From: a virus
Taxonomy: Duplodnaviria > Heunggongvirae > Uroviricota > Caudoviricetes
Virus record (IMG/VR): IMGVR_UViG_2531839666_000012
Length of the DNA stretch: 37,013 nt
Strand: one strand, 5' to 3'
Shown here: positions 1 to 37,013 of the stretch, piece after piece
How positions within the stretch are numbered: position 1 is the first letter of the stretch
Layout: each line of letters opens with the position of its first letter
The notes under the pieces: generated by a model
The model's input: the letters and a program-made list of their open reading frames with translations, nothing else
What the model was told of the DNA's origin: nothing
The model's database searches: none
Position numbers and translations under genes: made by a program

Positions 1-368
1 TCCACCAGCAACAAAATCCACCACAGAAAAAAACGGTTGTCAGTATCGCCGTTGATCCGGAGTCTCCTGAATCGTTCATGAGGCGGCCTAAACGTCGCCG
101 TTGGGTTAATGAGAAATACACGCGCTGGGTAAAGACACAGCCGTGTGCGTGTTGTGGTAAGCCAGCTGACGATCCACATCACCTGATTGGTCATGGTCAG
201 GGGGGAGTGGGAACAAAGGCCCACGATATTTTCACGCTACCGTTGTGCCGGGAGCACCACAACGAACTTCATGCAGACCCGCTGAAGTTTGAGAAAAAGT
301 ACGGCTCTCAGATTGAGTTAATTTTTCGTTTTCTTGATCACGCCTTTGCGACTGGCGTGCTCGGGTAA
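1..368 (+). CDS. DUF968-family prophage protein (YdfU-like), C-terminal part; 5' end lies outside the window
   Basis: Frame is open from position 3 with no stop before the ATG at 78; Cys/His-rich motif CACCGKPADDPHH...CREHH; sits immediately upstream of rusA and Q as in Qin/Rac-type prophages. Confidence 0.55.
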   Translation, partial: HQQQNPPQKKTVVSIAVDPESPESFMRRPKRRRWVNEKYTRWVKTQPCACCGKPADDPHHLIGHGQGGVGTKAHDIFTLPLCREHHNELHADPLKFEKKYGSQIELIFRFLDHAFATGVLG

Positions 369-380
369 AAGAGGTGACTG

Positions 381-743
381 ATGCTCATAGATTTGGTTTT
401 ACCTTACCCGCCGACGGTGAACACTTACTGGCGACGCCGTGGCAGCACATATTTTGTATCAAAAGCCGGGGAGCGTTATCGCCGGGCAGTGGCGCTTATT
501 GTTCGCCAGCAGCGACTGAAATTAAGCCTGTCCGGACGGCTGGCAATAAAAATTATTGCAGAGCCACCGGATAAGCGCCGCCGTGACCTGGACAATATTC
601 TGAAAGCACCGCTGGATGCGCTGACGCACGCGGGGTTGTTAATGGACGATGAGCAGTTTGATGAAATCAATATTGTACGTGGCCAGCCAGTATCTGGTGG
701 ACGGCTGGAGATAAGAATTACAGAGGTGGGTGTGCATGAATAG
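381..743 (+). CDS. rusA: RusA-family Holliday junction resolvase
   Basis: 120 aa; N-terminal LPYPPTVNTYW, catalytic RRRDLDN motif and C-terminal GGRLEIRITE match recalled E. coli RusA; SD AGAGGTGA 7 nt upstream of ATG 381. Confidence 0.85.
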   Translation: MLIDLVLPYPPTVNTYWRRRGSTYFVSKAGERYRRAVALIVRQQRLKLSLSGRLAIKIIAEPPDKRRRDLDNILKAPLDALTHAGLLMDDEQFDEINIVRGQPVSGGRLEIRITEVGVHE

Positions 744-1425
744 CCAGTATTTACAGTTTGTTCGTGAGCAACTCATGATTGCCACTGCGGATCTCAGTGG
801 GTCGACAAAAGGCCAGCTGGAAGCCTGGCAGGAAAATGCCCTGTTCGATACAGGGCGTTACAGACGTAAAAAAATTCGTTACCGCGATGAGGTAACCGGA
901 AAAATGATCACGCGGGATAATCCACCGATCCCGGGCAAACAATCACTGGCGAAAGGGACGTCAATTGCTCTGGTCAGTCCGGTTGAGTTTGCAACATCAT
1001 CGTGGCGGCGTGCCGTTCTGGAACTGGAAGAACATCAGAAGGCGTGGTTACTGTGGTGCTACAGTGGAAATGTTTGCTGGGAAGATCAGGTCACCATAAC
1101 ACAGTGGGTGTGGAGTGAATTTAAAACTCAGTCCGGCTCCAGAAAAATTGCAGTGAAAACGCTGGAGCGTGTGAAGAAGTTGATCTGGCTGGCGGCACAG
1201 GATGTCAGAGGATGGGTTACCGGGTGTGAGGTCTACCAGAGACAGGAGCTTGCCAGACTGTGTGGAGTTAAGCCTGATAACTGGAGCCATAATTATGCGA
1301 ACTACTGGCGTGAGATGTGCGATATTTTTAAGCGCCTCGATAGAGAATCCTTGATTTGCTCCGTGAAAATAAGAGCGCAACAAAAAGCGACCTTTTCACG
1401 ACGAGATATTGCAAAAGTCAATTAA
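736..1425 (+). CDS. Q: Late-gene antitermination protein Q (Phage_antitermQ-like)
   Basis: About 230 aa ORF directly after rusA and before terminators and late genes; SD GAGGTG 7 nt upstream of ATG 736; family assignment is by synteny and general resemblance, not a verified alignment. Confidence 0.6.
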   Translation: MNSQYLQFVREQLMIATADLSGSTKGQLEAWQENALFDTGRYRRKKIRYRDEVTGKMITRDNPPIPGKQSLAKGTSIALVSPVEFATSSWRRAVLELEEHQKAWLLWCYSGNVCWEDQVTITQWVWSEFKTQSGSRKIAVKTLERVKKLIWLAAQDVRGWVTGCEVYQRQELARLCGVKPDNWSHNYANYWREMCDIFKRLDRESLICSVKIRAQQKATFSRRDIAKVN

Positions 1426-1485
1426 ATCGCGTATGTTTCGTATAAATCTGATATTTTGCCGATTTTGTACGCGATGGCAAAGTAA

Positions 1486-1514
1486 GAAAAAACCACCGCC
1501 AGGTGGTTTTTTTT
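1486..1514 (+). terminator. Rho-independent terminator (candidate tR') downstream of Q
   Basis: Hairpin aaCCACCgccaGGTGGtt followed by an 8-T run. Confidence 0.5.
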
Positions 1515-1637
1515 ATGTCCGAAAATCTCGTCAGTACAGTAAACGCGCTGGTGGTGGTGAATACCGGTCTTTCAGCTTGCTGGCTTTTTTGACAAGAGTT
1601 ATTGGTGTGTCACGTTAACCGGAAAAGGGAAAAAGAC

Positions 1638-1835
1638 ATGCTGAAACAGCAGGATATGACAGAAACCGCCAGAGTGGTGTTTAATGAATTAAGTGCCACC
1701 GAACCGGCGACAGTCGGGGAGATTGCGCAGAATACTTATCTTTCACGTGAACGCTGCCAGTTAATACTGACCCAGCTTGTTATGGCGGGTCTGGCAGACT
1801 ATCAGTTCGGTTGTTACAGACGCCTTCAGTCCTGA
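1638..1835 (+). CDS. Small hypothetical protein (65 aa)
   Basis: ATG at 1638 with SD AAGGGA 7 nt upstream; terminator immediately after the stop; no recognised family. Confidence 0.4.
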   Translation: MLKQQDMTETARVVFNELSATEPATVGEIAQNTYLSRERCQLILTQLVMAGLADYQFGCYRRLQS

Positions 1836-1849
1836 AGGCTTTTTTATTT
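1822..1849 (+). terminator. Rho-independent terminator
   Basis: Stem GCCTTCAg/tGAAGGC with loop tcc, followed by TTTTTTATTT. Confidence 0.5.
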
Positions 1850-1985
1850 GTGGTAAATGGGCGGCTGGTGGGTGTTAGGGGCACTCACCAGCCATCTGCT
1901 CATGCGTCCGGATCACAAGCAAACCTCAGGCCCACTGCTTTGCGCAAAAGCAGAATGAGCCTATCAGAGACAGGCTTAATGATCC

Positions 1986-3044
1986 ATGCTTAATACTGTA
2001 AAAATATCCAGTTGTAAGTTAATCAACGCCGACTGCCTGGAATTTATCCGGTCGTTACCCGAAAATTCTGTTGACCTGATAGTCACGGACCCGCCGTACT
2101 TTAAAGTGAAGCCTGAGGGCTGGGATAACCAGTGGAAGGGCGACGATGATTACCTGAAGTGGCTGGACCAGTGTCTGGCGCAGTTCTGGCGGGTGCTGAA
2201 ACCTGCCGGAAGTCTTTACCTGTTCTGTGGCCATCGCCTGGCATCTGACATTGAAATCATGATGCGTGAACGCTTCAGTGTGCTGAACCATATTATCTGG
2301 GCGAAGCCGTCCGGACGCTGGAACGGGTGCAACAAGGAAAGCCTGAGGGCGTATTTCCCCGCCACAGAGCGCATTCTGTTCGCGGAACATTATCAGGGGC
2401 CGTATCGTCCGAAAGATGCCGGGTATGAGGCGAAGGGCAGGGCACTGAAACAGCATGTGATGGCCCCGCTGATTGCTTACTTTCGTGATGCACGTGCTGC
2501 CCTGGGGATAACGGCAAAACAGATTGCTGATGCCACAGGAAAGAAAAACATGGTGTCGCACTGGTTCAGTGCCAGTCAGTGGCAGCTACCGGACGAAAGC
2601 GATTATCTGAAATTACAGGCGCTGTTTGCCCGGGTGGCAGAAGAGAAGCATCAGCGCGGAGAACTGGAAAAGCCACATCACCAACTGGTCAGCACATACA
2701 GTGAACTGAACCGACACTATACGGAACTGCAGAGTGAATATAAGCATCTGCGGCGGTATTTCGGTGTGACGGCGCAGGTGCCGTACACCGATGTGTGGAC
2801 GCATAAACCGGTGCAGTACTATCCCGGGAAACATCCGTGCGAAAAACCGGCAGAAATGCTGCAGCAGATAATCAGCGCGAGCAGTCGTCCGGGTGACCTG
2901 GTTGCAGATTTTTTCATGGGGTCGGGTTCGACAGTCAAAGCAGCGATGGCGCTGGGGCGTCGTGCAACTGGCGTTGAGCTGGAGACTGAACGTTTTGAGC
3001 AGACGGTCAGGGAAGTTCAGGATTTAGCCAGTCAGAACGGATGA
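1986..3044 (+). CDS. DNA methyltransferase, N6_N4_Mtase (beta-class) family
   Basis: 352 aa; motif IV IVTDPPYF near the N-terminus and motif I FFMGSGST near the C-terminus (order IV then I). Confidence 0.8.
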   Translation: MLNTVKISSCKLINADCLEFIRSLPENSVDLIVTDPPYFKVKPEGWDNQWKGDDDYLKWLDQCLAQFWRVLKPAGSLYLFCGHRLASDIEIMMRERFSVLNHIIWAKPSGRWNGCNKESLRAYFPATERILFAEHYQGPYRPKDAGYEAKGRALKQHVMAPLIAYFRDARAALGITAKQIADATGKKNMVSHWFSASQWQLPDESDYLKLQALFARVAEEKHQRGELEKPHHQLVSTYSELNRHYTELQSEYKHLRRYFGVTAQVPYTDVWTHKPVQYYPGKHPCEKPAEMLQQIISASSRPGDLVADFFMGSGSTVKAAMALGRRATGVELETERFEQTVREVQDLASQNG

Positions 3045-3084
3045 TATTGCAGGATTAGTTACGTACCGTTATTATCCTGCGCCC

Positions 3085-3160
3085 GGCCCTTTAGCTCAGT
3101 GGTGAGAGCGAGCGACTCATAATCGCCAGGTCGCTGGTTCAAATCCAGCAAGGGCCACCA
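3085..3160 (+). tRNA. tRNA-Ile2 (anticodon CAU, lysidine type; ileX/ileZ-like)
   Basis: 76 nt cloverleaf: acceptor GGCCCTT/AAGGGCC, anticodon loop CTCATAA, T-loop TTCAAAT, encoded CCA; near-identical to recalled E. coli ileX. Confidence 0.8.
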
Positions 3161-3167
3161 TCACATA

Positions 3168-3244
3168 CCGCCATTAGCTCATCGGGATAGAGCGCCAGCC
3201 TTCGAAGCTGGTTGCGCGGGGTTCGAGTCCTCGATGGCGGTCCA
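3168..3244 (+). tRNA. tRNA-Arg (anticodon UCG)
   Basis: 77 nt; acceptor CCGCCAT/ATGGCGG, anticodon stem CCAGC/GCTGG with loop CTTCGAA, T-loop TTCGAGT, encoded CCA. Confidence 0.75.
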
Positions 3245-3257
3245 TTATCTGTACACT

Positions 3258-3334
3258 GCGTTGTTAGCTCAGCCGGACAGAGCAATTGCCTTCTAAGCAA
3301 TCGGTCACTGGTTCGAATCCAGTACAACGCACCA
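3258..3334 (+). tRNA. tRNA-Arg (anticodon UCU, argU-like rare-codon tRNA)
   Basis: 77 nt; acceptor GCGTTGT/ACAACGC, anticodon stem ATTGC/GCAAT with loop CTTCTAA, T-loop TTCGAAT, encoded CCA. Confidence 0.8.
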
Positions 3335-3419
3335 CACTTATTTTTCCTGGCTCGCTTTTGTGGGCCTTTTTTGCCTCCGCGCCACGCCCGGCGCATATCA
3401 ACCACAGAGCCTTTCACAA

Positions 3420-4355
3420 ATGGTTTTTCAGGAGTCCAATAATCGCGATGTCGCCAGAAAATACGCAGAGTACATCACGTCCGTTCCTTTGCGTCGGTTT
3501 GTCGCTGAAAAAGTGCGGGAATATTGTGGTGATCTGCCCCTGAGTATTTTTGATGGTGCGTGTGGCTCCGGGCAACTGGAGCAGTTTCTCACGGTGGGAA
3601 GTCTGTATGCTGTGGATATACAGGCCTCTCCGTTGGTGCATATCCCGGATAATTTCCCGGATGCCACAGTGAAGACGGTCAATGAAAATTTCTTCAACGC
3701 CATCGATGATGTCAGTGACACGGACACGTTCGATTGTGTCATCATGAATCCGCCTTTTTCGCTACAGTACAAAGCACAGAGCGCGGATATCAGGGAGAAG
3801 ATTTCAGCGATGATGCCTTATAAAAAGACCTCCGGTGTTCTGGATGACGCGTTTTATGTTCTGGCGAGCATGAAGGCAAGATTTTCATTTTTTTTGTGCT
3901 TTCCCGGGGTTGGTTACAGGCGTGGTGAGCTGGCAATGCGTCAGTATTTTGGCAACCGCGTTGTTGAGTTGGTTCAGATTTCAGGCGGGTTCGCTGATAC
4001 ATCGGTTTCTGTATTATTCGTCATTATTGATAACGAAAAGCAAAGCGATGATGTTGTTGTTTATGGCGTCGGGTTTAATGGGGAAACTTGCAAAAAGTCA
4101 GCGCCGGTGACGGAGAAGATTAACACAGACAACTGGAACAGGCCGTACATTGCTGAAGAGAAGGAGGTCATTGACATTGTACAGGTGACGGCTGAGTTGC
4201 TTGTAAGGCAAACAAGAAGACGGAAACTTGAAGATGAGCATAACGCCTTTGTGTGGTCCTTAATGAGTGATGATCAGCGGACGGAGGTTTCCCGTTTTCT
4301 GTCAGTGCACGGTTTGTTTTTTGATGCCGGTTCAGGTTGTGTGCACATACGTTAA
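3420..4355 (+). CDS. N6-adenine DNA methyltransferase (gamma-class), no adjacent restriction enzyme
   Basis: Motif I FDGACGSG then motif IV VIMNPPFS; start uncertain (ATG 3420 or GTG 3360, both lack a clear SD). Confidence 0.7.
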   Translation: MVFQESNNRDVARKYAEYITSVPLRRFVAEKVREYCGDLPLSIFDGACGSGQLEQFLTVGSLYAVDIQASPLVHIPDNFPDATVKTVNENFFNAIDDVSDTDTFDCVIMNPPFSLQYKAQSADIREKISAMMPYKKTSGVLDDAFYVLASMKARFSFFLCFPGVGYRRGELAMRQYFGNRVVELVQISGGFADTSVSVLFVIIDNEKQSDDVVVYGVGFNGETCKKSAPVTEKINTDNWNRPYIAEEKEVIDIVQVTAELLVRQTRRRKLEDEHNAFVWSLMSDDQRTEVSRFLSVHGLFFDAGSGCVHIR

Positions 4356-4404
4356 ATCTGGTGCCGGTCGCTGGTTGCCGGTGTCGTGATGATTGTCTTC
4401 CTGT

Positions 4405-4660
4405 TGCCCCGAAAATTTTAAATGTCTCACAATTCAGACGGTTGACAGTTGTCTGATTTGCGGGGAGTTTGTTAAAAGAAACTGGCATGGTGAATCCCCC
4501 TGAGCGGAGGGGCATATCAGCGACAGGTGTTTGGTTACATCCCTTATCCTTTCTGTGCGGGTTCAGGTGCTGATACTGAACTCACCGGGAGGCACCCGGC
4601 ACCATGCGCATGATGATACAGATACGCAGCGTCAGCCCCTCTCCGGAGGGGCTTTTCTGT
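4405..4660 (+). repeat. Hairpin-rich noncoding element, copy A (candidate sRNA gene)
   Basis: Shares with copy B a CA-rich box CTCACAATTCAG, TTGACA/TTGAAG -35-like hexamer, GC hairpin CCCCCTGAGCGGAGGGG, box CTGAACTCACCGGGAGGCACCCGGCA and terminator hairpin AGCCCCTCtccgGAGGGGCT+TTTT (4634-4660). Confidence 0.5.
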
Positions 4661-4892
4661 GCCGGATACATCACAGTTTCTGGAACCTTGGGTACTACAG
4701 TATCAGTCAGGGTGCTATATTTTCAGATGTGATGAAAGCCTGTCAGCAGGCAGGGCGTATCGGAAATGACCCAGTAGAGAAAACGTTGACTCAGATACCG
4801 GTGCTGAGTTACCGGGAAACCGGCATCACATGACCGCTATCCTTCCAGGCCCGTCCGCTCCGGTGGGCCTTTTTACTGCAGAAAACAGGTTC

Positions 4893-5148
4893 CCCGTTAA
4901 ATGCTATGTTGCTCACAATTCAGTCAGTTGAAGGTTGTCTTCCCGACTGAGAATTTGTTAAAAAATTTCTGCATGATGAATCCCCCTGTGCGGAGGGGCG
5001 GCTGGTGTACGGTATGGTCTCTGATGATCGTTAGCGAGAATGACGCGGGTTCGGTGGCACCGGGCTGAACTCACCGGGAGGCACCCGGCATCATGCAATG
5101 AACGGTACATAGCGCTACTCCAGCCCCTCTCCGGAGGGGCTTTCTTAT
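4893..5148 (+). repeat. Hairpin-rich noncoding element, copy B (candidate sRNA gene)
   Basis: Paralogue of copy A about 486 bp downstream with the same conserved boxes and terminator hairpin (5122-5148); a minus-strand terminator (GCCCGCAT/ATGCGGGC after an A-run) follows at 5152-5181. Confidence 0.5.
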
Positions 5149-5378
5149 GGATAAAAAAAGCCCGCATGGTGAGATGCGGGCAGCAAGGAATAAACAACAA
5201 AACGTGAAGTAATCAATTTTTCAGCTGGCGAATAATACCCGACAGTAATCACTCTGCGCAACTGCGCGGCCTTTTTCGTATTGCGGGCTGTAGTCTTCCT
5301 TCTGTCATTGTCCTGTAACTTCCGGACTTCAGCCCGCCCCTTATCTGACTCACAACATTATCCCGACCGGGAGGATTC

Positions 5379-6855
5379 ATGGCATTTAAACACTATGACG
5401 TGGTCAGGGCGGCGTCGCCGTCAGACCTTGCGGAGCGACTGACTCAAAAACTGAAGGAGGGGTGGCAGCCATTTGGCAGCCCGGTGGCCATCACGCCTTA
5501 TACCCTGATGCAGGCCATTGCGGCGGAAGGTGATGTCACCACACCTGTGGTGGTGAAGCCGTCGGATGGAGAAGGCACAGTTATCAGCGCCACCAGCGAC
5601 CCAGAGTATTACTACGTGATTACGCTGGCTGGCCAGTCAAACAGCATGGCATATGGTGAAGGCCTTCCGCTGCCGGAGACATATGACCGTCCGGACCCGC
5701 GTATTAAGCAGCTGGCGCGTCGCAGTACAGTGACACCGGGAGGTACTCCCTGTAAATATAACGACATCATTCCGGCAGACCATTGTCTTCATGATGTTGA
5801 AGATATGACCAGGCTAAAACCCCCCAAAGCTAAAGATGCAGAATACGGTTGTGTTGGCCAGGGTTTGCATATTGGTAAGAAACTACTGCCATTTATCCCT
5901 GCTAATGCAGGTATTCTGCTGGTCCCTTGTGGACGTGGCGGATCAGGCTTTAGTACCGGAACAGAAGGACAGTATTATGAAGCCTCTGGCGCAATCGACG
6001 CATCATCAAAATGGGGGCTTGGGACACCTCTATATAAAGATCTGGTTGCCAGAACCAAAGCTGCATTAGACAAAAACAAAAAGAACGTATTTCTTGGCGT
6101 TGTCTGGATGCAGGGTGAGGCAGATATGGCTGCCGGAAAACATGCAGAACACAATGCACTTTTCCTGAAAATGGTTGAAGGTTTCCGCACTGAGTTAGAG
6201 AAATATGATGCTCAATGCGTATATGGTAGTGCTGCGAAAGTCCCCTGGATTTGCGGCGATACCACGTATTACTGGAAAACCAAATACGCGTCTCAATATG
6301 AAGTTGTGTACGGTGGTTACAAAGGGAAAACGGATAAGGCTATTTATTTTGTTCCGTTTATGACGGATGAAAATAATGCAAATGTTACAACCAATAAGCC
6401 CGAGGAAGACCCGGATATTGAAGCTATTGGATATTATGGCTCCAAATGGCGTGATAGTTCAACAACATGGACGTCACAGTACAGAGATAGCCATTTTAGC
6501 TCATGGGCTCGTCGAGGTATCGTTTCGGATCGACTGGCAACAGCAATTGTAACCTATGCAGGTAAATCATCTGCCTTTGTGAATGGTATTACAGAAGTAA
6601 CAGCACCGGAAGAGGCGCCAACATCTTCTTCATCGCCAGCTTCTGAAGCTCATAATGAAGAAAATACGGTTGCCACTTCGGAGTCTGTCATTCTCTACGA
6701 TGCCAAAAAAGCTTCGGACAATCAGCTGAAACCTTATGGCTGGGACGGTATGGATGGCAGACGCACACTGGTTGATGACAGCGGCAATAAAGCTCTGCGA
6801 ATTGAGAAAAATAACAGCGCGAAATCCTGGTCAATGTACTGTGATATTGCTGCAG
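5379..6855 (+). pseudogene. nanS-p: nanS-p (prophage sialate O-acetylesterase), N-terminal part, interrupted by an IS
   Basis: DUF1737-like N-terminus, SGNH/sialate esterase motifs ITLAGQSNSMAYGEG and WMQGEAD; SD GGGAGG before ATG 5379; frame runs into the IS left end at 6856 and stops 29 nt inside it. Confidence 0.8.
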
Positions 6856-6909
6856 TGAATCGCCCCGGGAATCCTGGAGACTAAACTCCTTGAGAGAGAG
6901 GTAAACAGG

Positions 6910-7236
6910 ATGACTAAAAATACGCGCTTTTCCCCTGAGGTCCGTCAGCGGGCCGTTCGTATGGTTATCGAAAGCCAGAATGACTATGACTCGCAGTGGG
7001 CGGCCATCAGCTCCATCGCCCCTAAAATCGGCTGTACGCCTGAGACCCTGCGTACCTGGCTGCGTCAGTATGAGCGCGATGCCGGTGCAGGTGACGGCGG
7101 ACTGAGCACCACTGAACGTCAGCGTCTGAAGGAACTGGAGCGTGAAAACCGCGAACTGCGCCGCAGCAACGATATCCTGCGCCAGGCTTCCGCGTATTTT
7201 GCGAAGGCGGAGTTCGACCGCCTGTGGAAAAAATAG
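6910..7236 (+). CDS. IS3-family transposase OrfA (HTH/leucine zipper)
   Basis: 108 aa, [19 protein letters not shown]... matches recalled IS629/IS1203 OrfA; ends at an A6 slippery run (7228-7233). Confidence 0.85.
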
Positions 7237-8123
7237 CGCCTCTGGTGGATACCCTGCGTGGTGCGCACGGGGTCGGACCGGTATGCCACGAGCTGGCTGT
7301 CGCCCCGTCAACGTATTACCGGCATCGTGCGCATCAACGGCATCCGGATAAACGCAGTCAGCGGGCACAGCGTGATGACCTGCTGAAGCCGGAGATACAG
7401 CGCGTGTACGATGAAAACCACAGCGTGTACGGTGTGCGCAAGGTCTGGCGCCAGTTGTTGCGTGAGGGGGTGACCGTGGCCAGGTGCACAGTAGAACGGC
7501 TGATGAAGGTGATGGGGCTTGCCGGTGTGCGCCGGGGTAAAAAGGTCCGCACCACAGTCAGCCGGAAAGAAGCCGCTGCGGGTGACCGGGTGAACCGCCA
7601 GTTCGTGGCAGAACGCCCCGACCAGCTGTGGGTGGCTGACTTCACGTATGTGAGCACCTGGCAGGGCTTCGCTTACGTGGCGTTCATCATCGATGTGTTC
7701 GCCGGCGTCATTGTGGGCTGGCGGGTCTCATCGTCGATGAAAACGACGTTCGTGCTGGATGCACTGGAGCAGGCGCTGTGGGCCCGTCGCCCGTCGGGCA
7801 CCATCCATCACTCAGATAAGGGGTCACAATATGTGTCGCTGGCATACACTCAGCGGCTTAAGGATGCAGAGTTGCTGGCGTCAACCGGCAGCACAGGCGA
7901 CTCATATGACAACGCGATGGCGGAGAGCATCAACGGACTTTATAAAGCGGAGGTGATACATCGTAAGAGCTGGAAAAACCGCGCCGAAGTGGAACTGGCC
8001 ACACTGACGTGGGTGGACTGGTACAATAACCGACGGTTGCTGGAACGACTGGGTCATATCCCGCCGGCAGAAGCGGAAAAGGCATATTACGCTTCCATCG
8101 GAAATGGTGGTCTGGCAGCCTGA
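7224..8123 (+). CDS. IS3-family transposase OrfB (DDE catalytic domain)
   Basis: 299 aa in the -1 frame relative to orfA, overlapping its 3' end; likely made as an OrfAB fusion by programmed -1 frameshift. Confidence 0.85.
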
Positions 8124-8165
8124 GTTCACAGATAAAACACTCTCCCGGAAAACCGGGGCGGTTCA

Positions 8166-8650
8166 CAGACAAGGCAAAACTGTTACTGGAAAAAGGCGGG
8201 GAAATTGCTGTCCGGTTTAAAATCCCTGAAAACGTCAATCTTGAAACAACCAGAAACAAGTATGCCTTTGGTTTGTACTGGCGAATAGCGGAATGGCCGG
8301 GTGAGGGTGGTGAAGGCTATCTGAGTTCTTTCTTTGTCCAGACAGATAAAGCCAGTATTGATGTTGCATACCATCATACAGGTAATCAACAAAAAGAACT
8401 TGGCACGTTTGGCGCATTCGACCATGACTGGCATACGCTTGCATTTAAATTTAAGGGCAGTAACAGCATTAATGTTACTCCGGTGTTTGATGATGTGGAT
8501 GGACAGGCGTTTGACCTGGTGAAATGGGCCAATACTGCTAATGAACTCAACAGGTTTGTCATTACGGATATTACAGGTACTGCTGAAACTTACCCTGTAC
8601 TTATTGATACGGTGGAAGTTAAAGCAAACAAAGCTGGAGCAGCCGCATAA
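8166..8650 (+). pseudogene. nanS-p: nanS-p C-terminal fragment displaced by the IS
   Basis: Frame is open from 8168 to the stop at 8650 and, after removing the IS plus one CAG copy, is in frame with the 5379 ORF (offset 1313 = 2 mod 3). Confidence 0.65.
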
Positions 8651-8779
8651 TTGCTAAAAAAAGCCGCCAGCGGCAGGAATGGAAGCTGGCGGCTGGTAAA
8701 ACGACCATGATGACACCGAAGTCTGCGGTGTTTTTCTACAAAAATAAGTAAATCATGTCAACTATCACGGTGAGAAACC

Positions 8780-8962
8780 ATGACATTTCTGAACCAGTTA
8801 ATGCTGTACTTCTGTACGGCGGTCTGTGTGCTGTATCTTCTTTCGGGTGGGTACAGGGCAGTGCGCGATTTCTGGCGCAGGCAGATTGATAAAAGGGCCG
8901 CTGAGAAAATCAGCGCCAGTCAGTCAGCCGGAAGCAAACCCGAAGAGCCCATTACTCCTTAA
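8780..8962 (+). CDS. Hypothetical small membrane protein (60 aa)
   Basis: ORF with a hydrophobic N-terminal segment (LMLYFCTAVCVLYLLSGG); no family recognised. Confidence 0.35.
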   Translation: MTFLNQLMLYFCTAVCVLYLLSGGYRAVRDFWRRQIDKRAAEKISASQSAGSKPEEPITP

Positions 8963-8987
8963 TAACCCCTTTCAGCGAGAAAATCCT

Positions 8988-9233
8988 ATGTCAGAAGTAA
9001 AACCCCTGGTCACTGCTGAAGCAGTGAAGGAAGTCCTGCGCTCTGAAGAAGTCCTGAGCGCACTGAAACAGAAACTCCGCCAGAACCTTGAGTCGCGTCT
9101 TGATGCAGAAGTGGAGGCCATTCTGGATGAACTGCTGGGCGCACCGGCTGTTCCGGAGCCGGAAGGCATTGCGGGTGACGGGAGTGCTTCAGATGGCGGT
9201 GAACCCACACCCGACAGCGACATGATGATGTAA
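8988..9233 (+). CDS. Hypothetical acidic protein (81 aa)
   Basis: ATG 8988 preceded by GAGAAAA; acidic coiled-coil-like composition; immediately upstream of the holin. Confidence 0.45.
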
Positions 9234-9309
9234 GCATGCGCAAGGGACCATCGGTGTGTGCCGGTGGTCTTTATATTGTTGTGAGCTTCCGGATTGCGGG
9301 AGACGGGGT

Positions 9310-9526
9310 ATGTACCAGATGGAAAAAAGTCACAACAGGTGTGTCATACACCACGTCAGCGGTGGGAACGGGCTACTGGTTCCTGCAGTTGCTGGACAGG
9401 GTTTCCCCGTCTCAGTGGGCGGCAATAGGCGTGCTGGGGAGTCTGCTGTTTGGTCTGCTGACGTACCTGACGAACCTGTATTTCAAGATTAAAGAAGACC
9501 GTCGTAAGGCGGCGCGGGGAGAGTAG
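9310..9526 (+). CDS. S: Phage 21 S-type pinholin (class II holin), frame-disrupted at an A6 run as sequenced
   Basis: C-terminal 60 aa ([51 protein letters not shown]) match recalled S21; dual-start ATGs at 9310 and 9319 (MYQMEK) are in the +1 frame relative to the body and join it only if the A6 run 9323-9328 is A5; the track ORF 9236-9526 is the same body with a non-homologous N-terminal extension. Confidence 0.7.
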
Positions 9527-9529
9527 ACG

Positions 9530-10171
9530 ATGAACCATGAAGAAATGAATCAGCGCTTCAGTCGTCTGGAAAATGAAATTGCTGAACTGAATAAAAAACT
9601 GTCGGTGCTGATGCCTTCTGAAGATGCAAACAAACGCTGCGATGAGCAGTTTGCGGCGTTTTACGATGATTGCATCAAAATTGCTCGCAGGACCTTTGCG
9701 AAGATTTTGCAGGAAAAGTTTTTACCGGCCGCATTGTCAGAAAAGTACTCCATTACGGTTAAAAGTGCCGGAGAGGAAGGCAATAAGCGTTATTTTATTG
9801 CGTCTGCACCGGATAAAGACCAGGAATGGGAGTGTAACCGGCCATCCTTTGTTGTATCCGGTGATGACGGGAAAATCACCATATCAGAAAATGGAAAAGT
9901 AACACCGCCATCGCACCAGCACAGTGAGACGCTCATTGAATTTGCCATTGATTACCTGAAGAACAATAAAAAACAGGGGCTGATGAAGCGCATTGGTCGC
10001 TGCATGGGATATCTGCAGCTGGCGGCAGAGATTGAAGCACTTGCCAGTGGTGCAGACAGGGATGCTGCGGTGCGGGAGGGTCTTCTTTGTGATTTCAATA
10101 CGCCACCCTTTAAGAAAGAGCCTGATGGCTGGATCCAGCCGGGGCTGACTTATCTCAAATGGCGCATATAG
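9530..10171 (+). CDS. Hypothetical protein (213 aa) inserted between holin and endolysin
   Basis: SD GGGAG upstream of ATG 9530; predicted N-terminal coiled coil; lower GC than flanking lysis genes; no family recognised. Confidence 0.6.
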   Translation: MNHEEMNQRFSRLENEIAELNKKLSVLMPSEDANKRCDEQFAAFYDDCIKIARRTFAKILQEKFLPAALSEKYSITVKSAGEEGNKRYFIASAPDKDQEWECNRPSFVVSGDDGKITISENGKVTPPSHQHSETLIEFAIDYLKNNKKQGLMKRIGRCMGYLQLAAEIEALASGADRDAAVREGLLCDFNTPPFKKEPDGWIQPGLTYLKWRI

Positions 10172-10198
10172 TAAAAGAGAAAACAATTGAGGTGAAAA

Positions 10199-10426
10199 AT
10201 GAAAAAATACGATATGACAGTTAAATCATTCCACATGGGGGATAAAAATGTTGTCGTTGTCCTTGGTATATATAATTATCAGGTTCCATCAATGCTGTTG
10301 TTCAATATTGAAATAGATATTGAACGACGGGAAGATGCTACCATTCCGTTTTATGAGGCGCTGGCTTTAAAAAAAGCAGCCTCGCTAATTCATGAAATTT
10401 CTGATGATTTAGCAGTGGCTGCTTAG
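10199..10426 (+). CDS. Hypothetical protein (75 aa)
   Basis: SD GAGGTG 6 nt upstream of ATG 10199; AT-rich; no family recognised. Confidence 0.5.
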   Translation: MKKYDMTVKSFHMGDKNVVVVLGIYNYQVPSMLLFNIEIDIERREDATIPFYEALALKKAASLIHEISDDLAVAA

Positions 10427-10430
10427 ATTT

Positions 10431-10718
10431 TTATTTCAAAAATGGCTCAGGACTGGTATTGCCAAACATGGGTCTTACCGGTGGTTGCATGAGGGTATTG
10501 ATGGCGACTTTAATCTCTGGTTTACCTGAGGTTGTGATTTTGCTCAGTTCGCTATGTAACCTGGTTTTAAGCTCATCACTGAATTTCTTGTCTCCACTTT
10601 GCTGATCCAGAATGTCAACGATGTTGTAGAACAGGAAATTGGCTGCGGTATTTATAGCTATGTTTTCGCGCTGAAGCCCCTGAATTAGTTGAAAAAGTTC
10701 ATGGTTTGATATTTCCAT
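10431..10718 (-). CDS. Hypothetical protein (95 aa), convergent with the two preceding genes
   Basis: Minus-strand ATG at 10718 with SD AAGGAG 7 nt upstream (plus-strand CTCCTT at 10725-10730); track ORF extends to 10781 but has no RBS there. Confidence 0.5.
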   Translation of the reverse strand: MEISNHELFQLIQGLQRENIAINTAANFLFYNIVDILDQQSGDKKFSDELKTRLHSELSKITTSGKPEIKVAINTLMQPPVRPMFGNTSPEPFLK

Positions 10719-10842
10719 TAAGTTCTCCTTATTGAGGTTATCAGCCATCCCTCTTTTGTTACATGTGCCAGTGCCCACCACTGGCAGGCTGAAGACTTAA
10801 CATATCCAGGGATTCGGAACCGATAAATCCTGATAAATATCC

Positions 10843-11376
10843 ATGAACACCAAAATCAAATACGGCCTGTCGGCTGCCGTTCTGGCGCTGATTGCCGCAG
10901 GTGCGCCTGCGCCTGAAATCCTCGACCAGTTTCTTGACGAAAAAGAAGGTAACCACACCACGGCATACCGTGATGGTGCGGGTATCTGGACCATCTGCCG
11001 AGGTGCCACCCGGGTGGATGGTAAGCCTGTGATTCCTGGCATGACGCTGTCGAAGGGGAAATGCGACCAGGTTAACGCCATTGAGCGTGATAAAGCGCTG
11101 GCATGGGTGGAGAAAAACATCAGAGTGCCACTGACCGAACCCCAGAAAGCGGGGATCGCGTCATTCTGTCCTTACAACATTGGCCCCGGTAAGTGTTTCC
11201 CGTCGACGTTTTATAAACGAATTAATGCAGGCGATCGCAGGGGAGCGTGTGAAGCGATTCGCTGGTGGATTAAGGACGGTGGCAGAGACTGCCGTATCCG
11301 CTCAAATAATTGTTATGGTCAGGTATCCCGTCGTGACCAGGAGAGCGCGCTGGCGTGCTGGGGTATCGACAGATAA
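10843..11376 (+). CDS. R: SAR endolysin (T4-lysozyme-type muramidase, phage 21 R-like)
   Basis: N-terminal signal-anchor-release segment KYGLSAAVLALIAAGAPAP, then catalytic-region motif EGNHTTAYRDGAGIWTICRGAT. Confidence 0.85.
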   Translation: MNTKIKYGLSAAVLALIAAGAPAPEILDQFLDEKEGNHTTAYRDGAGIWTICRGATRVDGKPVIPGMTLSKGKCDQVNAIERDKALAWVEKNIRVPLTEPQKAGIASFCPYNIGPGKCFPSTFYKRINAGDRRGACEAIRWWIKDGGRDCRIRSNNCYGQVSRRDQESALACWGIDR

Positions 11377-11465
11377 GCAGAATATTTTGCTGAAAAATGA
11401 CGTTGACTAACGCGGACGGATAACACGAAATCCTGCGAACTGGCAAAACCTAAGTGAATAAAAGT

Positions 11466-11500
11466 AAAAACCCCGTTTGTTGGCAGCAAGCGGGGTTTTG
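11466..11500. terminator. Bidirectional rho-independent terminator
   Basis: Stem CCCCGtttg/caagCGGGG flanked by an A5 run upstream and T4 downstream. Confidence 0.45.
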
Positions 11501-11731
11501 TGTTTCTGACCTTGGATAAGGCAAGGGAGAACATGGAAAAGTATAAACGAATTCTGTTGAGGTTGACTATGAAAAACGGCCTTGAACTGAAAGCGCCAGA
11601 GTAACTGATGACATCAGCAGAGCGCTGGCTTTTGCTATTAAGTGGGTGGCGGTTGGTATCGCTGTGTCTCCGATACTGTATGGGCTGGCAAAACTGGTCA
11701 TTGCGTTGAAATCGTGAAGGGAGGATTAAGC

Positions 11732-11863
11732 ATGTCAGACAAACTCATAATGCTGGCGAAGATCCTCTGTGTAATCGTCGGCATTTCATTTTCACTAATG
11801 CTGGTTGCTATTTGCTTTTCCACTGCCTGGCGCGTCTTAACTCTGTCAGGGCTGGTGGGGTGA
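11732..11863 (+). CDS. Hypothetical small membrane peptide (43 aa)
   Basis: ATG 11732 preceded by GGGAGGA; single predicted TM helix ILCVIVGISFSLMLVAICF; ends 8 nt before the methyltransferase start. Confidence 0.35.
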   Translation: MSDKLIMLAKILCVIVGISFSLMLVAICFSTAWRVLTLSGLVG

Positions 11864-11870
11864 CAGAAAC

Positions 11871-12806
11871 ATGAAATGTGTACTGTATTCCGGTGACTGT
11901 CTTGATGTTATGCCTTCATTACTACCGGGAAGTGTTGACCTGGTTTTATGTGACCCGCCGTATGGAACCATTAAAGGGCTTACACTCCGTACATGGGATA
12001 AGAGTACGACAGCATGGGACGATGCCTTAAATCCTGAAGATATTTTCACACAGTGCGAACGACTGCTGAGGGTGGGCGGTGTGCTGGTCATGTTCAGCCA
12101 GGAGCCGCATACAAGCACGATGATTACTCTGGCGGATAAAAACCTGCCGTTTTTATATCGTATGGTGTGGAAGAAGGAGCATTTCCCCAACCCGCTTTCA
12201 GTAAAAAAAGCACCTGTATCTTTATTCGAGGATATCGTTGTTTTCCGGAAAAAATATGACAGTGAGAAAAACCACCCGCTGAGGGAGTACGCCCGAAATA
12301 TCCTTTCTTTCATTGGCCACAGGACAGACAAGGAAGTTAACAAAACACTGGGGCACCGTCGGGCAGAGCATTTTTTTTGCGTGAACACACTCCAGTTTTC
12401 CCTCTGCTCACAGGATACGTATAACGAGTTAATTAAACGCTTTGGTATCGACCGTATGCCGGGTTTCATGACATATGAAGAAATGCGCAAAGTGAATTCC
12501 GGTTACGGCACTGTGGTTTTTAATCTCCCTCAGGGGAAAAAATACCGCGCAAATATTCTGGAGTACGCGCGGGAGCGGGAGCGATGGCATCCGACCCAGA
12601 AGCCAGTTGCATTACTGGAAGAGCTGATTCAGACGTACAGCAACCCTGGCGACAGGGTACTGGATTTTACTATGGGGAGTGGTTCAACAGGTGTTGCATG
12701 TATCCGGACGGGGAGACGGTTTACCGGAATAGAAAAGGATGACCGGTATTTCGCTGTTGCAAAAAAACGTCTGGAAAAAGAAAACAGTGAAATGGTGGTG
12801 ATATGA
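11871..12806 (+). CDS. DNA methyltransferase, N6_N4_Mtase (beta-class) family, inserted between R and Rz
   Basis: Motif [10 protein letters not shown] near the N-terminus and motif [10 protein letters not shown] near the C-terminus. Confidence 0.8.
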
Positions 12807-13270
12807 ACCGTGTTCTGTGTGTGGTGATTATTGTCCTGCTGGTGGCCTGTGGTGCGCTTAGTCTGGGGCTGAATCATTACCGCGATAACGCCATCACCTA
12901 CAAAGCGCAGCGCGATAAAAAAGCCAGAGAGCTGGAGCTGGCAAACGCAACCATTACTGATATGCAGGTGCGCCAGCGCGATGTTGCTGCGCTCGATGCA
13001 AAATACTCGAGGGAATTAGCCGATGCGAGAGCTGAAAATGAAACTCTGCGTGCTGATGTTGCCGCTGGTCGTAAGCGCCTGCGGGTTAAAGCCACCTGTC
13101 CAGGCTCCGTGCGTGAAGCCCCCACCACCTCCGGCGTGGATAATGCAACCGGCCCCCGACTGGCAGACACCGCTGAACGGGATTATTTCATCCTCAGAGA
13201 ACGGTTGATGACAATGCAGAAGCAGCTGGAAGGGGCGCAGGAATATATCCGCACTCAGTGTATTAGCTAG
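12803..13270 (+). CDS. Rz: Rz inner-membrane spanin (i-spanin)
   Basis: Closely matches recalled lambda Rz ([16 protein letters not shown]..., [40 protein letters not shown]); N-terminal TM helix. Confidence 0.9.
13038..13208 (+). CDS. Rz1: Rz1 outer-membrane lipoprotein spanin (o-spanin), embedded in Rz in the +1 frame
   Basis: [15 protein letters not shown] lipobox signal then proline-rich [27 protein letters not shown], matching recalled lambda Rz1. Confidence 0.8.
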
Positions 13271-13293
13271 TATTTTTGTTATCCGGAGAATGC

Positions 13294-13518
13294 ATGAAGA
13301 AATTACTGGTAACCGTAAAGTCTTTTCAGGGAACAATTCCGTTCCGTATTTTGCAGTGTGGTCGTGTTCTTGTTGAAGGTTCGTTCAGTGGTAAATGTAC
13401 GCAATTACACTCCCGGACCTTTCAGGTGAATGCCACGAATGAAGAGCTAACCGTTGAGTGTACGATGAATGCCGCTAAATGCCGCATGGTATCCGCTGCA
13501 TTACAGCCAGTGTGTTGA
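13294..13518 (+). CDS. Hypothetical protein (74 aa)
   Basis: ATG 13294 (MKKLLVTVKSF...) with GGAG upstream; no family recognised. Confidence 0.4.
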   Translation: MKKLLVTVKSFQGTIPFRILQCGRVLVEGSFSGKCTQLHSRTFQVNATNEELTVECTMNAAKCRMVSAALQPVC

Positions 13519-13856
13519 GCGACCTTATTATCCATGCGCGGTATTGTCGCCGTATTCCTGCATTAACAGAGACCGCAGCCCGACCGGGAGACTCCTCTGC
13601 GCGAGTGTGCGGGGATAATCAAAAACGATACACACCGGGGTTTACCGCGTTAACGGAGCGCGGCGTTGTCCCCTCATGGTCGCTGGTCCGGTGCGATGGT
13701 GGAAGAAACCGGACGATGTGTTACCTCGCAAGCTCTGTTATGTCATGTGTCTGATTTGTGATTTAAGTCGGATAATTGTCGTTGCCATTAAGCAGAGGAT
13801 TGATGACCGACAGGGTGGCATTGTTAGAATAAGACTTATTCTTATCTGTGCCGGGA

Positions 13857-14189
13857 ATGAAAATGAAAAGAAATCTTCCGTTAATTATTTTGTTGTCTTC
13901 TCTGGTTATGGGCTGTACGCAACATAAAACAGATATGCCCCGACAGTTGGTTAAGGCATTACCACAATATCCGGCCTATGCAGCGGCAAATTATATAAAG
14001 GGACGGGTTGATGTGAAGTTTGATATTGGTGCTGATGGTACTGTCACCCGAATTGAGTTTATCCGTTCAGAGCCGCACCATCTGTTTGATGAGCAGGTTG
14101 TAAAAGCGATGGCAAAATGGCGATTTGAGAAGGACAGGCCGCGTAAAGGCGTGAAGAAAACGTTTATCTTTAGTCCTTCTGCACCCTGA
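13857..14189 (+). CDS. Putative lipoprotein with TonB C-terminal-like domain
   Basis: Signal peptide with lipobox LVMGC; C-terminal region resembles the TonB_C fold (VDVKFDIGADGTVTRIEF...HHLFDEQVVKAMAKWRF); start could be 13848, 13857 or 13863. Confidence 0.5.
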   Translation: MKMKRNLPLIILLSSLVMGCTQHKTDMPRQLVKALPQYPAYAAANYIKGRVDVKFDIGADGTVTRIEFIRSEPHHLFDEQVVKAMAKWRFEKDRPRKGVKKTFIFSPSAP

Positions 14190-14320
14190 TTATTTCATCA
14201 GAAATTAATTATCACTCTGTTGTTATTCTGTACATCCCGGCTGGGTAAGTCTTGTTCCGCCGGGTATGAAGATGAAATATTGTTGGAGGACAGTGGGTAC
14301 CTGCTCCTGTAACCGAACGT

Positions 14321-14521
14321 TCATTTCTCGTTATTTGTCATGCTGGCCGGGCGCAGGTGCGTTGCATCTGTTGCCAGCCTTCTCCGGCAGGCTTCAATAA
14401 CCCACGCTGAAAAGTTACCGGACCCTTTATGCTCAAGGGCGATGTTGATCTGTTCAATCATGTGATTGGGGAAACGGATATTGCGGGTTGTGGTTCTGCG
14501 GGTCCGGTTTTTCGATGACAT
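14321..14521 (-). CDS. YlcI/YnfO-family (DUF3950) small prophage protein
   Basis: MSSKNRTRRTTTRNIRFPN..IEQINIALE.KGSGNFSAWVIEACRRRL matches recalled DLP12 YlcI / Qin YnfO; minus-strand SD AAGGAA. Confidence 0.6.
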   Translation of the reverse strand: MSSKNRTRRTTTRNIRFPNHMIEQINIALEHKGSGNFSAWVIEACRRRLATDATHLRPASMTNNEK

Positions 14522-14562
14522 ATTTATTTCCTTTACTGATTGCCTTATGACGGGGATTTTAC

Positions 14563-14928
14563 ATGGCTGAGCTTCGTACACTCCAGAGCAGAATCAAAAC
14601 ACTGAATACCCGACGGGTGAATATTCTGAAGGGTGAACAGCGTCGTGTCAGTGGCAGTGCACGTGTTTCCCTCAAGCGTCATATCTGGCTCAGGGATGCC
14701 GGGCAGTGCTGTCTCTGTGGTCGTGTGGTTGACCTCTGTGACAGTGAACTCGATCACCGAATTGCACTTCAGTTCGGTGGTGGTAATGAGGAGACGAATC
14801 TCTGGACGCTCTGTACCGAATGCCATCGACAAAAGTCTGCTCGTGAAGCGGCGGGTGGTATGCCGGACCCGACACTGCCGGAGGTGTCCGGAGGTAGTGG
14901 CAGAGCGGACGACATCATCGGACTGTAA
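14563..14928 (+). CDS. HNH endonuclease (packaging-associated)
   Basis: CxxC...DHRIALQFGG..NLWTLCTECH zinc-finger HNH signature; sits directly upstream of the cos region and terminase, as in HK97-like cos phages. Confidence 0.8.
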   Translation: MAELRTLQSRIKTLNTRRVNILKGEQRRVSGSARVSLKRHIWLRDAGQCCLCGRVVDLCDSELDHRIALQFGGGNEETNLWTLCTECHRQKSAREAAGGMPDPTLPEVSGGSGRADDIIGL

Positions 14929-15218
14929 CCCGACCCGGGGGGGGTATCATCCGGCGTAAAAAACGATCGCTCCGGACACCGCGCCCCCTCTCACGCAGAG
15001 AAAAAATTCCCGTTTCAGGTCAGTTAACATGTTAACTGGCTGCACGGGCATTTTTGCAGTTTTTATCTTTATTATTCAGTTTGTTGCGCGGAAAAAATGT
15101 TAACAGGCTTTTTCAGCAAATGTTAACCAGGCAGCAGTTAACATTTGCGGCATGAGACGCCGGGAAAAATGGGCTGAACCATACCCGGCTGAGTGCATTC
15201 TGGACCCTGGAGGAGGCT
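14929..15218. promoter_or_regulatory. Candidate cos / terminase-binding region
   Basis: G8 run at 14937-14944 followed by four GTTAAC-containing repeats (CAGTTAACATGTTAACTGG, AATGTTAACAGG, AATGTTAACCAGG, CAGTTAACATTTG) between HNH and terS. Confidence 0.35.
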
Positions 15219-15755
15219 GTGCTGACAACGCAAAAACGAAAATTTGCGCTGGCGCTCATGTCCGGGAAAAACAAAACAGCGTCAGCCATTGCCGCCGGTT
15301 ATTCGGCGAAGACAGCCAGGGTTAAAGGCTCGCAGCTGGCAAAAGATCCGGAGGTGCTCGCGTTTATAGCCCGTAAGCAGTGCGAGACGGTAGAGGTGGA
15401 TGAGGTTCCTGTTTACCGGCAGAAAAAATCAGAGCAGGAGGATAAACCCCGTCGCCGTGAGGCGGCTGCAATACCACAGCCGGACGAAACAAATCCGGAG
15501 ATGCCACTGCCCGTGGTGATATCTCCTGGTATTGAGTATATGGATGACGGTCTTCCCGATCCGGTGAAAGCGATGGGGCGTCTTCTGGTGGAGAACATTA
15601 ATACCGACCCCAGGCTGGCGCTGGATGTGGCTTATAAGCTGGCACAGTTCACGCACCACAAAAAAGGGGATGCCGGTAAAAAATCGGCAAAAGGTGACGC
15701 GGCGAAAAAAGCGGCTAACCGTTTTGCGGTGCCACCACCCCCCGACTGGTGGTGA
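15219..15755 (+). CDS. Terminase small subunit
   Basis: GTG 15219 with SD AGGAGG 8 nt upstream; N-terminal region resembles P27-family TerS; directly precedes terL. Confidence 0.65.
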   Translation: MLTTQKRKFALALMSGKNKTASAIAAGYSAKTARVKGSQLAKDPEVLAFIARKQCETVEVDEVPVYRQKKSEQEDKPRRREAAAIPQPDETNPEMPLPVVISPGIEYMDDGLPDPVKAMGRLLVENINTDPRLALDVAYKLAQFTHHKKGDAGKKSAKGDAAKKAANRFAVPPPPDWW

Positions 15756-15777
15756 ATAATGATAATGAGGGCAGCGG

Positions 15778-16083
15778 ATGATACCTGTGTGGAGCACGGC
15801 CTGCCCGGACTGGGCAGAGCGCCTGAAAAAGGGGCTGTCGATTATTCCGGCTCCGATTTACCCGGACCAGGCCGCACATGCCCTGGCGATTTTTAAACAA
15901 CTGCGGATTGTGGATGCACCGGGCAGCCCGACGTTCGGGGAGTCCTGTGCACCGTGGGTGTTTGATCTGGTGGCTGCCCTGTTTGGCTCCTACGATGCGC
16001 AGACCGGTGTACGCCATATAAAGGAAGTGTTCATTCTGATACCCAAAAAAACAGCAAGTCCACGCTGGCTGCCGGGATCATGA
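15778..16083 (+). CDS. Terminase large subunit, N-terminal segment (frame broken at an A7 run)
   Basis: Ends ...ILIPKKTASPRWLPGS*; the -1 frame across the A7 run at 16045-16051 reads the Walker A P-loop NSKSTLAAGIMM... and continues into the next ORF. Confidence 0.8.
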   Translation: MIPVWSTACPDWAERLKKGLSIIPAPIYPDQAAHALAIFKQLRIVDAPGSPTFGESCAPWVFDLVAALFGSYDAQTGVRHIKEVFILIPKKTASPRWLPGS

Positions 16084-17438
16084 TGACGGCGCTGTTACTG
16101 AACTGGCGGCAGGCGGCGGGCTACACCATTCTGGCCCCGACCGTGGAGGTGGCGGCTAATGCCTTCAATCCTGCCAGGGATATGGTACGACGGGACGATG
16201 ATCTGGATGACCTCTGTCAGGTGCAGACACATATCCGGACCATCACCCATCGGGTGACGGACACCACCCTGAAGGTGGTGGCAGCCGATCCGAATACGGT
16301 GTCCGGTATCAAGTCCGTGGGGACACTGATTGATGAACTGTGGCTGTTTGGCAAGCAGTACAAAGCGGAGGACATGTTACGTGAAGCCATAGGTGGCCTT
16401 GCCTCCCGCCCGGAAGGGTTTGTGGTGTATACGACCACCCAGTCGAATGAACCGCCCGCCGGGGTGTTCAGACAGAAACTGCAGTACGCCCGGGATGTGC
16501 GCGACGGCAAAATTCATGATCCGCACTTTCTGCCGGTGATATTTGAGCATCCGCCGGAGATGGTGGAGCGCGGTGAGCACCTGCTGATGGAAAACCTCGC
16601 CATGGTCAATCCGAATCTCGGTTATTCGGTGGATGAGGCTTTTCTGTACCGGGAGTACCGTAAAGCCCGGGAGGCTGGTGAGGAAGCATTTCGTGGCTTC
16701 ATGTCAAAACATGCCAATGTGGAAATTGGTCTTGCCCTGCGTTCTGACCGCTGGACGGGTGCGGATTTCTGGGAGCAGCAGGGCAGGCGCGTCAGCCTGG
16801 ACGATATCCTGCAGCGCGCTGATGTGGTGACGGTGGGGATTGACGGCGGGGGCCTGGATGATCTGCTGGGAATGTACGTGATTGGCCGTGACAGGGAAAC
16901 CCGCGAATGGCTGGGCTGGGGCCATGCCTGGGCGCATGAAACCGCGGTGGTCAGACGGAAGAGTGAGGCATCCCGGTTTCAGGATTTTGTGGCCTGTGGA
17001 GACATGACGATTGTCCGTCGGGTCGGGGATGACACGGCGGAAGTGGCGGAGTATGTGCGTCGTATTCATGAGGCTGAGTTACTGGAGCATATCGGTATTG
17101 ACCCGTCAGGTGTGGGGCAGATTCTGGATTCACTGGTGGAAGCCGGGATCCCCGACGGAATTGTTGTGGGGATAAGCCAGGGCTGGAAGCTGGGCGGGGC
17201 CATAAAAACCACCGAGCGCAAACTGGCTGAGGGAGTACTGGTGCATGGTGGTCAGCCACTGATGGCCTGGTGCGTTGGCAATGCCCGGGTGGAGCCGAAA
17301 GGTAACGCCATCCTTATTACCAAACAGGCCAGCGGACGGGGGAAAATTGACCCGCTGATGGCGCTCTTCAATGCGGTATCCCTGATGTCCCTGAATCCGG
17401 AGCCGAAAAAGAAAGAATATGCGGTTTTTTTCATATAA
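16080..17438 (+). CDS. Terminase large subunit, main segment (ATPase remainder plus nuclease domain)
   Basis: 452 aa continuing the upstream ORF once one A is added at 16045-16051; size and position fit a Terminase_1-type TerL. Confidence 0.8.
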   Translation: MMTALLLNWRQAAGYTILAPTVEVAANAFNPARDMVRRDDDLDDLCQVQTHIRTITHRVTDTTLKVVAADPNTVSGIKSVGTLIDELWLFGKQYKAEDMLREAIGGLASRPEGFVVYTTTQSNEPPAGVFRQKLQYARDVRDGKIHDPHFLPVIFEHPPEMVERGEHLLMENLAMVNPNLGYSVDEAFLYREYRKAREAGEEAFRGFMSKHANVEIGLALRSDRWTGADFWEQQGRRVSLDDILQRADVVTVGIDGGGLDDLLGMYVIGRDRETREWLGWGHAWAHETAVVRRKSEASRFQDFVACGDMTIVRRVGDDTAEVAEYVRRIHEAELLEHIGIDPSGVGQILDSLVEAGIPDGIVVGISQGWKLGGAIKTTERKLAEGVLVHGGQPLMAWCVGNARVEPKGNAILITKQASGRGKIDPLMALFNAVSLMSLNPEPKKKEYAVFFI

Positions 17439-17464
17439 CCCTGTTCACCCTGTAACCATCATGG

Positions 17465-17489
17465 ACCGCTGCGGCGGTTTTTTTATTTT
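17465..17489 (+). terminator. Hairpin plus T-run between terL and head genes
   Basis: Stem ACCGC/GCGGT with loop tgcg, followed by TTTTTTTATTTT. Confidence 0.35.
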
Positions 17490-17501
17490 CAGGAGGCTGA
17501 T

Positions 17502-25387: not shown

Positions 25388-28300
25388 ATGGCGACGTTAC
25401 GTGAACTGATTATCAAAATTTCGGCAAATTCACAGTCATTCCAGTCGGAGATCCAGCGGGCGTCCCGTATGGGCAGTGAATATTACCGGACCCTGCAGGA
25501 TGGCGGACGTCAGGCTGCTGCGGCAGCCAGGGAGCAGCGCCGGGCTCTGGCTGAGCTGAACAGCCAGTTGACGGAAATCCGCGCTTCGGCTGTCGGAATG
25601 ACCGGTGCGTTTGCCGGTGCCTTTGCCACCGGACACCTGATTTCGCTGGCGGATGAATGGAGCTCCGTGAATGCCCGTCTGAAACAGGCGTCGCAGTCAT
25701 CGGATGAATTTTCGTCATCACAGAAAGTGCTGATGGATATCAGCCAGCGGACAGGCACCGCATTTTCGGATAATGCGGCTCTGTTTGCCCGTTCGGCTGC
25801 CTCGATGCGTGAATATGGTTACAGTGCTGATGATGTGCTGAAGGTGACGGAGGCCATTTCGACAGGGCTGAAAATTTCCGGTGCCAGTGCGGCAGAGGCG
25901 GGTTCGGTGATCACCCAGTTCAGCCAGGCGCTGGCACAGGGGGTGTTGCGCGGCGAGGAATTTAATTCGGTCAATGAAAGTGGGGACCGGATCATTCGCG
26001 CACTGGCTGCAGGCATGGGCGTGGCCCGTAAGGATCTGAAGACGATGGCGGACGATGGTCAACTGACGGCGGATAAAGTCGTTCCCGCGTTAATCAGCCA
26101 GCTGGGGATATTGCGTGATGAATATGCAGCCATGCCGGAAACGGTGTCTGACGGGATCACGAAGGTGGAAAACGCCTTTATGGCCTGGGTGGGCGGCGCG
26201 AATGAGGCCAGCGGAGCGACGAAAACGCTCTCCGGCGCACTGAACGGTGTGGCCGGAAATATTGATACCGTGGCAACAGCTGCGGGTGTGCTGGTTGCTG
26301 TCGGGGTGGCCCGGTACTTTGGTAATCTGGCTTCCGGAGCGATGTCTGCCACGGCAGGACTTGTGACCGCTGCACGTAATGAAGTGGCACTGGCTGAGGC
26401 CCAGTTAAGGGGAACGCAGATTGCCACGGCGCGGGCAAGGGCAGCCGTGTACCGGGCTCAACAGGCTGTGGCGGCAGCCCGCGGGACTGAGATGCAGATT
26501 GCGGCAGAGGCCCGTCTGGCGGTCACACAGGAACGCCTGAACAGAAATATTGCTGCCAGAACCGCCGCCCAGAATGCGCTGAACAGTACAACGGCGGTGG
26601 GCTCACGTCTGATGAGCGGTGCGCTGGGACTGGTTGGAGGCGTACCCGGACTGGTGATGCTGGGAGCTGCCGCATGGTACACGCTGTACCAGAATCAGGA
26701 ACAGGCCAGGGAGTCTGCGCGCCAGTATGCACTGACGATTGATGAAATCGCGCATAAAACGCCATCAATGTCTCTGCCTGAAGCCTCAGATAATGAAGGG
26801 CGAACACGGGAGGCGCTGACAGAGCAGAACCGGCTGATTGATGAGCAGGCCAGCCGGGTGAAATCCCTGCAGGAAAAAATCGCCGGGTATCAGTATGTGC
26901 TGGCTAATCCGGGCTGGACGACCGGTAACGGCTTTATGATAAACCATCTGACATCGGTGAAAACTGTAACGGAAGAGCTTGCTCAGGCAACAGAGCAGTT
27001 TGCTGTTGAGCAGTCCCGTCTGGCACAGATGCAGGAAAAAGCGCAGTCCATTCAGGATGTGCTTGCCGGACTGGAAGAGCGCCGTGTTGTGTTAATTCGT
27101 CAGCAGGCAGCAGAGCAGAATAAAGCGTATCAGTCACTGCTGGTCATGAACGGTCAGCATACGGAATTCAACCGCCTGCTGGGGCTGGGTAATGAACTGC
27201 TGCAACAGCGTCAGGGACTGGCGAGTGTACCGCTGCGACTGCCACAGGCCACTCTGGATGATAAACAGCAGGGCGCCCTGAATAACACAGAGCGTCAACT
27301 TGCCCTGTCCCGGCTGAAAGGGGAAGAAAAAGAGCGTGCCCGGCTGGGGTATGCGGCGGATGACCTTGGTCTGGTGGGGGATACGTATCAGGAGGCGAGG
27401 CAGCGTTACATCCGTAATTCGATGGAAGCCTGGCGCAACAATGAGGCGAATAAACCCAAATCCCGGGGCGGAAAATCTGAGACGGAAAAAGCGGAAGACA
27501 GTTTTTCCCGTCTGCTGAAGCAGCAGAAGGAACAACTGGCACTGGCAGGGAAGAATACAGAACTGGCGAAGCTGAAGTACCAGACCTCGCAGGGAGAGCT
27601 GAAAACCCTGACGGAGATACAGAAGCAGGAGCTGCTGCGCAATGCTGCCCTGATTGACCAGAAGAAAATCCGGGTGCTGTTACGGGCCCGGGAGGAGACC
27701 CTGAAAAATGATAATGCAGACGCAAGGGCATCAAATGACGCTGAGCTGCTGGGGTACGGGCAGGGTGAGCGGGTCCGTGAACGGATGCGGGAGCTGCAGC
27801 AGATTCGTGACGGCTACCGCCAGAAGGATGCGAACCTGCAGTCCCAGTATCAGACAGGGGATATCAGTGAGGATTTTTACAGACAGGCGCTGGCGCAGAA
27901 TGCGCAGTATCTGAGTGAACGCCTTAAAGACCAGGAGGCTTTTTATGCCGAATCGGATGCGCAGCGTGCTGACTGGCAGAAAGGGCTGCAGGAAGGGCTA
28001 AGTAACTGGGTGGACAGCGCATCAGATTACGCTTCACAGGCAGCACAGCTTGCGACAGACGGTATCTCAGGGATGGTGAATAACATCACGGAGATGCTGA
28101 ACGGAAATAAAGTGGAATGGCGCAGCTGGGCTGCATCAATCCTGCAGGAAATATCAAAAGTTCTTATGAATGTGGCCATTGTCAACGGCATTAAGATGGC
28201 CGCAAACAGTATGTCCGGTGCAGGAGGATTTTTCGGCAGTATAGGCAACTGGCTGGGTGGCGCGGTGGCAAATGCAAAAGGCGGCGTTTATACCTCGGCA

Positions 28301-28630
28301 AACCTGAGTGCATACAGTAACAGTATTGTGGACACGCCCACGTACTTTGCCTTTGCAAAAGGGGCAGGGCTGATGGGGGAAGCCGGACCTGAAGCCATCA
28401 TGCCCCTGACCCGGGCAGCGGATGGTTCACTCGGCGTGCGTGCGGTGGGCAGTATGAACGGCAGTGCGGGTCTGGTGTATTCCCCGGTGTACCACATTGC
28501 CATTCAGAATGACGGCGCTAACGGGCAGATAGGGCCGGAAGCGGTGGGCACCCTTGTGCAACTGATTGACCAGCGGGTACAGGCGGTGATGTTATCCATG
28601 CGTCGTGACGGAGGAATGCTGAGTGGATGA
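25388..28630 (+). CDS. H: Tail tape measure protein (lambda H-like)
   Basis: 1080 aa, Ala/Gln-rich coiled-coil composition; C-terminal region resembles recalled lambda gpH; between G/T and M. Confidence 0.9.
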   Translation: MATLRELIIKISANSQSFQSEIQRASRMGSEYYRTLQDGGRQAAAAAREQRRALAELNSQLTEIRASAVGMTGAFAGAFATGHLISLADEWSSVNARLKQASQSSDEFSSSQKVLMDISQRTGTAFSDNAALFARSAASMREYGYSADDVLKVTEAISTGLKISGASAAEAGSVITQFSQALAQGVLRGEEFNSVNESGDRIIRALAAGMGVARKDLKTMADDGQLTADKVVPALISQLGILRDEYAAMPETVSDGITKVENAFMAWVGGANEASGATKTLSGALNGVAGNIDTVATAAGVLVAVGVARYFGNLASGAMSATAGLVTAARNEVALAEAQLRGTQIATARARAAVYRAQQAVAAARGTEMQIAAEARLAVTQERLNRNIAARTAAQNALNSTTAVGSRLMSGALGLVGGVPGLVMLGAAAWYTLYQNQEQARESARQYALTIDEIAHKTPSMSLPEASDNEGRTREALTEQNRLIDEQASRVKSLQEKIAGYQYVLANPGWTTGNGFMINHLTSVKTVTEELAQATEQFAVEQSRLAQMQEKAQSIQDVLAGLEERRVVLIRQQAAEQNKAYQSLLVMNGQHTEFNRLLGLGNELLQQRQGLASVPLRLPQATLDDKQQGALNNTERQLALSRLKGEEKERARLGYAADDLGLVGDTYQEARQRYIRNSMEAWRNNEANKPKSRGGKSETEKAEDSFSRLLKQQKEQLALAGKNTELAKLKYQTSQGELKTLTEIQKQELLRNAALIDQKKIRVLLRAREETLKNDNADARASNDAELLGYGQGERVRERMRELQQIRDGYRQKDANLQSQYQTGDISEDFYRQALAQNAQYLSERLKDQEAFYAESDAQRADWQKGLQEGLSNWVDSASDYASQAAQLATDGISGMVNNITEMLNGNKVEWRSWAASILQEISKVLMNVAIVNGIKMAANSMSGAGGFFGSIGNWLGGAVANAKGGVYTSANLSAYSNSIVDTPTYFAFAKGAGLMGEAGPEAIMPLTRAADGSLGVRAVGSMNGSAGLVYSPVYHIAIQNDGANGQIGPEAVGTLVQLIDQRVQAVMLSMRRDGGMLSG

Positions 28631-28964
28631 GATTAAGACCCTTCACTGGTGTCCCCGGGAAGGGATGCAGGTGACGGAGAAACCGTCGGTGGTGACGGTG
28701 AAGTTTGGCGACGGTTATCAGCAACGTCGTCCGGCAGGACTGAATGCGCAACTGAAGACCTTTCAGGTGGTTTTTCGGGTGACAACGGATGCTGAGCGGG
28801 AGGCACTGTCCGCGTTTCTGTCATGGCATGGTGGTTACCGGGCTTTTTTGTGGAAGCCCCCGAAACATAACCGGACGGTCAGGGTGGTGTGCCGGGAGTG
28901 GAGTATTACGGATAACGCCCGGTACAGTGATTTCAGTTGCACGATAGAGCAGGTAGTCAGATGA
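28623..28964 (+). CDS. M: Minor tail protein M
   Basis: 113 aa matching recalled lambda gpM (VKFGDGYQQRRPAGLNAQLKT, HGGYRAFLWKPP, EQVV). Confidence 0.85.
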   Translation: MDEIKTLHWCPREGMQVTEKPSVVTVKFGDGYQQRRPAGLNAQLKTFQVVFRVTTDAEREALSAFLSWHGGYRAFLWKPPKHNRTVRVVCREWSITDNARYSDFSCTIEQVVR

Positions 28965-29048
28965 GAATTATCCTATAAATCACTCTTTATTGTTTAGTTG
29001 TTAATTATTTTTAATCTGTCTTGTCAGAAAGTGCGAAATCGATCTTGT

Positions 29049-29068
29049 ATTTACATTTTGTTACATAA
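29049..29068 (+). promoter_or_regulatory. OmpR-box-like element upstream of the porin gene
   Basis: TTTACATTTTGTTACATAAT in an AT-rich leader closely resembles the ompC/ompF OmpR-binding consensus. Confidence 0.4.
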
Positions 29069-29162
29069 TATAAATTGAACTAAGAATTTGTATTAAAATA
29101 TTTTAATTTTTGTTCATGACATCTGAATGCATGAATAGTTCAGTTTAAATAAGGATTAAATC

Positions 29163-30317
29163 ATGAAAAAAACGACAGTGGCACTTTCTGCTGTAGCAGT
29201 GGCAGTGATGTTTGCTGCGGGGGCGCAGGCAGCAGAAGTTTATAATAAAGATGGTAATAAACTGGATCTTTACGGGCGTGTAACCGCTCTGCATTACTTC
29301 TCGGATGATAAAGGTAATGACGGAGACCAGACTTATGCTCGTCTCGGCTTTAAAGGCGAAACGCAGATTAATGATCAACTGACCGGATTTGGTCAGTGGG
29401 AATACCAGTTCTCTGGTAACAAAACGGAATCTGAAGGTTCCGCGGGAAATAAAACCCGTCTGGCATTTGCAGGTCTGAGATTTGCAGATGTTGGTACCAT
29501 TGATTACGGACGTAACTATGGTATTGCTTATGATGTCGGATCATATACTGACGTACTGCCTGAGTTTGGTGGTGATGGCTGGACGCAGACCGATAACTTT
29601 ATGACGGCCCGAACTTCCGGTGTCCTGACTTACCGTAATACAGACTTCTTCGGGCTGGTTGATGGTCTGAATTTTGCGGCGCAGTATCAGGGCAAAAATG
29701 AGCGTGATGACCTTCAGAAGGCTAATGGCGACGGGTATGGTTTCTCGGCCAGCTATGAGTTTGATGGTTTTGGTTTTGTCGCTGCGTATACCAAGTCAGA
29801 TCGTACCGATAAGCAGGTTCAGGGGTTGAATGGTACTGCAGATGTTCTTGATCCTGAATCAGGTAAAAAGGTTGGAGAAAAAACAGTTGACTCAGGTAGT
29901 GTGGCAAAAGGTAAACATGCTGAATTCTGGGGAACTGGTCTTAAATATGATGCCAATAACCTGTATCTGGCAGCAGTGTATTCTGAAACCCAGAATATGA
30001 CGACCTTTGGTGATCAAGGTGTTGCGGATAAAGCTCAGAATATCGAAGCCGTTGTTCAGTATCAGTTTGATTTTGGTCTGCGCCCGTCCCTTGCCTACCT
30101 TCAGTCCCGCGGACAGGATGTTATGGTTGGTGGTGTGAACCATGGCGATCAGGATCTGGTTAAATATATTGATGTCGGTGCGACTTATTACTTTAACAAG
30201 AATATGTCCACCTATGTTGATTATAAAATTAACCTGATTGATGAAAGTGAATTTACCCGGAAAGCCGGTGTTGCGACAGATAATATCGTTGCTGTGGGTA
30301 TGACTTATCAGTTCTGA
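29163..30317 (+). CDS. Outer-membrane general porin, OmpC/OmpF/NmpC/Lc family (phage moron)
   Basis: 384 aa; signal peptide [38 protein letters not shown], the PEFGGD L3-loop signature, and terminal MTYQF. Confidence 0.9.
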
Positions 30318-30490
30318 TTATTGCTGATAAGTTAATAAATACGGGCCGTCTGCCCTTACAGGCGGCCTGTATCAATGAAAACACAGTTTTCATTGGTCAC
30401 TGCGATCAGCAATTGCCATCTGGCATGTGCTGATTTAACTTTCTGTTATTACCTTTATTGGTTTTATTTTAAATTGGACTTTTATTGTTC

Positions 30491-30514
30491 GGGGCGCGTC
30501 TGCGCCCCTTTTTT
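30491..30514 (+). terminator. Strong rho-independent terminator between the porin moron and L
   Basis: Stem GGGGCGC/GCGCCCC with loop gtct, followed by TTTTTT. Confidence 0.55.
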
Positions 30515-30526
30515 ATGGGCGGATAT

Positions 30527-31225
30527 ATGCAGGATATTCACGAAGAAAGCCTGAACGAGTCGGTTAAGTCAGAGCAGTCACCGCGGGTGGTGCTCTGGGA
30601 AATCGACCTGACGGTGCAGGGCGGTGAGCGGTATTTTTTCTGCAATGAGCTGAATGAAAAAGGGGAGCCGGTGACCTGGCAGGGGCGTGAATATCAGGCG
30701 TACCCGATTGAGGGCAGCGGCTTTGAGATGAACGGAAAGGGCAGCAGTGCCCGCCCGTCGCTGACGGTGTCCAATCTTTTCGGGCTGGTCACCGGGATGG
30801 CGGAGGATTTGCAGAGCCTGGTGGGTGCCACGGTGGTCCGTCGCCGGGTGTATGCGCGTTTTCTGGATGCGGTGAATTTTGTGGCAGGCAATCCTGAGGC
30901 AGACCCGGAGCAGGAGCTGACGGACCGGTGGGTGGTGGAGCAGATGTCATCGCTGACGGCCATGACGGCCTCGTTTGTGCTGGCGACACCGACGGAGACG
31001 GACGGTGCGCTGTTTCCCGGTCGCATCATGCTGGCGAACACCTGTATGTGGGATTACCGGGGCGATGAGTGCGGGTATAACGGTCCGGCAGTGGCGGATG
31101 AGTTCGACAACCCCACCACGGATATCCGGAAGGACAGATGCAGTAAATGCATGCGCGGGTGTGAGATGCGCGGCATGGCGGTCAATTTTGGCGGTTTCCT
31201 TTCCATCAATAAACTTTCGCAGTAA
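30527..31225 (+). CDS. L: Minor tail protein L
   Basis: Near-colinear match to recalled lambda gpL (MQDI..E.LNE, VVLWEIDL, GERYFFCNE, RIMLANTC.W.YRGDECGY.GPAVADE, FGGFLSINKLSQ). Confidence 0.9.
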   Translation: MQDIHEESLNESVKSEQSPRVVLWEIDLTVQGGERYFFCNELNEKGEPVTWQGREYQAYPIEGSGFEMNGKGSSARPSLTVSNLFGLVTGMAEDLQSLVGATVVRRRVYARFLDAVNFVAGNPEADPEQELTDRWVVEQMSSLTAMTASFVLATPTETDGALFPGRIMLANTCMWDYRGDECGYNGPAVADEFDNPTTDIRKDRCSKCMRGCEMRGMAVNFGGFLSINKLSQ

Positions 31226-31235
31226 ATCCCGTTTT

Positions 31236-31979
31236 ATGACACAGACTGAATCAGCGATTCTGGTGCATGCCCGGCGGTGTGCGCCAGCGGAGTCGTGCGG
31301 CTTCGTGATAAGCACCCCGGAGGGCGAACGGTACCTGCCCTGCGTGAATATCTCCGCAGAGCCGGAGGCGTATTTTCGTATTGCACCGGAAGACTGGCTG
31401 CAGGCACAGATGCAGGGGGAGATTGTGGCGCTGGTCCACAGTCATCCCGGTGGACTGCCCTGGCTGAGCGAGGCTGACCGGCGGCTGCAGATAAAGAGTG
31501 CCCTGCCCTGGTGGCTGGTCTGCCGGGGTGAAATTCACCGGTTCCGCTGTGTGCCGCACCTGACCGGACGGCGCTTTGAACACGGTGTGACGGACTGTTA
31601 CACCCTGTTCCGGGATGCATACCATCTGGCGGGGATAACGCTGCCGGATTTTGTGCGTGAGGATGACTGGTGGCGCAACGGCCAGAACCTGTACCTGGAC
31701 AACCTGGCGGACAACGGCTTTTACCGGGTGTCTCCGTCCTGTGCACAGGCGGGCGATATCCTGCTGTGCTGCTTTGGCGCATCGGTGCCGAATCATGCCG
31801 CCATTTACTGTGGCAACGGTGAACTGCTTCACCATATACCTGAACAACTGAGTAAACGGGAGAGGTATTCTGAAAAATGGCAACGACGAACGCATTCTGT
31901 CTGGCGTCACCGCCACTGGTCCGCATCTGCCTTCACGGGGATTTACAACGATTTGGTCGCCGCATCAGCCTGTATGTGA
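31236..31979 (+). CDS. K: Tail assembly protein K (MPN/JAB plus NlpC/P60-like)
   Basis: MTQTESAIL.HARRCAPAESCGFV.STPEGERY.PCVNIS, VALVHSHPGGLPWLSEADRRLQ and HGVTDCYTLFRDAYHLAGI match recalled lambda gpK. Confidence 0.9.
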   Translation: MTQTESAILVHARRCAPAESCGFVISTPEGERYLPCVNISAEPEAYFRIAPEDWLQAQMQGEIVALVHSHPGGLPWLSEADRRLQIKSALPWWLVCRGEIHRFRCVPHLTGRRFEHGVTDCYTLFRDAYHLAGITLPDFVREDDWWRNGQNLYLDNLADNGFYRVSPSCAQAGDILLCCFGASVPNHAAIYCGNGELLHHIPEQLSKRERYSEKWQRRTHSVWRHRHWSASAFTGIYNDLVAASACM

Positions 31980-32515
31980 ACACGGCAGCGGAGGCCATCC
32001 GTGCCCTGTCGCTGCAGGTGCCGGGATTCCGCTGTCAGATGAACGAAGGATGGTATCAGATACGCATTGCGGGCAGGGATGTATCTGAACAGGAGCTTCA
32101 TTCCAGAGTATGTGAGCCGTTGAATGACGGGGATGTTATCCATCTGGTGCCCCGGACGGAGGGGGCAAAAAACGGCGGTGTTCTTCAGGTGGTGGCCGGT
32201 GCTGTTCTGGCTGTTGTGGGATATGTGTTCAGCTGGACCGGTATTGGTGCTGTCATCGGTAATCTTGGGGTGGCCATGATGGTGGGGGGTATCACGCAGA
32301 TGCTCACCCCCAGGGCGAAAACACCGTCTGCCACGACAACAGATAATGGTAAACGGAACACGTATTTTTCGTCACTGGACAACATGATTGCCCAGGGTAA
32401 CCCGATGCCGGTGCCTTACGGTGAAATGCTGGTTGGTTCACGACGGATATCCCAGGACATCAGCACCCGTGATGAGGGCGGAGACGGGAAAGTGGTGGTT
32501 ATCGGGCGGGGATAA
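31877..32515 (+). CDS. I: Tail assembly protein I
   Basis: LASP...RICL.GDLQRFGRRI, WYQ.RIAGRDVS, TTDNGK.NTYFSSLDNM.AQGN and GEM.VGSR match recalled lambda gpI. Confidence 0.85.
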   Translation: MATTNAFCLASPPLVRICLHGDLQRFGRRISLYVNTAAEAIRALSLQVPGFRCQMNEGWYQIRIAGRDVSEQELHSRVCEPLNDGDVIHLVPRTEGAKNGGVLQVVAGAVLAVVGYVFSWTGIGAVIGNLGVAMMVGGITQMLTPRAKTPSATTTDNGKRNTYFSSLDNMIAQGNPMPVPYGEMLVGSRRISQDISTRDEGGDGKVVVIGRG

Positions 32516-33190
32516 AAATAAAAAATCCCGCAGAGTTAGTGGAGCTGCGGGAAATAACGATGAAGATTAATGTTATGGAGTTATTTCTTTGGGCAGAAAA
32601 ACATTAACGCAGCGAAATTATAAGCGCTACATGGATTTTGCGAAAATGTGAAGAAATTCAGAAATTTTTTGCTGCAGAGGTGCAGGGAGCTTGCCGGGTA
32701 TCTGTGGCAGAAGACAGAAAACATCATGCCGGGGTTAAGGGATAAAAAAATCCCGCAGAGTTAGCGGAGCTGCGGGACAGAACCGATGAAGATTAACGTT
32801 CAAGGAGTTTTGTTTTTATTGACCCGAAAAAACTGTAACGCCCCGGAATGATATCTGCCATGGGGACGCACAGGAAATGTGAAGAAATTCAGACTTTTTC
32901 TGTCGCAGGTTTACAGAACGGATTACCGCCGGGGTACCAGTGGCGTAAATGAGCCGGATGTTGTGGTGCGGCTGAAGCAAAAAAATCTCCCGTAATATCG
33001 CCGGATACTGACGGGAGACGAATAGTCACCTTAAGGAGGTCTGATAATTATTGCTTTTATTGAGCAAAAAAACTGTAACGCTGCATCATTATAGCGGCTA
33101 CAGGCAATTGCCGGAAATGTGAAGAATTTCAGAAATTTTATTCCGTCATGACACAGGCACCCTCCGGGGTGCCTGTTGTTTTTGGGCATA
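32516..33190. repeat. Three tandem sRNA-like modules between I and J
   Basis: Each module has a minus-strand terminator (hairpins 32527-32551, 32752-32776, 32987-33017, with T-runs on the minus strand), a minus-strand -10 hexamer about 70 bp to the right (TATAAT 32617-32622, TATCAT 32848-32853, TATAAT 33088-33093) and a conserved box GGAAATGTGAAGAAATTCAGAAATTTT; a plus-strand terminator lies at 33154-33183. Confidence 0.55.
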
Positions 33191-33226
33191 AACAGATTCA
33201 GACATCAGACAGGAGAGGGGGACAGA

Positions 33227-33923
33227 GTGGGTAAAGGGGGCGGCAAGGGGGCACACACCGCGTGAGGCGAAGGACAATCTCAAATCCACGCAGATGATGA
33301 GCGTGATTGATGCCATTGGTGAGGGACCGGTGGAAGGTCCGGTGAAGGGACTGCAGAGTATTCTGGTGAACAAAACCCCGCTGACGGACACGGACGGTAA
33401 TCCCGTGATACACGGTGTGACCGCCGTCTGGCGCGCCGGGGAGCAGGAGCAGACACCGCCGGAAGGCTTTGAGTCCTCCGGGGCAGAAACCGCACTGGGC
33501 GTGGAGGTGACGAAGGCAAAGCCGGTGACGCGCACCATCACGTCAGCGAACATTGACCGTCTGCGGGTCACCTTCGGGGTACAGTCACTGGTGGAGACCA
33601 CCTCAAAGGGTGACCGTAATCCCTCTTCTGTCCGCCTGCTGATTCAGCTTGAGTGTAACGGGCACTGGGTGACGGAGAAGGATATCACCATTAACGGCAA
33701 GACCACCTCGCAGTACCTGACGTCTGTGATTCTGAATAATCTCCCTGAGCGCCCCTTTAACATCCGGATGGTCAGGGAGACGGCGGACAGCACCACGGAC
33801 CAGCTGCAGAACAGAACGCTGTGGTCGTCATACACCGAAATCATCGATGTGAAACAGTGCTGCCGAACACGGCCATTGTGGGGCTGCAGGTGGATGCGGA
33901 GCAGTTTGGTGGCCAGCAGCTGA
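33227..33923 (+). pseudogene. J: Tail tip / host specificity protein J, N-terminal part (frame disrupted)
   Basis: GTG 33227 with SD AGGAGA reads MGKGGGKGAHTA* and hits a stop after 12 codons; the J-like frame (HTPREAKDNLKSTQ.MSVIDAI...) is +1 from the G5 run at 33247-33251 and shifts again near 33862. Confidence 0.75.
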
Positions 33924-36700
33924 CGGTGAACTACCATATCCGTGGTCGCATCATTCAGGTGCCGTCAAACTATGACCCGGAAAAACGCACCTACAGCGGT
34001 ATCTGGGACGGGAGTCTGAAACCGGCATACAGCAATAACCCGGCCTGGTGCCTGTGGGACATGCTGACCCACCGCGCTACGGGATGGGAAAACGCCTGGG
34101 GGCCGCGGATGTGGACAAGTGGGCACTGTATGCCATCGGGCAGTACTGCGACCAGACGGTCCCGGATGGTTTCGGGGGGCACAGAGCCGCGGATGACTTT
34201 CAATGCGTACCTGTCACAGCAGCGTAAGGTCTGGGATGTTCTGGGGGATTTCTGCTCGGCGATGCGCTGTATGCCGGTATGGAACGGCCAGACGCTGACG
34301 TTCGTTCAGGACCGCCCGTCGGATGTGGTGTGGCCGTACACCAACAGCGATGTGGTGGTGGATGATAACGGCGTGGGGTTCCGCTACAGCTTCAGTGCCC
34401 TGAAGGACCGGCACACGGCGGTGGAGGTGAATTACACCGACCCGCAGAACGGCTGGCAGACTTCCACGGAACTGGTGGAAGACCCGGACGCCATCCTGCG
34501 CTACGGGCGCAATCTGCTGAAGATGGATGCGTTCGGCTGTACCAGCCGCGGTCAGGCCCACCGTGCCGGACTGTGGGTGATAAAGACAGAACTGCTGGAA
34601 ACGCAGACGGTGGATTTCACGCTCGGGTCACAGGGGCTGCGGCACACGCCCGGTGACATCATTGAAATCTGTGATAACGACTACGCCGGGACCCTGACCG
34701 GCGGACGCATCCTGTCCATGGATGCCGCCAGCCGTACCCTGACGCTGGACCGTGAGGTGACACTGCCGGAAGCAGGGACATCGACGGTGAACCTGATTAA
34801 CGGCAGCGGTAAGCCGGTGCGCGTGGACATCACCGCACACCCCGCCCCGGACCGGATACAGGTCAGCGTCCTGCCGGATGGCGTGGAGACATACGGTGTG
34901 TGGGGACTCTCCCTGCCGTCACTGCGTCGTCGCCTGTTCCGCTGTGTTTCCATCCGGGAAAACACGGACGGCACCTTTGCCATCACGGCAGTGCAGCACG
35001 TACCGGAAAAAGAAGCCATCGTGGATAACGGGGCCACCTTTGAGCCGCTCTCCGGTTCACTGAACAGCGTCATCCCGCCGGCTGTGCAGCACCTCACGGT
35101 GGAGGTGAGTGCCTCAGACGGCCAGTATCTGGCGCTGGCGAAATGGGACACGCCGCGGGTGGTGAAGGGCGTGCGCTTCAGTCTGCGCCTGACCAGCGGA
35201 AACGGTGAAAACAGCCGCCTGGTGACCAGCGCCATCACTGCCGACACGGAGCACCGTTTCAGTGGCCTGCCTCTGGGGGAATACACCCTGACGGTCAGGG
35301 CGATAAACAGCTACGGCCAGCAGGGCGAACCTGCCACCACCGCGTTCCGGATTAATGCGCCTGCAGCACCGGCCAGCATTGAACTGACGCCGGGGTATTA
35401 TCAGATAACAGCAGTACCGGTGCTGGCGGTGTATGACCCGACGGTACAGTTTGAGTTCTGGTTCTCGGAGGCAAAAATCGCAGACACATCTCAGGTGGAA
35501 ACCTCTGCCCGTTATCTGGGGACAGGCAGCCAGTGGAGTGTCTCCGGCCCGCACATTAAGCCGGGGAGGGATTTCTGGTTTTATGTGCGCAGCGTCAACC
35601 TGGTGGGGAAATCTGCGTTTGTGGAAGCCAGTGGCCGGGCGAGCAATGATGCGGAAGGGTATCTGGGGCTGTTTCGGGAAAAGATAGGAAAACTGCATCT
35701 GGCACAGGGGATGTGGGAGCTGATTGATAACAGCCAGCTTGACAATGAGATGGCGGAGATGAAGACCACCATCACCGAAACCCGCAATGAAATCACGCAG
35801 ACGGTCAGTAAAACCCTGGAAGACCAGAGCGCCACCATACAGCAGATACAGCGGGTGCAGACAGACACAAATAACGACCTGGCTGCGCTGTACATGCTGA
35901 AGGTGCAGAAAACAAAAAACGGCATTCCGTATGTTGCCGGTATAGGTGCGGGGATTGAGGATGCTGATGGCCAGCCCCTGAGCAATATACTGCTGCAGGC
36001 GGACCGTATCGCGATGATTAACCCGGAGAACGGCAACACCACGCCGCTGTTTGTGGCGCAGGGGAATCAGCTGTTCATGAACGATGTGTTCCTGAAGCGG
36101 TTGTTTGCAGTGAGCATCACCTCGTCCGGCAATCCCCCGACGTTCTCCCTGACGCCGGACGGCAGGCTGACGGCCCGTAATGCTGATATCAGCGGACATA
36201 TCAGTGCGAACTCGGGCACGCTCAATAATGTGACCATTAACCAGAACTGCCGGATACTTGGAAAACTGTCTGCCAACCAGATTGAAGGCGATATTGTTAA
36301 AACCGTGGGGAAGGCTTTCCCGCGGGACTCCCGCGCACCGGAGCGGTGGCCATCGGGGACCATTACCGTCAGGATTTATGACGATCAGCCTTTTGACCGG
36401 CAAATTGTGATCCCGGCAGTGGCTTTCAGCGGCGCTAAACATGAGAGAGAGCATAACGATATTTATTCATCATGCCGGCTGATGGTGAAATGTAACGGCA
36501 GGGTGCTTTTTGAAAGGACGGCGCTGGCTGAGTCTCAGGTGTATTCAGGGGTGATTGATATGCCTGCAGGAAGGGGGCATATGACGCTGGAGTTTTCTGT
36601 GTCTGCCTGGCTGGTGAATGGATGGTACCCGACAGCGAGTATTAGCGATCTGCTGGTTGTCGTGATGAAGAAGTCCACGGCGGGTATCGGTATTTCGTGA
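33821..36700 (+). CDS. J: Tail tip / host specificity protein J, main body
   Basis: 959 aa colinear with recalled lambda gpJ (e.g. [87 protein letters not shown]); contains one internal out-of-frame segment. Confidence 0.85.
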
Positions 36701-36896
36701 TCATGAGGAGCCGGATTGCCGGAAGGAGACAAAAACCGTACATTATGCGCGGGTGCCTTTGGCTGATGGCCGGAGGGAGCACCTGAAGGCCGGATGTGAA
36801 AAGGCCCCGGACAAACATTCATGTTTAACCCGAGGCCTGACGTTCTTCCTTCAGCAAGAAGAAGGTTAGCGCCTCTCCGTAAAAGGAGCAAGCGTT

Positions 36897-37013
36897 ATGT
36901 CGCAAAAACCGTTAAAAACCACCGTGATTTGTATCACGGTAGTGCTCATTATCTGGATCACCCACATGTTCACTGTGCGAGTTCCGGTTCCGGATAGCGG
37001 GCGCGGAGATTGC
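36897..37013 (+). CDS. Hypothetical membrane protein, 5' part (runs off the window end)
   Basis: ATG 36897 preceded by AAAGGAG; MSQKPLKTTVICITVVLIIWITHMF... has a predicted TM helix; sits where lambda carries lom-type cargo. Confidence 0.3.
   Translation, partial: MSQKPLKTTVICITVVLIIWITHMFTVRVPVPDSGRGDC

Follow-up and report, generated by a model that had tools for sequence, protein, structure and literature searches.

Three tandem STnc100-type RNA units and a convergent antisense RNA gene at the stx-equivalent site of a lambdoid prophage

Known sRNA dyads and the layout of the locus

Small RNA (sRNA) dyads have been described in at least eight Sakai prophages, and a 2021 review still called their role unclear (PMC7873438). 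AgvB (RF02702), AsxR (RF02703) and EcOnc03 are the antisense halves of such dyads, AgvB and AsxR being RNAs of 51-60 nt on the antisense strand (PMC4104026). STnc100 is the sense partner, as EcOnc27 is to AsxR, and in EPEC PasD1/2 take this place. EcOnc27 is identical to sRNA103, located downstream of stx2B in O157:H7 Sakai and EDL933; the order in Sakai Sp5 is stx2B, STnc100 (L002 6423-6628, plus strand) and AsxR (6630-6682, minus strand), and the Hfq cluster and Northern probe of EcOnc27 map to the 3' part of this STnc100 copy. Eleven STnc100 copies were detected in EDL933 by RNA-seq and one of these also by Northern (PMC5331693), and overexpression of sRNA103 raised fimZ and espA; the literature holds no validated target for any STnc100 member. 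The stability of PasD depends on Hfq, and RIL-seq gave many partners for it (PMC8550237); its homology with STnc100 was already proposed (bioRxiv 10.64898/2026.05.13.724894). The direct adjacency of the STnc100 family to stx2 provides a clinical link; promoter-segment variants of the stx2-linked copy are among the predictors of haemolytic uraemic syndrome in O157:H7 (PMC12711010).

We analysed a stretch of viral DNA of 37,013 nucleotides, referred to as the window. The stretch 4356-5378 contained three tandem plus-strand STnc100-type units and one convergent minus-strand RNA gene. The gene order, taken from the identical locus L001, was Q, DNA methyltransferase, tRNA Ile/Arg/Arg, SAM methyltransferase, sRNA region and SASA esterase. 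This agrees with the initial annotation, which had placed the repeats between a methyltransferase and nanS-p at the stx-equivalent site; the array occupies the slot of stx2AB in Sakai Sp5 (the moron site). The same array was present in ~6.5% of complete E. coli genomes, for example in that of FHI_NMBU_11 (NZ_CP045712.1 422344-423444). The locus is an ordinary, further example of the sRNA dyads of EHEC/EPEC lambdoid prophages, which lie downstream of the late promoter and ahead of the lysis genes, and, judged by sequence, its repeats are copies of the already known prophage sRNA family STnc100, to which EcOnc27/sRNA103 and PasD are related. Family membership, architecture, covariation and synteny are established here for the array. 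Its features are as follows.

3360-4355: SAM methyltransferase, upstream neighbour of the sRNA region
4426-4437, plus strand: CA box 1, CTCACAATTCAG, at the 5' edge of the unit-1 cassette and upstream of the promoter
4442-4447 and 4928-4933, plus strand: hexamers TTGACA and TTGAAG
4449-4477, plus strand: predicted sigma-70 promoter of unit 1 (TTGTCT 4449-4454, 17-bp spacer, TTAAAA 4472-4477)
4485-4658, plus strand: unit 1, STnc100-family sRNA of ~174 nt (Rfam RF02076, 134.9 bits over 4456-4662)
4485-4607, plus strand: unit-1 core
4485-4492 and 4600-4607: unit-1 P1, GCAUGGUG/CACCAUGC
4495-4513: unit-1 P2
4496-4513 and 4982-4999, plus strand: GC hairpin CCCCC..GGAGGGG
4515-4522 with 4568-4575: unit-1 pseudoknot
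4559-4566 and 4576-4583: unit-1 P4
4576-4601 and 5065-5090: box CTGAACTCACCGGGAGGCACCCGGCA, 97% identity over 32 nt
4585-4599: unit-1 P5
4608-4633: unit-1 3' linker
4634-4653 and 5122-5141: terminator AGCCCCTCTCCGGAGGGGCT, identical in both repeats; in unit 1 followed by UUUU (terminator scan), in unit 3 with the weak U-tract UUUCUUAU
4713-4721, plus strand: putative extended -10 promoter of unit 2, TGcTATATT, ending 6 nt before the first P1 base (4727)
4727-4875, plus strand: unit 2, diverged family member of ~149 nt between units 1 and 3
4727-4734 and 4824-4831: unit-2 P1, AUGUGAUG/CAUCACAU
4758-4763 with 4798-4803: unit-2 pseudoknot
4812-4823: unit-2 P5, CCGG-GAAA-CCGG
4847-4870: unit-2 terminator, plus U5 (terminator scan)
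4912-4923, plus strand: CA box 2, CTCACAATTCAG, upstream of the unit-3 promoter
4935-4963, plus strand: predicted promoter of unit 3 (TTGTCT 4935-4940, 17-bp spacer, TTAAAA 4958-4963)
4971-5149, plus strand: unit 3, STnc100-family sRNA of ~176 nt (Rfam RF02076, 168 bits over 4942-5152)
4971-5096, plus strand: unit-3 core, with P1 GCAUGAUG/CAUCAUGC
5002-5008 with 5057-5063: unit-3 pseudoknot
5097-5121: unit-3 3' linker
From 5379: SASA esterase of nanS-p type, downstream neighbour of the sRNA region

The two repeats and a diverged third unit

The initial annotation described two paralogous elements, here units 1 and 3, and all the boxes it listed were found in place. The elements (256 bp each) shared 69% identity overall, with conserved blocks around a variable middle; both match one Rfam covariance model (E = 1e-30 and 1e-38, respectively), and the similarity is therefore not due to chance. 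On RF02076 (STnc100), whose gathering score is 47 bits, the elements reached 134.9 and 168 bits, respectively; the view that these are non-coding sRNA genes held, and similarity to prophage sRNAs exists. The count of two, however, was too low, as a diverged third unit (4727-4875) and a minus-strand RNA (5152-5226) had been overlooked. A core-only covariance model built in this analysis, R1, detected exactly three plus-strand units over the 37-kb window, scoring 88.9 bits on unit 1, 27.4 bits (E 6.9e-5) on unit 2 and 84.7 bits on unit 3. As unit 2 reached 28.5 bits (E 0.005) on Rfam STnc100, under the gathering score, it is a diverged relative and no formal Rfam member; the E value of the core model supports the kinship. 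The MFE fold of unit 2 had the same architecture, and that of unit 1 recovered P1, P4, P5 and the terminator.

Every unit came with separate promoter-like boxes and a separate terminator. The hexamers TTGACA and TTGAAG were present, but they are probably not the -35 elements: such a role is possible, yet requires the poor -10 boxes GAGTTT and GAATTT, and the PasD-aligned arrangement TTGTCT-17-TTAAAA fits better. The predicted unit-1 promoter aligned with the PasD2 promoter TTGACT-17-TTAAAA, and the 5' end of PasD2 RNA was mapped at GCAUGG (PMC8550237 Table S6). The unit-3 promoter lies in the same register as those of unit 1, Sakai Sp4/Sp5 and PasD. A scan for consensus promoters found neither the TTGACA/TTGAAG nor the TTGTCT-17-TTAAAA promoter. 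A CRP-like site over the CA box (TGTCT-N6-TCAGA) was rejected, matching 7 of 10 consensus positions and having its centre near -52, on the wrong helical face. Homology to the single cassette of Sakai Sp4 begins at CA box 1; the CA boxes precede the predicted start sites by ~48-59 bp and therefore are probably not part of the RNA. For the Sp5 copy the boundaries predicted here give ~171 nt, whereas the EcOnc27 Northern showed ~235/247 nt; these sizes exceed the predicted length, so that an upstream start or read-through is possible.

It is scarcely credible that the repeats are left over from a duplicated nanS-p leader or encode small proteins. The sequence CTCACAA does recur in the nanS-p leader at 5349-5355, ACCGGGAGG is common to P5 and the nanS-p ribosome-binding site, and ATG-initiated ORFs begin at 4487 and 4973. 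However, the leader (5225-5378) is unrepeated and has only words of 7-15 nt in common with the units, so the leader remnants that the initial annotation had named as a refutation of its own reading were not found; moreover, the RNA family of the units occurs far from nanS-p in many genera. The ORFs starting at the ATG in P1 encode 28, 31, 11 and 25 aa and are unrelated after residue 8, and this ATG is lost in other genera via P1 covariation. The unconserved lengths and sequences of the ORFs and the loss of the ATG rule out small protein genes.

The core fold, its pseudoknot and its spread

The family core comprises ~100-125 nt. Helix P1 encloses P2, a variable hairpin, P4 and P5, and the strand after P2 forms a pseudoknot with the P4 loop. 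Among 43 diverse cores P1 was 95.6% paired with compensatory changes in 6 of 8 pairs; this percentage is inflated, because the sequences were picked partly by P1 complementarity (at least 7/8 pairs), which leaves the variety of pair types unaffected. P2 was 99.6% paired and P4 85.9%, the latter again with compensatory changes in 6 of its 8 pairs. Overall 86.5% of cells were paired, compared to ~45% in controls in which one strand had been shifted against the other, and 22 pairs changed on both sides. For the pseudoknot, the fixed register on the MAFFT alignment gave only 52% pairing because the loop register shifts between sequences, and a register-free permutation test was therefore used: the longest duplex had a mean of 6.39 nt versus 4.59 +/- 0.12 in permutations (z = 14.8, 43 distinct strand sequences). 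Within the window P1 and the pseudoknot covary between units, with a compensatory G-C to A-U change in P1 of unit 3 versus unit 1, and in the family P2 covaries between two variants (CCCCC/GG-GGG versus GCGGC/GC-CGC). The block-wise conservation first noticed in the repeats does reflect RNA structure, as the pairing of P1, P2 and P4 is kept via compensatory changes.

The core has invariant bases in its junctions and loops, namely GAAU, UNNGC (in a loop), GCG(R)G and GGGAGGCA. The box CACCGGGAGGCACCCGGCA occurred in >120 stretches of species-representative genomes, mostly Enterobacterales. Core units elsewhere form arrays of 3-6 or lie directly 5' of tRNA genes (L098, L118), the core at 4622-4740 of L098 being followed by a tRNA at 4749-4821, and a P2 variant is located 30-125 nt upstream of small mobile-element ORFs. 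The Rfam RF02076 consensus does not include the pseudoknot, and the word pseudoknot is absent from the 2026 preprint (bioRxiv 10.64898/2026.05.13.724894); a P1-closed, covariation-supported pseudoknotted core across Enterobacterales may be a new point.

A pseudoknotted domain with invariant loops is atypical of Hfq sRNAs, and its conservation, in arrays and beside tRNA genes, offers a handle on the role of the dyads. The position of the core directly 5' of tRNA genes and ORFs in other genera hints at a role unrelated to seed pairing. We tentatively consider it possible that the STnc100/PasD core is a distinct complex-fold RNA domain, used across Enterobacterales as a 5' module of mobile-element sRNA, tRNA and small-ORF transcripts and having its own role, for example in protein or ligand binding or in processing control; the three units would then be three copies of it. 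That the core is the functional part of the units, acting as a generic 5' module of mobile-element transcripts (protein or ligand binding, protection, processing) and not via seed pairing, with linker and terminator incidental, seems rather unlikely to us. The covariation-supported pseudoknot and P2 variants, the invariant bases, the spread of the box, the arrays and the placement upstream of tRNA genes and small ORFs all argue for it; yet Hfq binds those homologs whose 3' ends are of sRNA type, and their RIL-seq chimeras lie at the 3' linker, while the literature names neither a ligand nor a protein partner nor a cleavage. The ORFs downstream of the leader-type P2 variant were heterogeneous and no common downstream gene was found for this variant; therefore no common regulon points to a ligand. 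A conserved terminator/antiterminator alternative was also missing, the terminator sequences varying by lineage. A riboswitch-style alternative pairing of P2 with the terminator was rejected: the arms are complementary in the E. coli copies, yet the pairing is not conserved because terminators differ in other lineages. The core likewise had no resemblance to the HK022 put antiterminator RNA, which has two stems in ~70 nt, no closing helix and no pseudoknot (PMC9378689).

The antisense partner, proposed function and comparison with known dyads

The antisense slot, filled by AsxR in Sp5, is here filled by a homolog of EcOnc08/21/42. Its features, together with a hairpin in the nanS-p leader, are listed below.

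5152-5226, minus strand: convergent antisense sRNA, short form of ~75 nt, homolog of the Sakai EcOnc08/21/42 type
5181-5160, minus strand: terminator of the antisense sRNA, with U7 tail (terminator scan)
5232-5261, minus strand: predicted promoter of the short antisense RNA (TTGCGC 5261-5256, 18-bp spacer, TATTAT 5237-5232)
5254-5269, plus strand: terminator-like hairpin with a T-run within the leader of nanS-p; conserved in EPEC PP6 as well as in Sp4 and Sp5

The antisense sRNA contains the G/U-rich single strand GUUUUGUUGUUUAUUCCUUGC, and a long form may reach ~5425, which would place it antisense to the leader and the start codon of nanS-p. An identical TTGCGC box is found upstream of the AsxR 5' end mapped in Sp5 (PMC4104026), and the EcOnc08 read cluster starts just downstream of the homologous -10. 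Other Rfam families were rejected as the identity of the region, since at E <= 10 they gave only weak, sub-threshold minus-strand overlaps at 5145-5242.

The initial annotation suggested that the repeats are members or relatives of the AgvB/AsxR class, and this was not borne out. RF02702 and RF02703 had no match over 1-12000 even at E <= 10, and the ~42-nt 3' block of AgvB/AsxR (GUAUCUCAUGCNNUUGCCCGAACCC...) had none with <=3 mismatches in the whole window; as a positive control, AsxR was recovered in Sakai Sp5 at 88.1 bits. AgvB, AsxR and EcOnc03 share the prophage region with the two elements, but their length of 51-60 nt, their opposite strand and their common 42-nt 3' block are all absent from these, which lie on the sense strand and measure ~174-176 nt from predicted start to terminator. 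RNAs of the AgvB/AsxR class carry a variable 5' region imitating a site targeted by a core sRNA (CACAACA for GcvB R1). The idea that the CA box mimics a GcvB target fared no better: with GcvB R1, box 1 formed a duplex of -10.5 kcal/mol and box 2 one of -12.1 kcal/mol (59th and 41st percentile of background 25-nt windows, respectively), while the AgvB control reached -21.0 kcal/mol. These energies, at the background median, argue strongly against a GcvB sponge via the CA box, and the predicted starts are downstream of both boxes. We therefore regard AgvB-like anti-sRNAs sponging GcvB through the CA-rich box as very improbable, even though AgvB/AsxR-type dyads occur at this locus, CACAA lies within the CA box and the 3' linker of unit 1 (4614-4638) pairs with GcvB R1 at -24.4 kcal/mol. 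The latter value is in the top 0.14% of windows, but ~3 windows as good are expected by chance among the ~2,170 tested in the region.

With moderate confidence, we explain the locus as a moron-site array of three tandem, independently promoted and terminated STnc100-family sRNAs plus one EcOnc08/21/42-type antisense sRNA; the sense RNAs would be Hfq-bound and pair through their linkers. By analogy with the homologs, start sites, expression, Hfq dependence and seed location can be predicted for the array RNAs. The sense RNAs would have ~150-175 nt each and be transcribed from the first base of P1, so that the 5' end would be buried; the first 100-125 nt would form the conserved domain, followed by an unstructured linker of 15-26 nt and an intrinsic terminator. 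They would be made in the lysogen and bound by Hfq at the 3' end. This prediction follows homologs that bind Hfq: by Hfq-CRAC, EcOnc27/sRNA103 and EcOnc13; by RIL-seq, PasD1/2, whose seed directly precedes the terminator. The variable linker may base-pair with host and prophage mRNAs, and the structured core may be a stabilising or protein-binding module. As the three linkers differ, the units would have different target sets. The PasD seed UGUGAG, just 5' of the terminator, pairs with CUCACA in targets, and it was absent from the 3' linkers GCAUGAUGAUACAGAUACGCAGCGUC, GACCGCUAUCCUUCC and AAUGAACGGUACAUAGCGCUACUCC of the three units. Units 1 and 3 have only short U-tracts (UUUU-C, UUU-C-UU), a poor basis for Hfq binding and termination.

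The 1.1-kb stretch gave 8 terminator scan matches compared to 1.1 +/- 1.1 in shuffles, corresponding to five separate hairpins. These hairpins, the conservation of the one in the leader and the location, with the late promoter/tRNA region on one side and the late genes on the other, would suit a cis stack of intrinsic terminators that shields nanS-p and lysis genes against read-through in the lysogen and is passed by Q-modified polymerase after induction, the RNAs being by-products. We consider this improbable, as it leaves the conserved ~100-125 nt core, its compensatory changes and the pseudoknot unexplained, while the core has also spread to places outside late operons, each unit has promoter-like boxes and homologs accumulate as discrete Hfq-bound RNAs.

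The array of STnc100-family sRNAs with an antisense partner, which we favour, can be compared with the dyads of Sakai and EPEC. Units 1 and 3 match the STnc100 model end to end, and with STnc100/EcOnc27 they share the cassette of CA box, TTGTCT/TTGCCT-17-TTAAAA, GCAUGGUGAAUCCCCC... and terminator as well as position and orientation, directly before the convergent antisense sRNA and nanS-p. Three tandem units are present here, compared to one each in Sakai Sp5 and Sp4, the order in Sp4 being tRNAs, one STnc100, the EcOnc08/21 region and a nanS-p homolog. The Sp4/Sp5 copies have 65-77% identity to the elements here and differ in the variable hairpin and 3' linker. While stx lies upstream in Sakai Sp5, a SAM-dependent DNA methyltransferase takes that slot here, and no stx lies upstream.

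EcOnc08/21/42 are RNAs of Sakai Sp4 and Sp15; their locus in Sp4 shares 88% identity with the minus strand of 5149-5378, and their published Northern probe matches plus strand 5231-5265. The Hfq-CRAC cluster of EcOnc08 (Sakai 1179938-1180010) corresponds to the homologous 73 nt, with a Northern size of ~271 nt. The antisense RNA has the G/U-rich stretch, the CUUGC seed area and the U7 terminator in common with EcOnc08/21/42 and with the EPEC RIL-seq candidate E2348C_1409.E2348C_1408.IGR; expression and Hfq binding of this type were seen in the Sakai and EPEC homologs only. It differs from these homologs by a 4-nt insertion and another terminator loop (alignment A2), and by a compensatory A-U/G-C change in the terminator stem.

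PasD1/PasD2 (EPEC E2348/69) and EcOnc13 (Sakai Sp3) share the architecture of the core and its pseudoknot (AAUGAUC/GAUCAUU in PasD2), and also the location between Q and sialate esterase or lysis genes. At 36.6 bits, model R1 found PasD2 (L003 3158-3256) and PasD1 (L004 3261-3359), both with E 3e-7, and also the Sp3 EcOnc13, each match beginning exactly at the mapped 5' end of PasD (PMC8550237 Table S6). PasD differs in its reduced P5 and escapes detection by RF02076 at gathering level, and its copies were reported as distal, not tandem (bioRxiv 10.64898/2026.05.13.724894); the units of the array are paralogs of PasD, not orthologs.

STnc100 sRNAs and the AgvB/GcvB assignment

Two paralogous elements of about 255 bp (4405-4660 and 4893-5148, here units 1 and 3) had been read in the initial annotation as candidate prophage sRNAs, possibly of the AgvB class or related to it, with a CA-rich box similar to GcvB target sites. 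The first part of this reading stood. Based on RF02076 matches (window scanned against Rfam 15, gathering score 47) and on homologs at the equivalent site in Sakai and EPEC, both elements are members of a described family, STnc100, at its usual place. A third match, 4703-4876 (unit 2, 28.5 bits, E 0.005), appeared at a relaxed Rfam threshold. With a core-only covariance model built from 43 diverse homologs and filters off, exactly three + strand units were found in the 37-kb window.

STnc100 features of the window
4456-4662, +: STnc100 (RF02076) match, unit 1, 134.9 bits
4942-5152, +: STnc100 (RF02076) match, unit 3, 168 bits
4485-4607, +: unit 1 core, 88.9 bits, core model
4727-4831, +: unit 2 core, 27.4 bits, E 6.9e-5, core model
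4971-5096, +: unit 3 core, 84.7 bits, core model
4713-4721, +: unit 2 extended -10, TGcTATATT, ending 6 nt 5' of the closing helix P1
4847-4870, +: unit 2 terminator

Reading the sequence together with a repeat search confirmed all boxes described for units 1 and 3: the CA-rich box CTCACAATTCAG (4426-4437 and 4912-4923), the -35-like hexamers TTGACA (4442-4447) and TTGAAG (4928-4933), the GC hairpin (4496-4513 and 4982-4999), CTGAACTCACCGGGAGGCACCCGGCA inside a 32-nt block with 97% identity between copies, and identical terminator hairpins (4634-4653 and 5122-5141). Identity between the 256-bp elements is 69% and block-wise, the conserved parts flanking a variable middle. Between 4300 and 5400, 8 terminator-like hairpins were counted vs. 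1.1 ± 1.1 in shuffles.

While the elements are prophage sRNAs, they did not fall into the AgvB class: RF02702 and RF02703 gave no match in 1-12000 at E ≤ 10 (AsxR, as control, was detected in Sakai by Rfam search), and the 3' block common to AgvB, AsxR and EcOnc03 had 0 matches at ≤3 mismatches across the window. A GcvB sponge acting via the CA box was rejected, as duplex energies were at background level; with the GcvB seed region R1 of E2348/69, the CA boxes reached -10.5 and -12.1 kcal/mol, which ranks them at the 59th and 41st percentile among all 25-nt windows in the 37 kb, while the 5' end of AgvB reached -21.0 kcal/mol. The boxes lie 48-59 bp 5' of the predicted starts, at the cassette's 5' edge where homology to the single Sp4 cassette begins, and their role is probably promoter-related. 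The best predicted R1 partner of the region was in the stretch between core and terminator (linker) of unit 1 (4614-4638, -24.4 kcal/mol, top 0.14%); as about 3 windows as good are expected by chance among ~2,170 tested, this pairing is only a weak lead.

In Sakai Sp5, STnc100 (L002 6423-6628) lies 75 nt 3' of stx2B, with AsxR directly 3' on the opposite strand (L002 6630-6682). At the moron site these form a convergent sRNA pair, EcOnc27 (sense) with EcOnc02 = AsxR (antisense), and there are similar pairs in Sp3, Sp4, Sp9, Sp10, Sp11, Sp15, and Sp17 (PMC4104026). Both the Hfq cluster and the Northern probe of EcOnc27 map to the 3' part of Sp5 STnc100. EcOnc27 is sRNA103 of EDL933, whose overexpression raised fimZ and espA (PMC7873438); EDL933 transcribes 11 STnc100 copies, one confirmed by Northern blot (PMC5331693). 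STnc100 is abundant beside Pas sRNAs, and PasD1/2 of EPEC, located between Q and the sialate esterase gene, share a common origin with it (preprint 10.64898/2026.05.13.724894). In PP6 of EPEC E2348/69, an STnc100 copy (L005 3480-3660) lies upstream of the EPEC antisense sRNA; it is interrupted within helix P2 by an IS4-like ISEc13, still scoring 75.5 bits.

In Sp5, the promoter segment (L002 6409-6451) lies immediately 5' of the P1 start (6452). Two HUS-associated variants were reported at +90 and +103 after stx2B (PMC12711010); by our coordinates they map to this segment, outside the structured core, the exact bases depending on the paper's stop-codon counting.

Predicted starts and linkers

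The 5' end of PasD2 was mapped to GCAUGGUGAAUCC from RNA-seq coverage and Northern size (PMC8550237) and is preceded by TTGACT-17-TTAAAA. TTGTCT-17-TTAAAA stands in the same register in units 1 and 3 and in Sp4, with a TTGCCT variant in Sp5. This common register places the predicted starts of units 1 and 3 on the first base of P1 (4485 and 4971), where conservation likewise begins in distant homologs. Each RNA would begin with a structured core of ~100-125 nt, followed by a linker of 15-26 nt without structure and by the terminator. The RIL-seq seed of PasD, UGUGAG, is located in the linker just 5' of the terminator (PMC8550237), and the Hfq cluster of EcOnc27 covers the same part. The three linkers of the window differ from one another and from that of PasD. 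Taking these points together, we infer that units 1-3 would be three Hfq-dependent trans-acting sRNAs with distinct target sets, made in the lysogen from their own promoters. Weak points of this reading are the short U-tracts of units 1 and 3 and the Northern size of EcOnc27 (235/247 nt), which exceeds the ~171 nt predicted for the Sp5 copy.

A pseudoknotted family core

Unit 2 keeps the core architecture, with P1 AUGUGAUG/CAUCACAU, a P2-like hairpin, P4, and P5 CCGG-GAAA-CCGG, and its minimum-energy fold has the same architecture. The family box CACCGGGAGGCACCCGGCA was found in >120 stretches of species-representative genomes, nearly all Enterobacterales (Kosakonia, Enterobacter, Pantoea, Salmonella, Klebsiella, Rahnella, Erwinia, and others); a few occurrences were chance matches in unrelated genomes, e.g., Streptomyces, and the sampled enterobacterial stretches were called STnc100 by Rfam. 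Pairing was counted in 43 cores; P5 is uninformative as it was fixed by the search pattern.

Pairing in 43 cores, <80% identical to each other
P1: 95.6% of cells paired (5' boundaries chosen by ≥7/8 P1 pairs); compensatory changes in 6/8 pairs
P2: 99.6% of cells paired; compensatory changes in 3/7 pairs
P4: 85.9% of cells paired; compensatory changes in 6/8 pairs
Slid controls: ~45% of cells paired; compensatory changes not applicable

The strand immediately 3' of P2, with 43 distinct sequences, is complementary to the P4 loop. The longest duplex of this pseudoknot averaged 6.39 nt, vs. 4.59 ± 0.12 when loops were exchanged between sequences (500 permutations, maximum 5.02) and 4.38 with the loop reversed. 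In the three window units and PasD2 it is kept with different sequences (UAUCAGCG/UGCUGAUA, UAUCGG/CCGGUG, CUGGUGU/GCACCGG, AAUGAUC/GAUCAUU). The RF02076 consensus line shows no pseudoknot, and the word is absent from the 2026 preprint (10.64898/2026.05.13.724894); the core is more intricate than reported.

STnc100 also occurs in tandem arrays of 3-6 with a spacing of ~250-570 nt (L053, L081, L084, L098, L100, L118; Pantoea, Superficieibacter, others), interleaved with tRNA genes, some cores ending 8-10 nt 5' of a tRNA. A sub-variant with P2 GAAUGCGGCUCAGCGCACGCG, carrying compensatory changes relative to CCCCC/GGGG, was observed in E. coli (L009, L011) and in L023, L024, L031, L043, L047, L071, L090, L096, L104, L114, and L117. 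It lies 30-125 nt 5' of heterogeneous small mobile-element ORFs and resembles a version of the module used as a 5' leader; L009, L011, L023, and L104 were scanned and received no STnc100 call at the Rfam gathering score. The arrays, the placement directly 5' of tRNA genes, and the covarying-P2 variant upstream of small ORFs suggest a function of the core itself, the main rival to the trans-acting sRNA reading, which draws on the linkers. At the level of the family, the core with its pseudoknot is a lead that merits experimental work.

Antisense RNA, nanS-p, and comparison with Sakai and EPEC prophages

Antisense and 3' features of the window
5181-5160 + U7, -: strong terminator of the antisense RNA, facing unit 3
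5261-5232, -: predicted antisense promoter, TTGCGC-18-TATTAT; a short form of ~75 nt would result
6910-7236 and 7224-8123: IS3-family element ORFs, 3' of the esterase ORF
7191-7307: ALIL frameshift pseudoknot, 95.3 bits

Judged by minus-strand homology, the slot occupied by AsxR or AgvB elsewhere holds a different known RNA in the window, homologous to EcOnc08/21/42 of Sakai Sp4 and to the EPEC RIL-seq candidate E2348C_1409.E2348C_1408.IGR. Over 5149-5378, the minus strand shares 88% identity with the Sp4 locus, and its terminator stem carries a compensatory change; upstream of the terminator stands CACGUUUUGUUGUUUAUUCCUUGCUGCCCGC... The published EcOnc08/21/42 Northern probe matches 5231-5265, and the EcOnc08 Hfq cluster maps to the homologous 73 nt. 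A TTGCGC box likewise lies upstream of the mapped AsxR start in Sp5. The Northern size is ~271 nt; an RNA of this length would extend antisense through the leader of nanS-p and its start codon.

The nanS-p 5' leader (5345-5378, +) carries CUCACAACA ~25 nt before the AUG, in which CACAACA, the consensus target of GcvB R1, and CUCACA, the target motif of PasD, both occur. With GcvB R1, the 41-nt leader gave -22.4 kcal/mol, and chance alone should produce a 7-mer such as CACAACA a few times per window; the Sp4 and Sp5 leaders have CACAAUA instead. The invariant 5' core segment AUGAAUCCCCC (4976-4993) is nearly reverse-complementary to the ribosome-binding region of nanS-p, GGGAGGAUUCAU (5363-5380), which shares ACCGGGAGG with P5; the resemblance may be fortuitous or may connect the sRNAs with nanS-p translation.

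The gene order of E. coli FHI_NMBU_11, where the 1.1-kb stretch 4300-5400 is 100% identical, bore out the genomic context: Q, DNA methyltransferase, tRNA Ile/Arg/Arg, SAM-dependent methyltransferase, array region, SASA esterase (nanS-p type), holin, and lysozyme. At least 80% of the 1.1 kb is present in 353 of 5,426 complete E. coli genomes and some part in 2,735. The gene at 3085-3160 is a tRNA Met (CAT) according to ARAGORN; in RefSeq records, an identical copy is annotated as tRNA-Ile (ileZ), the lysidine-modified CAU isoacceptor that Stx-type phages usually carry. Directly 3' of the Q gene (ORF 730-1425), the hairpin-rich segment 1416-1556 gave weak sub-threshold Rfam matches (Phe_leader, RNAI, isrK, STnc370) and probably represents the region of the late promoter and tR', the source of StxS-type short transcripts in Stx phages (PMC7873438).

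The locus represents a known type of element, on which its tandem triple arrangement and diverged middle unit are minor variations. The esterase ORF (from 5379) stops at 6884 with 501 aa, compared to 652 aa in the otherwise identical FHI_NMBU_11 locus, and an IS629/IS1203-like insertion appears to interrupt the gene, similar to the situation in Sakai Sp5. In Sp5, stx2AB occupies the slot of the second methyltransferase.

Follow-up and report, generated by a model that had tools for sequence, protein, structure and literature searches.

Between positions 5,379 and 8,650 of a 37,013-nucleotide stretch of virus DNA (hereafter, the window), an esterase reading frame runs into a pair of transposase genes and appears to resume beyond them. 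The question raised by this locus is whether a single gene has been split by transposition and, if so, by which element and with what consequence for the encoded protein. The initial annotation, made from the letters of the sequence, described a prophage-borne sialic acid esterase gene, nanS-p, inactivated by an IS629-like element. We consider it very probable that an IS3-family element of 1,310 bp, a relative of IS629, inserted itself at codon 493 of a prophage nanS-p gene 652 codons long and duplicated the trinucleotide CAG (Table 1). The incoming element is a rare relative of IS629/IS1203 that doubles its 3-bp target here as it does elsewhere; the nanS-p reading frame now stops 9 codons inside the insertion sequence (IS), and the 501-aa product keeps DUF1737 and the NanS-like catalytic domain but would lose the carbohydrate-binding module. 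A slippery run of six A residues (A6) and an ALIL pseudoknot would drive the -1 frameshift that yields the OrfAB transposase of the element.

Table 1 Features of the interrupted nanS-p locus (positions in the window).
Feature	Position	Strand	Remarks
nanS-p, 5' part	5379–6855	+	Codons 1–492 plus base 1 of codon 493
Truncated ORF, 501 aa	5379–6884	+	492 native residues followed by VNRPGNPGD from the left end of the IS; stop codon TAA at 6882–6884
Target-site duplication, left copy, CAG	6853–6855	none	Single CAG at the empty site of JNEC-KY174
IS3-family insertion sequence, complete	6856–8165	+	1,310 bp; relative of IS629, ~84% nucleotide identity
Left terminal inverted repeat	6856–6880	+	Begins TGAATCGCCCCGG
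orfA, 108 aa, helix-turn-helix N-terminal part of the transposase	6910–7236	+	Pfam HTH_Tnp_1, E = 2.7e-13
OrfAB fusion	6910–8123	+	Predicted form in which orfB is expressed; -1 frameshift
ALIL frameshift-stimulating pseudoknot	7191–7307	+	Rfam RF01497, full-length match
orfB, DDE/rve integrase-type catalytic part	7224–8123	+	Pfam rve, E = 4.3e-26, plus HTH_21 and rve_3
A6 run	7228–7233	+	Directly 5' of the orfA stop codon; putative -1 frameshift site, exact slip position predicted
Right terminal inverted repeat	8141–8165	+	Ends CCGGGGCGGTTCA
Target-site duplication, right copy, CAG	8166–8168	none	Read from the sequence and the comparison with JNEC-KY174
nanS-p, 3' part	8169–8650	+	Remainder of codon 493 through the stop codon; most of the lectin-like C-terminal domain

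Joining 5379–6855 to 8169–8650, that is, removing the IS together with one copy of CAG, gives a 1,959-nt reading frame that is continuous, free of internal stops and encodes 652 amino acids, close to the approximately 650 anticipated in the initial annotation. The restored protein displays the three domains that characterize NanS-p, namely, DUF1737, a NanS-like esterase domain of the SASA family and a lectin-like C-terminal domain. Pfam places DUF1737 at residues 3–50, SASA at 81–286 and DUF6645 at 499–610, whereas the structures of NanS (PDB 3PT5) and of the NanS-p C-terminal domain (6YP6) match residues 71–393 (E = 6e-111) and 444–646 (E = 1.1e-40), respectively, so that the identification of the host gene as a DUF1737-SGNH nanS-p is confirmed. 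Two of the SGNH blocks, block I (GQSN, residue 85) and block IV (RDSH, residue 369), align with their counterparts in 3PT5, the latter conforming to the R-x-S-H pattern; in published nanS-p alleles, block IV is RSSH or RASH (PMC10462455). The part of the gene upstream of the IS encodes DUF1737, the esterase domain, a linker and about 50 residues of the C-terminal domain. The downstream part lacks an upstream start, its first in-frame start codon being a TTG at 8273 (ORF 8273–8650).

The restored gene is a NanS-p, a predicted sialate O-acetylesterase. NCBIfam contained no model naming the esterase, and tblastn retrieved full-length matches of the restored protein to the gene located downstream of stx in Stx phages. 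The NanS-p proteins of these phages (933W L0105/Z1466; phi24B vb_24B_21, also denoted gp84; 6YP6) share the three-domain architecture. The catalytic domain of the window allele is 72% identical to that of the 933W-type protein, but identity to Stx-phage NanS-p, including the O157 Stx2a-phage forms, drops to 54–58% overall and 43% in the C-terminal domain. Because the identity to characterised NanS-p enzymes is just 54–58%, the substrate of the window allele itself is assigned by analogy with these relatives. The chromosomal NanS (YjhS; 9-O-acetyl-N-acetylneuraminate esterase; 337 aa, the protein in 3PT5) conserves GQSN and R-x-S-H but, unlike the restored NanS-p, contains neither DUF1737 nor the lectin-like domain.

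The genomic neighborhood fits this assignment. Based on collinearity with the annotated genome of Escherichia coli JNEC-KY174, the gene order is Q (736–1425), tRNAs (3085–3334), a methyltransferase gene, nanS-p, holin (9310–9526) and lysozyme (10843–11376). This places nanS-p between the Q/tRNA block and the lysis genes in the late operon of a lambdoid prophage, the location that the nanS-p genes of Stx phages occupy as well. The prophage in the window itself lacks stx and encodes siphovirus-type tail genes.

The ends of the element are sharply defined. It starts at 6856 and ends at 8165, with imperfect terminal inverted repeats of the 5'-TG...CA-3' type that is typical of the IS3 family; pairing of 6855–6880 with 8141–8166 spans 26 nt, of which 21 (81%) are complementary. 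A direct CAG repeat flanks the element on both sides, within the 3–5 bp range of IS3-family duplications when checked against the empty site described below. Realignment thus left the ends and the direct repeat in place. The coding content is that of an IS3-family member as well: orfA (helix-turn-helix) and orfB (DDE/rve) overlap, with a programmed -1 frameshift between them, and both are co-oriented with nanS-p. When fused at the A6 run, the 404-aa OrfAB scores 367.8 bits against the NCBIfam model transpos_IS3 (cut-off 160), and the ALIL match reaches 95.3 bits compared to a gathering score of 50; PGAP annotates identical copies of the IS with a 1,214-nt CDS labelled "programmed frameshift". 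With orfA and orfB intact, the A6 run and ALIL present, and both terminal repeats in place, the element looks fully functional. A scan of the IS for promoters and terminators revealed no terminator-like site on the + strand and no notable promoter, a result compatible with either the presence or the absence of polar effects on the lysis genes. The assignment to an IS3-family, IS629-like element is borne out by domain, RNA and repeat searches alike.

The element occurs once in the window; seven other E. coli genomes contain full-length IS copies that match its 1,310 bp at 100% identity. The six copies inspected lie in unrelated contexts, and five of these six are flanked by their own 3-bp duplications (GAT, ATA, ATG, CAA and GCA). 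Some of the BLAST matches extended a few bases past the IS, and we considered a target-sequence preference; the six other sites, however, have no target in common, and this idea was set aside.

The counterpart of the interrupted gene is available in uninterrupted form. E. coli JNEC-KY174 (NZ_AP045170.1), an O128ab:H2 Shiga toxin-producing strain (STEC) included in a study of LEE-negative isolates, carries an intact 1,959-bp gene (WP_062872806.1) that is 100.0% identical to the joined fragments, with homology extending across the junction. On this genome, the two BLAST segments overlap by exactly three bases, CAG (subject positions 7475–7477), so that the empty site is seen directly. Two further genomes among the 5,426 complete E. 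coli genomes searched encode an uninterrupted copy of this allele, 99.9% and 99.7% identical, respectively. Together, the 100% identical intact allele, the exact CAG overlap, the identical IS copies and their own 3-bp duplications elsewhere argue against a chance explanation of the junctions. Positions 1–6855 of the window are 99.97% identical to JNEC-KY174, and the region of the 3' part of nanS-p is collinear with it. Several 1-bp indels, about half of them at homopolymer runs, distinguish the window from this closest relative, and the base-level quality of the window is accordingly uncertain. The homopolymer sites comprise 9329, 14944, 15739, 16044 and others within J, and they point either to sequencing errors or to a defective prophage.

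The IS does not differ at a single position from its nearest relatives, and neither does the gene, from which we infer that the insertion was recent. The initial annotation called it clean and datable. Clean it is, whereas no absolute date follows from zero differences, and "recent" is all that holds.

The identity of the element requires a correction. It has been described as IS629-type and typical of O157-like backgrounds, but its nucleotide sequence matches the annotated IS629 of BP-4795 at 84.0%, the PA33 copy at 83.4%, and copies from O103:H2 12009 and further STEC genomes at 84.2% identity, and the nearest genome is the LEE-negative O128ab:H2 strain, which does not represent an O157-like background. 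Under the ISfinder convention, isoforms of one IS share at least 95% nucleotide identity. Given that all the above values fall below this threshold, the element is not IS629 (isoforms IS1203 and IS3411) but, as judged by sequence identity, a distinct, rare relative of IS629/IS1203. At the amino acid level, OrfA and OrfB are approximately 88% and 86% identical, respectively, to those of IS629, and the NCBIfam label for the transposase is "IS3 family", with no finer name. The two types of elements have much in common, including the length of 1,310 bp, the orfA/orfB arrangement with its -1 frameshift and ALIL pseudoknot, target duplications of 3–4 bp and nearly matching termini (TGAAC/TCGCCCCGG ... 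CCGGGGCGGTTCA). They differ in abundance: IS629/IS1203/IS3411 are abundant in O157, O103 and other enterohemorrhagic strains, whereas the best match to the element reached at least 95% identity in only 32 E. coli records out of 6,855 that gave a match (20,395 searched). Copies with 99.3% identity reside on Salmonella enterica plasmids of ~245–248 kb. JNEC-KY174 contains IS629-type sequences in three places, compared to 13–26 places in those O103:H2 chromosomes and further STEC genomes that were listed with 84% (IS629-type) matches.

Two alternatives dispute the insertion itself. One holds that a repeated IS was mis-assembled into nanS-p and that the gene of the strain is in fact intact. Mis-joins often originate at IS elements, the evidence for the junctions comes from one assembled sequence, and the other small indels relative to the nearest genome could be sequencing errors. 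The junction is also absent from the other collections searched: the 5379–8650 stretch has no place covering at least 80% of it in the 5,426 complete E. coli genomes, the exact sequence of the 501-aa truncated protein is missing from the assembly collection, and none of the metagenome contigs scanned contained an exact match to the 35-nt left junction. A mis-join, however, is not expected to produce exact ends, a 3-bp duplication like those at five other sites of this IS and an in-frame rejoining at 100% identity all at once, and base errors of the kind represented by the indels could not give rise to a 1,310-bp element flanked by an exact repeat of its target, so that we regard an assembly artefact as very unlikely. 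The other alternative, in which the gene originally contained the IS and the intact alleles of related genomes arose by precise excision, appears even less credible, indeed nearly negligible. It is formally conceivable given that three intact copies of the allele are known, but nothing specific speaks in its favor. IS3-family elements seldom excise so precisely as to leave a single copy of the target. Among the phage-borne homologs, those aligned over their full length show no interruption at this site, and the one IS-split example seen, in phage PA33, is broken elsewhere. Moreover, the IS shows no difference from its copies elsewhere, and the disrupted allele is found in none of the 5,426 complete E. 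coli genomes.

With a recent transposition into nanS-p as the preferred reading, the question becomes what the truncated product can still do. The break at residue 493 falls about 50 residues into the lectin-like domain, so that the 501-aa ORF retains DUF1737 and a complete NanS-like catalytic domain (residues 71–393), with roughly three quarters of the lectin-like domain missing. In architecture, this product resembles the chromosomal NanS with an N-terminal DUF1737 added. The lost portion includes all four positions proposed to bind sugar in vb_24B_21, Y510, Y515, Y540 and F611 (PMC10462455), which map to residues 524, 529, 548 and 617, downstream of the break; two of these four aromatic residues are identical in the window allele and the other two are changed, Y to F and F to N. 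[quoted passage not shown] The role in capsid decoration has been demonstrated for this podovirus, whereas the window prophage is a non-Stx one with siphovirus-type tail genes.

These observations pull in different directions. The truncated protein might be misfolded or degraded such that the esterase function of the prophage is lost altogether, and we give this outcome somewhat less than an even chance. The jelly-roll domain is broken after about 50 of its approximately 200 residues and extended by nine foreign ones, and this remnant of a beta-sandwich could destabilise the protein; the proposed sugar-binding positions are all gone; and the contribution of both domains to activity in phi24B favors at least a partial loss. 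Against a complete loss stands the catalytic domain, including GQSN and the block IV histidine of RDSH, which is encoded in its entirety upstream of the break. Furthermore, the catalytic domain may work alone, by analogy with the chromosomal NanS, which has no C-terminal counterpart, and with gp84, which discards this domain. Finally, the C-terminal domain is interrupted by IS629 in 18 of 59 O157 Stx2a phages (PMC10462455), so that C-terminal truncations are at least well tolerated. We estimate the odds that the 501-aa protein retains catalytic activity as roughly even and read the outcome as the loss of a carbohydrate-binding module rather than a proven null. The statement that the insertion inactivates the esterase thus goes too far as worded, although a loss of activity is possible.

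Insertions of this kind are not without precedent. The published IS629/IS1203 insertions in nanS-p of Stx2a phages represent one of the two most frequent forms of the gene in O157 Stx2a phages, denoted sequence 16/CTR3 by Pascal et al. 2023 and exemplified by phage PA33 (KP682385) (PMC10462455). [quoted passage not shown] PA33 carries IS629/IS1203 rather than its ~84% identical relative, at codon 557 rather than 493, in the orientation opposite to nanS-p rather than the same, and with a 4-bp duplication (AAAG) rather than the 3-bp CAG, and the O157 Stx2a phages carry stx, which the window prophage lacks. Other O157 prophages have nanS-p interrupted directly behind nt 1644 or nt 1806. We considered a hot spot for insertion in the C-terminal part but set it aside because the retrieval was ranked by the length of nanS-p sequence beside the IS, which favors C-terminal sites.

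It is tempting to suggest that repeated independent insertions of IS629-family elements in this domain are not neutral hits but reflect tolerance of an esterase that lacks its carbohydrate-binding module, or even selection for such an enzyme; we consider this improbable. If true, the truncated product would mimic the autoprocessed form, still catalytically active and associated with the capsid, and the window allele and the intact allele that is 100% identical to it would make a natural pair for testing the C-terminal domain. The insertion event is real, cleanly defined, of an already described kind and biologically ordinary, with no new biology implied. For annotation, 5379–6884 and 8169–8650 are best treated as one interrupted nanS-p, either a pseudogene or a truncated gene, and the element as an IS3-family relative of IS629, for which the label "IS629" is unsuitable. 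Side by side, the interrupted allele and its 100% identical intact counterpart also provide a natural comparison for the putative role of the NanS-p lectin-like domain. As a private and recent marker, the insertion could aid strain typing or tracing in an O128:H2-like STEC lineage.

The ORF that starts at 5379 is closed by a TAA at 6882-6884, as read from the sequence and the ORF listing, and its final nine codons (VNRPGNPGD) are read from the sequence of a mobile element that begins with TGAATCGCCCCGG at 6856 and finishes at 8165 with CCGGGGCGGTTCA, the reverse complement of the left-end sequence. The element is 1,310 bp long, with imperfect terminal inverted repeats (21 of 26 positions complementary), and is flanked by CAG on both sides, at 6853-6855 and 8166-8168. 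Splicing of 5379-6855 to 8169-8650 yields 1,959 nt that encode 652 aa in frame, without internal stops. All parts of the initial annotation, namely the ORF, the element ends, the CAG repeats, and the restorable ORF, were found where it had placed them.

Given that a 3-bp repeat by itself has a 1 in 64 chance of occurrence, we sought the empty site by a megablast search for 5379-8650 in a set of 5,426 complete E. coli genomes. None of these genomes contained the interrupted form; three encompass a contiguous 1,959-bp gene that unites both fragments and is annotated as 'SASA family carbohydrate esterase', with 100.0% identity in JNEC-KY174 (O128ab:H2; NZ_AP045170.1), 99.9% in FHI_NMBU_11, and 99.7% in CFIAFB20190167. 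Comparison with intact nanS-p alleles thus bears out the restored ORF, the junction being included in the 100.0% match to the JNEC-KY174 gene (WP_062872806.1). The window aligns with the JNEC-KY174 locus as two segments, 1-6855 and 8166-14651, that share exactly three reference bases, the single CAG of that genome; this is direct proof that the element inserted here with a 3-bp target duplication. The boundaries are independently confirmed by 100% end-to-end matches to the 1,310-bp element in seven other genomes. The contexts of the six copies that were inspected are unrelated, and five of these have 3-bp duplications of their own (GAT, ATA, ATG, CAA, and GCA); the sixth, that of JNEC-KY174 (371600-372909), has no duplication and adjoins IS1 and integrase remnants, and therefore belongs to a rearranged IS cluster.

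Coordinates of features in the interrupted gene, the inserted element, and the surrounding prophage
Feature	Position	Strand	Basis or remark
orfA	6910-7236		HTH_Tnp_1 (Pfam)
orfB	7224-8123		HTH_21, rve, rve_3 (Pfam)
A6 run	7228-7233		upstream of orfA stop
ALIL frameshift pseudoknot	7191-7307		Rfam full-length match, 95.3 bits vs gathering score 50
DUF1737	residues 3-50 of restored protein		Pfam
SASA	residues 81-286 of restored protein		Pfam
DUF6645	residues 499-610 of restored protein		Pfam
STnc100 sRNA family match	4456-4662	+	one of two copies
STnc100 sRNA family match	4942-5152	+	other of two copies
DNA methyltransferase gene	1986-3044	+	collinearity with annotated JNEC-KY174
DNA methyltransferase gene	3420-4355	+	collinearity with annotated JNEC-KY174
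DNA methyltransferase gene	11871-12806	+	collinearity with annotated JNEC-KY174

The element is an intact member of the IS3 family, as indicated by the orfA and orfB domains, the A6 run, and the ALIL pseudoknot, along with the 404-aa product obtained when orfA and orfB are joined by a -1 shift in the A run (367.8 bits with the NCBIfam IS3 transposase model) and the PGAP annotation of identical copies as a 1,214-nt CDS with a programmed frameshift. By the ISfinder convention, isoforms share at least 95% nucleotide identity. Identification as IS629 was rejected against this convention, given the ~83-84% identity to annotated IS629 copies: 84.0% for that of BP-4795 and 83.4% for that of the Stx2a phage PA33 (KP682385), with ~88% and ~86% amino-acid identity of OrfA and OrfB in PA33. 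In EHEC genomes, IS629/IS1203 copies number in the thousands and match the element in the 80-90% identity band. 'IS629-like', as the element had been called, is a fair description, whereas the name IS629 would be wrong under the isoform convention. The element is rare in E. coli (of 20,395 records searched, 6,855 gave a match, and in 32 of these the best match reached at least 95%) and is also present on large Salmonella enterica plasmids, at 99.3% identity.

The host gene can be assigned to nanS-p, albeit as a divergent allele, because of its three-domain architecture and its position among the late genes of a lambdoid prophage. Residues 71-393 of the restored protein match the E. coli NanS/YjhS structure 3PT5 (E = 6e-111), and residues 444-646 match 6YP6, the crystallised C-terminal domain of NanS-p (E = 1e-40); conservation extends to the GQSN block at residue 85 and to the histidine of block IV (RDSH, residue 369), in a comparison that included published data (PMC10462455). 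In tblastn searches, the restored protein is 54% identical to the Stx2a-phage type and 74% identical to the closest phage copy; global alignment with the 933W-type protein gives 58% identity over the full length (catalytic domain, 72%; C-terminal domain, 43%). Collinearity with the annotated JNEC-KY174 genome places the genes in the order Q, methyltransferase, three tRNAs, second methyltransferase, nanS-p, DUF1378, DUF826, holin, and lysozyme; head and tail genes come next, and stx is absent.

Several other features of the late region were observed. The two STnc100 matches (134.9 and 168 bits), each closed by a terminator-like hairpin (4634-4653 and 5122-5141), lie in an ORF-poor gap of ~1 kb that separates a methyltransferase gene from nanS-p; in Stx phages, this position is occupied by stx. 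Two of the three methyltransferase genes flank the tRNA cluster, and the third lies between lysozyme and Rz. The first tRNA (3085-3160, + strand) is called Met (CAT anticodon) by ARAGORN and, for an identical gene, tRNA-Ile by PGAP, the latter being the lysidine-modified Ile tRNA that lambdoid late regions usually carry.

The break falls at residue 493, about 50 residues inside the C-terminal lectin-like domain, and the 501-aa truncated ORF retains DUF1737 and the entire catalytic domain. In the phi24B homologue (vb_24B_21, or gp84), four aromatic residues have been proposed as the sugar-binding site (PMC10462455); the corresponding residues here, 524, 529, 548, and 617, are all downstream of the break, and the first in-frame start of the 3' fragment is a TTG at 8273. 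The insertion could be a simple null, as claimed in the initial annotation, given that the catalytic and the C-terminal (jelly-roll) domains are both reported to contribute to enzymatic activity in the phi24B homologue (bioRxiv 10.64898/2026.04.10.717836) and that a broken beta-sandwich may destabilise the truncated protein. However, chromosomal NanS naturally lacks the lectin-like domain, gp84 is reported to decorate the capsid via DUF1737 and to shed its C-terminal domain by autoproteolysis (bioRxiv 10.64898/2026.04.10.717836), and a C-terminal domain split by an IS ranks among the commonest nanS-p forms in O157 Stx2a phages (PMC10462455). Inactivation was over-stated; the odds that the 501-aa product retains catalytic activity are put at about even. 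Because the IS has the same orientation as the late operon and a promoter and terminator scan detected no terminator-like site within it on the + strand, strong polarity on the lysis genes would not be predicted.

The suggested O157-like background is not supported, given that the prophage is 99.7-99.97% identical across most of its length to that of JNEC-KY174, a clinical O128ab:H2 STEC described in work on LEE-negative strains (PMC13534694). The JNEC-KY174 genome has only three IS629-type places, compared to 13-26 in the O103:H2 chromosomes among those listed and in further STEC genomes with 84% (IS629-type) matches. The insertion is probably recent because neither the IS, compared with its other copies, nor the gene fragments, compared with the intact allele, show any differences; 'datable' goes further than this, as no date can be derived. 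An exact look-up of the assembly collection did not recover the 501-aa protein, nor did an exact scan of metagenome contigs recover the left junction.

The window differs from JNEC-KY174 by 1-bp indels in holin, terS, terL, and J, about half of them at homopolymer runs, which may represent either real prophage decay or sequencing errors; the IS finding is unaffected, but single-base conclusions from the window need care. In the class II holin gene (9310-9526), a 1-bp insertion at 9329, which could be either genuine or due to erroneous sequencing, shifts the frame past codon 6, and an upstream ATG at 9236 would yield a 96-aa N-terminally extended ORF holding the remaining holin. Further indels (14944, 15739, 16044, and 33251-35694), several at homopolymer runs, break the terS/terL and J genes into separate frames, such as ORFs 33294-33923 and 33821-36700, suggestive of a defective, decaying prophage or of limited base accuracy of the window. 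The portal-region gene (19651-22397) is split into ORFs 19651-21015 and 21012-22397, likewise in JNEC-KY174 (PGAP 'frameshifted'), and contains a 162-bp tandem repeat (21177-21928; 4.6 copies, 92% match) that corresponds to a 54-aa repeat. An ompC porin paralogue, 100% identical to the JNEC-KY174 copy, lies inside the tail gene module (29163-30317, + strand). Of the 67 mismatches within the 8166-32073 block, 57 cluster in the terminase region (14000-17000), and a 268-bp patch of the tail assembly gene (32071-32338) has no match to JNEC-KY174; both point to probable mosaic recombination among related prophages.

Pascal et al. reported IS629/IS1203-interrupted nanS-p, including a 634-aa form ('sequence 16', CTR3) in 18 of 59 Stx2a phages (PMC10462455). 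In PA33, one of these phages, IS629 is inserted at codon 557, in the orientation opposite to nanS-p, with a 4-bp AAAG duplication, and its removal restores a 645-aa protein. In the Stx1a prophage of O103:H2 strain 12009, IS629/IS1203 breaks a nanS-p paralogue after nt 387, with everything up to the lysozyme gene lost, and in two O157:H7 genomes, nanS-p paralogues are broken by IS629/IS1203 after nt 1806 and nt 1644. These insertions, including that in PA33, are mutually independent. Relative to the published IS-split nanS-p, the present case involves another IS, another insertion site, another allele, and a different type of prophage. The core interpretation of the initial annotation holds, and the IS identity, strain background, and inactivation were over-stated. 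IS insertion in nanS-p is already known, and the case described here is a further instance of what is, biologically, an ordinary feature.

Follow-up and report, generated by a model that had tools for sequence, protein, structure and literature searches.

The stretch of DNA analysed here (the window; 37,013 nt) is an stx-less lambdoid prophage in which, as the sequence is written, the holin, terS, terL, and J genes are all interrupted. These are genes for lysis, packaging, and adsorption, and an annotation made at face value would describe a prophage that is defective in all three functions. Whether the lesions exist in the DNA of the phage, or arose when that DNA was read and assembled, is a question whose value is chiefly practical. 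The initial annotation attributed the breaks to homopolymer errors of sequencing or assembly, with real decay as its alternative. We consider it reasonably probable that the window faithfully reproduces a lambdoid prophage whose copies in close relatives are intact or nearly so, and that its nine short indels have two origins. Five of the seven lesions in coding sequence are probably absent from the actual DNA.

The prophage and its nine short indels

We compared the window with the prophages of four complete E. coli genomes, to which it is 99.7–100% identical (99.7–99.97% for FHI_NMBU_11 and JNEC-KY174), and with ~60 other copies. The 14.7 kb from 16503 to 31178 shows zero mismatches and zero gaps against these last two genomes, FHI_NMBU_11 and JNEC-KY174, and only ~5 substitutions in 36 kb are private to the window. 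Seven of the nine short indels are in coding sequence (one each in holin, terS, and terL, and four in J); the remaining two are intergenic. The window differs from each close relative by six to seven isolated 1–2 nt indels, versus zero to two across 27–43 kb when the relatives are compared with each other. This indel load exceeds chance. The initial annotation had also claimed that the frames flanking each break encode contiguous, conserved protein, and this is borne out: reversal of seven single events gives products identical to those of relatives for holin (71/71), terS (187/187), TerL (553 aa), and J (1156/1157).

The holin and J-5′ segments have three to four locations in the closest complete genomes, versus one for the clean capsid and tape-measure segments. 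Two mosaic segments (14242–16502 and 32071–32338) adjoin the indel clusters. Neither the DUF826 E43 variant of the window nor its unique gene I allele is on record. The lineage of the window is thus unsampled elsewhere, and therefore the absence of a variant from all other sequences counts for less than it would seem to.

The indels fall into two classes. Four of them (G7>G8, C7>C6 in terS, A8>A7 in terL, and A8>A6) occupy the four sites with the longest runs, and the remaining five (the holin G and the four changes in J) lie at short runs or at no run. Run-length changes account for six of the nine indels; those at 9329 and 33861 are of another kind, and three of the J changes are at runs of 3–5 nt. 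Counted by run, 4/23 runs of at least seven bases are affected (the other 19 agree with relatives), together with 1/140 five-base and 1/425 four-base runs.

Breaks confined to the window: holin and J

The features concerned, all on the + strand, are:
9310–9526, +, class II holin gene (PF04971) with a dual start, MYQM..., broken after codon 6
9329, +, extra G directly 3′ of the A6 run at 9323–9328
33227–36700, +, tail tip/host specificity gene J (NCBIfam lambda_TipJ profile), GTG start, in three frame segments
33247–33251, +, G5 versus G4 in codon 8 of J (+1)
33861–33862, +, complex change in J, CTGCCG versus CTACCCG (–1 plus a substitution, no run-length change)
34072–34073, +, C2 versus C3 in J (–1), window-only in the J panel
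34174–34179, +, G6 versus G5 in J (+1), window-only in the J panel

The native ATG of the holin gene is at 9310, and its intact 71-aa product is the same in relatives. As written, the reading frame ends at a stop at 9492, while the true C-terminal frame runs on to 9526. The initial annotation rightly had the holin out of frame, but not exactly at the A6 run: since this run is as long as in intact relatives and the extra G sits beside it, there is no run-length change. The G is missing from all 10 of the 10 aligned copies. Like the J variants, it is absent from 5426 complete genomes (where the best matches differ from the window by that base only). IMG/VR, the GTDB representatives, and the protein collection searched likewise lack the holin and J variants, and no frameshifted holin product is on record. 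Once repaired, the holin is identical (71/71) to a protein present on at least 1000 contigs.

In J, the start was correctly described as being out of frame at the G5 run, which is G4 in 44/44 other J genes, and the further breaks that had been suspected were located at the three downstream sites listed above. The four changes lie within 0.93 kb in the first part of the gene, in the order +1, –1, –1, +1. The last restores the frame 103 nt past the previous break, leaving 34 intervening codons that are open in the wrong frame; the peptide they encode has no match in 5.8 billion protein clusters. A 30-mer carrying G5 gave no match in IMG/VR, versus 38 for the G4 form, and the complex change at 33861 is likewise without a match there; of the 41 J sequences in the panel with coverage at this site, none shares it. 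Across the whole panel of 44 other sources (87–99.7% identical), the four indels are absent wherever their site is covered, and the J copies are in frame with one exception, the complete genome FHI_NMBU_11, which has a G4>G5 frameshift of its own. In J, only two substitutions are private to the window: one at 33654, the other part of the complex change at 33861. After repair, J comprises 1157 aa, of which 1156 are identical to the JNEC-KY202 J protein, found on 74 contigs. Other one-off J fragments with local out-of-frame stretches exist as singletons on single contigs, as expected of assembly noise.

We propose that the most likely source of the holin G and of the four J indels is error of consensus or base calling in the source assembly, in DNA that is present as several diverged copies per genome, and that the true holin and J genes are probably intact. 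Residual indel errors, mostly in homopolymer length, are a described problem of bacterial genome assemblies; they fragment genes and survive above all in repeats, which polishing with short reads does not mend (Polypolish, PMC8812927; Kastor, PMC12007338). The window resembles these cases in that single-base indels split conserved genes, that indels outnumber expectation relative to substitutions, that the unique ones lie in multi-copy prophage DNA, and that the holin G and the four J indels occur in one assembly only. It differs from them in that only 4/23 long runs are affected, that several indels are at very short runs or at no run, and that three of its run variants are also found in other assemblies. 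Hence the proposal of homopolymer errors holds in part: error is the better account of holin and J, though not as classical miscalls of long runs, and the terL and terS variants recur elsewhere.

Some observations run against reading the breaks as errors. The assembly is not noisy overall (14.7 kb is flawless, and the three-copy IS is 100% identical to other copies); four clustered indels at short runs do not match the classical error profile for homopolymer length; cross-mapping of paralogous J copies would yield substitutions, not frameshifts; and the terS and terL variants, being in independent assemblies, may well be real in the window too. The sequence itself does not reveal which platform produced it.

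A less likely, though by no means negligible, explanation is that every indel, or almost every one, is a real and recent mutation, and that together with the IS insertion they mark a grounded prophage in early decay, its terS, terL, holin, and J inactivated through slippage or point indels. Such a prophage would be defective in lysis, packaging, and adsorption unless co-resident prophages complement it. Lambdoid prophages of EHEC commonly bear frameshifts, deletions, and IS insertions, e.g., the Sp prophages of O157 Sakai (Asadulghani et al., 2009; PMC2669165). The window belongs to the same phage family and host type, likewise combines an IS insertion with frameshifts in morphogenesis genes, and could similarly be complemented. 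Also in favour of decay, the IS insertion is certainly real, a complete genome has its own J frameshift, several independent assemblies carry the alleles terL A7 and terS C6, in part on shared SNP backgrounds (L013/L014/L018 and L010/L011/L016) that suggest clonal inheritance, and the sequence is otherwise clean. With the lineage unsampled, private variants are expected under either reading.

However, we find that consensus error fits better than decay, because indels exceed substitutions. The five indels outside the hot spots stand against ~5 private substitutions, an indel share at least 10-fold that between relatives. In E. coli mutation-accumulation lines the ratio of indels to substitutions is roughly 1:10, and the five are far above this spectrum. 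Moreover, four changes lie within 0.93 kb of a gene whose product is otherwise identical at all positions but one to an intact protein, and once a first knock-out is present there is no selection for more lesions. Private amino acid changes number one in the 1157 codons of J, with holin and terS free of them; since the repaired J and holin are identical, or almost so, to intact proteins, constraint shows no sign of having relaxed. Real prophage defects would be expected to be inherited by related strains and to be accompanied by some sequence drift. Unlike the defects of the Sakai Sp type, the holin and J lesions of the window are shared by no relative, and the genes that carry them otherwise match intact copies.

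We also considered whether the indel clusters reflect mis-assembly, with several paralogous prophage copies collapsed into one consensus or joined in a chimera, as opposed to base-level errors. The holin and J-5′ segments are indeed multi-copy in related genomes, and the indel clusters do adjoin the mosaic segments. Nevertheless, this is highly improbable: paralogous copies of J and holin keep their frame, such that mixing would give substitutions and not single-base indels, and all J substitutions in the window except one are known alleles elsewhere. A holin paralogue with GAAAAAGTC, which could yield A6+G by mixing, was looked for and was not found.

Variants at long runs: terS, terL, and intergenic sites

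The long-run changes, again on the + strand, are:
14937–14944, +, G8 run in the intergenic stretch that separates the HNH endonuclease gene from terS; G6, G7, or G8 in other assemblies
15219–15755, +, terS, encoding 178 aa instead of the intact 187 aa; C6 at 15738–15743, C7 in the closest allele (L006)
15778–17438, +, terL, split into ORFs of 101 and 452 aa; A7 at 16045–16051 instead of A8
32520–32525, +, A6 run in a hairpin loop directly after the gene I stop (32515); A7 or A8 in relatives

The break in terS was overlooked in the initial annotation, whereas that in terL is where it was said to be: the run is A7 in the window and A8 in every intact allele. It encodes KKN within IPKKNSKST, the counterpart of which in HK97 TerL (PDB 6Z6D) is, by alignment, the Walker A motif IARKNGKTG.

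Three of the four long-run variants turn up again on the same haplotype in assemblies made independently, and therefore represent slippage hot spots and may be real. The intergenic G8 at 14937 is common to L012, L015, and L026, and terS C6 to L024, L025, L026, and L028, while terL A7 sits on a haplotype with zero mismatches in L012, L015, and L017. The run at 32520 is non-coding and polymorphic (A6/7/8) among complete genomes. The exact 178-aa terS product was found on 5–7 other contigs (at least 1000 for the 187-aa form), and the exact 101-aa terL fragment on 9–16 (at least 1000 for the intact 553 aa); together, the truncated forms amount to at most ~1% of the contigs with these alleles. Since C6 and A7 are seen in independent draft and read-set assemblies whose haplotype is otherwise identical, they are not attributable to error in the window assembly alone, and both may be genuine alleles produced by slippage. 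On a 2.4-kb haplotype that is otherwise identical, C6 or C7 is found with A7 or A8 in all four combinations; the carriers are the window, L012/L015/L017, L026/L028, and the intact form. Such sharing of the variants in every combination points to homoplasy. We suggest that this class reflects hot spots of polymerase slippage, and that in the window each variant would be either a true recent allele or a miscall of a long run.

Two further ideas assign a function to the breaks. In the first, A8 in the Walker A codons of terL and C7 near the 3′ terminus of terS would be natural slippage switches that repeatedly and independently turn packaging off, and perhaps on, in this widespread EHEC prophage family. 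This would permit fast grounding of a prophage that keeps its cargo genes, with the window in one double-OFF state; we regard it as highly improbable. As in contingency loci, both tracts show ON and OFF lengths among near-identical copies. Unlike contingency loci, they are short, the variant frequency is ~1%, and there is no sign of high switching or of selection on the tracts.

The second, broader idea is that the breaks are functional in general, as programmed recoding or as phase-variable tracts (terL A8, terS C7) by which packaging is reversibly shut off; slippage in transcription might then rescue it in part. It is consistent with long tracts inside ORFs, with the occurrence of ON and OFF lengths in all combinations on one haplotype, with the retention of A8 in both terL alleles seen, and with the presence of true programmed sites at A6 runs in the window. 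We judge it extremely improbable, given that the breaks are not conserved and that intact forms outnumber broken ones by at least ~100:1. Functional phages of the family have uninterrupted holin, terL, and J genes, the holin and J sites showed neither a slippery site nor a stimulator, and a frequency of ~1% at runs of 7–8 nt is that of neutral slippage or occasional miscalls.

Natural frame changes and the sorting of breaks

The window also contains frame changes and an insertion, on the + strand, that belong to its normal layout or are plainly real:
6856–8165, +, IS3-family element (orfA/orfB) in an SASA-esterase (nanS-p-like) gene, with a 3-bp CAG duplication
21007–21015, +, conserved A6-TGA junction at which the portal gene meets a repeat-rich ORF that lies in the –1 frame
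25025–25034, +, slippery site A_AAA_AAG TAG at the tail chaperone G/T junction, a natural –1 frameshift, conserved

Programmed-type A-rich sites are located at 25025, 7228, and possibly 21007. The breaks described above resemble programmed –1 frameshifting (tail chaperone G/GT, IS3 orfA-orfB) in having a frame change at A6 with conserved protein on both sides. However, programmed sites are conserved in every relative, and the breaks listed in the initial annotation are not, nor do they have a slippery-heptamer context. The two-ORF layout of the tail chaperone is the same in relatives, and that of the portal and repeat-rich ORF is the same in ~90 phage records. The G/T, IS3, and portal/ORF2 junctions are conserved, unlike the breaks in holin, terS, terL, and J, none of which is conserved or programmed.

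A simple rule for sorting frame breaks at base runs follows. Where every relative has the break, it is programmed or natural layout (G/T, IS3, portal/ORF2); breaks that recur at runs of at least seven bases are slippage hot spots, whether real or miscalled; and unique breaks at short runs in multi-copy DNA are suspect as consensus errors. The seven coding indels look like consensus errors or ordinary slippage, and they are therefore a matter of data quality or ordinary decay, not of new biology. The phenomenon is already known under either origin, and no new biological mechanism is implied.

As for the IS insertion in nanS-p, it was taken to be real from the outset, and its CAG target duplication and 100% identity to copies in related genomes (FHI_NMBU_11, JNEC-KY174, and JNEC-KY202) agree. 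The element is 1310 bp long, and is not the common IS629, because only seven of the records searched match it at 99% or more.

Layout and closest relatives of the prophage

From an ORF map and similarity searches, the window is the late region of a lambdoid E. coli prophage, and its genes are arranged as follows:

Start: Q-region genes and a DNA methyltransferase gene, then three tRNA genes
Next: a second methyltransferase gene, at the position of stx in Stx phages, then an SASA-esterase (nanS-p-like) gene
6856-8165: an IS3-family element of 1310 bp, interrupting the esterase gene between two copies of a duplicated CAG
Next: lysis cassette, HNH endonuclease gene, terS, terL, protease-capsid fusion, portal gene, and head-tail genes
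Last: tail genes up to J, interrupted by an OmpC-family porin gene

The closest copies are found in four complete genomes (FHI_NMBU_11, JNEC-KY174, JNEC-KY202, and CFIAFB20190167) at 99.7-99.97% identity, and 14.7 kb of the window (16503-31178) shows zero mismatches and zero gaps against them. The IS element, whose ends are inverted (TGAATCGCCCCGG.../...CCGGGGCGGTTCA), matches the copies in FHI_NMBU_11, JNEC-KY174, and JNEC-KY202 at 100% identity, and the host of the window therefore probably belongs to the same lineage as these three. It is a rare element, with matches of at least 99% in just 7 records among 5426 complete genomes; its identity to most E. coli copies is 80-90%, which rules out its being IS629.

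The middle segment of gene I (31877-32515; divergent part, 32071-32338) is shorter by 42 nt than its counterpart in the relatives, and no complete genome matches the 1.4-kb stretch holding that segment over its full length at more than 87% identity. An exact-product look-up (gene I, 179 aa and 212 aa) found no record of the protein, and gene I of the window is a mosaic allele private to its lineage. The RefSeq relatives use an internal GTG as its start; the lambda-like start is ATG 31877.

The porin gene (29163-30317) is full-length, lies 3′ of the gene following the tape measure gene and 5′ of gene L, is shared by the closest prophages, and probably represents lysogenic-conversion cargo. The three tRNA genes (within 3085-4355) are called Met(CAT), Arg(TCG), and Arg(TCT) by ARAGORN, while RefSeq calls the CAT one Ile. 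DNA methyltransferase genes occupy 1986-3044, 3360-4355, and 11871-12806, the one after the tRNAs, at the stx position, being SAM-dependent. A small ORF after the lysozyme gene (~11533-11717) is labeled "frameshifted" by RefSeq in all four relatives; the window is identical, and this state is conserved rather than a private lesion.

Frame breaks and run-length variants

The initial annotation placed breaks in the holin, terL, and J, and sequence comparison bore out all three positions; a fourth break, in terS, had been missed. Together with two non-coding changes, the events are:

9329: holin, an extra G after an A6 run (9323-9328) whose length equals that of intact copies
14937: non-coding run, G8
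15738-43: terS, C6 as opposed to C7 in L006, the closest terS allele; product 178 aa instead of 187 aa
16045-16051: terL, A7 as opposed to A8 in every intact allele
32520: non-coding run, A6, in a hairpin loop right after gene I
33247-33251: J, G5, not G4
33861-62: J, CTGCCG as opposed to CTACCCG in others
34072-73: J, C2 as opposed to C3 in others
34174-79: J, G6 as opposed to G5 in others

Of the breaks first placed, those in terL and at the first J site are changes in run length; in the holin, the run itself is unchanged. The "further breaks" reported in J proved to be three more events, although that at 33861-62 is complex. With signs of +1, -1, -1, and +1, the four J events create three frame segments, and the last two enclose 34 open wrong-frame codons. 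As had been proposed, the flanking frames encode contiguous conserved protein: in silico reversal of the seven coding events gives holin, TerS, and J proteins identical to those of the relatives at 71/71, 187/187, and 1156/1157 residues, respectively, and a TerL of 553 aa. The terL A-run encodes KKN in IPKKNSKST, whose aligned counterpart in the HK97 large terminase (structure 6Z6D) is the Walker A motif IARKNGKTG.

The native holin start is ATG 9310, reading MYQMEK. The extra G lets an upstream ATG (9236) open a 96-aa ORF (9236-9526) comprising 30 unrelated residues and holin residues 8-71, that is, the whole holin except its first seven residues. If the insertion at 9329 is real, a holin with an altered N-terminus could still be produced. 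We considered that A6+G arose from the mixing of two holin paralogues (AAAAAATC and AAAAAGTC) and rejected it, as no such paralogue was found in the fetched loci or in IMG/VR.

We divide the events into length changes at long runs (class 1) and the holin G plus the four J indels (class 2), which sit at runs of 0-5 bases. Class 1 forms occur elsewhere. Among independent NCBI drafts and Logan read-set assemblies, 9-16 contigs encode the exact 101-aa TerL fragment. The exact 178-aa terS product is encoded by 5-7 contigs, and each of the two intact proteins by at least 1000. Over 14242-16639, run lengths alone distinguish several contigs from the window, to which they show zero mismatches:

L012 and L015: G8, C7, A7
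L017 (SRR066813): C7, A7; the contig stops short of the G run
L026: G8, C6, A8
L028 (SRR063742): G7, C6, A8; zero mismatches over 4.86 kb

One haplotype carries all four C/A run-length combinations, and a different form one base shorter, CC+A8, marks a separate background (L010, L011, and L016). Complete genomes differ in the two non-coding runs as well (G6/7/8 and A6/7/8). Since run lengths vary on one haplotype and among genomes, the class 1 tracts are sites of recurrent slippage, in the cell or in the sequencer. Several variants are shared by samples of the same SNP background, which argues that at least some of them are real. Two assemblies sharing the terL A7, L009 (GCA_051590845.1) and L017, are noisy, with split capsid, portal, and tail genes and further run-length changes, so part of the A7 "recurrence" in public data is itself likely to be error. 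L028, the closest read-set contig, was rejected as independent evidence on the window's own strain: it differs only at G7 and A8 over 4.86 kb, but lacks the private variants of the window elsewhere. It is unlikely that packaging is repeatedly switched OFF through the terL A8 and terS C7 tracts, and we give any functional reading of the breaks very little credence.

Consensus error or mutation in the holin and J genes

The holin G is absent from all ten fetched loci that cover the site, and the J indels are absent, where the site is covered, from the J genes of 44 other sources (87-99.7% identity). Class 2 variants were likewise not found in the 5426 complete genomes, in GTDB representatives, or in the protein collection, where the out-of-frame J peptide was also sought in a search that did not depend on the start; in IMG/VR, the G4 form of J has 38 matches and the G5 form 0. 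Exact-product look-up gave no match for the holin (96 aa and 60 aa) and J (209 aa and 208 aa) products, the 34061-36700 ORF, the nanS-p::IS fragment, or the DUF826 E43 variant, and DNA searches of complete E. coli genomes, phage records, GTDB representatives, and IMG/VR likewise turned up no matching assembly. The peptide search did return further J fragments, each on a single contig and out of frame over some local stretch of its own, which is what assembly noise looks like. FHI_NMBU_11, the closest complete genome, has a J G4>G5 frameshift of its own (equivalent to window 35517, annotated "frameshifted"); single J frameshifts therefore occur, or get mis-sequenced, in other finished assemblies.

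As a baseline, a plain pairwise gap count is confounded by divergent mosaic patches, and we instead counted only isolated indels (1-2 nt with 25 matching bases on either side). The four complete relatives differ pairwise by 0-2 such indels over 27-43 kb, whereas 6-7 separate the window from each relative. The window has ~5 private substitutions in 36 kb. Were the class 2 events real mutations, they would amount to five non-hot-spot indels in the time taken to fix ~5 substitutions, four of them within 0.93 kb of a J otherwise 1156/1157 identical to an intact protein; no sampled relative would have inherited any, and the indel share would be at least 10 times that between relatives. We regard this as the less likely reading, although noise is not a general feature of the assembly (it matches the relatives at 19 of the 23 runs that are 7 bases or longer), the multi-copy IS is perfect, which also weakens a model of errors in all repeats, and indels at short runs or outside runs are atypical of textbook homopolymer error. 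Moreover, frameshifts and IS insertions truly accumulate in EHEC prophages (PMC2669165), and the lineage of the window is unsampled (no record exists of its private DUF826 variant or its unique gene I allele), so that the absence of class 2 variants elsewhere is weaker evidence than it appears.

For class 2, consensus error is more likely than real mutation. These indels would be residual consensus errors in diverged multi-copy DNA, a failure mode of long-read or hybrid assemblies described in PMC8812927 and PMC12007338. The closest complete genomes carry the holin and J-5′ segments at 3-4 places, and the flawless capsid and tape-measure segments at one. On balance, we lean toward a mixed explanation, in which class 2 is error and class 1 reflects variation at hot spots whose origin is uncertain; that all the indels are real is less likely, though still plausible. 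The sequencing or assembly error at homopolymers proposed initially therefore survives in part: error is likelier for class 2, but these sites are short runs or no runs, and the terL A7 recurs in independent assemblies. The breaks need no new category and have no novelty; the value of the finding is limited to annotation hygiene.

Conserved frame changes at A6 runs

The window itself holds natural frame changes at A6 runs, and these are conserved:

7228: IS3 orfA/orfB site
21004-21015: portal/ORF2 junction, CTG AAA AAA TGA
25025: tail-chaperone G/T site, A_AAA_AAG TAG

The holin, terS, terL, and J breaks, by contrast, are not conserved. The portal gene (region 19651-22397) matches the full HK97 portal profile and ends CTG AAA AAA TGA, and a 461-aa ORF begins at ATG 21012 in the -1 frame relative to it. 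The ORF after the portal gene contains, at 21177-21928, ~5 tandem 162-bp (54-aa) repeats that are ~92% alike (DDVRPMLEQMVKEAVSHIPVPRDGRDYDP... units), and has no family match. RefSeq annotates "portal, frameshifted" in all four closest genomes. We ruled this out as a further lesion, because the two-frame layout is conserved in ~90 Stx/lambdoid phage records, including BP-4795, 1717, and phi330, with read-through in two only (YYZ-2008 and Stx2a_WGPS6). Judged by this distribution, the layout is natural, and the A6 run preceding the stop may serve for a programmed -1 frameshift.

Follow-up and report, generated by a model that had tools for sequence, protein, structure and literature searches.

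In the Qin prophage of E. coli K-12, the gene order is essQ-ydfR-rrrQ, with ydfR overlapping rrrQ, and the slot between the holin and lysozyme genes is also occupied in Stx2-86, 12E129, PhiR5_1 and BP-4795. A pair of small genes in phage ES18, gp24 and gp25, has already been annotated as "possible moron; function unknown". In HK97 and HK022, late genes I and J are separated by two small genes, one forward and one reverse, which are convergent and overlap, and the source for these moron and reverse moron genes is reportedly Juhala et al. 2000. To our knowledge, reverse morons have been on record since 2000 and have hardly been studied, and our searches of the literature on reverse morons, HK022 srb and ES18 gene 25 returned nothing usable. 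The products of these genes, Gp22/Gp23 of HK97 and gp22/gp23 of HK022, are annotated as "moron product" and "reverse moron product" (AF069529, AF069308). The only experimentally studied reverse moron of such a kind that we found is P22 pid, which encodes an 86-aa soluble ORFan in the late region, is oriented against its neighbours and possesses its own promoter and an AAGGAG Shine-Dalgarno (SD) sequence (PMC3573128). Pid acts on a host regulator and has an expression state of its own, and pid is silent both in lysogens and in strict lytic growth (PMC3573128). For the DUF1327 (YdfR) family, binding of residues 1-72 of Qin YdfR to the RNase E catalytic half and to RNase G has been reported, as has co-purification with RNA, and overproduction of YdfR altered few transcripts (PMC13232886).

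We analyzed a window of 37,013 nt, that is, the whole stretch of DNA of the caudoviricete virus record IMGVR_UViG_2531839666_000012. Three AT-rich ORFs, here called A, B and (convergent) C, were found in it between a holin gene of the phage 21 type and its endolysin gene:

9310..9526, + strand: pinholin gene of class II (phage 21 S-type), bordering the slot on the left (Pfam PF04971, Phage_holin_2_1, E 6e-32)
9530..10171, + strand: gene A, 213 aa, YdfR-family protein without a DUF1327 domain (phrog_1085 match)
10199..10426, + strand: gene B, 75 aa, stand-alone DUF1327/YdfR domain (PF07041)
10431..10718, - strand: gene C, 95 aa, reverse moron, counterpart of ES18 gp25 (phrog_10490)
10843..11376, + strand: SAR-type endolysin gene (R21/RrrQ-like), right border of the slot (PF00959, Phage_lysozyme, E 2.4e-24)

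The first-pass annotation of this DNA had described three AT-rich ORFs (213, 75 and, convergent, 95 aa), each with its own SD sequence, between the holin and the endolysin, and both the list of ORFs and the GC content agree with this description. The GC content of 9530-10781 is 0.431 against 0.535 for the whole window, with values of 0.47 in A, 0.36 in B and 0.41 in C, and the SD sequences are GGGGAGAG for A, GAGGTG for B and AAGGAG for C. Only 0.4% of the stretches of the same size have a GC content as low as this. The interval is accessory, compositionally foreign DNA. In comparisons with a diverged allele, the dN/dS values were 0.36 for A, 0.28 for B and 0.19 for C, and 0.035 for the endolysin, indicating by this measure that A, B and C are all under purifying selection.

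The same annotation had taken the interval to be an unusual insert that splits a contiguous holin-endolysin pair, a view that could not be maintained. In a spread sample of E. coli genomes, the holin and lysozyme genes were separated by at least ~350 nt in all 32 places that matched both genes, and the occupants of the gap were annotated as YdfR family, DUF1327 or hypothetical protein; the slot is filled in Qin as well. The finding itself is ordinary, since the slot is routinely filled by YdfR-family genes and B/C already figures as a possible moron pair in the ES18 annotation. The interval is very probably the standard accessory slot of phage-21-type lysis cassettes, holding two separate units, namely A and the B/C pair, and this confidence covers the architecture and the family assignments jointly.

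At the left border, the holin gene carries an extra G at 9329 in comparison with NZ_CP045712 (E. coli), the two sequences being otherwise 100% identical over 2.2 kb. The extra G produces a +1 frameshift after codon 6, and the frame-corrected holin is a protein of 71 aa that begins with MYQMEKITTG. In E. coli FHI_NMBU_11, this prophage is present and its holin gene is intact. Because the holin is frameshifted, the lysis cassette may no longer function here. At the right border, no SD sequence is visible upstream of the endolysin gene. We also observed that nanS-p is interrupted by an IS629-like element.

Gene A starts 4 nt past the holin stop. Its product matches positions 117-296 of the 296-position phrog_1085 model with an E value of 1e-101, and over ~145 aa it is 79-85% identical to long YdfR-family proteins in their C-terminal part (for Stx2-86 gp05, 79% over residues 121-265). 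Nearly all of the homologues of A come from E. coli, with one from Shigella, and many of them are proteins of 268-333 aa with an N-terminal PF07041 domain. A itself had no Pfam match, PF07041 included, and possesses a helical segment at its N-terminus instead. The domain plan of A thus consists of a helical N-terminal part and a conserved C-terminal core (~residues 100-213), which is the core of about 115-145 aa found in the long YdfR-family proteins and shows 33 invariant columns in the family alignment. The AF2 model of A was poor (pLDDT 52.6), and in the diverged allele the A homologue is truncated by a frameshift. Judged from these alignments, A represents the C-terminal module of the long proteins of this family.

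The DUF1327 domain that A lacks is encoded by the separate gene B. Its product matches PF07041 with 35.4 bits (cutoff 25) and an E value of 1.3e-8, residues 2-71 aligning with model positions 3-72 of 93, and it is 24% identical to Qin YdfR, the range for the N-domains of YdfR and of the long proteins of the family being 24-36%. B has the same orientation as the late operon and is the counterpart of ES18 gp24, and a weak 5-bp hairpin with a T-run is present at its end (10411-10423, + strand). The earlier statement that none of the three proteins matches a family is therefore superseded by the PF07041 match of B and the 79-85% identity of A to long YdfR proteins. Homology to Qin ydfR-type genes had been named beforehand as a result that would speak against the earlier interpretation, and such homology was obtained for both A and B. 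Of the HMM and structure searches that had been suggested, the former placed A and B in the YdfR family, but no structural match emerged: PDB sequence and profile searches with A, B and C gave no match below an E value of 0.1. NCBIfam searches returned only noise.

C is a small, soluble and helical protein with a conserved C-terminal tail (...MQPPxRxxF..PEPFLK). The longest ORF of C extends to a GTG at 10781, and the start that yields 95 aa is backed by nine homologues of 93-110 aa and by the position of the SD sequence. Only 7 cluster representatives among 1.84 billion proteins are related to C, and the identity to ES18 gp25 is 55% over 95/95 residues. The AF2 model of C is a helical hairpin (pLDDT 74; helices 5-40, 46-64 and 67-76), for which a Foldseek search against the PDB revealed no relative, with a single match at an E value of 8.7. 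No clear terminator was found for C. A helix-LPxxxR-helix superfamily shared by all reverse-moron cargo proteins was also considered and rejected, as profile-profile comparison supports one link only, joining the C family to a single 97-aa family (probability 84%).

The convergent B/C pair was found in five different late-operon slots. In Citrobacter it separates the tape-measure gene from the tail gene that follows, and elsewhere it was found at the M/L junction, at the I/J junction and flanked by two unknown genes (viral contigs). The B homologue is always oriented with the flanking genes and is convergent to every C homologue except one. The stops of B and C are 4-15 nt apart across the homologues, 4 nt here and also 4 nt in alleles with 58-61% protein identity. 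The pair has two marks of a moron in the Hendrix/Juhala sense: it is inserted at different sites, between genes that are neighbors in related phages, and the base composition of B (0.36) and C (0.41) departs from the 0.535 of the window. On these sequence grounds, B/C is a mobile two-gene moron pair, the same as ES18 gp24/gp25. The first-pass annotation had supposed that the convergent small gene could be an antagonist; the part of this idea that stands is a specific partner, B and C being co-inherited. Their co-inheritance slightly favors the view that B and C are functional partners.

The entire intergenic space between C and the endolysin gene is occupied by the region upstream of C, which contains the following elements:

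10719..10842, - strand: promoter-like region of C together with its structured 5' leader; the sequence is conserved across four unrelated contexts and alignable with the regions upstream of HK97 and HK022 gp23
10799..10804, - strand: -10-like hexamer TATGTT, putative reverse-moron promoter (TAnnnT conservation)
10787..10792, - strand: UCAGCC, at or close to where the C mRNA is predicted to begin, complementary to GGCUGA of the 20-mer (helix P0)
10766..10786, - strand: hairpin P1, with an 8-bp stem and a 5-nt loop here (covariation)
10734..10753, - strand: conserved 20-mer GAGGGATGGCTGATAACCTC, in which GAGG:CCTC is helix P2 around a loop holding GGCUGA

In 94 leaders, the TAnnnT positions were conserved at 86% (T), 97% (A) and 87% (T), and the hexamer ended exactly 6 nt upstream of TCAGCC in 75 of the 92 leaders that possess one. 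A generic sigma-70 promoter scan did not call this putative promoter because its -35 element is weak. UCAGCC was 97-100% conserved in 57 leaders for which it was not part of the search pattern; its changes are C-to-T only and wobble-compatible, and it is paired in the minimum-free-energy fold. In 57 leaders that were retrieved independently, pairing in P1 reached 95%, whereas slid partners gave 19-40%, and compensatory changes were found at four of its pairs. The excess of G-U cells (29) over A-C cells (9) in P1 points to folding on the C-sense strand. We rejected P1 as a protein-binding palindrome, because its sequence covaries rather than stays conserved. The 20-mer is located 15 nt upstream of the start codon of C, with the SD sequence AAGGAG between them. 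It is invariant in the four contexts located via the protein, occurs once in the window where 0.01 occurrences are expected, and has exact matches in at least 120 IMG/VR contigs. P2 was 84% paired in 33 leaders retrieved by the hairpin only, helices P0 and P2 show almost no informative covariation, and the z-score of the leader fold is -2.1. A search of the whole window with Rfam 15 gave nothing at the gathering score, and a search of the minus strand of 10719-10842 with E values up to 10 gave no meaningful match, the only overlapping one being bxd_5 with 13.8 bits, which reaches 7 nt into the leader. The leader precedes 86 distinct proteins, which form 18 BLASTP groups and 17 groups after profile-profile comparison, and the downstream neighbor was antisense in 80 of the 86 leader cassettes in which a neighbor was found. 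The conservation of this upstream region suggests that C is probably transcribed independently and leftward.

Taken together, the explanation that we prefer, with a probability of roughly 0.5, is that the slot holds a resident gene A and a portable B/C pair with opposed expression. Under this explanation, A would be the slot's resident YdfR-family gene, with its protein made from the Q-dependent late transcript, while C would be expressed from its own weak sigma-70-type promoter (TATGTT, 10799-10804). The leader of C, of ~75 nt, probably begins at UCAGCC and would form the covarying hairpin and possibly a pseudoknot, in which UCAGCC:GGCUGA combines with GAGG:CCUC, just upstream of the ribosome-binding site. 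In the absence of late transcription, C would be produced from its own promoter, and antiterminated late read-through would run antisense across the whole C unit, opposing C and yielding A and B. The picture of C as being on when late transcription is off may be too simple, because P22 pid is silent in both states (PMC3573128). B may be the protein partner of C, most likely as a late-phase antagonist or modulator, and it is possible, if doubtful, that B antagonizes C in a toggle between lysogeny and lysis. Host RNA turnover would be the most concrete candidate target of B, because Qin YdfR(1-72) has been reported to bind RNase E and RNase G. By analogy, RNase E could be the target of B, but this is decidedly doubtful, since at only 24% identity to Qin YdfR the binding is not confidently transferable. 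We also advance a tentative joint reading, in which the ~125-nt element is a widely shared and hitherto undescribed "expression socket" for reverse morons and C and B form a two-state switch. The socket would consist of a weak promoter and a leader in which UCAGCC pairs into a downstream hairpin loop, giving a pseudoknot beside the covarying stem-loop, and it would serve ~17 unrelated small ORFs, mostly antisense in late operons, in more than 100 enterobacterial siphophages. The switch would be in the C state while late transcription is off and in the B state while it is on, and in the C family the socket would be coupled to a co-evolving DUF1327 protein from the opposite strand.

Several other explanations were weighed against this one. 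A, B and/or C might form a lysis-timing or lysis-control module with the pinholin or SAR endolysin as its target; an antiholin-like protein or a regulator of endolysin release would be examples. YdfR-family genes do hold the S-R position in essentially every sampled phage-21-type cassette, the start of A lies only 4 nt after the holin stop, and, according to the citing passage in PMC13232886, a ydfR mutant was found in an envelope-integrity screen. However, a polar effect on the overlapping rrrQ gene could account for that envelope phenotype. In addition, no transmembrane or signal segment was predicted in A, B or C by a hydropathy scan (maximal 19-residue Kyte-Doolittle values of 0.74, 1.37 and 1.12), unlike in the holin (1.70) and the SAR endolysin, whose hydrophobic N-terminal segment reaches 1.74; A, B and C are soluble. 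A lysis-specific role of B and C, as had been envisaged earlier, is unlikely, because ES18, Citrobacter and viral contigs carry the pair within their tail genes (at the junctions of the tape-measure gene with its next gene, of M with L or of I with J), and we regard a lysis module as improbable. It is very improbable that the interval is decaying mosaic debris, with A and B representing the two halves of a broken long ydfR gene that has no current function. Such decay would explain why A lacks the DUF1327 domain and B is nothing but that domain, and it would fit a highly mosaic family with a frameshifted A homologue in another allele and a prophage with a frameshifted holin and an IS insertion. 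But B is not a recent ydfR fragment, because it is only 24-36% identical to the N-domains of YdfR-family proteins. Moreover, its 75-86-aa form is intact in ES18 and nine lineages, and the dN/dS values of 0.19-0.36 and the separate SD sequences of A, B and C also argue against debris.

The remaining alternatives concern the B/C pair alone. A toxin-antitoxin, abortive-infection or superinfection-exclusion pair, with an effector and its antidote, was suggested in the first-pass annotation and gained no positive support. The small size, adjacency, co-inheritance and horizontal mobility of B and C are in keeping with such a pair, prophage morons are often exclusion genes (for example, HK97 gp15; PMC3594210), and C showed a weak partial match to the PADLOC candidate PDC-S51 (E 2.5e-5, 21.3 bits), which covers residues 3-61 (59 residues) against a model of 376 positions. 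Nevertheless, Pfam, NCBIfam and PADLOC searches found no known toxin or antitoxin family among A, B and C, PADLOC-DB v2 gave no defence-protein match for A or B, and C had no relative in Pfam, NCBIfam or the PDB. A PADLOC search of ten other reverse-moron cargo proteins gave nothing except one weak match to PDC-M14A. The genes of type II systems are co-transcribed, whereas B and C converge, and neither of them is a small hydrophobic type I toxin. The pair is also carried by ES18, a fully viable phage, and toxicity was not reported for overproduced Qin YdfR (PMC13232886), making this explanation quite unlikely. The alternative that B and C are functionally independent morons, found together merely because they abut, seems unlikely to us. 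It gains from the fact that the correlation between their pairwise divergences (r = 0.94 over 9 pairs) is predicted by tight linkage alone. DUF1327 genes also occur without C, as in Qin, and in the S-R slot they are found paired with four or more other unrelated small genes in convergent orientation, while most leader-bearing reverse morons have no DUF1327 neighbor and a Serratia C homologue has no B. On the other hand, the pair has kept its orientation and the gap of 4-15 nt through five sites and down to 25-40% identity, and mosaic phage genomes seldom keep such a layout unless it is selected.

With the preferred explanation of a resident A and a portable B/C pair, what had been a "three-gene insert" is resolved into two units. 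The putative partnership of B and C can be tested and singles out one DUF1327 protein as the partner, just as the first biochemical lead on DUF1327, the binding of RNase E and RNase G, has appeared. The region upstream of C is a conserved structured leader that is common to many unrelated small phage genes and absent from Rfam, and, if it is functional, it would offer a handle for finding reverse morons and the timing of their expression.

Compared with the described systems, Qin YdfR occupies the same holin-lysozyme slot as the genes studied here, and B fits the same DUF1327 model; however, Qin YdfR overlaps rrrQ, whereas here the reverse gene C separates B from the endolysin, and the binding of RNase E and RNase G was shown for Qin YdfR alone (PMC13232886). 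Stx2-86 gp05 is found in the same slot and shares its C-terminal 145 aa with A at 79-85% identity, but in such long YdfR proteins the DUF1327 domain is N-terminal in one polypeptide, whereas here the two are encoded by separate genes, the C-terminal module (A) coming before DUF1327 (B). P22 pid resembles C in being a small, soluble ORFan gene in the late region, yet its promoter, leader and insertion site all differ from those of C and it has no DUF1327 partner; homology between C and Pid was rejected, as neither sequence nor profile comparison showed any similarity. The regions upstream of HK97 and HK022 gp23 align with the promoter and leader of C: HK022 gp23 shares the -10-like element and the leader with the exact 20-mer, and HK97 gp23 shares the 5' part, the 3' half of its leader having diverged. 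The reverse genes themselves are not homologous to C, and the gp22 proteins of HK97 and HK022 were rejected as DUF1327 proteins on comparison. The closest system is ES18, in which the pair lies between tail genes M and L and not between a holin and an endolysin, there is no A-like gene, and the annotation places putative terminators at either side of the pair; here, by contrast, the leader directly adjoins the start of the endolysin gene. ES18 gp24 is an 86-aa DUF1327 protein oriented with the late operon, the same arrangement as that of B, and the convergent gp25, also of 95 aa and 55% identical to C, stops 4 nt away and carries the same leader.

Two units fill the interval between the holin and endolysin genes of this prophage: A, the resident gene of the YdfR family, and a portable pair of convergent genes, B and C. 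The first-pass annotation, which was made from the sequence alone, had described 9530-10781 as a low-GC insertion of three genes, each with its own Shine-Dalgarno sequence. The three ORFs were found at these positions with the holin and endolysin on either side, a Shine-Dalgarno sequence was present for each, and the GC content of the interval was 0.431 compared with 0.535 for the window, a value as low being reached in only 0.4% of equal-sized windows.

9310-9526, left border, holin (Phage_holin_2_1)
9530-10171, + strand, ORF A, 213 aa
10199-10426, + strand, ORF B, 75 aa
10431-10718, - strand, ORF C, 95 aa; longest ORF up to a GTG at 10781
10734-10753, - strand, invariant 20-mer GAGGGATGGYTGATWAMCTC, 15 nt before the C start codon
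10843-11376, right border, endolysin (Phage_lysozyme; SAR endolysin)

Against a diverged allele, dN/dS was 0.36 (A), 0.28 (B) and 0.19 (C), the endolysin value being 0.035; judging from these ratios, A, B and C are genuine, fast-evolving coding genes. A search of the three proteins for transmembrane or signal segments found none; the holin and the SAR endolysin have such segments. Relative to the otherwise identical E. coli FHI_NMBU_11, the holin gene carries an extra G at 9329 that shifts the frame past codon 6 (MYQMEK), and its transmembrane part can then be read only in a 96-aa ORF that begins further upstream, at the ATG at 9236; either the prophage is lysis-defective or the extra base is a sequencing error. 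Apart from this base, the 2.2-kb holin-to-endolysin stretch showed 100% identity in that strain, where RefSeq labels B as DUF1327.

The expectation that the endolysin gene directly follows the holin gene does not hold for these prophages. In a spread sample of 60 E. coli records, 32 places had both holin and lysozyme matches; their spacing was at least about 350 nt in all 32, and what lay in between carried the label YdfR family, DUF1327 or hypothetical protein. The slot is also filled in K-12 Qin, where the gene order is essQ-ydfR-rrrQ. A forward gene starts about 4 nt past the holin stop in Stx2-86, Stx2_12E129, PhiR5_1 and BP-4795, and a convergent small gene often comes next. The whole arrangement of the window was present in only 16 of 5,426 complete E. 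coli genomes, while the flanking genes were present in 4,349.

To the left of the slot, a 1,310-bp IS3-family (IS629-like) element at 6856-8165, absent from the reference prophage, interrupts nanS-p (SASA sialate esterase) with a 3-bp target duplication, and within the element Rfam matched the ALIL frameshift pseudoknot (7191-7307). Three tRNA genes and two STnc100 sRNA family copies (3085-3331, 4456-4662, 4942-5152) occupy the Q-to-lysis region, the position where Stx phages carry stx. A 2026 preprint reports that pathogenic E. coli have two sRNA genes, PasA and PasC, between the sialate esterase and holin of such prophages, a site whose counterpart here is about 8650-9310. To the right, a second accessory block (11377-12806) separates the endolysin from Rz and contains a strong terminator-like hairpin (11467-11499), two tiny ORFs and an N6/N4 DNA methyltransferase gene (311 aa, 11871-12806) whose stop overlaps the Rz start at 12803; the reference prophage has two further methyltransferase genes upstream, near the tRNAs.

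B matched Pfam DUF1327/YdfR above the gathering score, and a Pfam search with A gave no match. The phrog_1085 profile was matched at positions 117-296 by A and at 3-72 by B. By alignment, Stx2-86 gp05 (268 aa, 'YdfR family') starts with a DUF1327 domain, which a linker joins to a C-terminal region near-identical to A residues ~70-213. Homologues of A, nearly all from E. coli and one from Shigella, were either stand-alone proteins of 185-221 aa or DUF1327 fusions of 268-333 aa, and the C-terminal core was strongly conserved across both forms. Through the Pfam match, phrog_1085 and the gp05 alignment, A and B are tied to Qin ydfR-type genes, the homology that the first-pass annotation had itself named as refuting its reading. 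That B is a recent fragment of YdfR or of a long YdfR-family protein was ruled out, because its identity to their N-domains is only 24-36%. In six of six diverged-allele loci read (L008-L013, e.g. L009 3495-4218), a frameshift cuts the A homologue to 166 aa while B and C are intact, so A looks dispensable on this comparison.

The C family is very small, with 6 clusters in an index of 5.8 billion proteins and 7 representatives among 1.84 billion, and both its length and its C-terminal tail are conserved. The predicted fold is a helical hairpin, for which a search for structural relatives in the PDB found none. The family consensus at the C terminus is P-F-L/I-K/E, and the tail of C (residues 86-95, window 10431-10460, ...PEPFLK) loosely resembles IPAFLRK, the C-terminal peptide of FtsZ; the FtsZ peptide is bound by ZipA, FtsA and MinC. 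In a diverged allele from E. coli and E. albertii (identity 58% for C and 61% for B), C again faces a 75-aa DUF1327 gene, with 4 nt between the two stops. In Citrobacter portucalensis the pair separates the tape-measure gene from the tail gene after it, and in viral contigs it lies at M-L, I-J and between two unknown genes; in every case, B runs in the direction of its flanking genes and C in the opposite one. The divergence of B correlated with that of C down to 25-40% identity (r = 0.94, 9 lineages), with a gap of 4-15 nt, and one Serratia C homologue was without B.

The element upstream of C is conserved, structured and common to many reverse morons, accessory genes that face against their neighbours. 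The 124-nt stretch that separates C from the endolysin was conserved in all four contexts found through the C protein, and the exact 20-mer occurred in at least 120 IMG/VR contigs. Among the matches listed, it was upstream of 86 distinct small proteins (18 BLASTP groups, 17 after profile-profile comparison), most of them without a match in Pfam and PADLOC searches, and the downstream neighbour was on the opposite strand in 80 of the 86 listed cassettes for which one was found. A DUF1883 protein and a zinc-ribbon protein that is weakly Lar-like are among the cargo families, and some phages carry two leader-bearing reverse morons (IMG/VR loci L020-L205; L083 354-373 and 4479-4498). The 5' part of the leader alone also precedes other, unrelated convergent genes in the holin-endolysin slot of Stx phages. 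More than 100 Stx and lambdoid phages have its promoter-proximal 70-80 nt (window 10767-10845; BP-4795 24263-24330, H149) immediately before the endolysin start, among them phages without a reverse gene, in which it overlaps the end of ydfR; this part may be a relic, or else an antisense promoter facing the holin.

On the C-sense strand, a TAnnnT hexamer (T 86%, A 97%, T 87%) comes ahead of TCAGCC; of the 92 leaders having such a hexamer, 75 show a spacing of exactly 6 nt from its end to TCAGCC. The 8-bp hairpin that follows, P1, was 95% paired in 57 leaders that had been retrieved independently of it, compared with 19-40% for slid partners, and showed compensatory changes at four pairs; its G-U cells exceeded its A-C cells (29 vs 9), which points to a fold on the C-sense strand. 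GAGG...CCUC then surrounds a loop containing GGCUGA, which is complementary to the upstream UCAGCC; together these two helices make a possible pseudoknot, in which informative variation is almost nil. The window copy folds with the UCAGCC:GGCUGA helix and P1 at -26.1 kcal/mol (z = -2.1). Rfam, searched with the leader and the whole window, returned no family matching the leader.

We propose that C would be transcribed leftward from its own weak promoter and that the antiterminated late transcript would cross the whole C unit antisense; because of this antisense reading, production of A and B and production of C would be mutually opposed. B would be a protein partner of C, plausibly its late-phase antagonist. 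The only functional lead for A and B comes by analogy from Qin YdfR, which is reported to use residues 1-72 to bind the RNase E catalytic half, to bind RNase G as well, to co-purify with RNA, and on overproduction to affect the transcriptome little (PMC13232886, 2026); the target of B may likewise be RNase E or RNase G.

A serious alternative to such a partnership is that B and C are two independent morons that are merely linked, since linkage would by itself produce the correlation of their divergences. The lysis-timing modulator suggested by the first-pass annotation is weakened, as the pair is also found among tail genes and A, B and C are all soluble. Its toxin-antitoxin or abortive-infection reading has little in its favour: a partial PADLOC match of 21 bits is all that points that way, and the convergent layout argues against it. 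Decaying debris is contradicted both by the dN/dS values of the three genes and by intact copies in viable phages.

The expression state of reverse morons cannot be guessed, as the precedent of P22 pid warns: this reverse moron of 86 aa is expressed in the carrier state only (PMC3573128). Pid and C are not homologous. Two parts merit follow-up, the structured leader that C shares with other reverse morons and the B/C pair that is inherited together. The finding as a whole belongs to known kinds, a YdfR slot together with a moron pair of the ES18/HK97 type. Salmonella phage ES18 carries the same pair as gp24 (DUF1327) and gp25, both annotated 'possible moron; function unknown', but between M and L instead of between holin and endolysin; an additional reverse 'possible moron', gp22, lies between its tape-measure gene and M (L206 2505-2903). 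The leader element of C aligns with the sequence ahead of gene 23 in both HK97 (annotated there 'reverse moron product') and HK022.

Follow-up and report, generated by a model that had tools for sequence, protein, structure and literature searches.

A porin cassette between tail genes M and L of lambdoid prophages carries a structured 3′ element with predicted IpeX-type complementarity to ompC and ompF

We analyzed a 37,013-nucleotide stretch of DNA from a tailed phage (IMG/VR record IMGVR_UViG_2531839666_000012), referred to here as the window. Between its homologues of tail genes M and L lies a 1,562-bp AT-rich block on the plus strand (28965-30526), which we call the cassette. It consists of a leader, a porin gene, a structured 3′ element, a terminator, and a new ribosome-binding site for L (Table 1). 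In the porin-less phage 2851, alignment showed that the M stop codon overlaps the L start codon with no spacer. The inserted block was therefore placed at about 28965 to 30526, with the L start codon set by the same alignment. The original prediction had put a porin block between M and L, and the alignments to phage 2851 gave identical coordinates. The GC content is 0.27 to 0.47 inside the block versus 0.55 to 0.64 in the flanks. Thus, the cassette is organized as a moron: it is an additional block of different base composition between genes that are adjacent in relatives, and it has its own terminator, which is kept across alleles. Gene L appears to have lost its translational coupling to M, with a Shine-Dalgarno-like replacement brought by the cassette. 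The sequence GGGCGGA, GGGTGGA, or GAGTGGA was found 3 to 6 nt before the L ATG in five of six aligned alleles, and allele L095 has ATGGATAAATATT upstream of the L ATG, without a Shine-Dalgarno-like run.

Table 1. Features of the porin cassette and its neighbors (window coordinates)
Feature	Position	Strand	Remarks
M homologue (gpM-like), upstream neighbor	28623-28964	+	Pfam Phage_min_tail, E = 3.2e-33
AT-rich leader/regulatory region	28965-29162	+	Conserved across divergent alleles
OmpR-binding-site-like box TTTACATTTTGTTACATAAT	29050-29069	+	17/20 to K-12 ompF F1, 15/20 to ompC C1
Candidate core promoter, weak (putative)	29075-29104	+	TTGAAC, 18 nt, TATTTT; by eye, below 9/12
Conserved proximal leader block ATGACATC...GAATAGTTCA	29116-29142	+	Common to Lc/NmpC leader
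Shine-Dalgarno sequence AAGGA of porin gene	29151-29155	+	7 nt before ATG; invariant in all alleles
Porin gene, intact	29163-30317	+	384 aa; Porin_1 full length
Signal peptide, 23 aa, AQA/AE cleavage site	29163-29231	+	Aligns with Lc signal peptide and solved-porin mature N terminus
PEFGGD motif, constriction loop L3	29559-29576	+	Read directly from sequence
Hypervariable surface loop L5, residues 214-251	29802-29915	+	Between model strands 203-213 and 252-264
Structured 3′ element, candidate 3′-UTR-derived IpeX-like sRNA	30318-30514	+	197 nt; MFE -78.2 kcal/mol, z -8.4
Hairpin H1, 14 bp	30339-30372	+	4 pairs with compensatory changes
Hairpin H2, 10 bp	30373-30395	+	4 compensatory pairs; 100% of cells paired
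Hairpin H3, 7-8 bp outer stem, variable inner part	30404-30435	+	1 compensatory pair
Single-stranded seed candidate	30434-30461	+	Invariant core TTATTACCTT at 30446-30455; duplex with K-12 ompC
Intrinsic terminator GGGGCGC-GTCT-GCGCCCC + T6	30491-30514	+	7 G-C pairs; terminator scan; conserved in all alleles
Shine-Dalgarno-like GGGCGGA for gene L, cassette supplied	30517-30523	+	Read from sequence
Tail gene L (gpL), downstream neighbor	30527-31225	+	Pfam Phage_tail_L, E = 9.6e-93; TIGR01600

The porin matched Pfam Porin_1 over the entire model (positions 1 to 337 of 337; E = 2.4e-144) and the OmpC structure 3upg (E = 6.8e-132), and its AF2 model is a 16-strand barrel (pLDDT 73). The earlier claim of a complete porin gene with a signal peptide and the PEFGGD motif was borne out. 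The motif is kept in all full-length alleles aligned, while P0019, which has an internal deletion, is without the stretch; P133, G136, G137, and D138 are invariant in 35 of 35 homologues. At the positions of OmpF K16, R42, R82, R132, D113, and E117 the porin has R, R, R, R, D, and E, respectively, and it ends in YQF. All nine translated alleles of the M-L type have an intact open reading frame with no internal stop codon. The dN/dS ratio is 0.04 to 0.06 in the barrel, at dS values of 0.5 to 1.4, and 0.15 to 0.20 in the loops. Allele differences and indels of 0 to 25 amino acids cluster in L5. These sequence data show that the cassette porin is of the general-diffusion type, intact, and subject to strong purifying selection, with variation concentrated in surface loops, chiefly L5. 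A truncated, nonfunctional copy had been named beforehand as a finding that would count against the prediction, and the nine intact frames and low barrel dN/dS contradict it.

The porin is 72 to 73% identical to Lc and OmpD versus 65% to K-12 OmpC and 62% to OmpF. It scored 510 bits (cutoff, 484) with the NCBIfam OmpC model, which defines a subfamily and not an equivalog. Thus, the predicted assignment to the OmpC family holds in the broad sense only, since Lc and OmpD are closer. The gene is not an OmpC orthologue: OmpC is not the nearest paralogue, and the locus is a prophage tail operon rather than ompC-micF. The predicted likeness to the lysogenic-conversion porins Lc and NmpC was confirmed by membership in the Lc/NmpC/OmpD clade and by location in a lambdoid prophage. 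Its identity values and signal peptide, together with the proximal leader and the 3′ region, make the porin a sister lineage of Lc/NmpC/OmpD. Lc of PA-2 (72% identical, with a similar signal peptide) and NmpC of the cryptic prophage DLP12 are also lambdoid-prophage porins, and the "OmpD" genes of many lambdoid E. coli phages belong with this type. Salmonella OmpD is 73% identical and in the same clade but chromosomal.

However, protein identity between the cassette porin and the Lc/NmpC group is only 68 to 73%, and in IMG/VR the two groups are separated by a clean break at which identity drops from 84% to 69%. The 41 loci at which porin identity is 77% or more all lie between M and L, in at least two tail lineages (M identity down to 47%). 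Every locus with 69% identity or less lies between Q and the holin gene. Lc and NmpC are on the opposite strand at that site, whereas the cassette runs in the direction of the late operon. The cassette porin also differs from Lc/NmpC in its long, hypervariable L5. Chromosomal OmpC and OmpF have the same fold, L3 motif, and constriction residues, but the cassette porin has a short L4 and a long L5 and OmpC has the opposite.

Among 5,426 complete E. coli genomes, 110 carry the cassette (at least 80% coverage), in every case between M and L. These carriers make up about 2% of the genomes, are often STEC, and sometimes have two copies; NCTC9112, 2012EL-2448, 2013C-3033, and FHI_NMBU and JNEC-KY strains are among them. 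The exact porin protein is present on 757 contigs, and public records name the gene only "porin OmpC." We found no donor species among 185,579 species-representative genomes, in which the best porin was 68% identical. A phage-genome collection of 50,697 records contained no M-L-type porin (best tblastn identity, 69%). Ec042-2121, the "phylogenetically distinct porin" of EAEC 042, was not found in one 49-kb stretch of the 042 genome. No published description of the M-L porin cassette was found in the literature searched, which did not reach to the original IpeX paper.

Conservation extends over the whole 209 nt 3′ of the porin stop codon, of which 197 nt fold into a structured RNA with covarying pairs. 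The strong terminator of the original prediction is present and conserved, but it is only the end of this larger structured element. Across 12 distinct sequences, 98.7% of the pairing was kept at 38 base pairs, 9 of which had changed on both sides, and none of 500 shuffles matched this; the structure was derived from those same, mutually related sequences. Slid controls gave pairing in 37 to 46% of cells. The G-U pairs and the covariance model scores (244 bits on the plus strand versus 17 bits on the minus strand) assigned the element to the plus strand. Its Jukes-Cantor distances are 0.06 to 0.33 versus dS of 0.55 to 1.4, so that it evolves 4 to 11 times more slowly than the porin synonymous sites. 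A 59-amino-acid open reading frame (30375-30554) overlaps the element; alleles differ by a 13-nt indel in the H3 loop, which ruled out a coding reading.

We compared the element with the 3′ region of Lc/NmpC, which we take to be the source of IpeX. Castillo-Keller et al. reportedly described the nmpC/lc 3′ region as the IpeX locus in 2006. The 3′ region of PA-2 lc is arranged like that of the cassette: three hairpins come first, then an AU-rich linker and a GGGGCG terminator. The Lc/NmpC terminator GGGGGCG..CGCCCC is positionally equivalent to that of the cassette, but the hairpin sequences are fully diverged. A search with nhmmer, using a profile of the 3′ element, matched the Lc/NmpC 3′ region in the terminator only, with an E value of about 0.1. 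This weak result led us to build a structure-aware covariance model. Built from M-L-type elements only, the model matched every Lc/NmpC 3′ region over its full length, directly after the stop codon, at 35 to 39 bits (E values of 3e-6 to 2e-5, which are rough because calibration was shortened). It gave no match at chromosomal porin loci. By both the covariance model and nhmmer, an IpeX-like 3′ element was absent at the Salmonella arizonae locus of the 68% identical porin and at Citrobacter and Enterobacter loci. An Rfam scan of 28800-30700 returned only a chance match to NsiR9 (E = 0.33); Rfam is without an IpeX model, and the PA-2 lc 3′ region was also unmatched, so this negative is uninformative. 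The 3′ element is placed as IpeX is, directly 3′ of a phage porin open reading frame on the same strand and ending at the terminator. IpeX is a repressor of ompC and ompF translation that requires Hfq, at least for some targets (PMC5069750), and according to a review it does not act through complementarity alone (PMC12197685).

We then calculated duplexes between the linker and host porin mRNAs. Background energies came from real E. coli DNA windows, with mononucleotide shuffles as a separate control. The window-type linker paired with ompC at -31 to -4 with -24.9 kcal/mol; 0.02% of the 8,232 background windows did as well. Such energies ignore the accessibility of target and sRNA, and pairing by AU-rich seeds is promiscuous. 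As the positive control we used the PA-2 lc 3′ linker (taken as IpeX), and it gave the same ompC site and the same energy. Pairing of the window-type linker with ompF was modest (-15.4 kcal/mol; 2.2% of background). The second allele type paired with ompC at -14 to +12 (-21.5 kcal/mol; at most 0.01% of background) and with ompF at -17 to +9 (-18.9 kcal/mol; about 0.1%). Against the cassette's own start region the linkers reached only -6 to -8 kcal/mol (30 to 81% of background), with the window type at -6.2 kcal/mol (81%). This start region has diverged from the GAGGGU(U)AAUAA common to ompC and ompF. The ompC target hardly varies in E. coli, with at least 99% identity in 5,362 of 5,426 genomes. 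Thus, by prediction, the 3′ element has IpeX-type complementarity to the translation-initiation regions of ompC and ompF. The original prediction had guessed that the porin could change phage receptor availability, and a 3′ RNA with such complementarity would supply a concrete mechanism.

The leader is also conserved, with Jukes-Cantor distances of 0.14 to 0.53 versus dS of 0.55 to 1.4 in the adjacent coding sequence. The predicted sequence close to the OmpR consensus in an AT-rich leader was recovered: the box matches F1 at 17 of 20 positions and is conserved across alleles. Among 20,000 shuffles of the AT-rich leader, 0.03% reached this match to F1, and whole-window shuffles never matched the F1/C1 pattern. 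TTTAC is invariant across alleles, and the second half-site is GTTACA, GAAACA, CTTACA, or GTTGCA elsewhere. F1 and C1 of the OmpF and OmpC promoters are nearly identical to the box, and similarity to the ompC upstream region continues 5′ of the box, beyond C1. However, the distance from box to ATG is 112 nt in the cassette versus about 180 nt in ompC.

A sigma-70 scan of the plus strand of the leader found no promoter at 9/12 or better, so a promoter belonging to the cassette itself is inferred. In the candidate that we picked by eye, TTGAA is invariant in six aligned alleles; of the AATATTTT block only AATA is, and one allele is deleted there. With this candidate, the OmpR-like box would span about -62 to -43. 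The cassette and Lc/NmpC have the proximal leader block (TGACATC...AATAGTTCA) in common, and the ompF 5′ UTR has part of it (CATCAATAGTTCC); the block could be either a 5′ UTR or an alternative -35/-10 region. Thus, two promoter layouts are compatible with the leader sequence. The OmpR-like box aligns where lc carries an annotated CRP site. A point against OmpR control of the cassette is that its relatives Lc and OmpD are under cAMP-CRP control and are not known to be under OmpR control. The PA-2 record has CRP sites annotated in the lc leader, and inspection of the cassette leader by eye found no good match to a CRP site. At 27% GC, the leader is likely to be an H-NS target, and the cassette could therefore be silent in many conditions.

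The explanation that we favor, and to which we give a slightly better than even chance, is that the cassette is a self-contained lysogenic-conversion module that swaps porins, a diverged relative of the lambdoid Lc/NmpC cassette that silences the host porins. In a lysogen the late operon would be silent, and the cassette would be transcribed from its own weak, activator-dependent promoter, for which the candidate activator is OmpR-P at the F1/C1-like box. Transcription would stop at the terminator and leave L, K, I, and J unexpressed. The 3′ part of the transcript would accumulate, probably after processing, like IpeX. The linker core UUAUUACCUU would pair with the Shine-Dalgarno/start region of the host's ompC mRNA, and some alleles would pair with that of ompF as well. 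Such pairing would block translation of the host porins, whereas the phage porin start (AAGGAUUAAAUC-AUG) does not pair and would therefore escape its own 3′ RNA. The predicted outcome is replacement of OmpC and OmpF by a phage porin with a different, rapidly diversifying surface, which would alter phage and colicin receptors, antigenicity, and possibly permeability. During lytic growth, Q-antiterminated transcription would pass the terminator, and L would be translated from the Shine-Dalgarno-like sequence of the cassette.

A more far-reaching form of this explanation, which we hold only tentatively and think may well be wrong, is that the module is mobile and has gone unrecognized until now. 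It would combine an OmpR-responsive promoter that fires together with ompC, a porin with a hypervariable L5, and an IpeX-family sRNA with at least two seed registers for ompC/ompF, while sparing its own mRNA. It would spread among unrelated tail modules by recombination in M and L, and by exchanging their main surface porin lysogens would evade phages, colicins, and antibodies that target OmpC and OmpF.

The strongest rival holds that the cassette is an ordinary porin moron that lacks a riboregulator, with the porin as its sole functional product. The hairpins would stabilize the mRNA against 3′ exonucleases, the terminator would insulate the tail genes, and the complementarity would come by descent from shared AU-rich start regions. 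Terminators and stabilizing stem-loops are common in morons, the nhmmer homology to the IpeX region was not significant, and duplex prediction is permissive with AU-rich sequences. Pieces of leader and 5′ UTR are common to porin genes, so the complementarity may be partly historical. However, the linker would have no stabilizing role, yet it holds the invariant 10-mer TTATTACCTT. The ompC pairing site and energy equal those of the PA-2 lc 3′ linker, whereas complementarity to the cassette's own start region is lacking. In addition, the covariance model recovered the Lc/NmpC 3′ regions at full length, and two allele types retain strong ompC complementarity through different pairing registers. 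We regard the ordinary moron as rather unlikely.

It is also possible that the cassette acts mainly in lytic growth, expressed from pR′ with Q antitermination, and remodels the dying cell's envelope, for instance by removing or masking receptors on debris and vesicles to which progeny phage would otherwise be lost, rather than in lysogenic conversion. Co-orientation with the late operon, unlike the opposite-strand Lc/NmpC, fits such a role, as do the failure to find a consensus promoter and the presence of Q in the window (730-1425). However, a terminator before L and a conserved activator-type box and leader would be purposeless under read-through alone, and the cassette is intact although the J gene of this prophage is frameshifted. 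Porin assembly and the turnover of existing OmpC are slow relative to the lytic cycle, which also argues against a lytic role, and we consider it improbable. A nonfunctional passenger, that is, a decaying copy of host ompC acquired by chance or an artifact of assembly or annotation, would fit the bare "porin OmpC" label and the decay elsewhere in the prophage but is highly improbable given intact alleles (9/9) with barrel dN/dS of 0.04 to 0.06 despite dS up to 1.4, the exact protein on 757 contigs and the full cassette in 110 complete genomes, the failure to find a donor porin more than 68% identical (E. coli OmpC is only 65%), and conserved noncoding flanks.

Many antibiotics enter the cell mainly through OmpC and OmpF, which also serve many phages and colicins as receptors and are major antigens. 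If lysogens add this porin and silence the host porins, host-range predictions for phage therapy and serology could be confounded. The porin-based reading of antibiotic resistance could be confounded as well, because public records label the gene simply "ompC." If the favored explanation of a porin-swap module is true, the one-off story of IpeX would widen to a family of phage 3′-UTR sRNAs with diversifying seeds. The cassette would then be a compact natural system in which to ask how an acquired gene evades the regulator that it carries along.

Two further observations concern the prophage and the site. J is frameshifted in the window and an IS element lies in the esterase gene; the J frameshift means that this particular prophage may be defective, and the cassette is unaffected. 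We considered the C-terminal domain of J as a guide to the receptor, but its identity is 50% to lambda J and up to 90% to uncharacterized Stx phages, so no receptor call was possible. The predicted unusual position is new for a porin, but the M-L junction is an established cargo site. In Gifsy-2, the Lom homologue ailT and sodCI lie between the gpM and gpL homologues, at the same junction as the cassette. Both inserts have foreign composition and their own terminator and separate genes that are adjacent in relatives. Their cargo differs: the cassette carries a porin and an sRNA-like element, and sodCI of Gifsy-2 is on the opposite strand.

The window comes from a lambdoid prophage of E. coli, and the region around the porin cassette is 100% identical to the ompW-integrated prophage of strain FHI_NMBU_11. 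A porin gene, an OmpR-like box, and a terminator had been predicted between tail genes M and L, and we located all three there. In the porin-less phage 2851, the stop codon of M overlaps the start of L. When both junctions were aligned with phage 2851, the extra DNA was about 28965-30526 (1,562 bp), with a GC content of 0.27-0.47 against 0.55-0.64 outside. This anatomy is solid and establishes the cassette as a moron in the classical sense. The position itself is less unusual than the original prediction held: the M|L junction is a known cargo site, which in Gifsy-2 holds a Lom homologue and sodCI.

Features of the prophage and its porin cassette (positions in the window)
Feature	Position	Strand	Remarks
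Q	730..1425		
N6/N4 DNA methylase	1986..3044		3' of Q
tRNA genes Met-CAT, Arg-TCG, Arg-TCT	3085-3334		3' of Q
Second putative methyltransferase	3360..4355		3' of Q
IS3-family transposase ORFs	6910..7236, 7224..8123		rve domains
gpM homologue	28623..28964		upstream neighbor of porin gene
OmpR-like box	29050-29069		TTTACATTTTGTTACATAAT
Porin ORF	29163..30317	+	384 aa; Porin_1 and NCBIfam OmpC subfamily matches
Hairpin H1	30339-30372		fold of 3' RNA
Hairpin H2	30373-30395		fold of 3' RNA
Hairpin H3	30404-30435		fold of 3' RNA
Linker, then terminator	3' of H3		fold of 3' RNA; linker ~55 nt
Terminator	30491-30514		GGGGCGC-GTCT-GCGCCCC-T6
gpL	30527..31225		downstream neighbor of porin gene
J, first ORF	33294..33923		209 aa, FNIII-A_GpJ domain
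J, second ORF	33821..36700		959 aa, remainder of J

The porin is an intact protein that evolves under selection. Its match to Pfam Porin_1 spans the full length (E 2.4e-144), its best solved relatives are OmpC proteins (E 1e-132 to 1e-125), and its AlphaFold model (pLDDT 73) is a barrel of 16 strands. At the OmpF/OmpC constriction positions K16, R42/37, R82/74, R132/124, D113/105, and E117/109 it carries R, R, R, R, D, and E, and the C terminus is YQF. The PEFGGD motif is present, as had been stated for a complete gene. Between alleles, dN/dS is 0.04-0.06 in the barrel (at dS 0.5-1.4) and 0.15-0.20 in the surface loops. Loop L5 (residues 214-251), whose length varies by 0-25 aa, is the main site of difference between alleles; lesser changes occur in L1, L2, L4, and L6-L8. 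The label "OmpC-family" is only partly apt: the protein scores 510 bits against the NCBIfam OmpC subfamily model, above its cutoff of 484, but by gap-free identity it is nearer to PA-2 Lc (72%) and Salmonella OmpD (73%) than to K-12 OmpC (65%) or OmpF (62%). The signal peptide is also Lc-like, in agreement with the proposed likeness to the lysogenic-conversion porins Lc and NmpC.

We found no relatives above 68% identity in species-representative genomes and no sequenced phage above 69% in the phage collection. Public proteins and loci formed two clean groups, split by porin identity and site. In all 41 loci with a porin of at least 77% identity (30 of them IMG/VR contigs), the porin gene is preceded by M and followed by L, all in the same orientation; identity among the M proteins of these loci is as low as 47%, and their tape-measure proteins come from two families. 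At every locus where identity is 69% or lower, it is the porin gene that lies, in opposite orientation, between Q and the holin gene, the classical Lc/NmpC position. This distribution is solid, and 110 of 5,426 complete E. coli genomes carry the whole cassette. Two alleles occupy two prophages of the same genome in NZ_CP027586.1, NZ_CP027340.1, NZ_CP075632.1, and NZ_CP075665.1. One cassette copy in 2015C-3121 is annotated as two "porin" pieces and may be disrupted. The exact porin protein is found on 757 contigs, where the sole name given is "porin OmpC," and we found no published description of the cassette in the open-access literature. The EAEC 042 genome encodes an extra "phylogenetically distinct porin," Ec042-2121, present in some pathogenic E. 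coli only and of unknown function (PMC2808357). This protein may belong to the M|L porin lineage or to a distinct cluster of 378-aa "porin" proteins (P0064, 66% identical).

The description of the leader as OmpR-box-like held up: the box matches the F1 site of ompF at 17/20 positions and the C1 site of ompC at 15/20, and its TTTAC is invariant across alleles. Shuffles that kept the AT-rich composition of the leader reached 17/20 to F1 in 0.03% of cases. The second half-site is GTTACA, GAAACA (the C1 form), CTTACA, or GTTGCA, depending on the allele. Similarity to the ompC upstream region extends 5' of the box (CTTG.ATTTACATTTTG); 3' of it lies ATAAATTGAAC, similar on visual comparison to ATAAATGAAAC in the C2 site, the two being unpaired in the alignment. 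The proximal leader (ATGACATC...GAATAGTTCA) is common to the Lc/NmpC leader and partly to the ompF 5' untranslated region. A promoter scan found no sigma-70 sites of at least 9/12 on the + strand. One possible layout is TTGAAC (29075-80), 18 nt, and TATTTT (29099-104), in which case the box would span about -62 to -43; in another possible layout, three OmpR-type sites precede a -35 element near 29110-29121. The leader evolves 2-4x more slowly than the synonymous sites of the porin gene. We reasonably infer, rather than observe, OmpR control of the cassette. In the leader alignment, the CRP site annotated upstream of PA-2 lc (L006 1363-1383, opposite window 29045-29069) falls where the M|L cassette has its OmpR-like box, which suggests that an activator site was replaced there by a different one.

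The 3' end had been described as a strong terminator. The terminator is there, but it follows conserved, covarying hairpins. The 209 nt from the porin stop to the L start are conserved in every allele. The RNA forms four parts, with a minimum free energy of -78.2 kcal/mol (z -8.4). Across 12 distinct sequences, standard pairs made up 98.7% of 454 pair cells; when partners were slid by 1-3 columns as a control, pairing was 37-46%. Both sides had changed in 9 of 38 pairs, a number reached by 0 of 500 shuffles. The structure lies on the porin's strand, as shown by its G-U pairs and by a covariance-model score of 244 bits on the + strand versus 17 bits on the - strand. The Jukes-Cantor distance of the element between alleles is 0.06-0.33, versus 0.55-1.4 for porin dS. 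The H3 loop differs between alleles by a 13-nt insertion/deletion, which rules out a 59-aa ORF overlapping the element as coding.

The 3' regions of PA-2 lc and K-12 nmpC have the same layout as this element (z -9.5) and share its linker motif CTTCTGTTAT...CC(C)TTTATT and its GGGGCG...CGCCCC terminator. The nhmmer comparison of the two was not significant (E ~0.1). A covariance model built from M|L-type elements only matched all Lc/NmpC 3' regions tested over their full length, in the correct orientation and beginning at the stop codon (35-39 bits; rough E values of 3e-6 to 2e-5), and matched neither chromosomal porin loci nor Gifsy-2. From our reading of reviews, we take the lc/nmpC 3' region to be the source of the small RNA IpeX. 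Unlike the cassette, Lc/NmpC genes lie at the Q-holin site on the opposite strand; the proteins are only ~70% identical, and the regulator of the cassette appears to differ. The cassette is probably related to the Lc/NmpC-IpeX system and would work like it.

IpeX represses the translation of ompC and ompF, with Hfq needed for at least some targets (PMC5069750; also PMC7177473, PMC3333887). We computed duplex energies, without accessibility terms; the background was 8,232 stretches of E. coli DNA, each 60 nt long. The window-type linker (30434-30461) paired with ompC -31..-4 at -24.9 kcal/mol (0.02% of background), as did the PA-2 lc linker, taken as IpeX and used as a positive control (-24.9 kcal/mol; 0/8,232). 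The linker of the second allele type (L090/L096) paired with ompC -14..+12 at -21.5 kcal/mol (0.01% or less) and with ompF -17..+9 at -18.9 kcal/mol (~0.1%); the window-type linker reached -15.4 kcal/mol with ompF (2.2%). All M|L-type linkers gave -6.2 to -7.6 kcal/mol with the cassette's own start region (30-81% of background). The invariant linker core TTATTACCTT complements GAGGGU(U)AAUAA, common to ompF and ompC, and the cassette's own AAGGAUUAAAUC has no complementarity to this core. In 5,362 of 5,426 genomes, identity across the ompC target region is at least 99%. Such energies are no proof, and seed pairing with host porin mRNAs is a specific, testable hypothesis.

The most likely reading is a porin swap with an IpeX-like 3' RNA. 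In the lysogen, the cassette would be transcribed from its own activator-dependent promoter to 30514, so that the tail genes would stay silent. The mRNA would encode the phage porin, and its 3' part would, like IpeX, keep host ompC from being translated, as well as ompF in some alleles; the cell would thus exchange its major porins for a phage porin with a variable L5. During lytic growth, Q would let polymerase read through the terminator, and L, uncoupled from M, would be translated via the cassette-supplied Shine-Dalgarno-like GGGCGGA (30517-30523). Selection on the cassette is solid, and its expression, OmpR dependence, and riboregulation are predictions.

In L095, a locus of a different tail lineage, positions 2657-2800 between the M stop and the leader hold an L 5' fragment followed by an HK97-type M 3' fragment. 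This looks like a recombination scar from a move between tail types, and it suggests that the cassette moves between them by recombination. Two IMG/VR contigs (L117 and L118) combine an L096-type leader with a window-type 3' element. Thus, recombination takes place inside the cassette too, and these mosaics also point to its movement by recombination.

Gene J of the window consists of two overlapping ORFs and looks frameshifted. In the near-identical FHI_NMBU_11 prophage, J and the portal gene are flagged as frameshifted by RefSeq; J is intact (1158-1159 aa) at other cassette-carrying loci. The window prophage may be unable to make tails and nonetheless have kept the porin cassette. At 5379..8123, the ORF of a SASA-family (nanS-p-like) esterase is only 501 aa long and has IS3-family transposase ORFs after it; an IS element seems to interrupt the gene. 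The esterase gene of FHI_NMBU_11 is 1959 bp, and the insertion is apparently absent there. The stretch at 730..4355, which includes Q and the region 3' of it where Stx phages carry stx, has no toxin genes. Past the window end, the FHI_NMBU_11 prophage (L001 31674-37841) encodes, 3' of the tail-fiber genes, a YadA C-terminal domain protein and a 1330-aa S6-family (SPATE-type) autotransporter protease, which are further surface and virulence cargo on the same element.

What the first reader, a model, noticed from the sequence alone, without database searches (positions are those of the whole stretch)
32516..33226. Three tandem sRNA-like modules between tail genes I and J, antisense to the late operon
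Lambda has essentially no spacer between I and J, but here about 700 bp of noncoding DNA holds three paralogous modules. On the minus strand each has a -10 hexamer (TATAAT, TATCAT, TATAAT at 32617-32622, 32848-32853, 33088-33093) at a fixed 66-72 bp from a GC hairpin followed by a T-run (32527-32551, 32752-32776, 32987-33017). That predicts three minus-strand transcripts of roughly 80-100 nt, each carrying a CU-rich stretch (AACUCC / CCUCCUUA) that could pair with Shine-Dalgarno sequences. On the plus strand the same modules carry SD-like sequences and TTG-initiated 20-aa ORFs ending in the conserved ATGTGA, so an antisense-RNA/small-ORF (type I toxin-antitoxin-like) arrangement is an alternative, although the peptides are not hydrophobic. 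I do not recognise this as a described element.
Basis: seen in the sequence. Interest (0 to 1): 0.8.

Follow-up and report, generated by a model that had tools for sequence, protein, structure and literature searches.

The report
Three tandem PasB-type prophage small RNAs

Summary
The I-J spacer (32516-33226) holds three direct-repeat modules. Each has minus-strand promoter elements and a GC hairpin plus U-run.

They are not a new element. A profile built only from the two experimentally validated loci hits all three modules on the minus strand (E = 3e-36, 3e-28, 6e-22). Those loci are E. coli O157 Sakai Sp15 (EcOnc22, ~85 nt, Hfq-dependent) and EPEC E2348/69 PP6 (PasB, 83 nt, Hfq-dependent, 37 RIL-seq partners). 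Both lie in the I-J spacer, antisense to the tail genes. The published Northern probes match the window's plus strand.

Modules 1 and 2 are 94% and 92% identical to EcOnc22. Module 3 is a diverged paralogue with its own conserved seed and terminator.

The plus-strand small ORF is not conserved (4 codons or fewer in 43 of 78 variants). The toxin-antitoxin reading is rejected.

What seems undescribed:
- Arrays of 2-4 paralogues occur at 19 of 75 related I-J junctions.
- An invariant TGTGA-N6-TCAGA box sits about 60.5 nt upstream of the PasB-type start. This is class I CRP geometry (inferred).

Verdict: a new variant of a known kind, of moderate interest.

The parts
31877..32515 (+). Tail assembly gene I (longest ORF; PGAP start in the nearest genome corresponds to 31934); stop codon at 32513-32515
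   Evidence: annotated tail assembly protein I in VT1-Sakai and RefSeq relatives
32520..32594 (-). Predicted sRNA 1 (75 nt), type A; 94% identical to EcOnc22 over 67 nt; open 5' part carries AGAAAUAAC (ARN repeats), AACUCC and UUAAUCUUCAUCG
32527..32551 (-). Intrinsic terminator hairpin of sRNA 1 (CCCGCAG...CTGCGGG), followed by U-run 32520-32525
32601..32606 (-). TAATGT, the -10-like TAnnnT hexamer found in all 78 variants; 6 nt upstream of the predicted +1 (G at 32594)
   Evidence: PasB 5' end
32617..32622 (-).
32647..32662 (.). Box 1, TGTGA-N6-TCAGA (CRP-like); centre 32654.5, i.e. -60.5 relative to the predicted +1
32663..32743 (.). Inter-module segment A: decayed copy of the J-proximal segment (about 55% identity), ending in GGGATAA, a copy of the I stop-codon context
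32744..32825 (-). Predicted sRNA 2 (82 nt), type A variant; 92% identical to EcOnc22 over 72 nt and 82% to PasB; AAUAAAAACAAAAC (ARN x4), ACUCC, GUUAAUCUUCAUCGG
32752..32776 (-). Terminator hairpin of sRNA 2, followed by U-run 32744-32750
32832..32837 (-).
32878..32893 (.). Box 2, TGTGA-N6-TCAGA (CRP-like)
32894..32978 (.). Inter-module segment B, a second decayed copy of the J-proximal segment
32979..33065 (-). Predicted sRNA 3 (87 nt), type B paralogue: seed CCUCCUUAAGGUGACUAUUCGU, ARN x5 at the 5' end, and a different, longer terminator
32987..33017 (-). Terminator hairpin of sRNA 3 (CUCCCGU...ACGGGAG), followed by U-run 32979-32985
33072..33077 (-).
33118..33133 (.). Box 3, TGTGA-N6-TCAGA (CRP-like)
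33153..33185 (+). Plus-strand terminator-like hairpin plus T-run just upstream of J. It is conserved in single-module loci, and an analogous hairpin sits in the module-free 60-nt spacer of L188, so it probably predates the sRNA insertion
33227..36700 (+). Tail tip / host specificity gene J. Here it is frameshifted: an extra G in the run 33246-33250, and a second frame change near 33821-33923

Best explanation
The I-J spacer carries three tandem, independently transcribed small-RNA genes of the PasB / EcOnc22-24 family. Each module is a self-contained 'RNA moron' on the strand opposite the late operon.

Each module has the following parts:
- a weak -35;
- a TAnnnT -10;
- a start about 6 nt further on;
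- an A-rich (ARN-repeat) leader;
- an open seed region with anti-Shine-Dalgarno (CUCC) and anti-start-codon (CAU) elements;
- a GC hairpin with a 6-7 U tail.

The predicted products are 75, 82 and 87 nt.

Shown for homologues: the RNA is made from the prophage in lysogens, is stabilised by Hfq, and forms Hfq-dependent chimeras with many core and accessory mRNAs.

Inferred here: all three copies are expressed and act in trans by base pairing at ribosome-binding sites. Modules 1 and 2 share one seed type (GUUAAUCUUCAUCG). Module 3 has a different conserved seed (CCUCCUUAAGGUGACUAUUCGU), so the array would broaden the target range.

Also inferred: transcription is activated by cAMP-CRP. An invariant TGTGA-N6-TCAGA box is centred about 60.5 nt upstream of the start, which is class I geometry.

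The array arose by duplication of the whole spacer unit. The I stop-codon context is repeated at the junctions. sRNA alleles were later exchanged by recombination between prophages.
For: Homology to validated loci
- A profile built only from the two validated loci finds the three modules on the minus strand at E = 3e-36, 3e-28 and 6e-22. The EcOnc22 body aligns at 94% (module 1) and 92% (module 2).
- PasB maps to the E2348/69 I-J spacer, antisense. It is 83 nt, Northern-verified, strongly reduced in delta-hfq, with 37 interactions.
- EcOnc22/23/24 are about 85 nt, Hfq-crosslinked and destabilised in delta-hfq. The Sakai Sp15 I-J spacer carries the same module.
- Both Northern probes match the window's plus strand.

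Architecture
- Folds show an open 5' region plus a terminator.
- Across 165 modules (78 unique), the box, the TAnnnT hexamer at a fixed 48 nt (74 of 78; 47 or 49 in the rest), the seed blocks and the terminator stems are kept. Module-to-module identity of the inter-module segments in this window is only about 55%.
- Type B keeps a 21-nt invariant seed across sub-variants whose 5' parts differ.

Arrays and moron status
- Arrays of 2-4 modules occur at 19 of 75 I-anchored junctions.
- One relative has no module. Others carry sodC at the same site.

CRP
- PasB is higher in overnight static LB than in DMEM. The CRP-repressed sRNA Spf behaves the opposite way.
Against: - No expression data exist for this window's own copies, nor, in what I could read, for any type B module.
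- Module 3's RNA body is not alignable to PasB or EcOnc22 by BLAST.
- The distal half-site of the box is TCAGA in every variant and never the consensus TCACA. That may point to a different protein or to selection for weak binding.
- The box centre is 1-2 bp off the canonical -61.5.
- The PasB 5' end comes from RNA-seq coverage, not 5' end mapping, so processing of a longer transcript from the TATAAT hexamer is not excluded.
- Between the window and L052, the inter-module segments are as conserved as the genes. Orthologue comparison therefore gives no purifying-selection signal.
- Targets and phenotype of the family are unknown in the literature I could read.
Confidence: 0.8

Rival explanations
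1. Only one copy is a working sRNA gene, most likely module 1 or 2. The others are decaying duplicates left by unequal recombination between prophage I-J spacers, with no function of their own.
For: - Single-module spacers are the norm (55 of 75).
- Module 3's body has diverged to about 56-62% from modules 1 and 2.
- Module 2 folds no better than shuffled sequence (z = -1.5).
- The prophage looks degraded: J is frameshifted.
Against: - Every module keeps the box, the TAnnnT hexamer at the exact spacing, an open seed and an intact terminator with a U-run. The module-to-module identity of the segments between them is only about 55%.
- Type B is not a one-off wreck. The same seed and terminator recur in many loci and in 39 complete E. 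coli genomes, with pairing-preserving changes.
- Four-module arrays with the same order of types recur in 9 loci.
Confidence: 0.12
2. The RNAs act mainly in cis. They are perfectly complementary to the I-J part of the late polycistronic mRNA. Either they direct RNase III cleavage that uncouples J and downstream genes from the late operon, or the abundant late mRNA sponges them on induction.
For: - The genes lie inside the late operon on the opposite strand.
- Three copies triple the complementary stretch.
- A plus-strand hairpin/T-run precedes J.
Against: - The RNAs overlap neither the I coding region nor the J ribosome-binding site. sRNA 1 ends 4 nt after the I stop, and sRNA 3 starts 160 nt before J. 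Translation cannot therefore be occluded.
- PasB forms Hfq-dependent chimeras with 37 partners, including core-genome mRNAs, in uninduced cells.
- The family seeds vary by allele replacement while the flanks stay the same. This is expected for trans targets, not for a cis partner that co-varies automatically.
Confidence: 0.05
3. The modules encode plus-strand small proteins (TTG or ATG start, ending at the conserved ATGTGA) controlled by the antisense RNA, as in a type I toxin-antitoxin pair.
For: Plus-strand ORFs of 20-23 codons exist in modules 1 and 3, with SD-like sequences upstream.
Against: - In 78 unique family members, the frame ending at that TGA is 4 codons or fewer in 43.
- Otherwise it ranges from 14 to 47 codons with unrelated start points.
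- Single-base indels between near-identical variants change the frame.
- The peptides are not hydrophobic.
- The conserved ATGTGA is the TGTGA half-site of the promoter box.
Confidence: 0.02

Closest known systems
PasB (pathogenicity-associated sRNA B) of EPEC E2348/69 prophage PP6 (Pearl Mizrahi et al. 2021, PMC8550237; Zhu, Shabalina & Storz 2026, bioRxiv 10.64898/2026.05.13.724894)
   Same: - Same locus (I-J spacer) and same antisense orientation.
- Same promoter box, -10 spacing and terminator stem CCCGCAG/CTGCGGG.
- Same seed block AUCUUCAU just upstream of the terminator.
- 74-78% identity of the RNA body to modules 1 and 2.
   Different: - PasB is a single gene.
- The 2026 survey used word size 28 and over 75% query cover. 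It reports the closest two pasB copies as 28 kb apart and describes Pas copies as not arising by tandem duplication. Here there are three copies within 550 bp.
- Module 3 has another seed and terminator.
EcOnc22 / EcOnc23 / EcOnc24 of E. coli O157:H7 Sakai prophages Sp15 (Stx1), Sp14 and Sp11 (Tree et al. 2014, PMC4104026)
   Same: - Closest sequence relatives of modules 1 and 2 (94% and 92%).
- Same place and strand.
- About 85 nt, Hfq-bound and Hfq-stabilised.
   Different: - One module per prophage in Sakai.
- Function untested.
- The texts I could read do not link EcOnc22-24 to PasB. PasB has no EHEC-homologue note in Table S6, and 'EcOnc' does not occur in the 2026 preprint.
HnrS (EcOnc10-12), AgvB and AsxR: other prophage-borne Hfq sRNAs of EHEC
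   Same: - Short, terminator-ended, Hfq-associated RNAs carried as cargo in lambdoid prophages and expressed in lysogens.
- HnrS blocks a ribosome-binding site (hha) and shares the octamer UAAUCUUC with the type A seed.
   Different: - Different loci. HnrS lies between the lysis genes and terminase. AgvB and AsxR lie at the PR' moron site.
- No sequence homology to the modules beyond the octamer.
Tandem paralogous sRNA genes: OmrA/OmrB (E. coli), PrrF1/PrrF2 (Pseudomonas). From my own knowledge; both are named as the contrast case in the 2026 preprint.
   Same: Adjacent duplicated sRNA genes, each with its own promoter and terminator, with partly diverged pairing regions.
   Different: - Those are chromosomal core genes with two copies and shared seeds.
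- Here there are 2-4 copies inside a phage late operon, with seed types that differ and are exchanged between prophages.
Morons of lambdoid phages (Juhala et al. 2000; from my own knowledge, cited in PMC4104026)
   Same: An autonomous promoter-gene-terminator unit inserted between two genes of a late operon. It is absent from some relatives, and the same site is used by other cargo (sodC).
   Different: The cargo is RNA rather than protein. It is transcribed against the operon and is present as a multi-copy array.

Membership tests
PasB / EcOnc22-24 prophage sRNA family | Sequence homology to the experimentally validated members | tested here: met
   A profile from Sakai Sp15 plus EPEC PP6 only gives E = 3e-36, 3e-28 and 6e-22 on the minus strand. 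RNA bodies of modules 1 and 2 are 94% and 92% identical to EcOnc22. Module 3 matches through the promoter part and architecture only.
PasB / EcOnc22-24 prophage sRNA family | Location in the spacer between tail genes I and J, on the strand opposite to them | tested here: met
   The published probes match the plus strand.
PasB / EcOnc22-24 prophage sRNA family | Own promoter and intrinsic terminator giving an RNA of about 83-85 nt | tested here: met
   By sequence only. The TAnnnT hexamer, start and hairpin plus U-run predict 75, 82 and 87 nt.
PasB / EcOnc22-24 prophage sRNA family | Transcript detected, bound and stabilised by Hfq | not testable with these tools
   Published for the homologues only (PMC8550237, PMC4104026).
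Class I CRP-dependent promoter | A TGTGA-N6-TCACA-type site | tested here: met
   TGTGA-N6-TCAGA (9 of 10 core positions, with AAA/TTT flanks). It is invariant in all 78 unique modules, while the N6 varies.
Class I CRP-dependent promoter | Site centred near -61.5 (lac-type), with a weak -35 | tested here: inconclusive
   The centre is 48.5 nt before the -10 hexamer (49.5 in lac, from my own knowledge). That is -60.5 if +1 is the G homologous to PasB's second base, and -59.5 with the listed PasB 5' end. The 5' end comes from RNA-seq coverage.
Class I CRP-dependent promoter | cAMP-CRP binding and activation | not testable with these tools
   Only circumstantial. PasB is high in overnight LB and low in DMEM, the opposite of CRP-repressed Spf.
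Type I toxin-antitoxin system | Conserved small (usually hydrophobic) ORF opposite the antisense RNA | tested here: not met
   The frame is 4 codons or fewer in 43 of 78 variants. Lengths range from 1 to 47 codons, and the peptides are not hydrophobic.
Any Rfam 15 family | Score at or above the gathering threshold | tested here: not met
   No match in 32300-33400. The best sub-threshold hits are chance-level at 16-18 bits.
Moron (autonomous insert in a phage late operon) | Own promoter and terminator; present or absent among otherwise collinear relatives | tested here: met
   L188 has a 60-nt I-J spacer without a module. Relatives have 1 to 4 modules. sodC occupies the same site in others.
Hfq class II-like sRNA (ARN repeats plus U-tail) | At least 3 consecutive A-R-N triplets in the 5' part, and a terminator U-tail | tested here: met
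   Read from the sequence: AGA-AAU-AAC (sRNA 1), AAU-AAA-AAC-AAA (sRNA 2), AAU-AAA-AGC-AAU-AAU (sRNA 3), with 6-7 U tails. Binding faces on Hfq were not tested.

The most novel reading that the evidence does not exclude
The I-J junction of Stx-type lambdoid prophages may be an expandable cassette array of sRNA genes. On this reading, 1 to 4 paralogues share one catabolite-sensing (CRP class I) promoter design but carry swappable seeds exchanged between co-resident prophages. A lysogen's post-transcriptional 'conversion' programme would then be tuned by array composition. Because every cassette is perfectly complementary to the late mRNA, prophage induction would sponge all of the RNAs at once and release their host targets.
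Probability: 0.15. Interest if true: 0.7.

Novelty: new variant of a known kind. Interest (0 to 1): 0.45.

Why it matters
PasB and EcOnc22-24 are among the abundant Hfq partners in EPEC and EHEC, yet they have no known function or regulator.

This analysis adds the following:
- It links the two names to one family.
- It shows that the family has at least three seed types.
- It shows that prophages often stack 2-4 of them in one spacer. BLAST surveys with long words would have missed this.
- It gives a concrete, cheap hypothesis for regulation: cAMP-CRP acting at a conserved box with lac-like spacing.
- It relocates the likely -10 and start.

Together these make the family directly testable, by delta-crp or glucose Northern blots, paralogue-specific deletions and RIL-seq in an array-carrying STEC strain. 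Copy-number and allele differences in this spacer could also contribute to the strain-to-strain differences in Hfq-dependent virulence regulation noted for EHEC.

Tried and rejected
- **Rfam.** Rfam at gathering and at E up to 10 gave nothing real in the spacer.
- **HnrS.** I suspected that HnrS (EcOnc10-12) was the same element. It lies between Rz and terminase in Sakai Sp12 and Sp10, not in the I-J spacer, and its body is not in the window.
- **Small ORF / toxin-antitoxin.** Rejected on conservation.
- **RNAalifold.** On 20 diverse RNA bodies it gave no consensus structure, because MAFFT misaligns the type A and type B terminators. I relied instead on single-sequence folds and on visible stem conservation with loop replacement.
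- **Self-targets in the window.** A search for seed-complementary 10-mers elsewhere in the window found only about the number I estimate by chance; no shuffle control was run.
- **Expression evidence for type B.** I looked in Sakai. Sp12 has a 341-nt single-module spacer and Sp10 has sodC, so neither holds an array and there is no such evidence.
- **EcOnc22 coordinates.** The listed coordinates (old Sakai record) fall about 128 nt from the module in the current record, which is 128 bp longer overall. I did not verify the local shift. I rest the strand and position assignment on the Northern probe sequence.
- **Species-representative genomes.** The scan with the box pattern gave mostly chance hits. 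True modules were found only in E. albertii and on tiny contigs of non-enteric assemblies.
Full report
**1. The observation**

The window is a lambdoid, Stx-phage-like E. coli prophage. Gene I ends at 32515 and J starts with GTG at 33227. BLAST places the flanks on 'tail assembly protein I' and 'host specificity protein J' of VT1-Sakai and many Stx phages.

The 711-bp spacer contains three direct-repeat modules with start-to-start spacing of 231 and 240 bp. The 18-nt core AATGTGAAGANNTTCAGA occurs three times, against 0.02 expected by chance.

**2. What it is**

Rfam 15 has no family for it, but the literature does.

- *EHEC.* Table S2 of Tree et al. 2014 (PMC4104026) lists EcOnc22 (Sakai prophage Sp15), EcOnc23 (Sp14) and EcOnc24 (Sp11). 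They are one Hfq-crosslinked RNA of about 85 nt that is destabilised without Hfq. Its Northern probe, GGGAGAGAACGATGAAGATTAAC..., matches the window's plus strand at 32556-32570 and 32784-32797.
- *EPEC.* Table S6 of Pearl Mizrahi et al. 2021 (PMC8550237) lists PasB of EPEC E2348/69. It is 83 nt, at minus-strand coordinates 1466343 to 1466261, with probe AATCCCGCAGTGATCGCGGAGCT and 37 RIL-seq interactions. It drops strongly in delta-hfq: log2 fold change -6.8 and -2.4 in the two conditions.
- *Position.* I fetched both loci. In Sakai the I-J spacer of Sp15 carries one module. In E2348/69, PasB lies exactly between I and gpJ, on the opposite strand.
- *Homology.* The five modules align at 72% mean column identity. 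A profile built only from the two published loci finds all three window modules on the minus strand at E = 3e-36, 3e-28 and 6e-22. The EcOnc22 body aligns at 94% to module 1 and 92% to module 2. Module 3's RNA body is too diverged for BLAST, but it keeps the promoter part and the architecture.

The element is a known sRNA family whose function is still unknown.

**3. Family-wide anatomy**

An exact-pattern scan of IMG/VR gave 120 loci. A profile search of these gave 165 modules, 78 of them unique, with 57 distinct RNA bodies. Four results follow.

(a) *Box and -10.*
- Every unique module keeps TCTGA-N6-TCACA (RNA sense), which is TGTGA-N6-TCAGA on the plus strand, while the six central bases vary.
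- Every one has a TAnnnT hexamer starting 48 nt after the box centre (74 of 78; 47 or 49 nt in the other four).
It is absent or poor in 12.
- The listed PasB 5' end lies 5-6 nt after the conserved TAnnnT, not after TATAAT.
- I therefore place the starts at 32594, 32825 and 33065 and the ends at 32520, 32744 and 32979. This gives RNAs of 75, 82 and 87 nt.

(b) *CRP geometry.* With those starts the box is centred at about -60.5, and the -35 region is weak (GTGGCA/GTAGCC-like). From established knowledge, this is the layout of a class I CRP-dependent promoter (consensus TGTGA-N6-TCACA, lac site at -61.5). It is an inference. Circumstantial support: PasB is higher in overnight static LB than in mid-log DMEM, whereas the CRP-repressed Spf is about five-fold higher in DMEM. 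Against it: the distal half-site is TCAGA in all variants, and the spacing is 1-2 bp off. Neither the 2021 paper's passages nor the 2026 preprint discusses a promoter or CRP.

(c) *RNA architecture.* The RNAs have an A-rich leader with 3-5 consecutive A-R-N triplets, an open seed and a terminator with 6-7 U. This is the pattern of Hfq-dependent sRNAs. At least three seed types exist:
- type A (…AACUCC…GUUAAUCUUCAU…), as in modules 1 and 2, PasB and EcOnc22;
- type B (CUCCUUAAGGUGACUAUUCGU, with its own terminator), as in module 3;
- type C (GUUAGUCAACAUCG), seen in four-module arrays.

The type A block coincides with the seed proposed for PasB by Zhu et al.. Type A is complementary to AUGAAGAUUAA-like initiation regions. 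Type B is complementary to UAAGGAGG.

(d) *Small ORF.* The plus-strand ORF ending in ATGTGA is not conserved. It is 4 codons or fewer in 43 of 78 variants and otherwise 14 to 47 codons. The conserved ATGTGA is simply the TGTGA half-site. The toxin-antitoxin alternative is rejected.

**4. The tandem arrangement**

In a sample anchored on protein I rather than on the module, 75 junctions could be measured. Of these, 55 have one module, 9 have two, 1 has three, 9 have four and 1 has none.

The module-free relative (L188) has a 60-nt spacer holding only a plus-strand hairpin plus T-run, analogous to the one at 33153-33185 here. The sRNA unit is therefore an insertion, a moron-like element. Other prophages carry sodC at the same site.

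About 90 of 5,426 complete E. coli genomes hold at least 80% of this three-module stretch. Type B is present at full length in 39. RefSeq annotates nothing in the spacer.

The junctions repeat the I stop-codon context (GGGATAA). The inter-module segments are about 55% identical relics of the J-proximal segment. The repeat unit is thus the whole spacer.

Comparison with a second three-module array (L052) shows mosaicism. Flanks and inter-module DNA are 95-100% identical, but the sRNA 1 body is only 74% identical because it carries a different seed allele. The sRNA 2 terminator loop is replaced while its stem is kept.

The 2026 survey of Pas sRNAs used word size 28 and over 75% query cover. It reports the closest pasB copies as 28 kb apart and states that Pas copies did not arise by tandem duplication. 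The arrays therefore appear to be undescribed. Neither source I read links PasB with EcOnc22-24.

An exact-pattern scan of one genome per species found true modules only in Escherichia (E. albertii) and on tiny contigs of unrelated assemblies that look like contamination.

**5. Mechanism and rivals**

*Best explanation (confidence 0.8 for 'PasB-family sRNA genes', lower for the details).* The spacer holds three autonomous sRNA genes expressed from the prophage, Hfq-dependent, acting in trans at ribosome-binding sites. There are two seed specificities. Transcription is probably CRP-activated.

- Shown, for homologues only: transcript, size, strand, Hfq dependence, many RNA partners.
- Inferred: expression of each copy here, the starts, CRP control, and target type.

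*Rivals.*
- Only one copy is functional (0.12). This is disfavoured by the intact promoter geometry and terminators in all copies and by the recurrence of type B elsewhere.
- Mainly cis action on the late mRNA (0.05). The RNAs overlap neither the I coding region nor the J RBS, and PasB has many trans partners.
- Small ORF / toxin-antitoxin (0.02). Refuted.

**6. Verdict**

The finding is real and the reading was largely correct, but the element is a published sRNA family. The tandem, seed-diversified array, the conserved CRP-like box with fixed spacing, the revised -10 and start, and the PasB = EcOnc22-24 link are modest new points.

Novelty: new variant of a known kind. Interest: 0.45.

Noticed in passing
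window 33227-36700: Gene J is disrupted. An extra G in the run 33246-33250 shifts the frame 7 codons after the GTG start; L052 and Sakai have one G fewer. A second frame change lies near 33821-33923. The nearest RefSeq genome also flags gpJ as frameshifted, so the prophage is probably tail-defective.
   Followed up: partly
window 4456-4662 and 4942-5152 (+): Two copies of STnc100 (Rfam RF02076; 135 and 168 bits), the sRNA that Zhu et al. relate to PasD. They lie downstream of three tRNA genes (3085-3334: Met-CAT, Arg-TCG, Arg-TCT), a typical Stx-phage moron region.
   Followed up: no
window 5151-5261: The Northern probe for EcOnc08/21/42 (Tree et al. 2014) matches the plus strand at 5231-5261 (30 of 31 nt). 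A weak profile hit to the PasB-type terminator lies at 5230-5151 on the minus strand. This is probably a convergent minus-strand sRNA next to STnc100.
   Followed up: no
window 7191-7307 (+): ALIL pseudoknot (RF01497, 95 bits), the frameshift element of an IS3-family insertion sequence. An IS element therefore sits in the prophage.
   Followed up: no
window 33153-33185 (+); L188 3136-3197: A plus-strand intrinsic-terminator-like hairpin with T-run lies directly upstream of J, inside the late operon. An analogous hairpin is present in the module-free 60-nt I-J spacer of a lambda-like relative. Its role is unknown; it may be read through by Q-modified polymerase or may insulate J in lysogens.
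   Followed up: partly
L199 3181-4033; L208 (Sakai Sp10) 15484-16336: In some prophages the I-J spacer carries a minus-strand Cu/Zn superoxide dismutase gene (sodC) next to a PasB-like terminator and seed remnant. The junction is thus a general cargo insertion site.
   Followed up: partly
L124 (Sakai Sp12) about 1370-1440; window 13207-14568: HnrS (EcOnc10) lies between the lysis genes and terminase in Sakai. The homologous region of the window lacks the HnrS body. The HnrS seed AAUAAUCUUCUAC shares UAAUCUUC with the type A seed GUUAAUCUUCAUC of the PasB family. This could be coincidence or shared targets.
   Followed up: partly
window 32520-32594 versus L052: Between two otherwise 95-100% identical three-module arrays, only the body of sRNA 1 is swapped for another allele (74% identity, different seed). 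This suggests cassette-like recombination confined to the RNA.
   Followed up: partly
L216, L227, L210: PasB-type modules occur on very small contigs of assemblies labelled Parendozoicomonas haliclonae (460 bp), Streptomyces flavalbus (3.4 kb) and Asaia platycodi (546 bp). This is most likely E. coli or phage contamination of those assemblies.
   Followed up: no
L183 3181-3524; L207 (Sakai Sp12) 13304-13644: A 341-342-nt variant of the spacer has one module. In L183 (the one read) the usual J-proximal segment is replaced by unrelated sequence holding another strong hairpin (AAACCCCGGTATC...GATACCGGGGTTT). It was not characterised.
   Followed up: no

Follow-up and report, generated by a model that had tools for sequence, protein, structure and literature searches.

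The tail tip gene J of this prophage is broken in the deposited sequence by four single-base changes of length, and these are likely homopolymer or assembly errors in a region that is repeated among prophages. The window, that is the whole stretch of 37,013 nucleotides analysed here, comes from the draft genome of Escherichia coli O128:H2 strain 9.0111 and represents a lambdoid prophage resembling Stx phages. An earlier note on this DNA had pointed to two of the changes as a compensating frameshift pair inside J, due either to two independent errors of sequencing or to a real double mutation with compensation. The pair is best filed as an artefact of the record and not as a biological element. 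Since no further public genome shows these changes and both affect short C or G runs, errors of base calling or assembly in an old draft genome are their most likely origin.

Judged from its relatives, whose gpJ annotation spans the equivalent 3474 nt, gene J (tail tip attachment or host specificity protein) would extend over 33227..36700 on the plus strand, with a GTG start codon at 33227 and 1157 codons once the four single sites are corrected. As deposited, it is instead divided over three open reading frames, at 33227-33265, 33294-33923 and 33821/33890-36700. The second of these (33294..33923, plus strand, 209 aa, J residues ~23-212) is identical to EII22701.1, labelled 'hypothetical protein EC90111_3259 [Escherichia coli 9.0111]' and the sole accession recovered by exact look-up among ~15 billion proteins. 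The third (33890..36700, plus strand, 936 aa), which holds the out-of-frame segment, equals EII22683.1, a 'fibronectin type III protein [Escherichia coli 9.0111]' that forms a singleton cluster in the same look-up. Sixteen alternative starts were tried for this C-terminal frame, and only the GTG at 33890 gives the deposited protein; shorter versions with ATG starts (34193, 34262) also match database entries, and it was the 34193 version that led to nine draft contigs. The overlap between the frames at 33294..33923 and 33821..36700 is created by the replacement of 'AC' with 'G' at 33862. Strain 9.0111 is tabulated as O128:H2, with WGS prefix AEZZ and the J. Craig Venter Institute as sequencing centre (PMC3359367).

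Its domains, its similarity over the full length and its place in the gene order make J an ordinary representative of the lambda gpJ (TipJ) family. Pfam recovers all six J domains in the closest relative (FNIII-A_GpJ, the hub domain Phage-tail_3, Ig_J, Ig_J_second, Phage_Tail_Tip and Ig_GpJ_C), and five of the six are retained in the 936-aa frame as deposited, with FNIII-A left in the separate upstream frame. According to the annotation of near-identical prophages and the frames of the window, J follows the tape measure gene and M, L, K and I in the tail module. The corrected gene aligns with the lambda tip attachment protein J (PDB 8iyk, 8k35, 8xcg, 9e7m) over residues 1-834 (8iyk_J, E-value 0, 1710 bits) and also with its C-terminal receptor-binding part, and it shares the same Pfam set and position among the tail genes. 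The lambda protein differs in being 1132 rather than 1157 aa long, with a diverged central fibre and receptor-binding end, and neither it nor any of the relatives has the four frame-shifting single-base changes of the deposited sequence. Measured against the family, J fails just one defining feature, the uninterrupted frame, and only as deposited: the frame is broken in the record and continuous after the four single-base corrections.

The downstream pair was resolved by alignment with five related J genes. At 34068-34076 the window reads CCCA-CC-GCG, where the second run is C2 (34072..34073, plus strand) and all five aligned relatives have CCC, bearing out the claim that one base is lost in a C run around 34072. 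The frame is restored, as the earlier note had stated, by a G6 run where all relatives have G5, but this +1 change is found at 34174..34179 (plus strand) and not at 34185-34190, which is 11 nt too far downstream. The sites are accordingly ~100-107 nt apart rather than ~120, and the stretch that is out of frame as deposited (34074..34173, plus strand) amounts to ~34 codons instead of 39 residues; of the 36 residues that had been listed for it, five are the same in both frames, namely the final GG and three more. That the other frame encodes a lambda-like peptide holds: it is identical to lambda gpJ 283-318 at 34 of 36 positions, a match far beyond chance, and the out-of-frame codons correspond to gpJ residues ~283-316 of the conserved hub-domain scaffold. 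The absence of stop codons in the out-of-frame stretch is unremarkable, as ~15% of the 35-codon windows in the same alternative frame of J are stop-free.

Comparison of homologues leaves little doubt as to which frame is maintained. The outcome named earlier as decisive against the proposal, conservation of the as-sequenced frame, was not observed, and homologues conserve the lambda-like frame. Canonical spacing is present in 115 of 117 IMG/VR copies of the stretch, and across 43 distinct DNA variants, codon position 3 of the lambda-like frame accounts for 14 of the 19 variable sites. Translation of these variants gives only 8 distinct peptides in the lambda-like frame, as compared to 37 and 33 in the other two. 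The variation is synonymous in the lambda-like frame, and it is this frame that is under selection. Conservation of the segment extends to remote tail-tip proteins of solved structure (F2 pyocin 25vf, 9l9p, 23gd), and in the lambda gpJ structure it lies in the scaffold of four hub domains, after the FNIII-A insertion (72-215) and before the HDIV insertion (483-569) (PMC10721106).

A second frame-shifting pair, located upstream in J, had been missed by the earlier note. At 20 nt after the start codon, a G5 run at 33247..33251 (plus strand) replaces the G4 of the relatives; with this extra G, J meets a stop 12 codons after its start (33227-33265), having encoded VGKGGGKGAHTA. The companion -1 change, back to the starting frame, is the 'G' at 33862..33862 (plus strand), where comparison with relatives gives 'AC', the form also carried by the sequences designated L012 and L016. 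As J is already interrupted upstream, the downstream pair compensates nothing functional, and the notion of a compensated mutation loses its meaning. Of the two options originally offered, the compensated double mutation is therefore not sustained, there being nothing functional left to rescue, whereas that of sequencing errors fits the evidence: the changes are private to one record, they affect C and G runs, and their reversion yields a protein nearly identical to those of relatives. With all four sites reverted, an uninterrupted J of 1157 aa is obtained, differing from WP_042965431.1 of strain JNEC-KY202 by R143C only. The latter stems from a private C to T at 33654, in the FNIII-A domain, at a position occupied by arginine in lambda gpJ and in every relative compared, and it may be a further base-call error.

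We then asked whether any of the changes is seen elsewhere. The window shares up to 99.7% identity with the J genes of prophages from complete E. coli genomes, and against the closest three (JNEC-KY202, FHI_NMBU_11 and 2013C-3033) the window displays four length changes of its own inside J. A total of 5,648 places in 5,426 complete genomes of E. coli match 34040-34210, yet none does so at 99% identity or more; the top matches (98.8%) differ by exactly the two indels. The upstream pair is equally absent from these 5,426 genomes. For the 33247-33251 region, the best complete-genome match differs by exactly the extra G, and for the 33862 region no exact match was found among the complete E. coli genomes.

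The nine draft contigs provide a closer comparison. These are independent assemblies in which the C-terminal 835 aa of J are identical to those of the window, and over the downstream 2,508 nt only three or four synonymous bases differ. At the sites that they cover, they nevertheless show the ordinary form throughout, with G5 in nine of nine, C3 in all seven that reach the site and 'AC' in both that extend to 33862. In exact-pattern scans, the G6 pattern yielded no match in IMG/VR, JGI metagenome contigs or GTDB representative genomes, as opposed to at least 120 matches of the G5 pattern in IMG/VR. The C2 pattern was found once in IMG/VR, in the draft of E. coli DEC4C, and not at all in the metagenome contigs or GTDB representative genomes, and both upstream variant patterns (33247-33251 and 33862) had no match in IMG/VR. 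A search of the 54-aa as-sequenced peptide against a database of 5.8 billion proteins gave no candidate; no weight is attached to this outcome, as the query is short and the null is discounted because the parent protein EII22683.1 is itself a cluster representative in the same collection.

The single further occurrence of C2 (L009, IMGVR_UViG_2534681940_000025, a contig of E. coli DEC4C) shows the same C3 to C2 change at 1580-1604, here uncompensated. It lies in a different J gene, 84% identical, which has a further frameshift upstream and adjoins IS-like sequence, and the frames of this fragmented J are single database entries, so that C2 is private to one record there too. DEC4C is another draft of about the same period as 9.0111, and a literature search for the sequencing platform of the two drafts returned only serotype, WGS prefix and sequencing centre.

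The remainder of the prophage supplies an internal control. Taken over its full 37 kb, the window has 99.6-99.97% identity to the prophages of FHI_NMBU_11 and JNEC-KY174, and at nine sites it differs by an indel from each of three reference prophages (those of FHI_NMBU_11, JNEC-KY174 and JNEC-KY202). Two of the nine are real alleles (15739 and 16044) and seven are private, namely the four in J and those at 9329, 14937 and 32519. The indel at 15739 gives terS (15219..15755) a variant small-subunit C-terminus, and that at 16044 splits terL into 15778..16083 and 16080..17438 at an A7 run that is A8 in each of the three references. Both fall in a locally divergent stretch of 14-16.2 kb with ~60 substitutions, and since these versions of terS and terL occur in several other genomes, complete chromosomes included, they represent real alleles. 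The terminase indels, in other words, recur in other genomes, and those of J do not.

The form and placement of the J changes are congruent with an artefact. Three of the four are gains or losses of one base in G or C runs, and the fourth turns two bases into one. The four indels lie within 0.93 kb: the first 966 nt of J hold all of them together with five substitutions against the closest complete-genome relative, compared with no indel and three synonymous substitutions in the next 2,508 nt. Moreover, the nine short-read contigs all end inside the equivalent of 33629-34126, which marks it as a repeat left unresolved by short-read assemblers, and J-like copies number 2-3 per genome in the median and up to 14. 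As the errors cluster in a repeat shared among prophages, problems of the assembly consensus are suggested as a contributor.

We hence propose that the prophage would possess an ordinary, intact lambda-type tail-tip gene, into whose deposited consensus four single-base length errors were introduced within the first 950 nt (G4 to G5, AC to G, C3 to C2 and G5 to G6). These would have arisen in base calling or in the making of the consensus, three of the four as miscalled lengths of homopolymer runs. The affected part of J is near-identical among several prophages of one genome and is hard to assemble, and a consensus drawn through such a repeat from error-prone reads would be the simplest source of clustered run-length errors. 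The apparent compensation would then be the chance outcome of errors of opposite sign, with neither mechanism nor function behind it. To judge by the period, the 9.0111 draft may have been produced with a homopolymer-prone technology such as pyrosequencing. The run-length errors of early next-generation and draft assemblies offer a fitting parallel, as these also appear as single-base gains or losses in G or C runs that are private to one draft, leave split 'hypothetical' frames behind and are undone by single-base reversion to an intact conserved gene. The parallel is less good in that one of the four changes in J is outside a homopolymer and in that the changes cluster in a repeat shared by prophages. 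Two observations speak against an artefact: the AC to G change at 33862 is not of the homopolymer type, and the prophage has other seemingly real lesions, an IS3-family insertion and the split terL.

Those lesions form the basis of the principal rival, according to which all four indels are real in strain 9.0111, J is decaying as a pseudogene in a defective prophage and the pairs cancel by chance. We hold this to be unlikely, albeit not without some substance. The split terL and the terS variant are common to other genomes and hence real, an IS3-family element interrupts the esterase gene, and as the prophage carries such damage J may likewise be free to decay. Broken J genes are also on record: that of VT1-Sakai is annotated 'truncated protein by a mutation', those of two complete genomes are marked 'frameshifted', and ~2 of the 117 IMG/VR copies are frameshifted in the same 116-nt stretch. 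Cryptic STEC prophages of the VT1-Sakai type indeed resemble the present case, with a J that is split into overlapping frames in a lambdoid prophage, but the changes described here are found in no other genome examined. Nor is the cancellation an obstacle to decay, as four random single-base gains or losses would cancel in adjacent pairs with a chance of ~0.25 by our own arithmetic, which is unremarkable. What counts against decay is the pattern of damage. J has as many as four private indels for its three or four substitutions that are truly private, an indel share that in our judgement looks too high for neutral decay; the indels crowd into one part of the gene and leave the remaining 2.5 kb clean; neither the nine closest drafts nor the 5,426 complete genomes show any of them; and the corrected gene is otherwise undamaged.

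Far less probable, to the point that we give it little credence, is a real and selected arrangement, whether a compensated double frameshift or a device for recoding or phase variation, in which J remains functional with an alternative segment of 34 residues. The only two points in its support are that the out-of-frame stretch is stop-free and that the frame is restored exactly, and an open window of 35 codons arises by chance at the ~15% given above. It is further contradicted by the upstream extra G, with which J stops 12 codons after its start, and by the nature of the replaced residues, which number among the best-conserved positions in the hub scaffold, distant homologues of solved structure included. 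No homologue keeps the two-frame arrangement, and a programmed frameshift or recoding site was rejected for this reason: a single frame is seen in 115 of the 117 copies from IMG/VR and in every close E. coli copy. Known phase-variable tracts are far longer than C3 and G5. A phase-variable (contingency) locus was likewise rejected, the tracts being only 3 and 5 bases, barely variable and of canonical length in essentially all copies, with no close E. coli match changed. A gene-conversion tract from a decayed paralogous J, which would have brought in the four indels together, was also considered and is unlikely, because neither the 5,426 complete genomes nor IMG/VR contain such a donor allele. 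As for the narrower claim that C2 and G6 are real and that 9.0111 makes, or once made, a J with 34 residues of the hub scaffold out of frame, we rate its chance as very low; it would also require the upstream pair to be artefactual or bypassed. Were it true, a double frameshift with compensation would have arisen naturally and been tolerated within a structural core.

On the preferred reading of four errors in the record, the biological weight of the finding is small and its value is that of quality control. The record annotates J as two unrelated-looking proteins, which should rather be treated as one lambda-type J with four suspect bases, and comparisons of host range or tail fibres that draw on the 9.0111 J sequence should use the corrected frame. 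Even if the changes were real, they would represent merely one more decaying prophage gene.

Several further features of the prophage were noted. The other private indels comprise an additional G after an A6 run at 9329, near the start of a class II holin gene (~9310-9526), where it puts the reading out of frame from about codon 7. A 96-aa frame that still matches Phage_holin_2_1 opens at an ATG further upstream (9236), and its product with that start was not found in the protein collection. The remaining two are intergenic: G8 in place of G7 at 14937, between an HNH endonuclease gene and terS, and an A run two bases shorter at 32519, just after gene I. The portal and prohead protease region consists of two frames, 19651..21015 and 21012..22397; as the portal is annotated as a 'frameshifted' pseudogene in all three related complete genomes, this arrangement is common and not private to the window.

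An insertion of 1310 nt (6856-8165), absent from the near-identical prophages, interrupts a SASA-family (NanS-p-like) carbohydrate esterase gene. It contains frames with HTH_Tnp_1 and rve domains as well as an ALIL pseudoknot at 7191-7307, and is therefore an IS3-family element with a programmed -1 frameshift signal. Two copies of the STnc100 sRNA family (4456-4662 and 4942-5152, 135 and 168 bits) are located between the tRNA/methyltransferase block and the esterase, in what we take to be the slot where Stx phages carry stx; no stx is present in this slot of the prophage.

Within the tail region, a full-length gene for an OmpC-like porin (29163-30317, Porin_1, 481 bits) is placed between the M-like and L-like genes, as it is in related prophages. 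In lambda, I and J are adjacent. Here, ~710 nt (32516-33226) separate the I-like gene from J, with no gene annotated in related prophages and only short minus-strand frames. Finally, the middle of the I-like tail assembly gene (32071-32338) gives no megablast alignment to the relatives and is 42 nt (14 codons) shorter, which from the sequence looks like an in-frame mosaic replacement.
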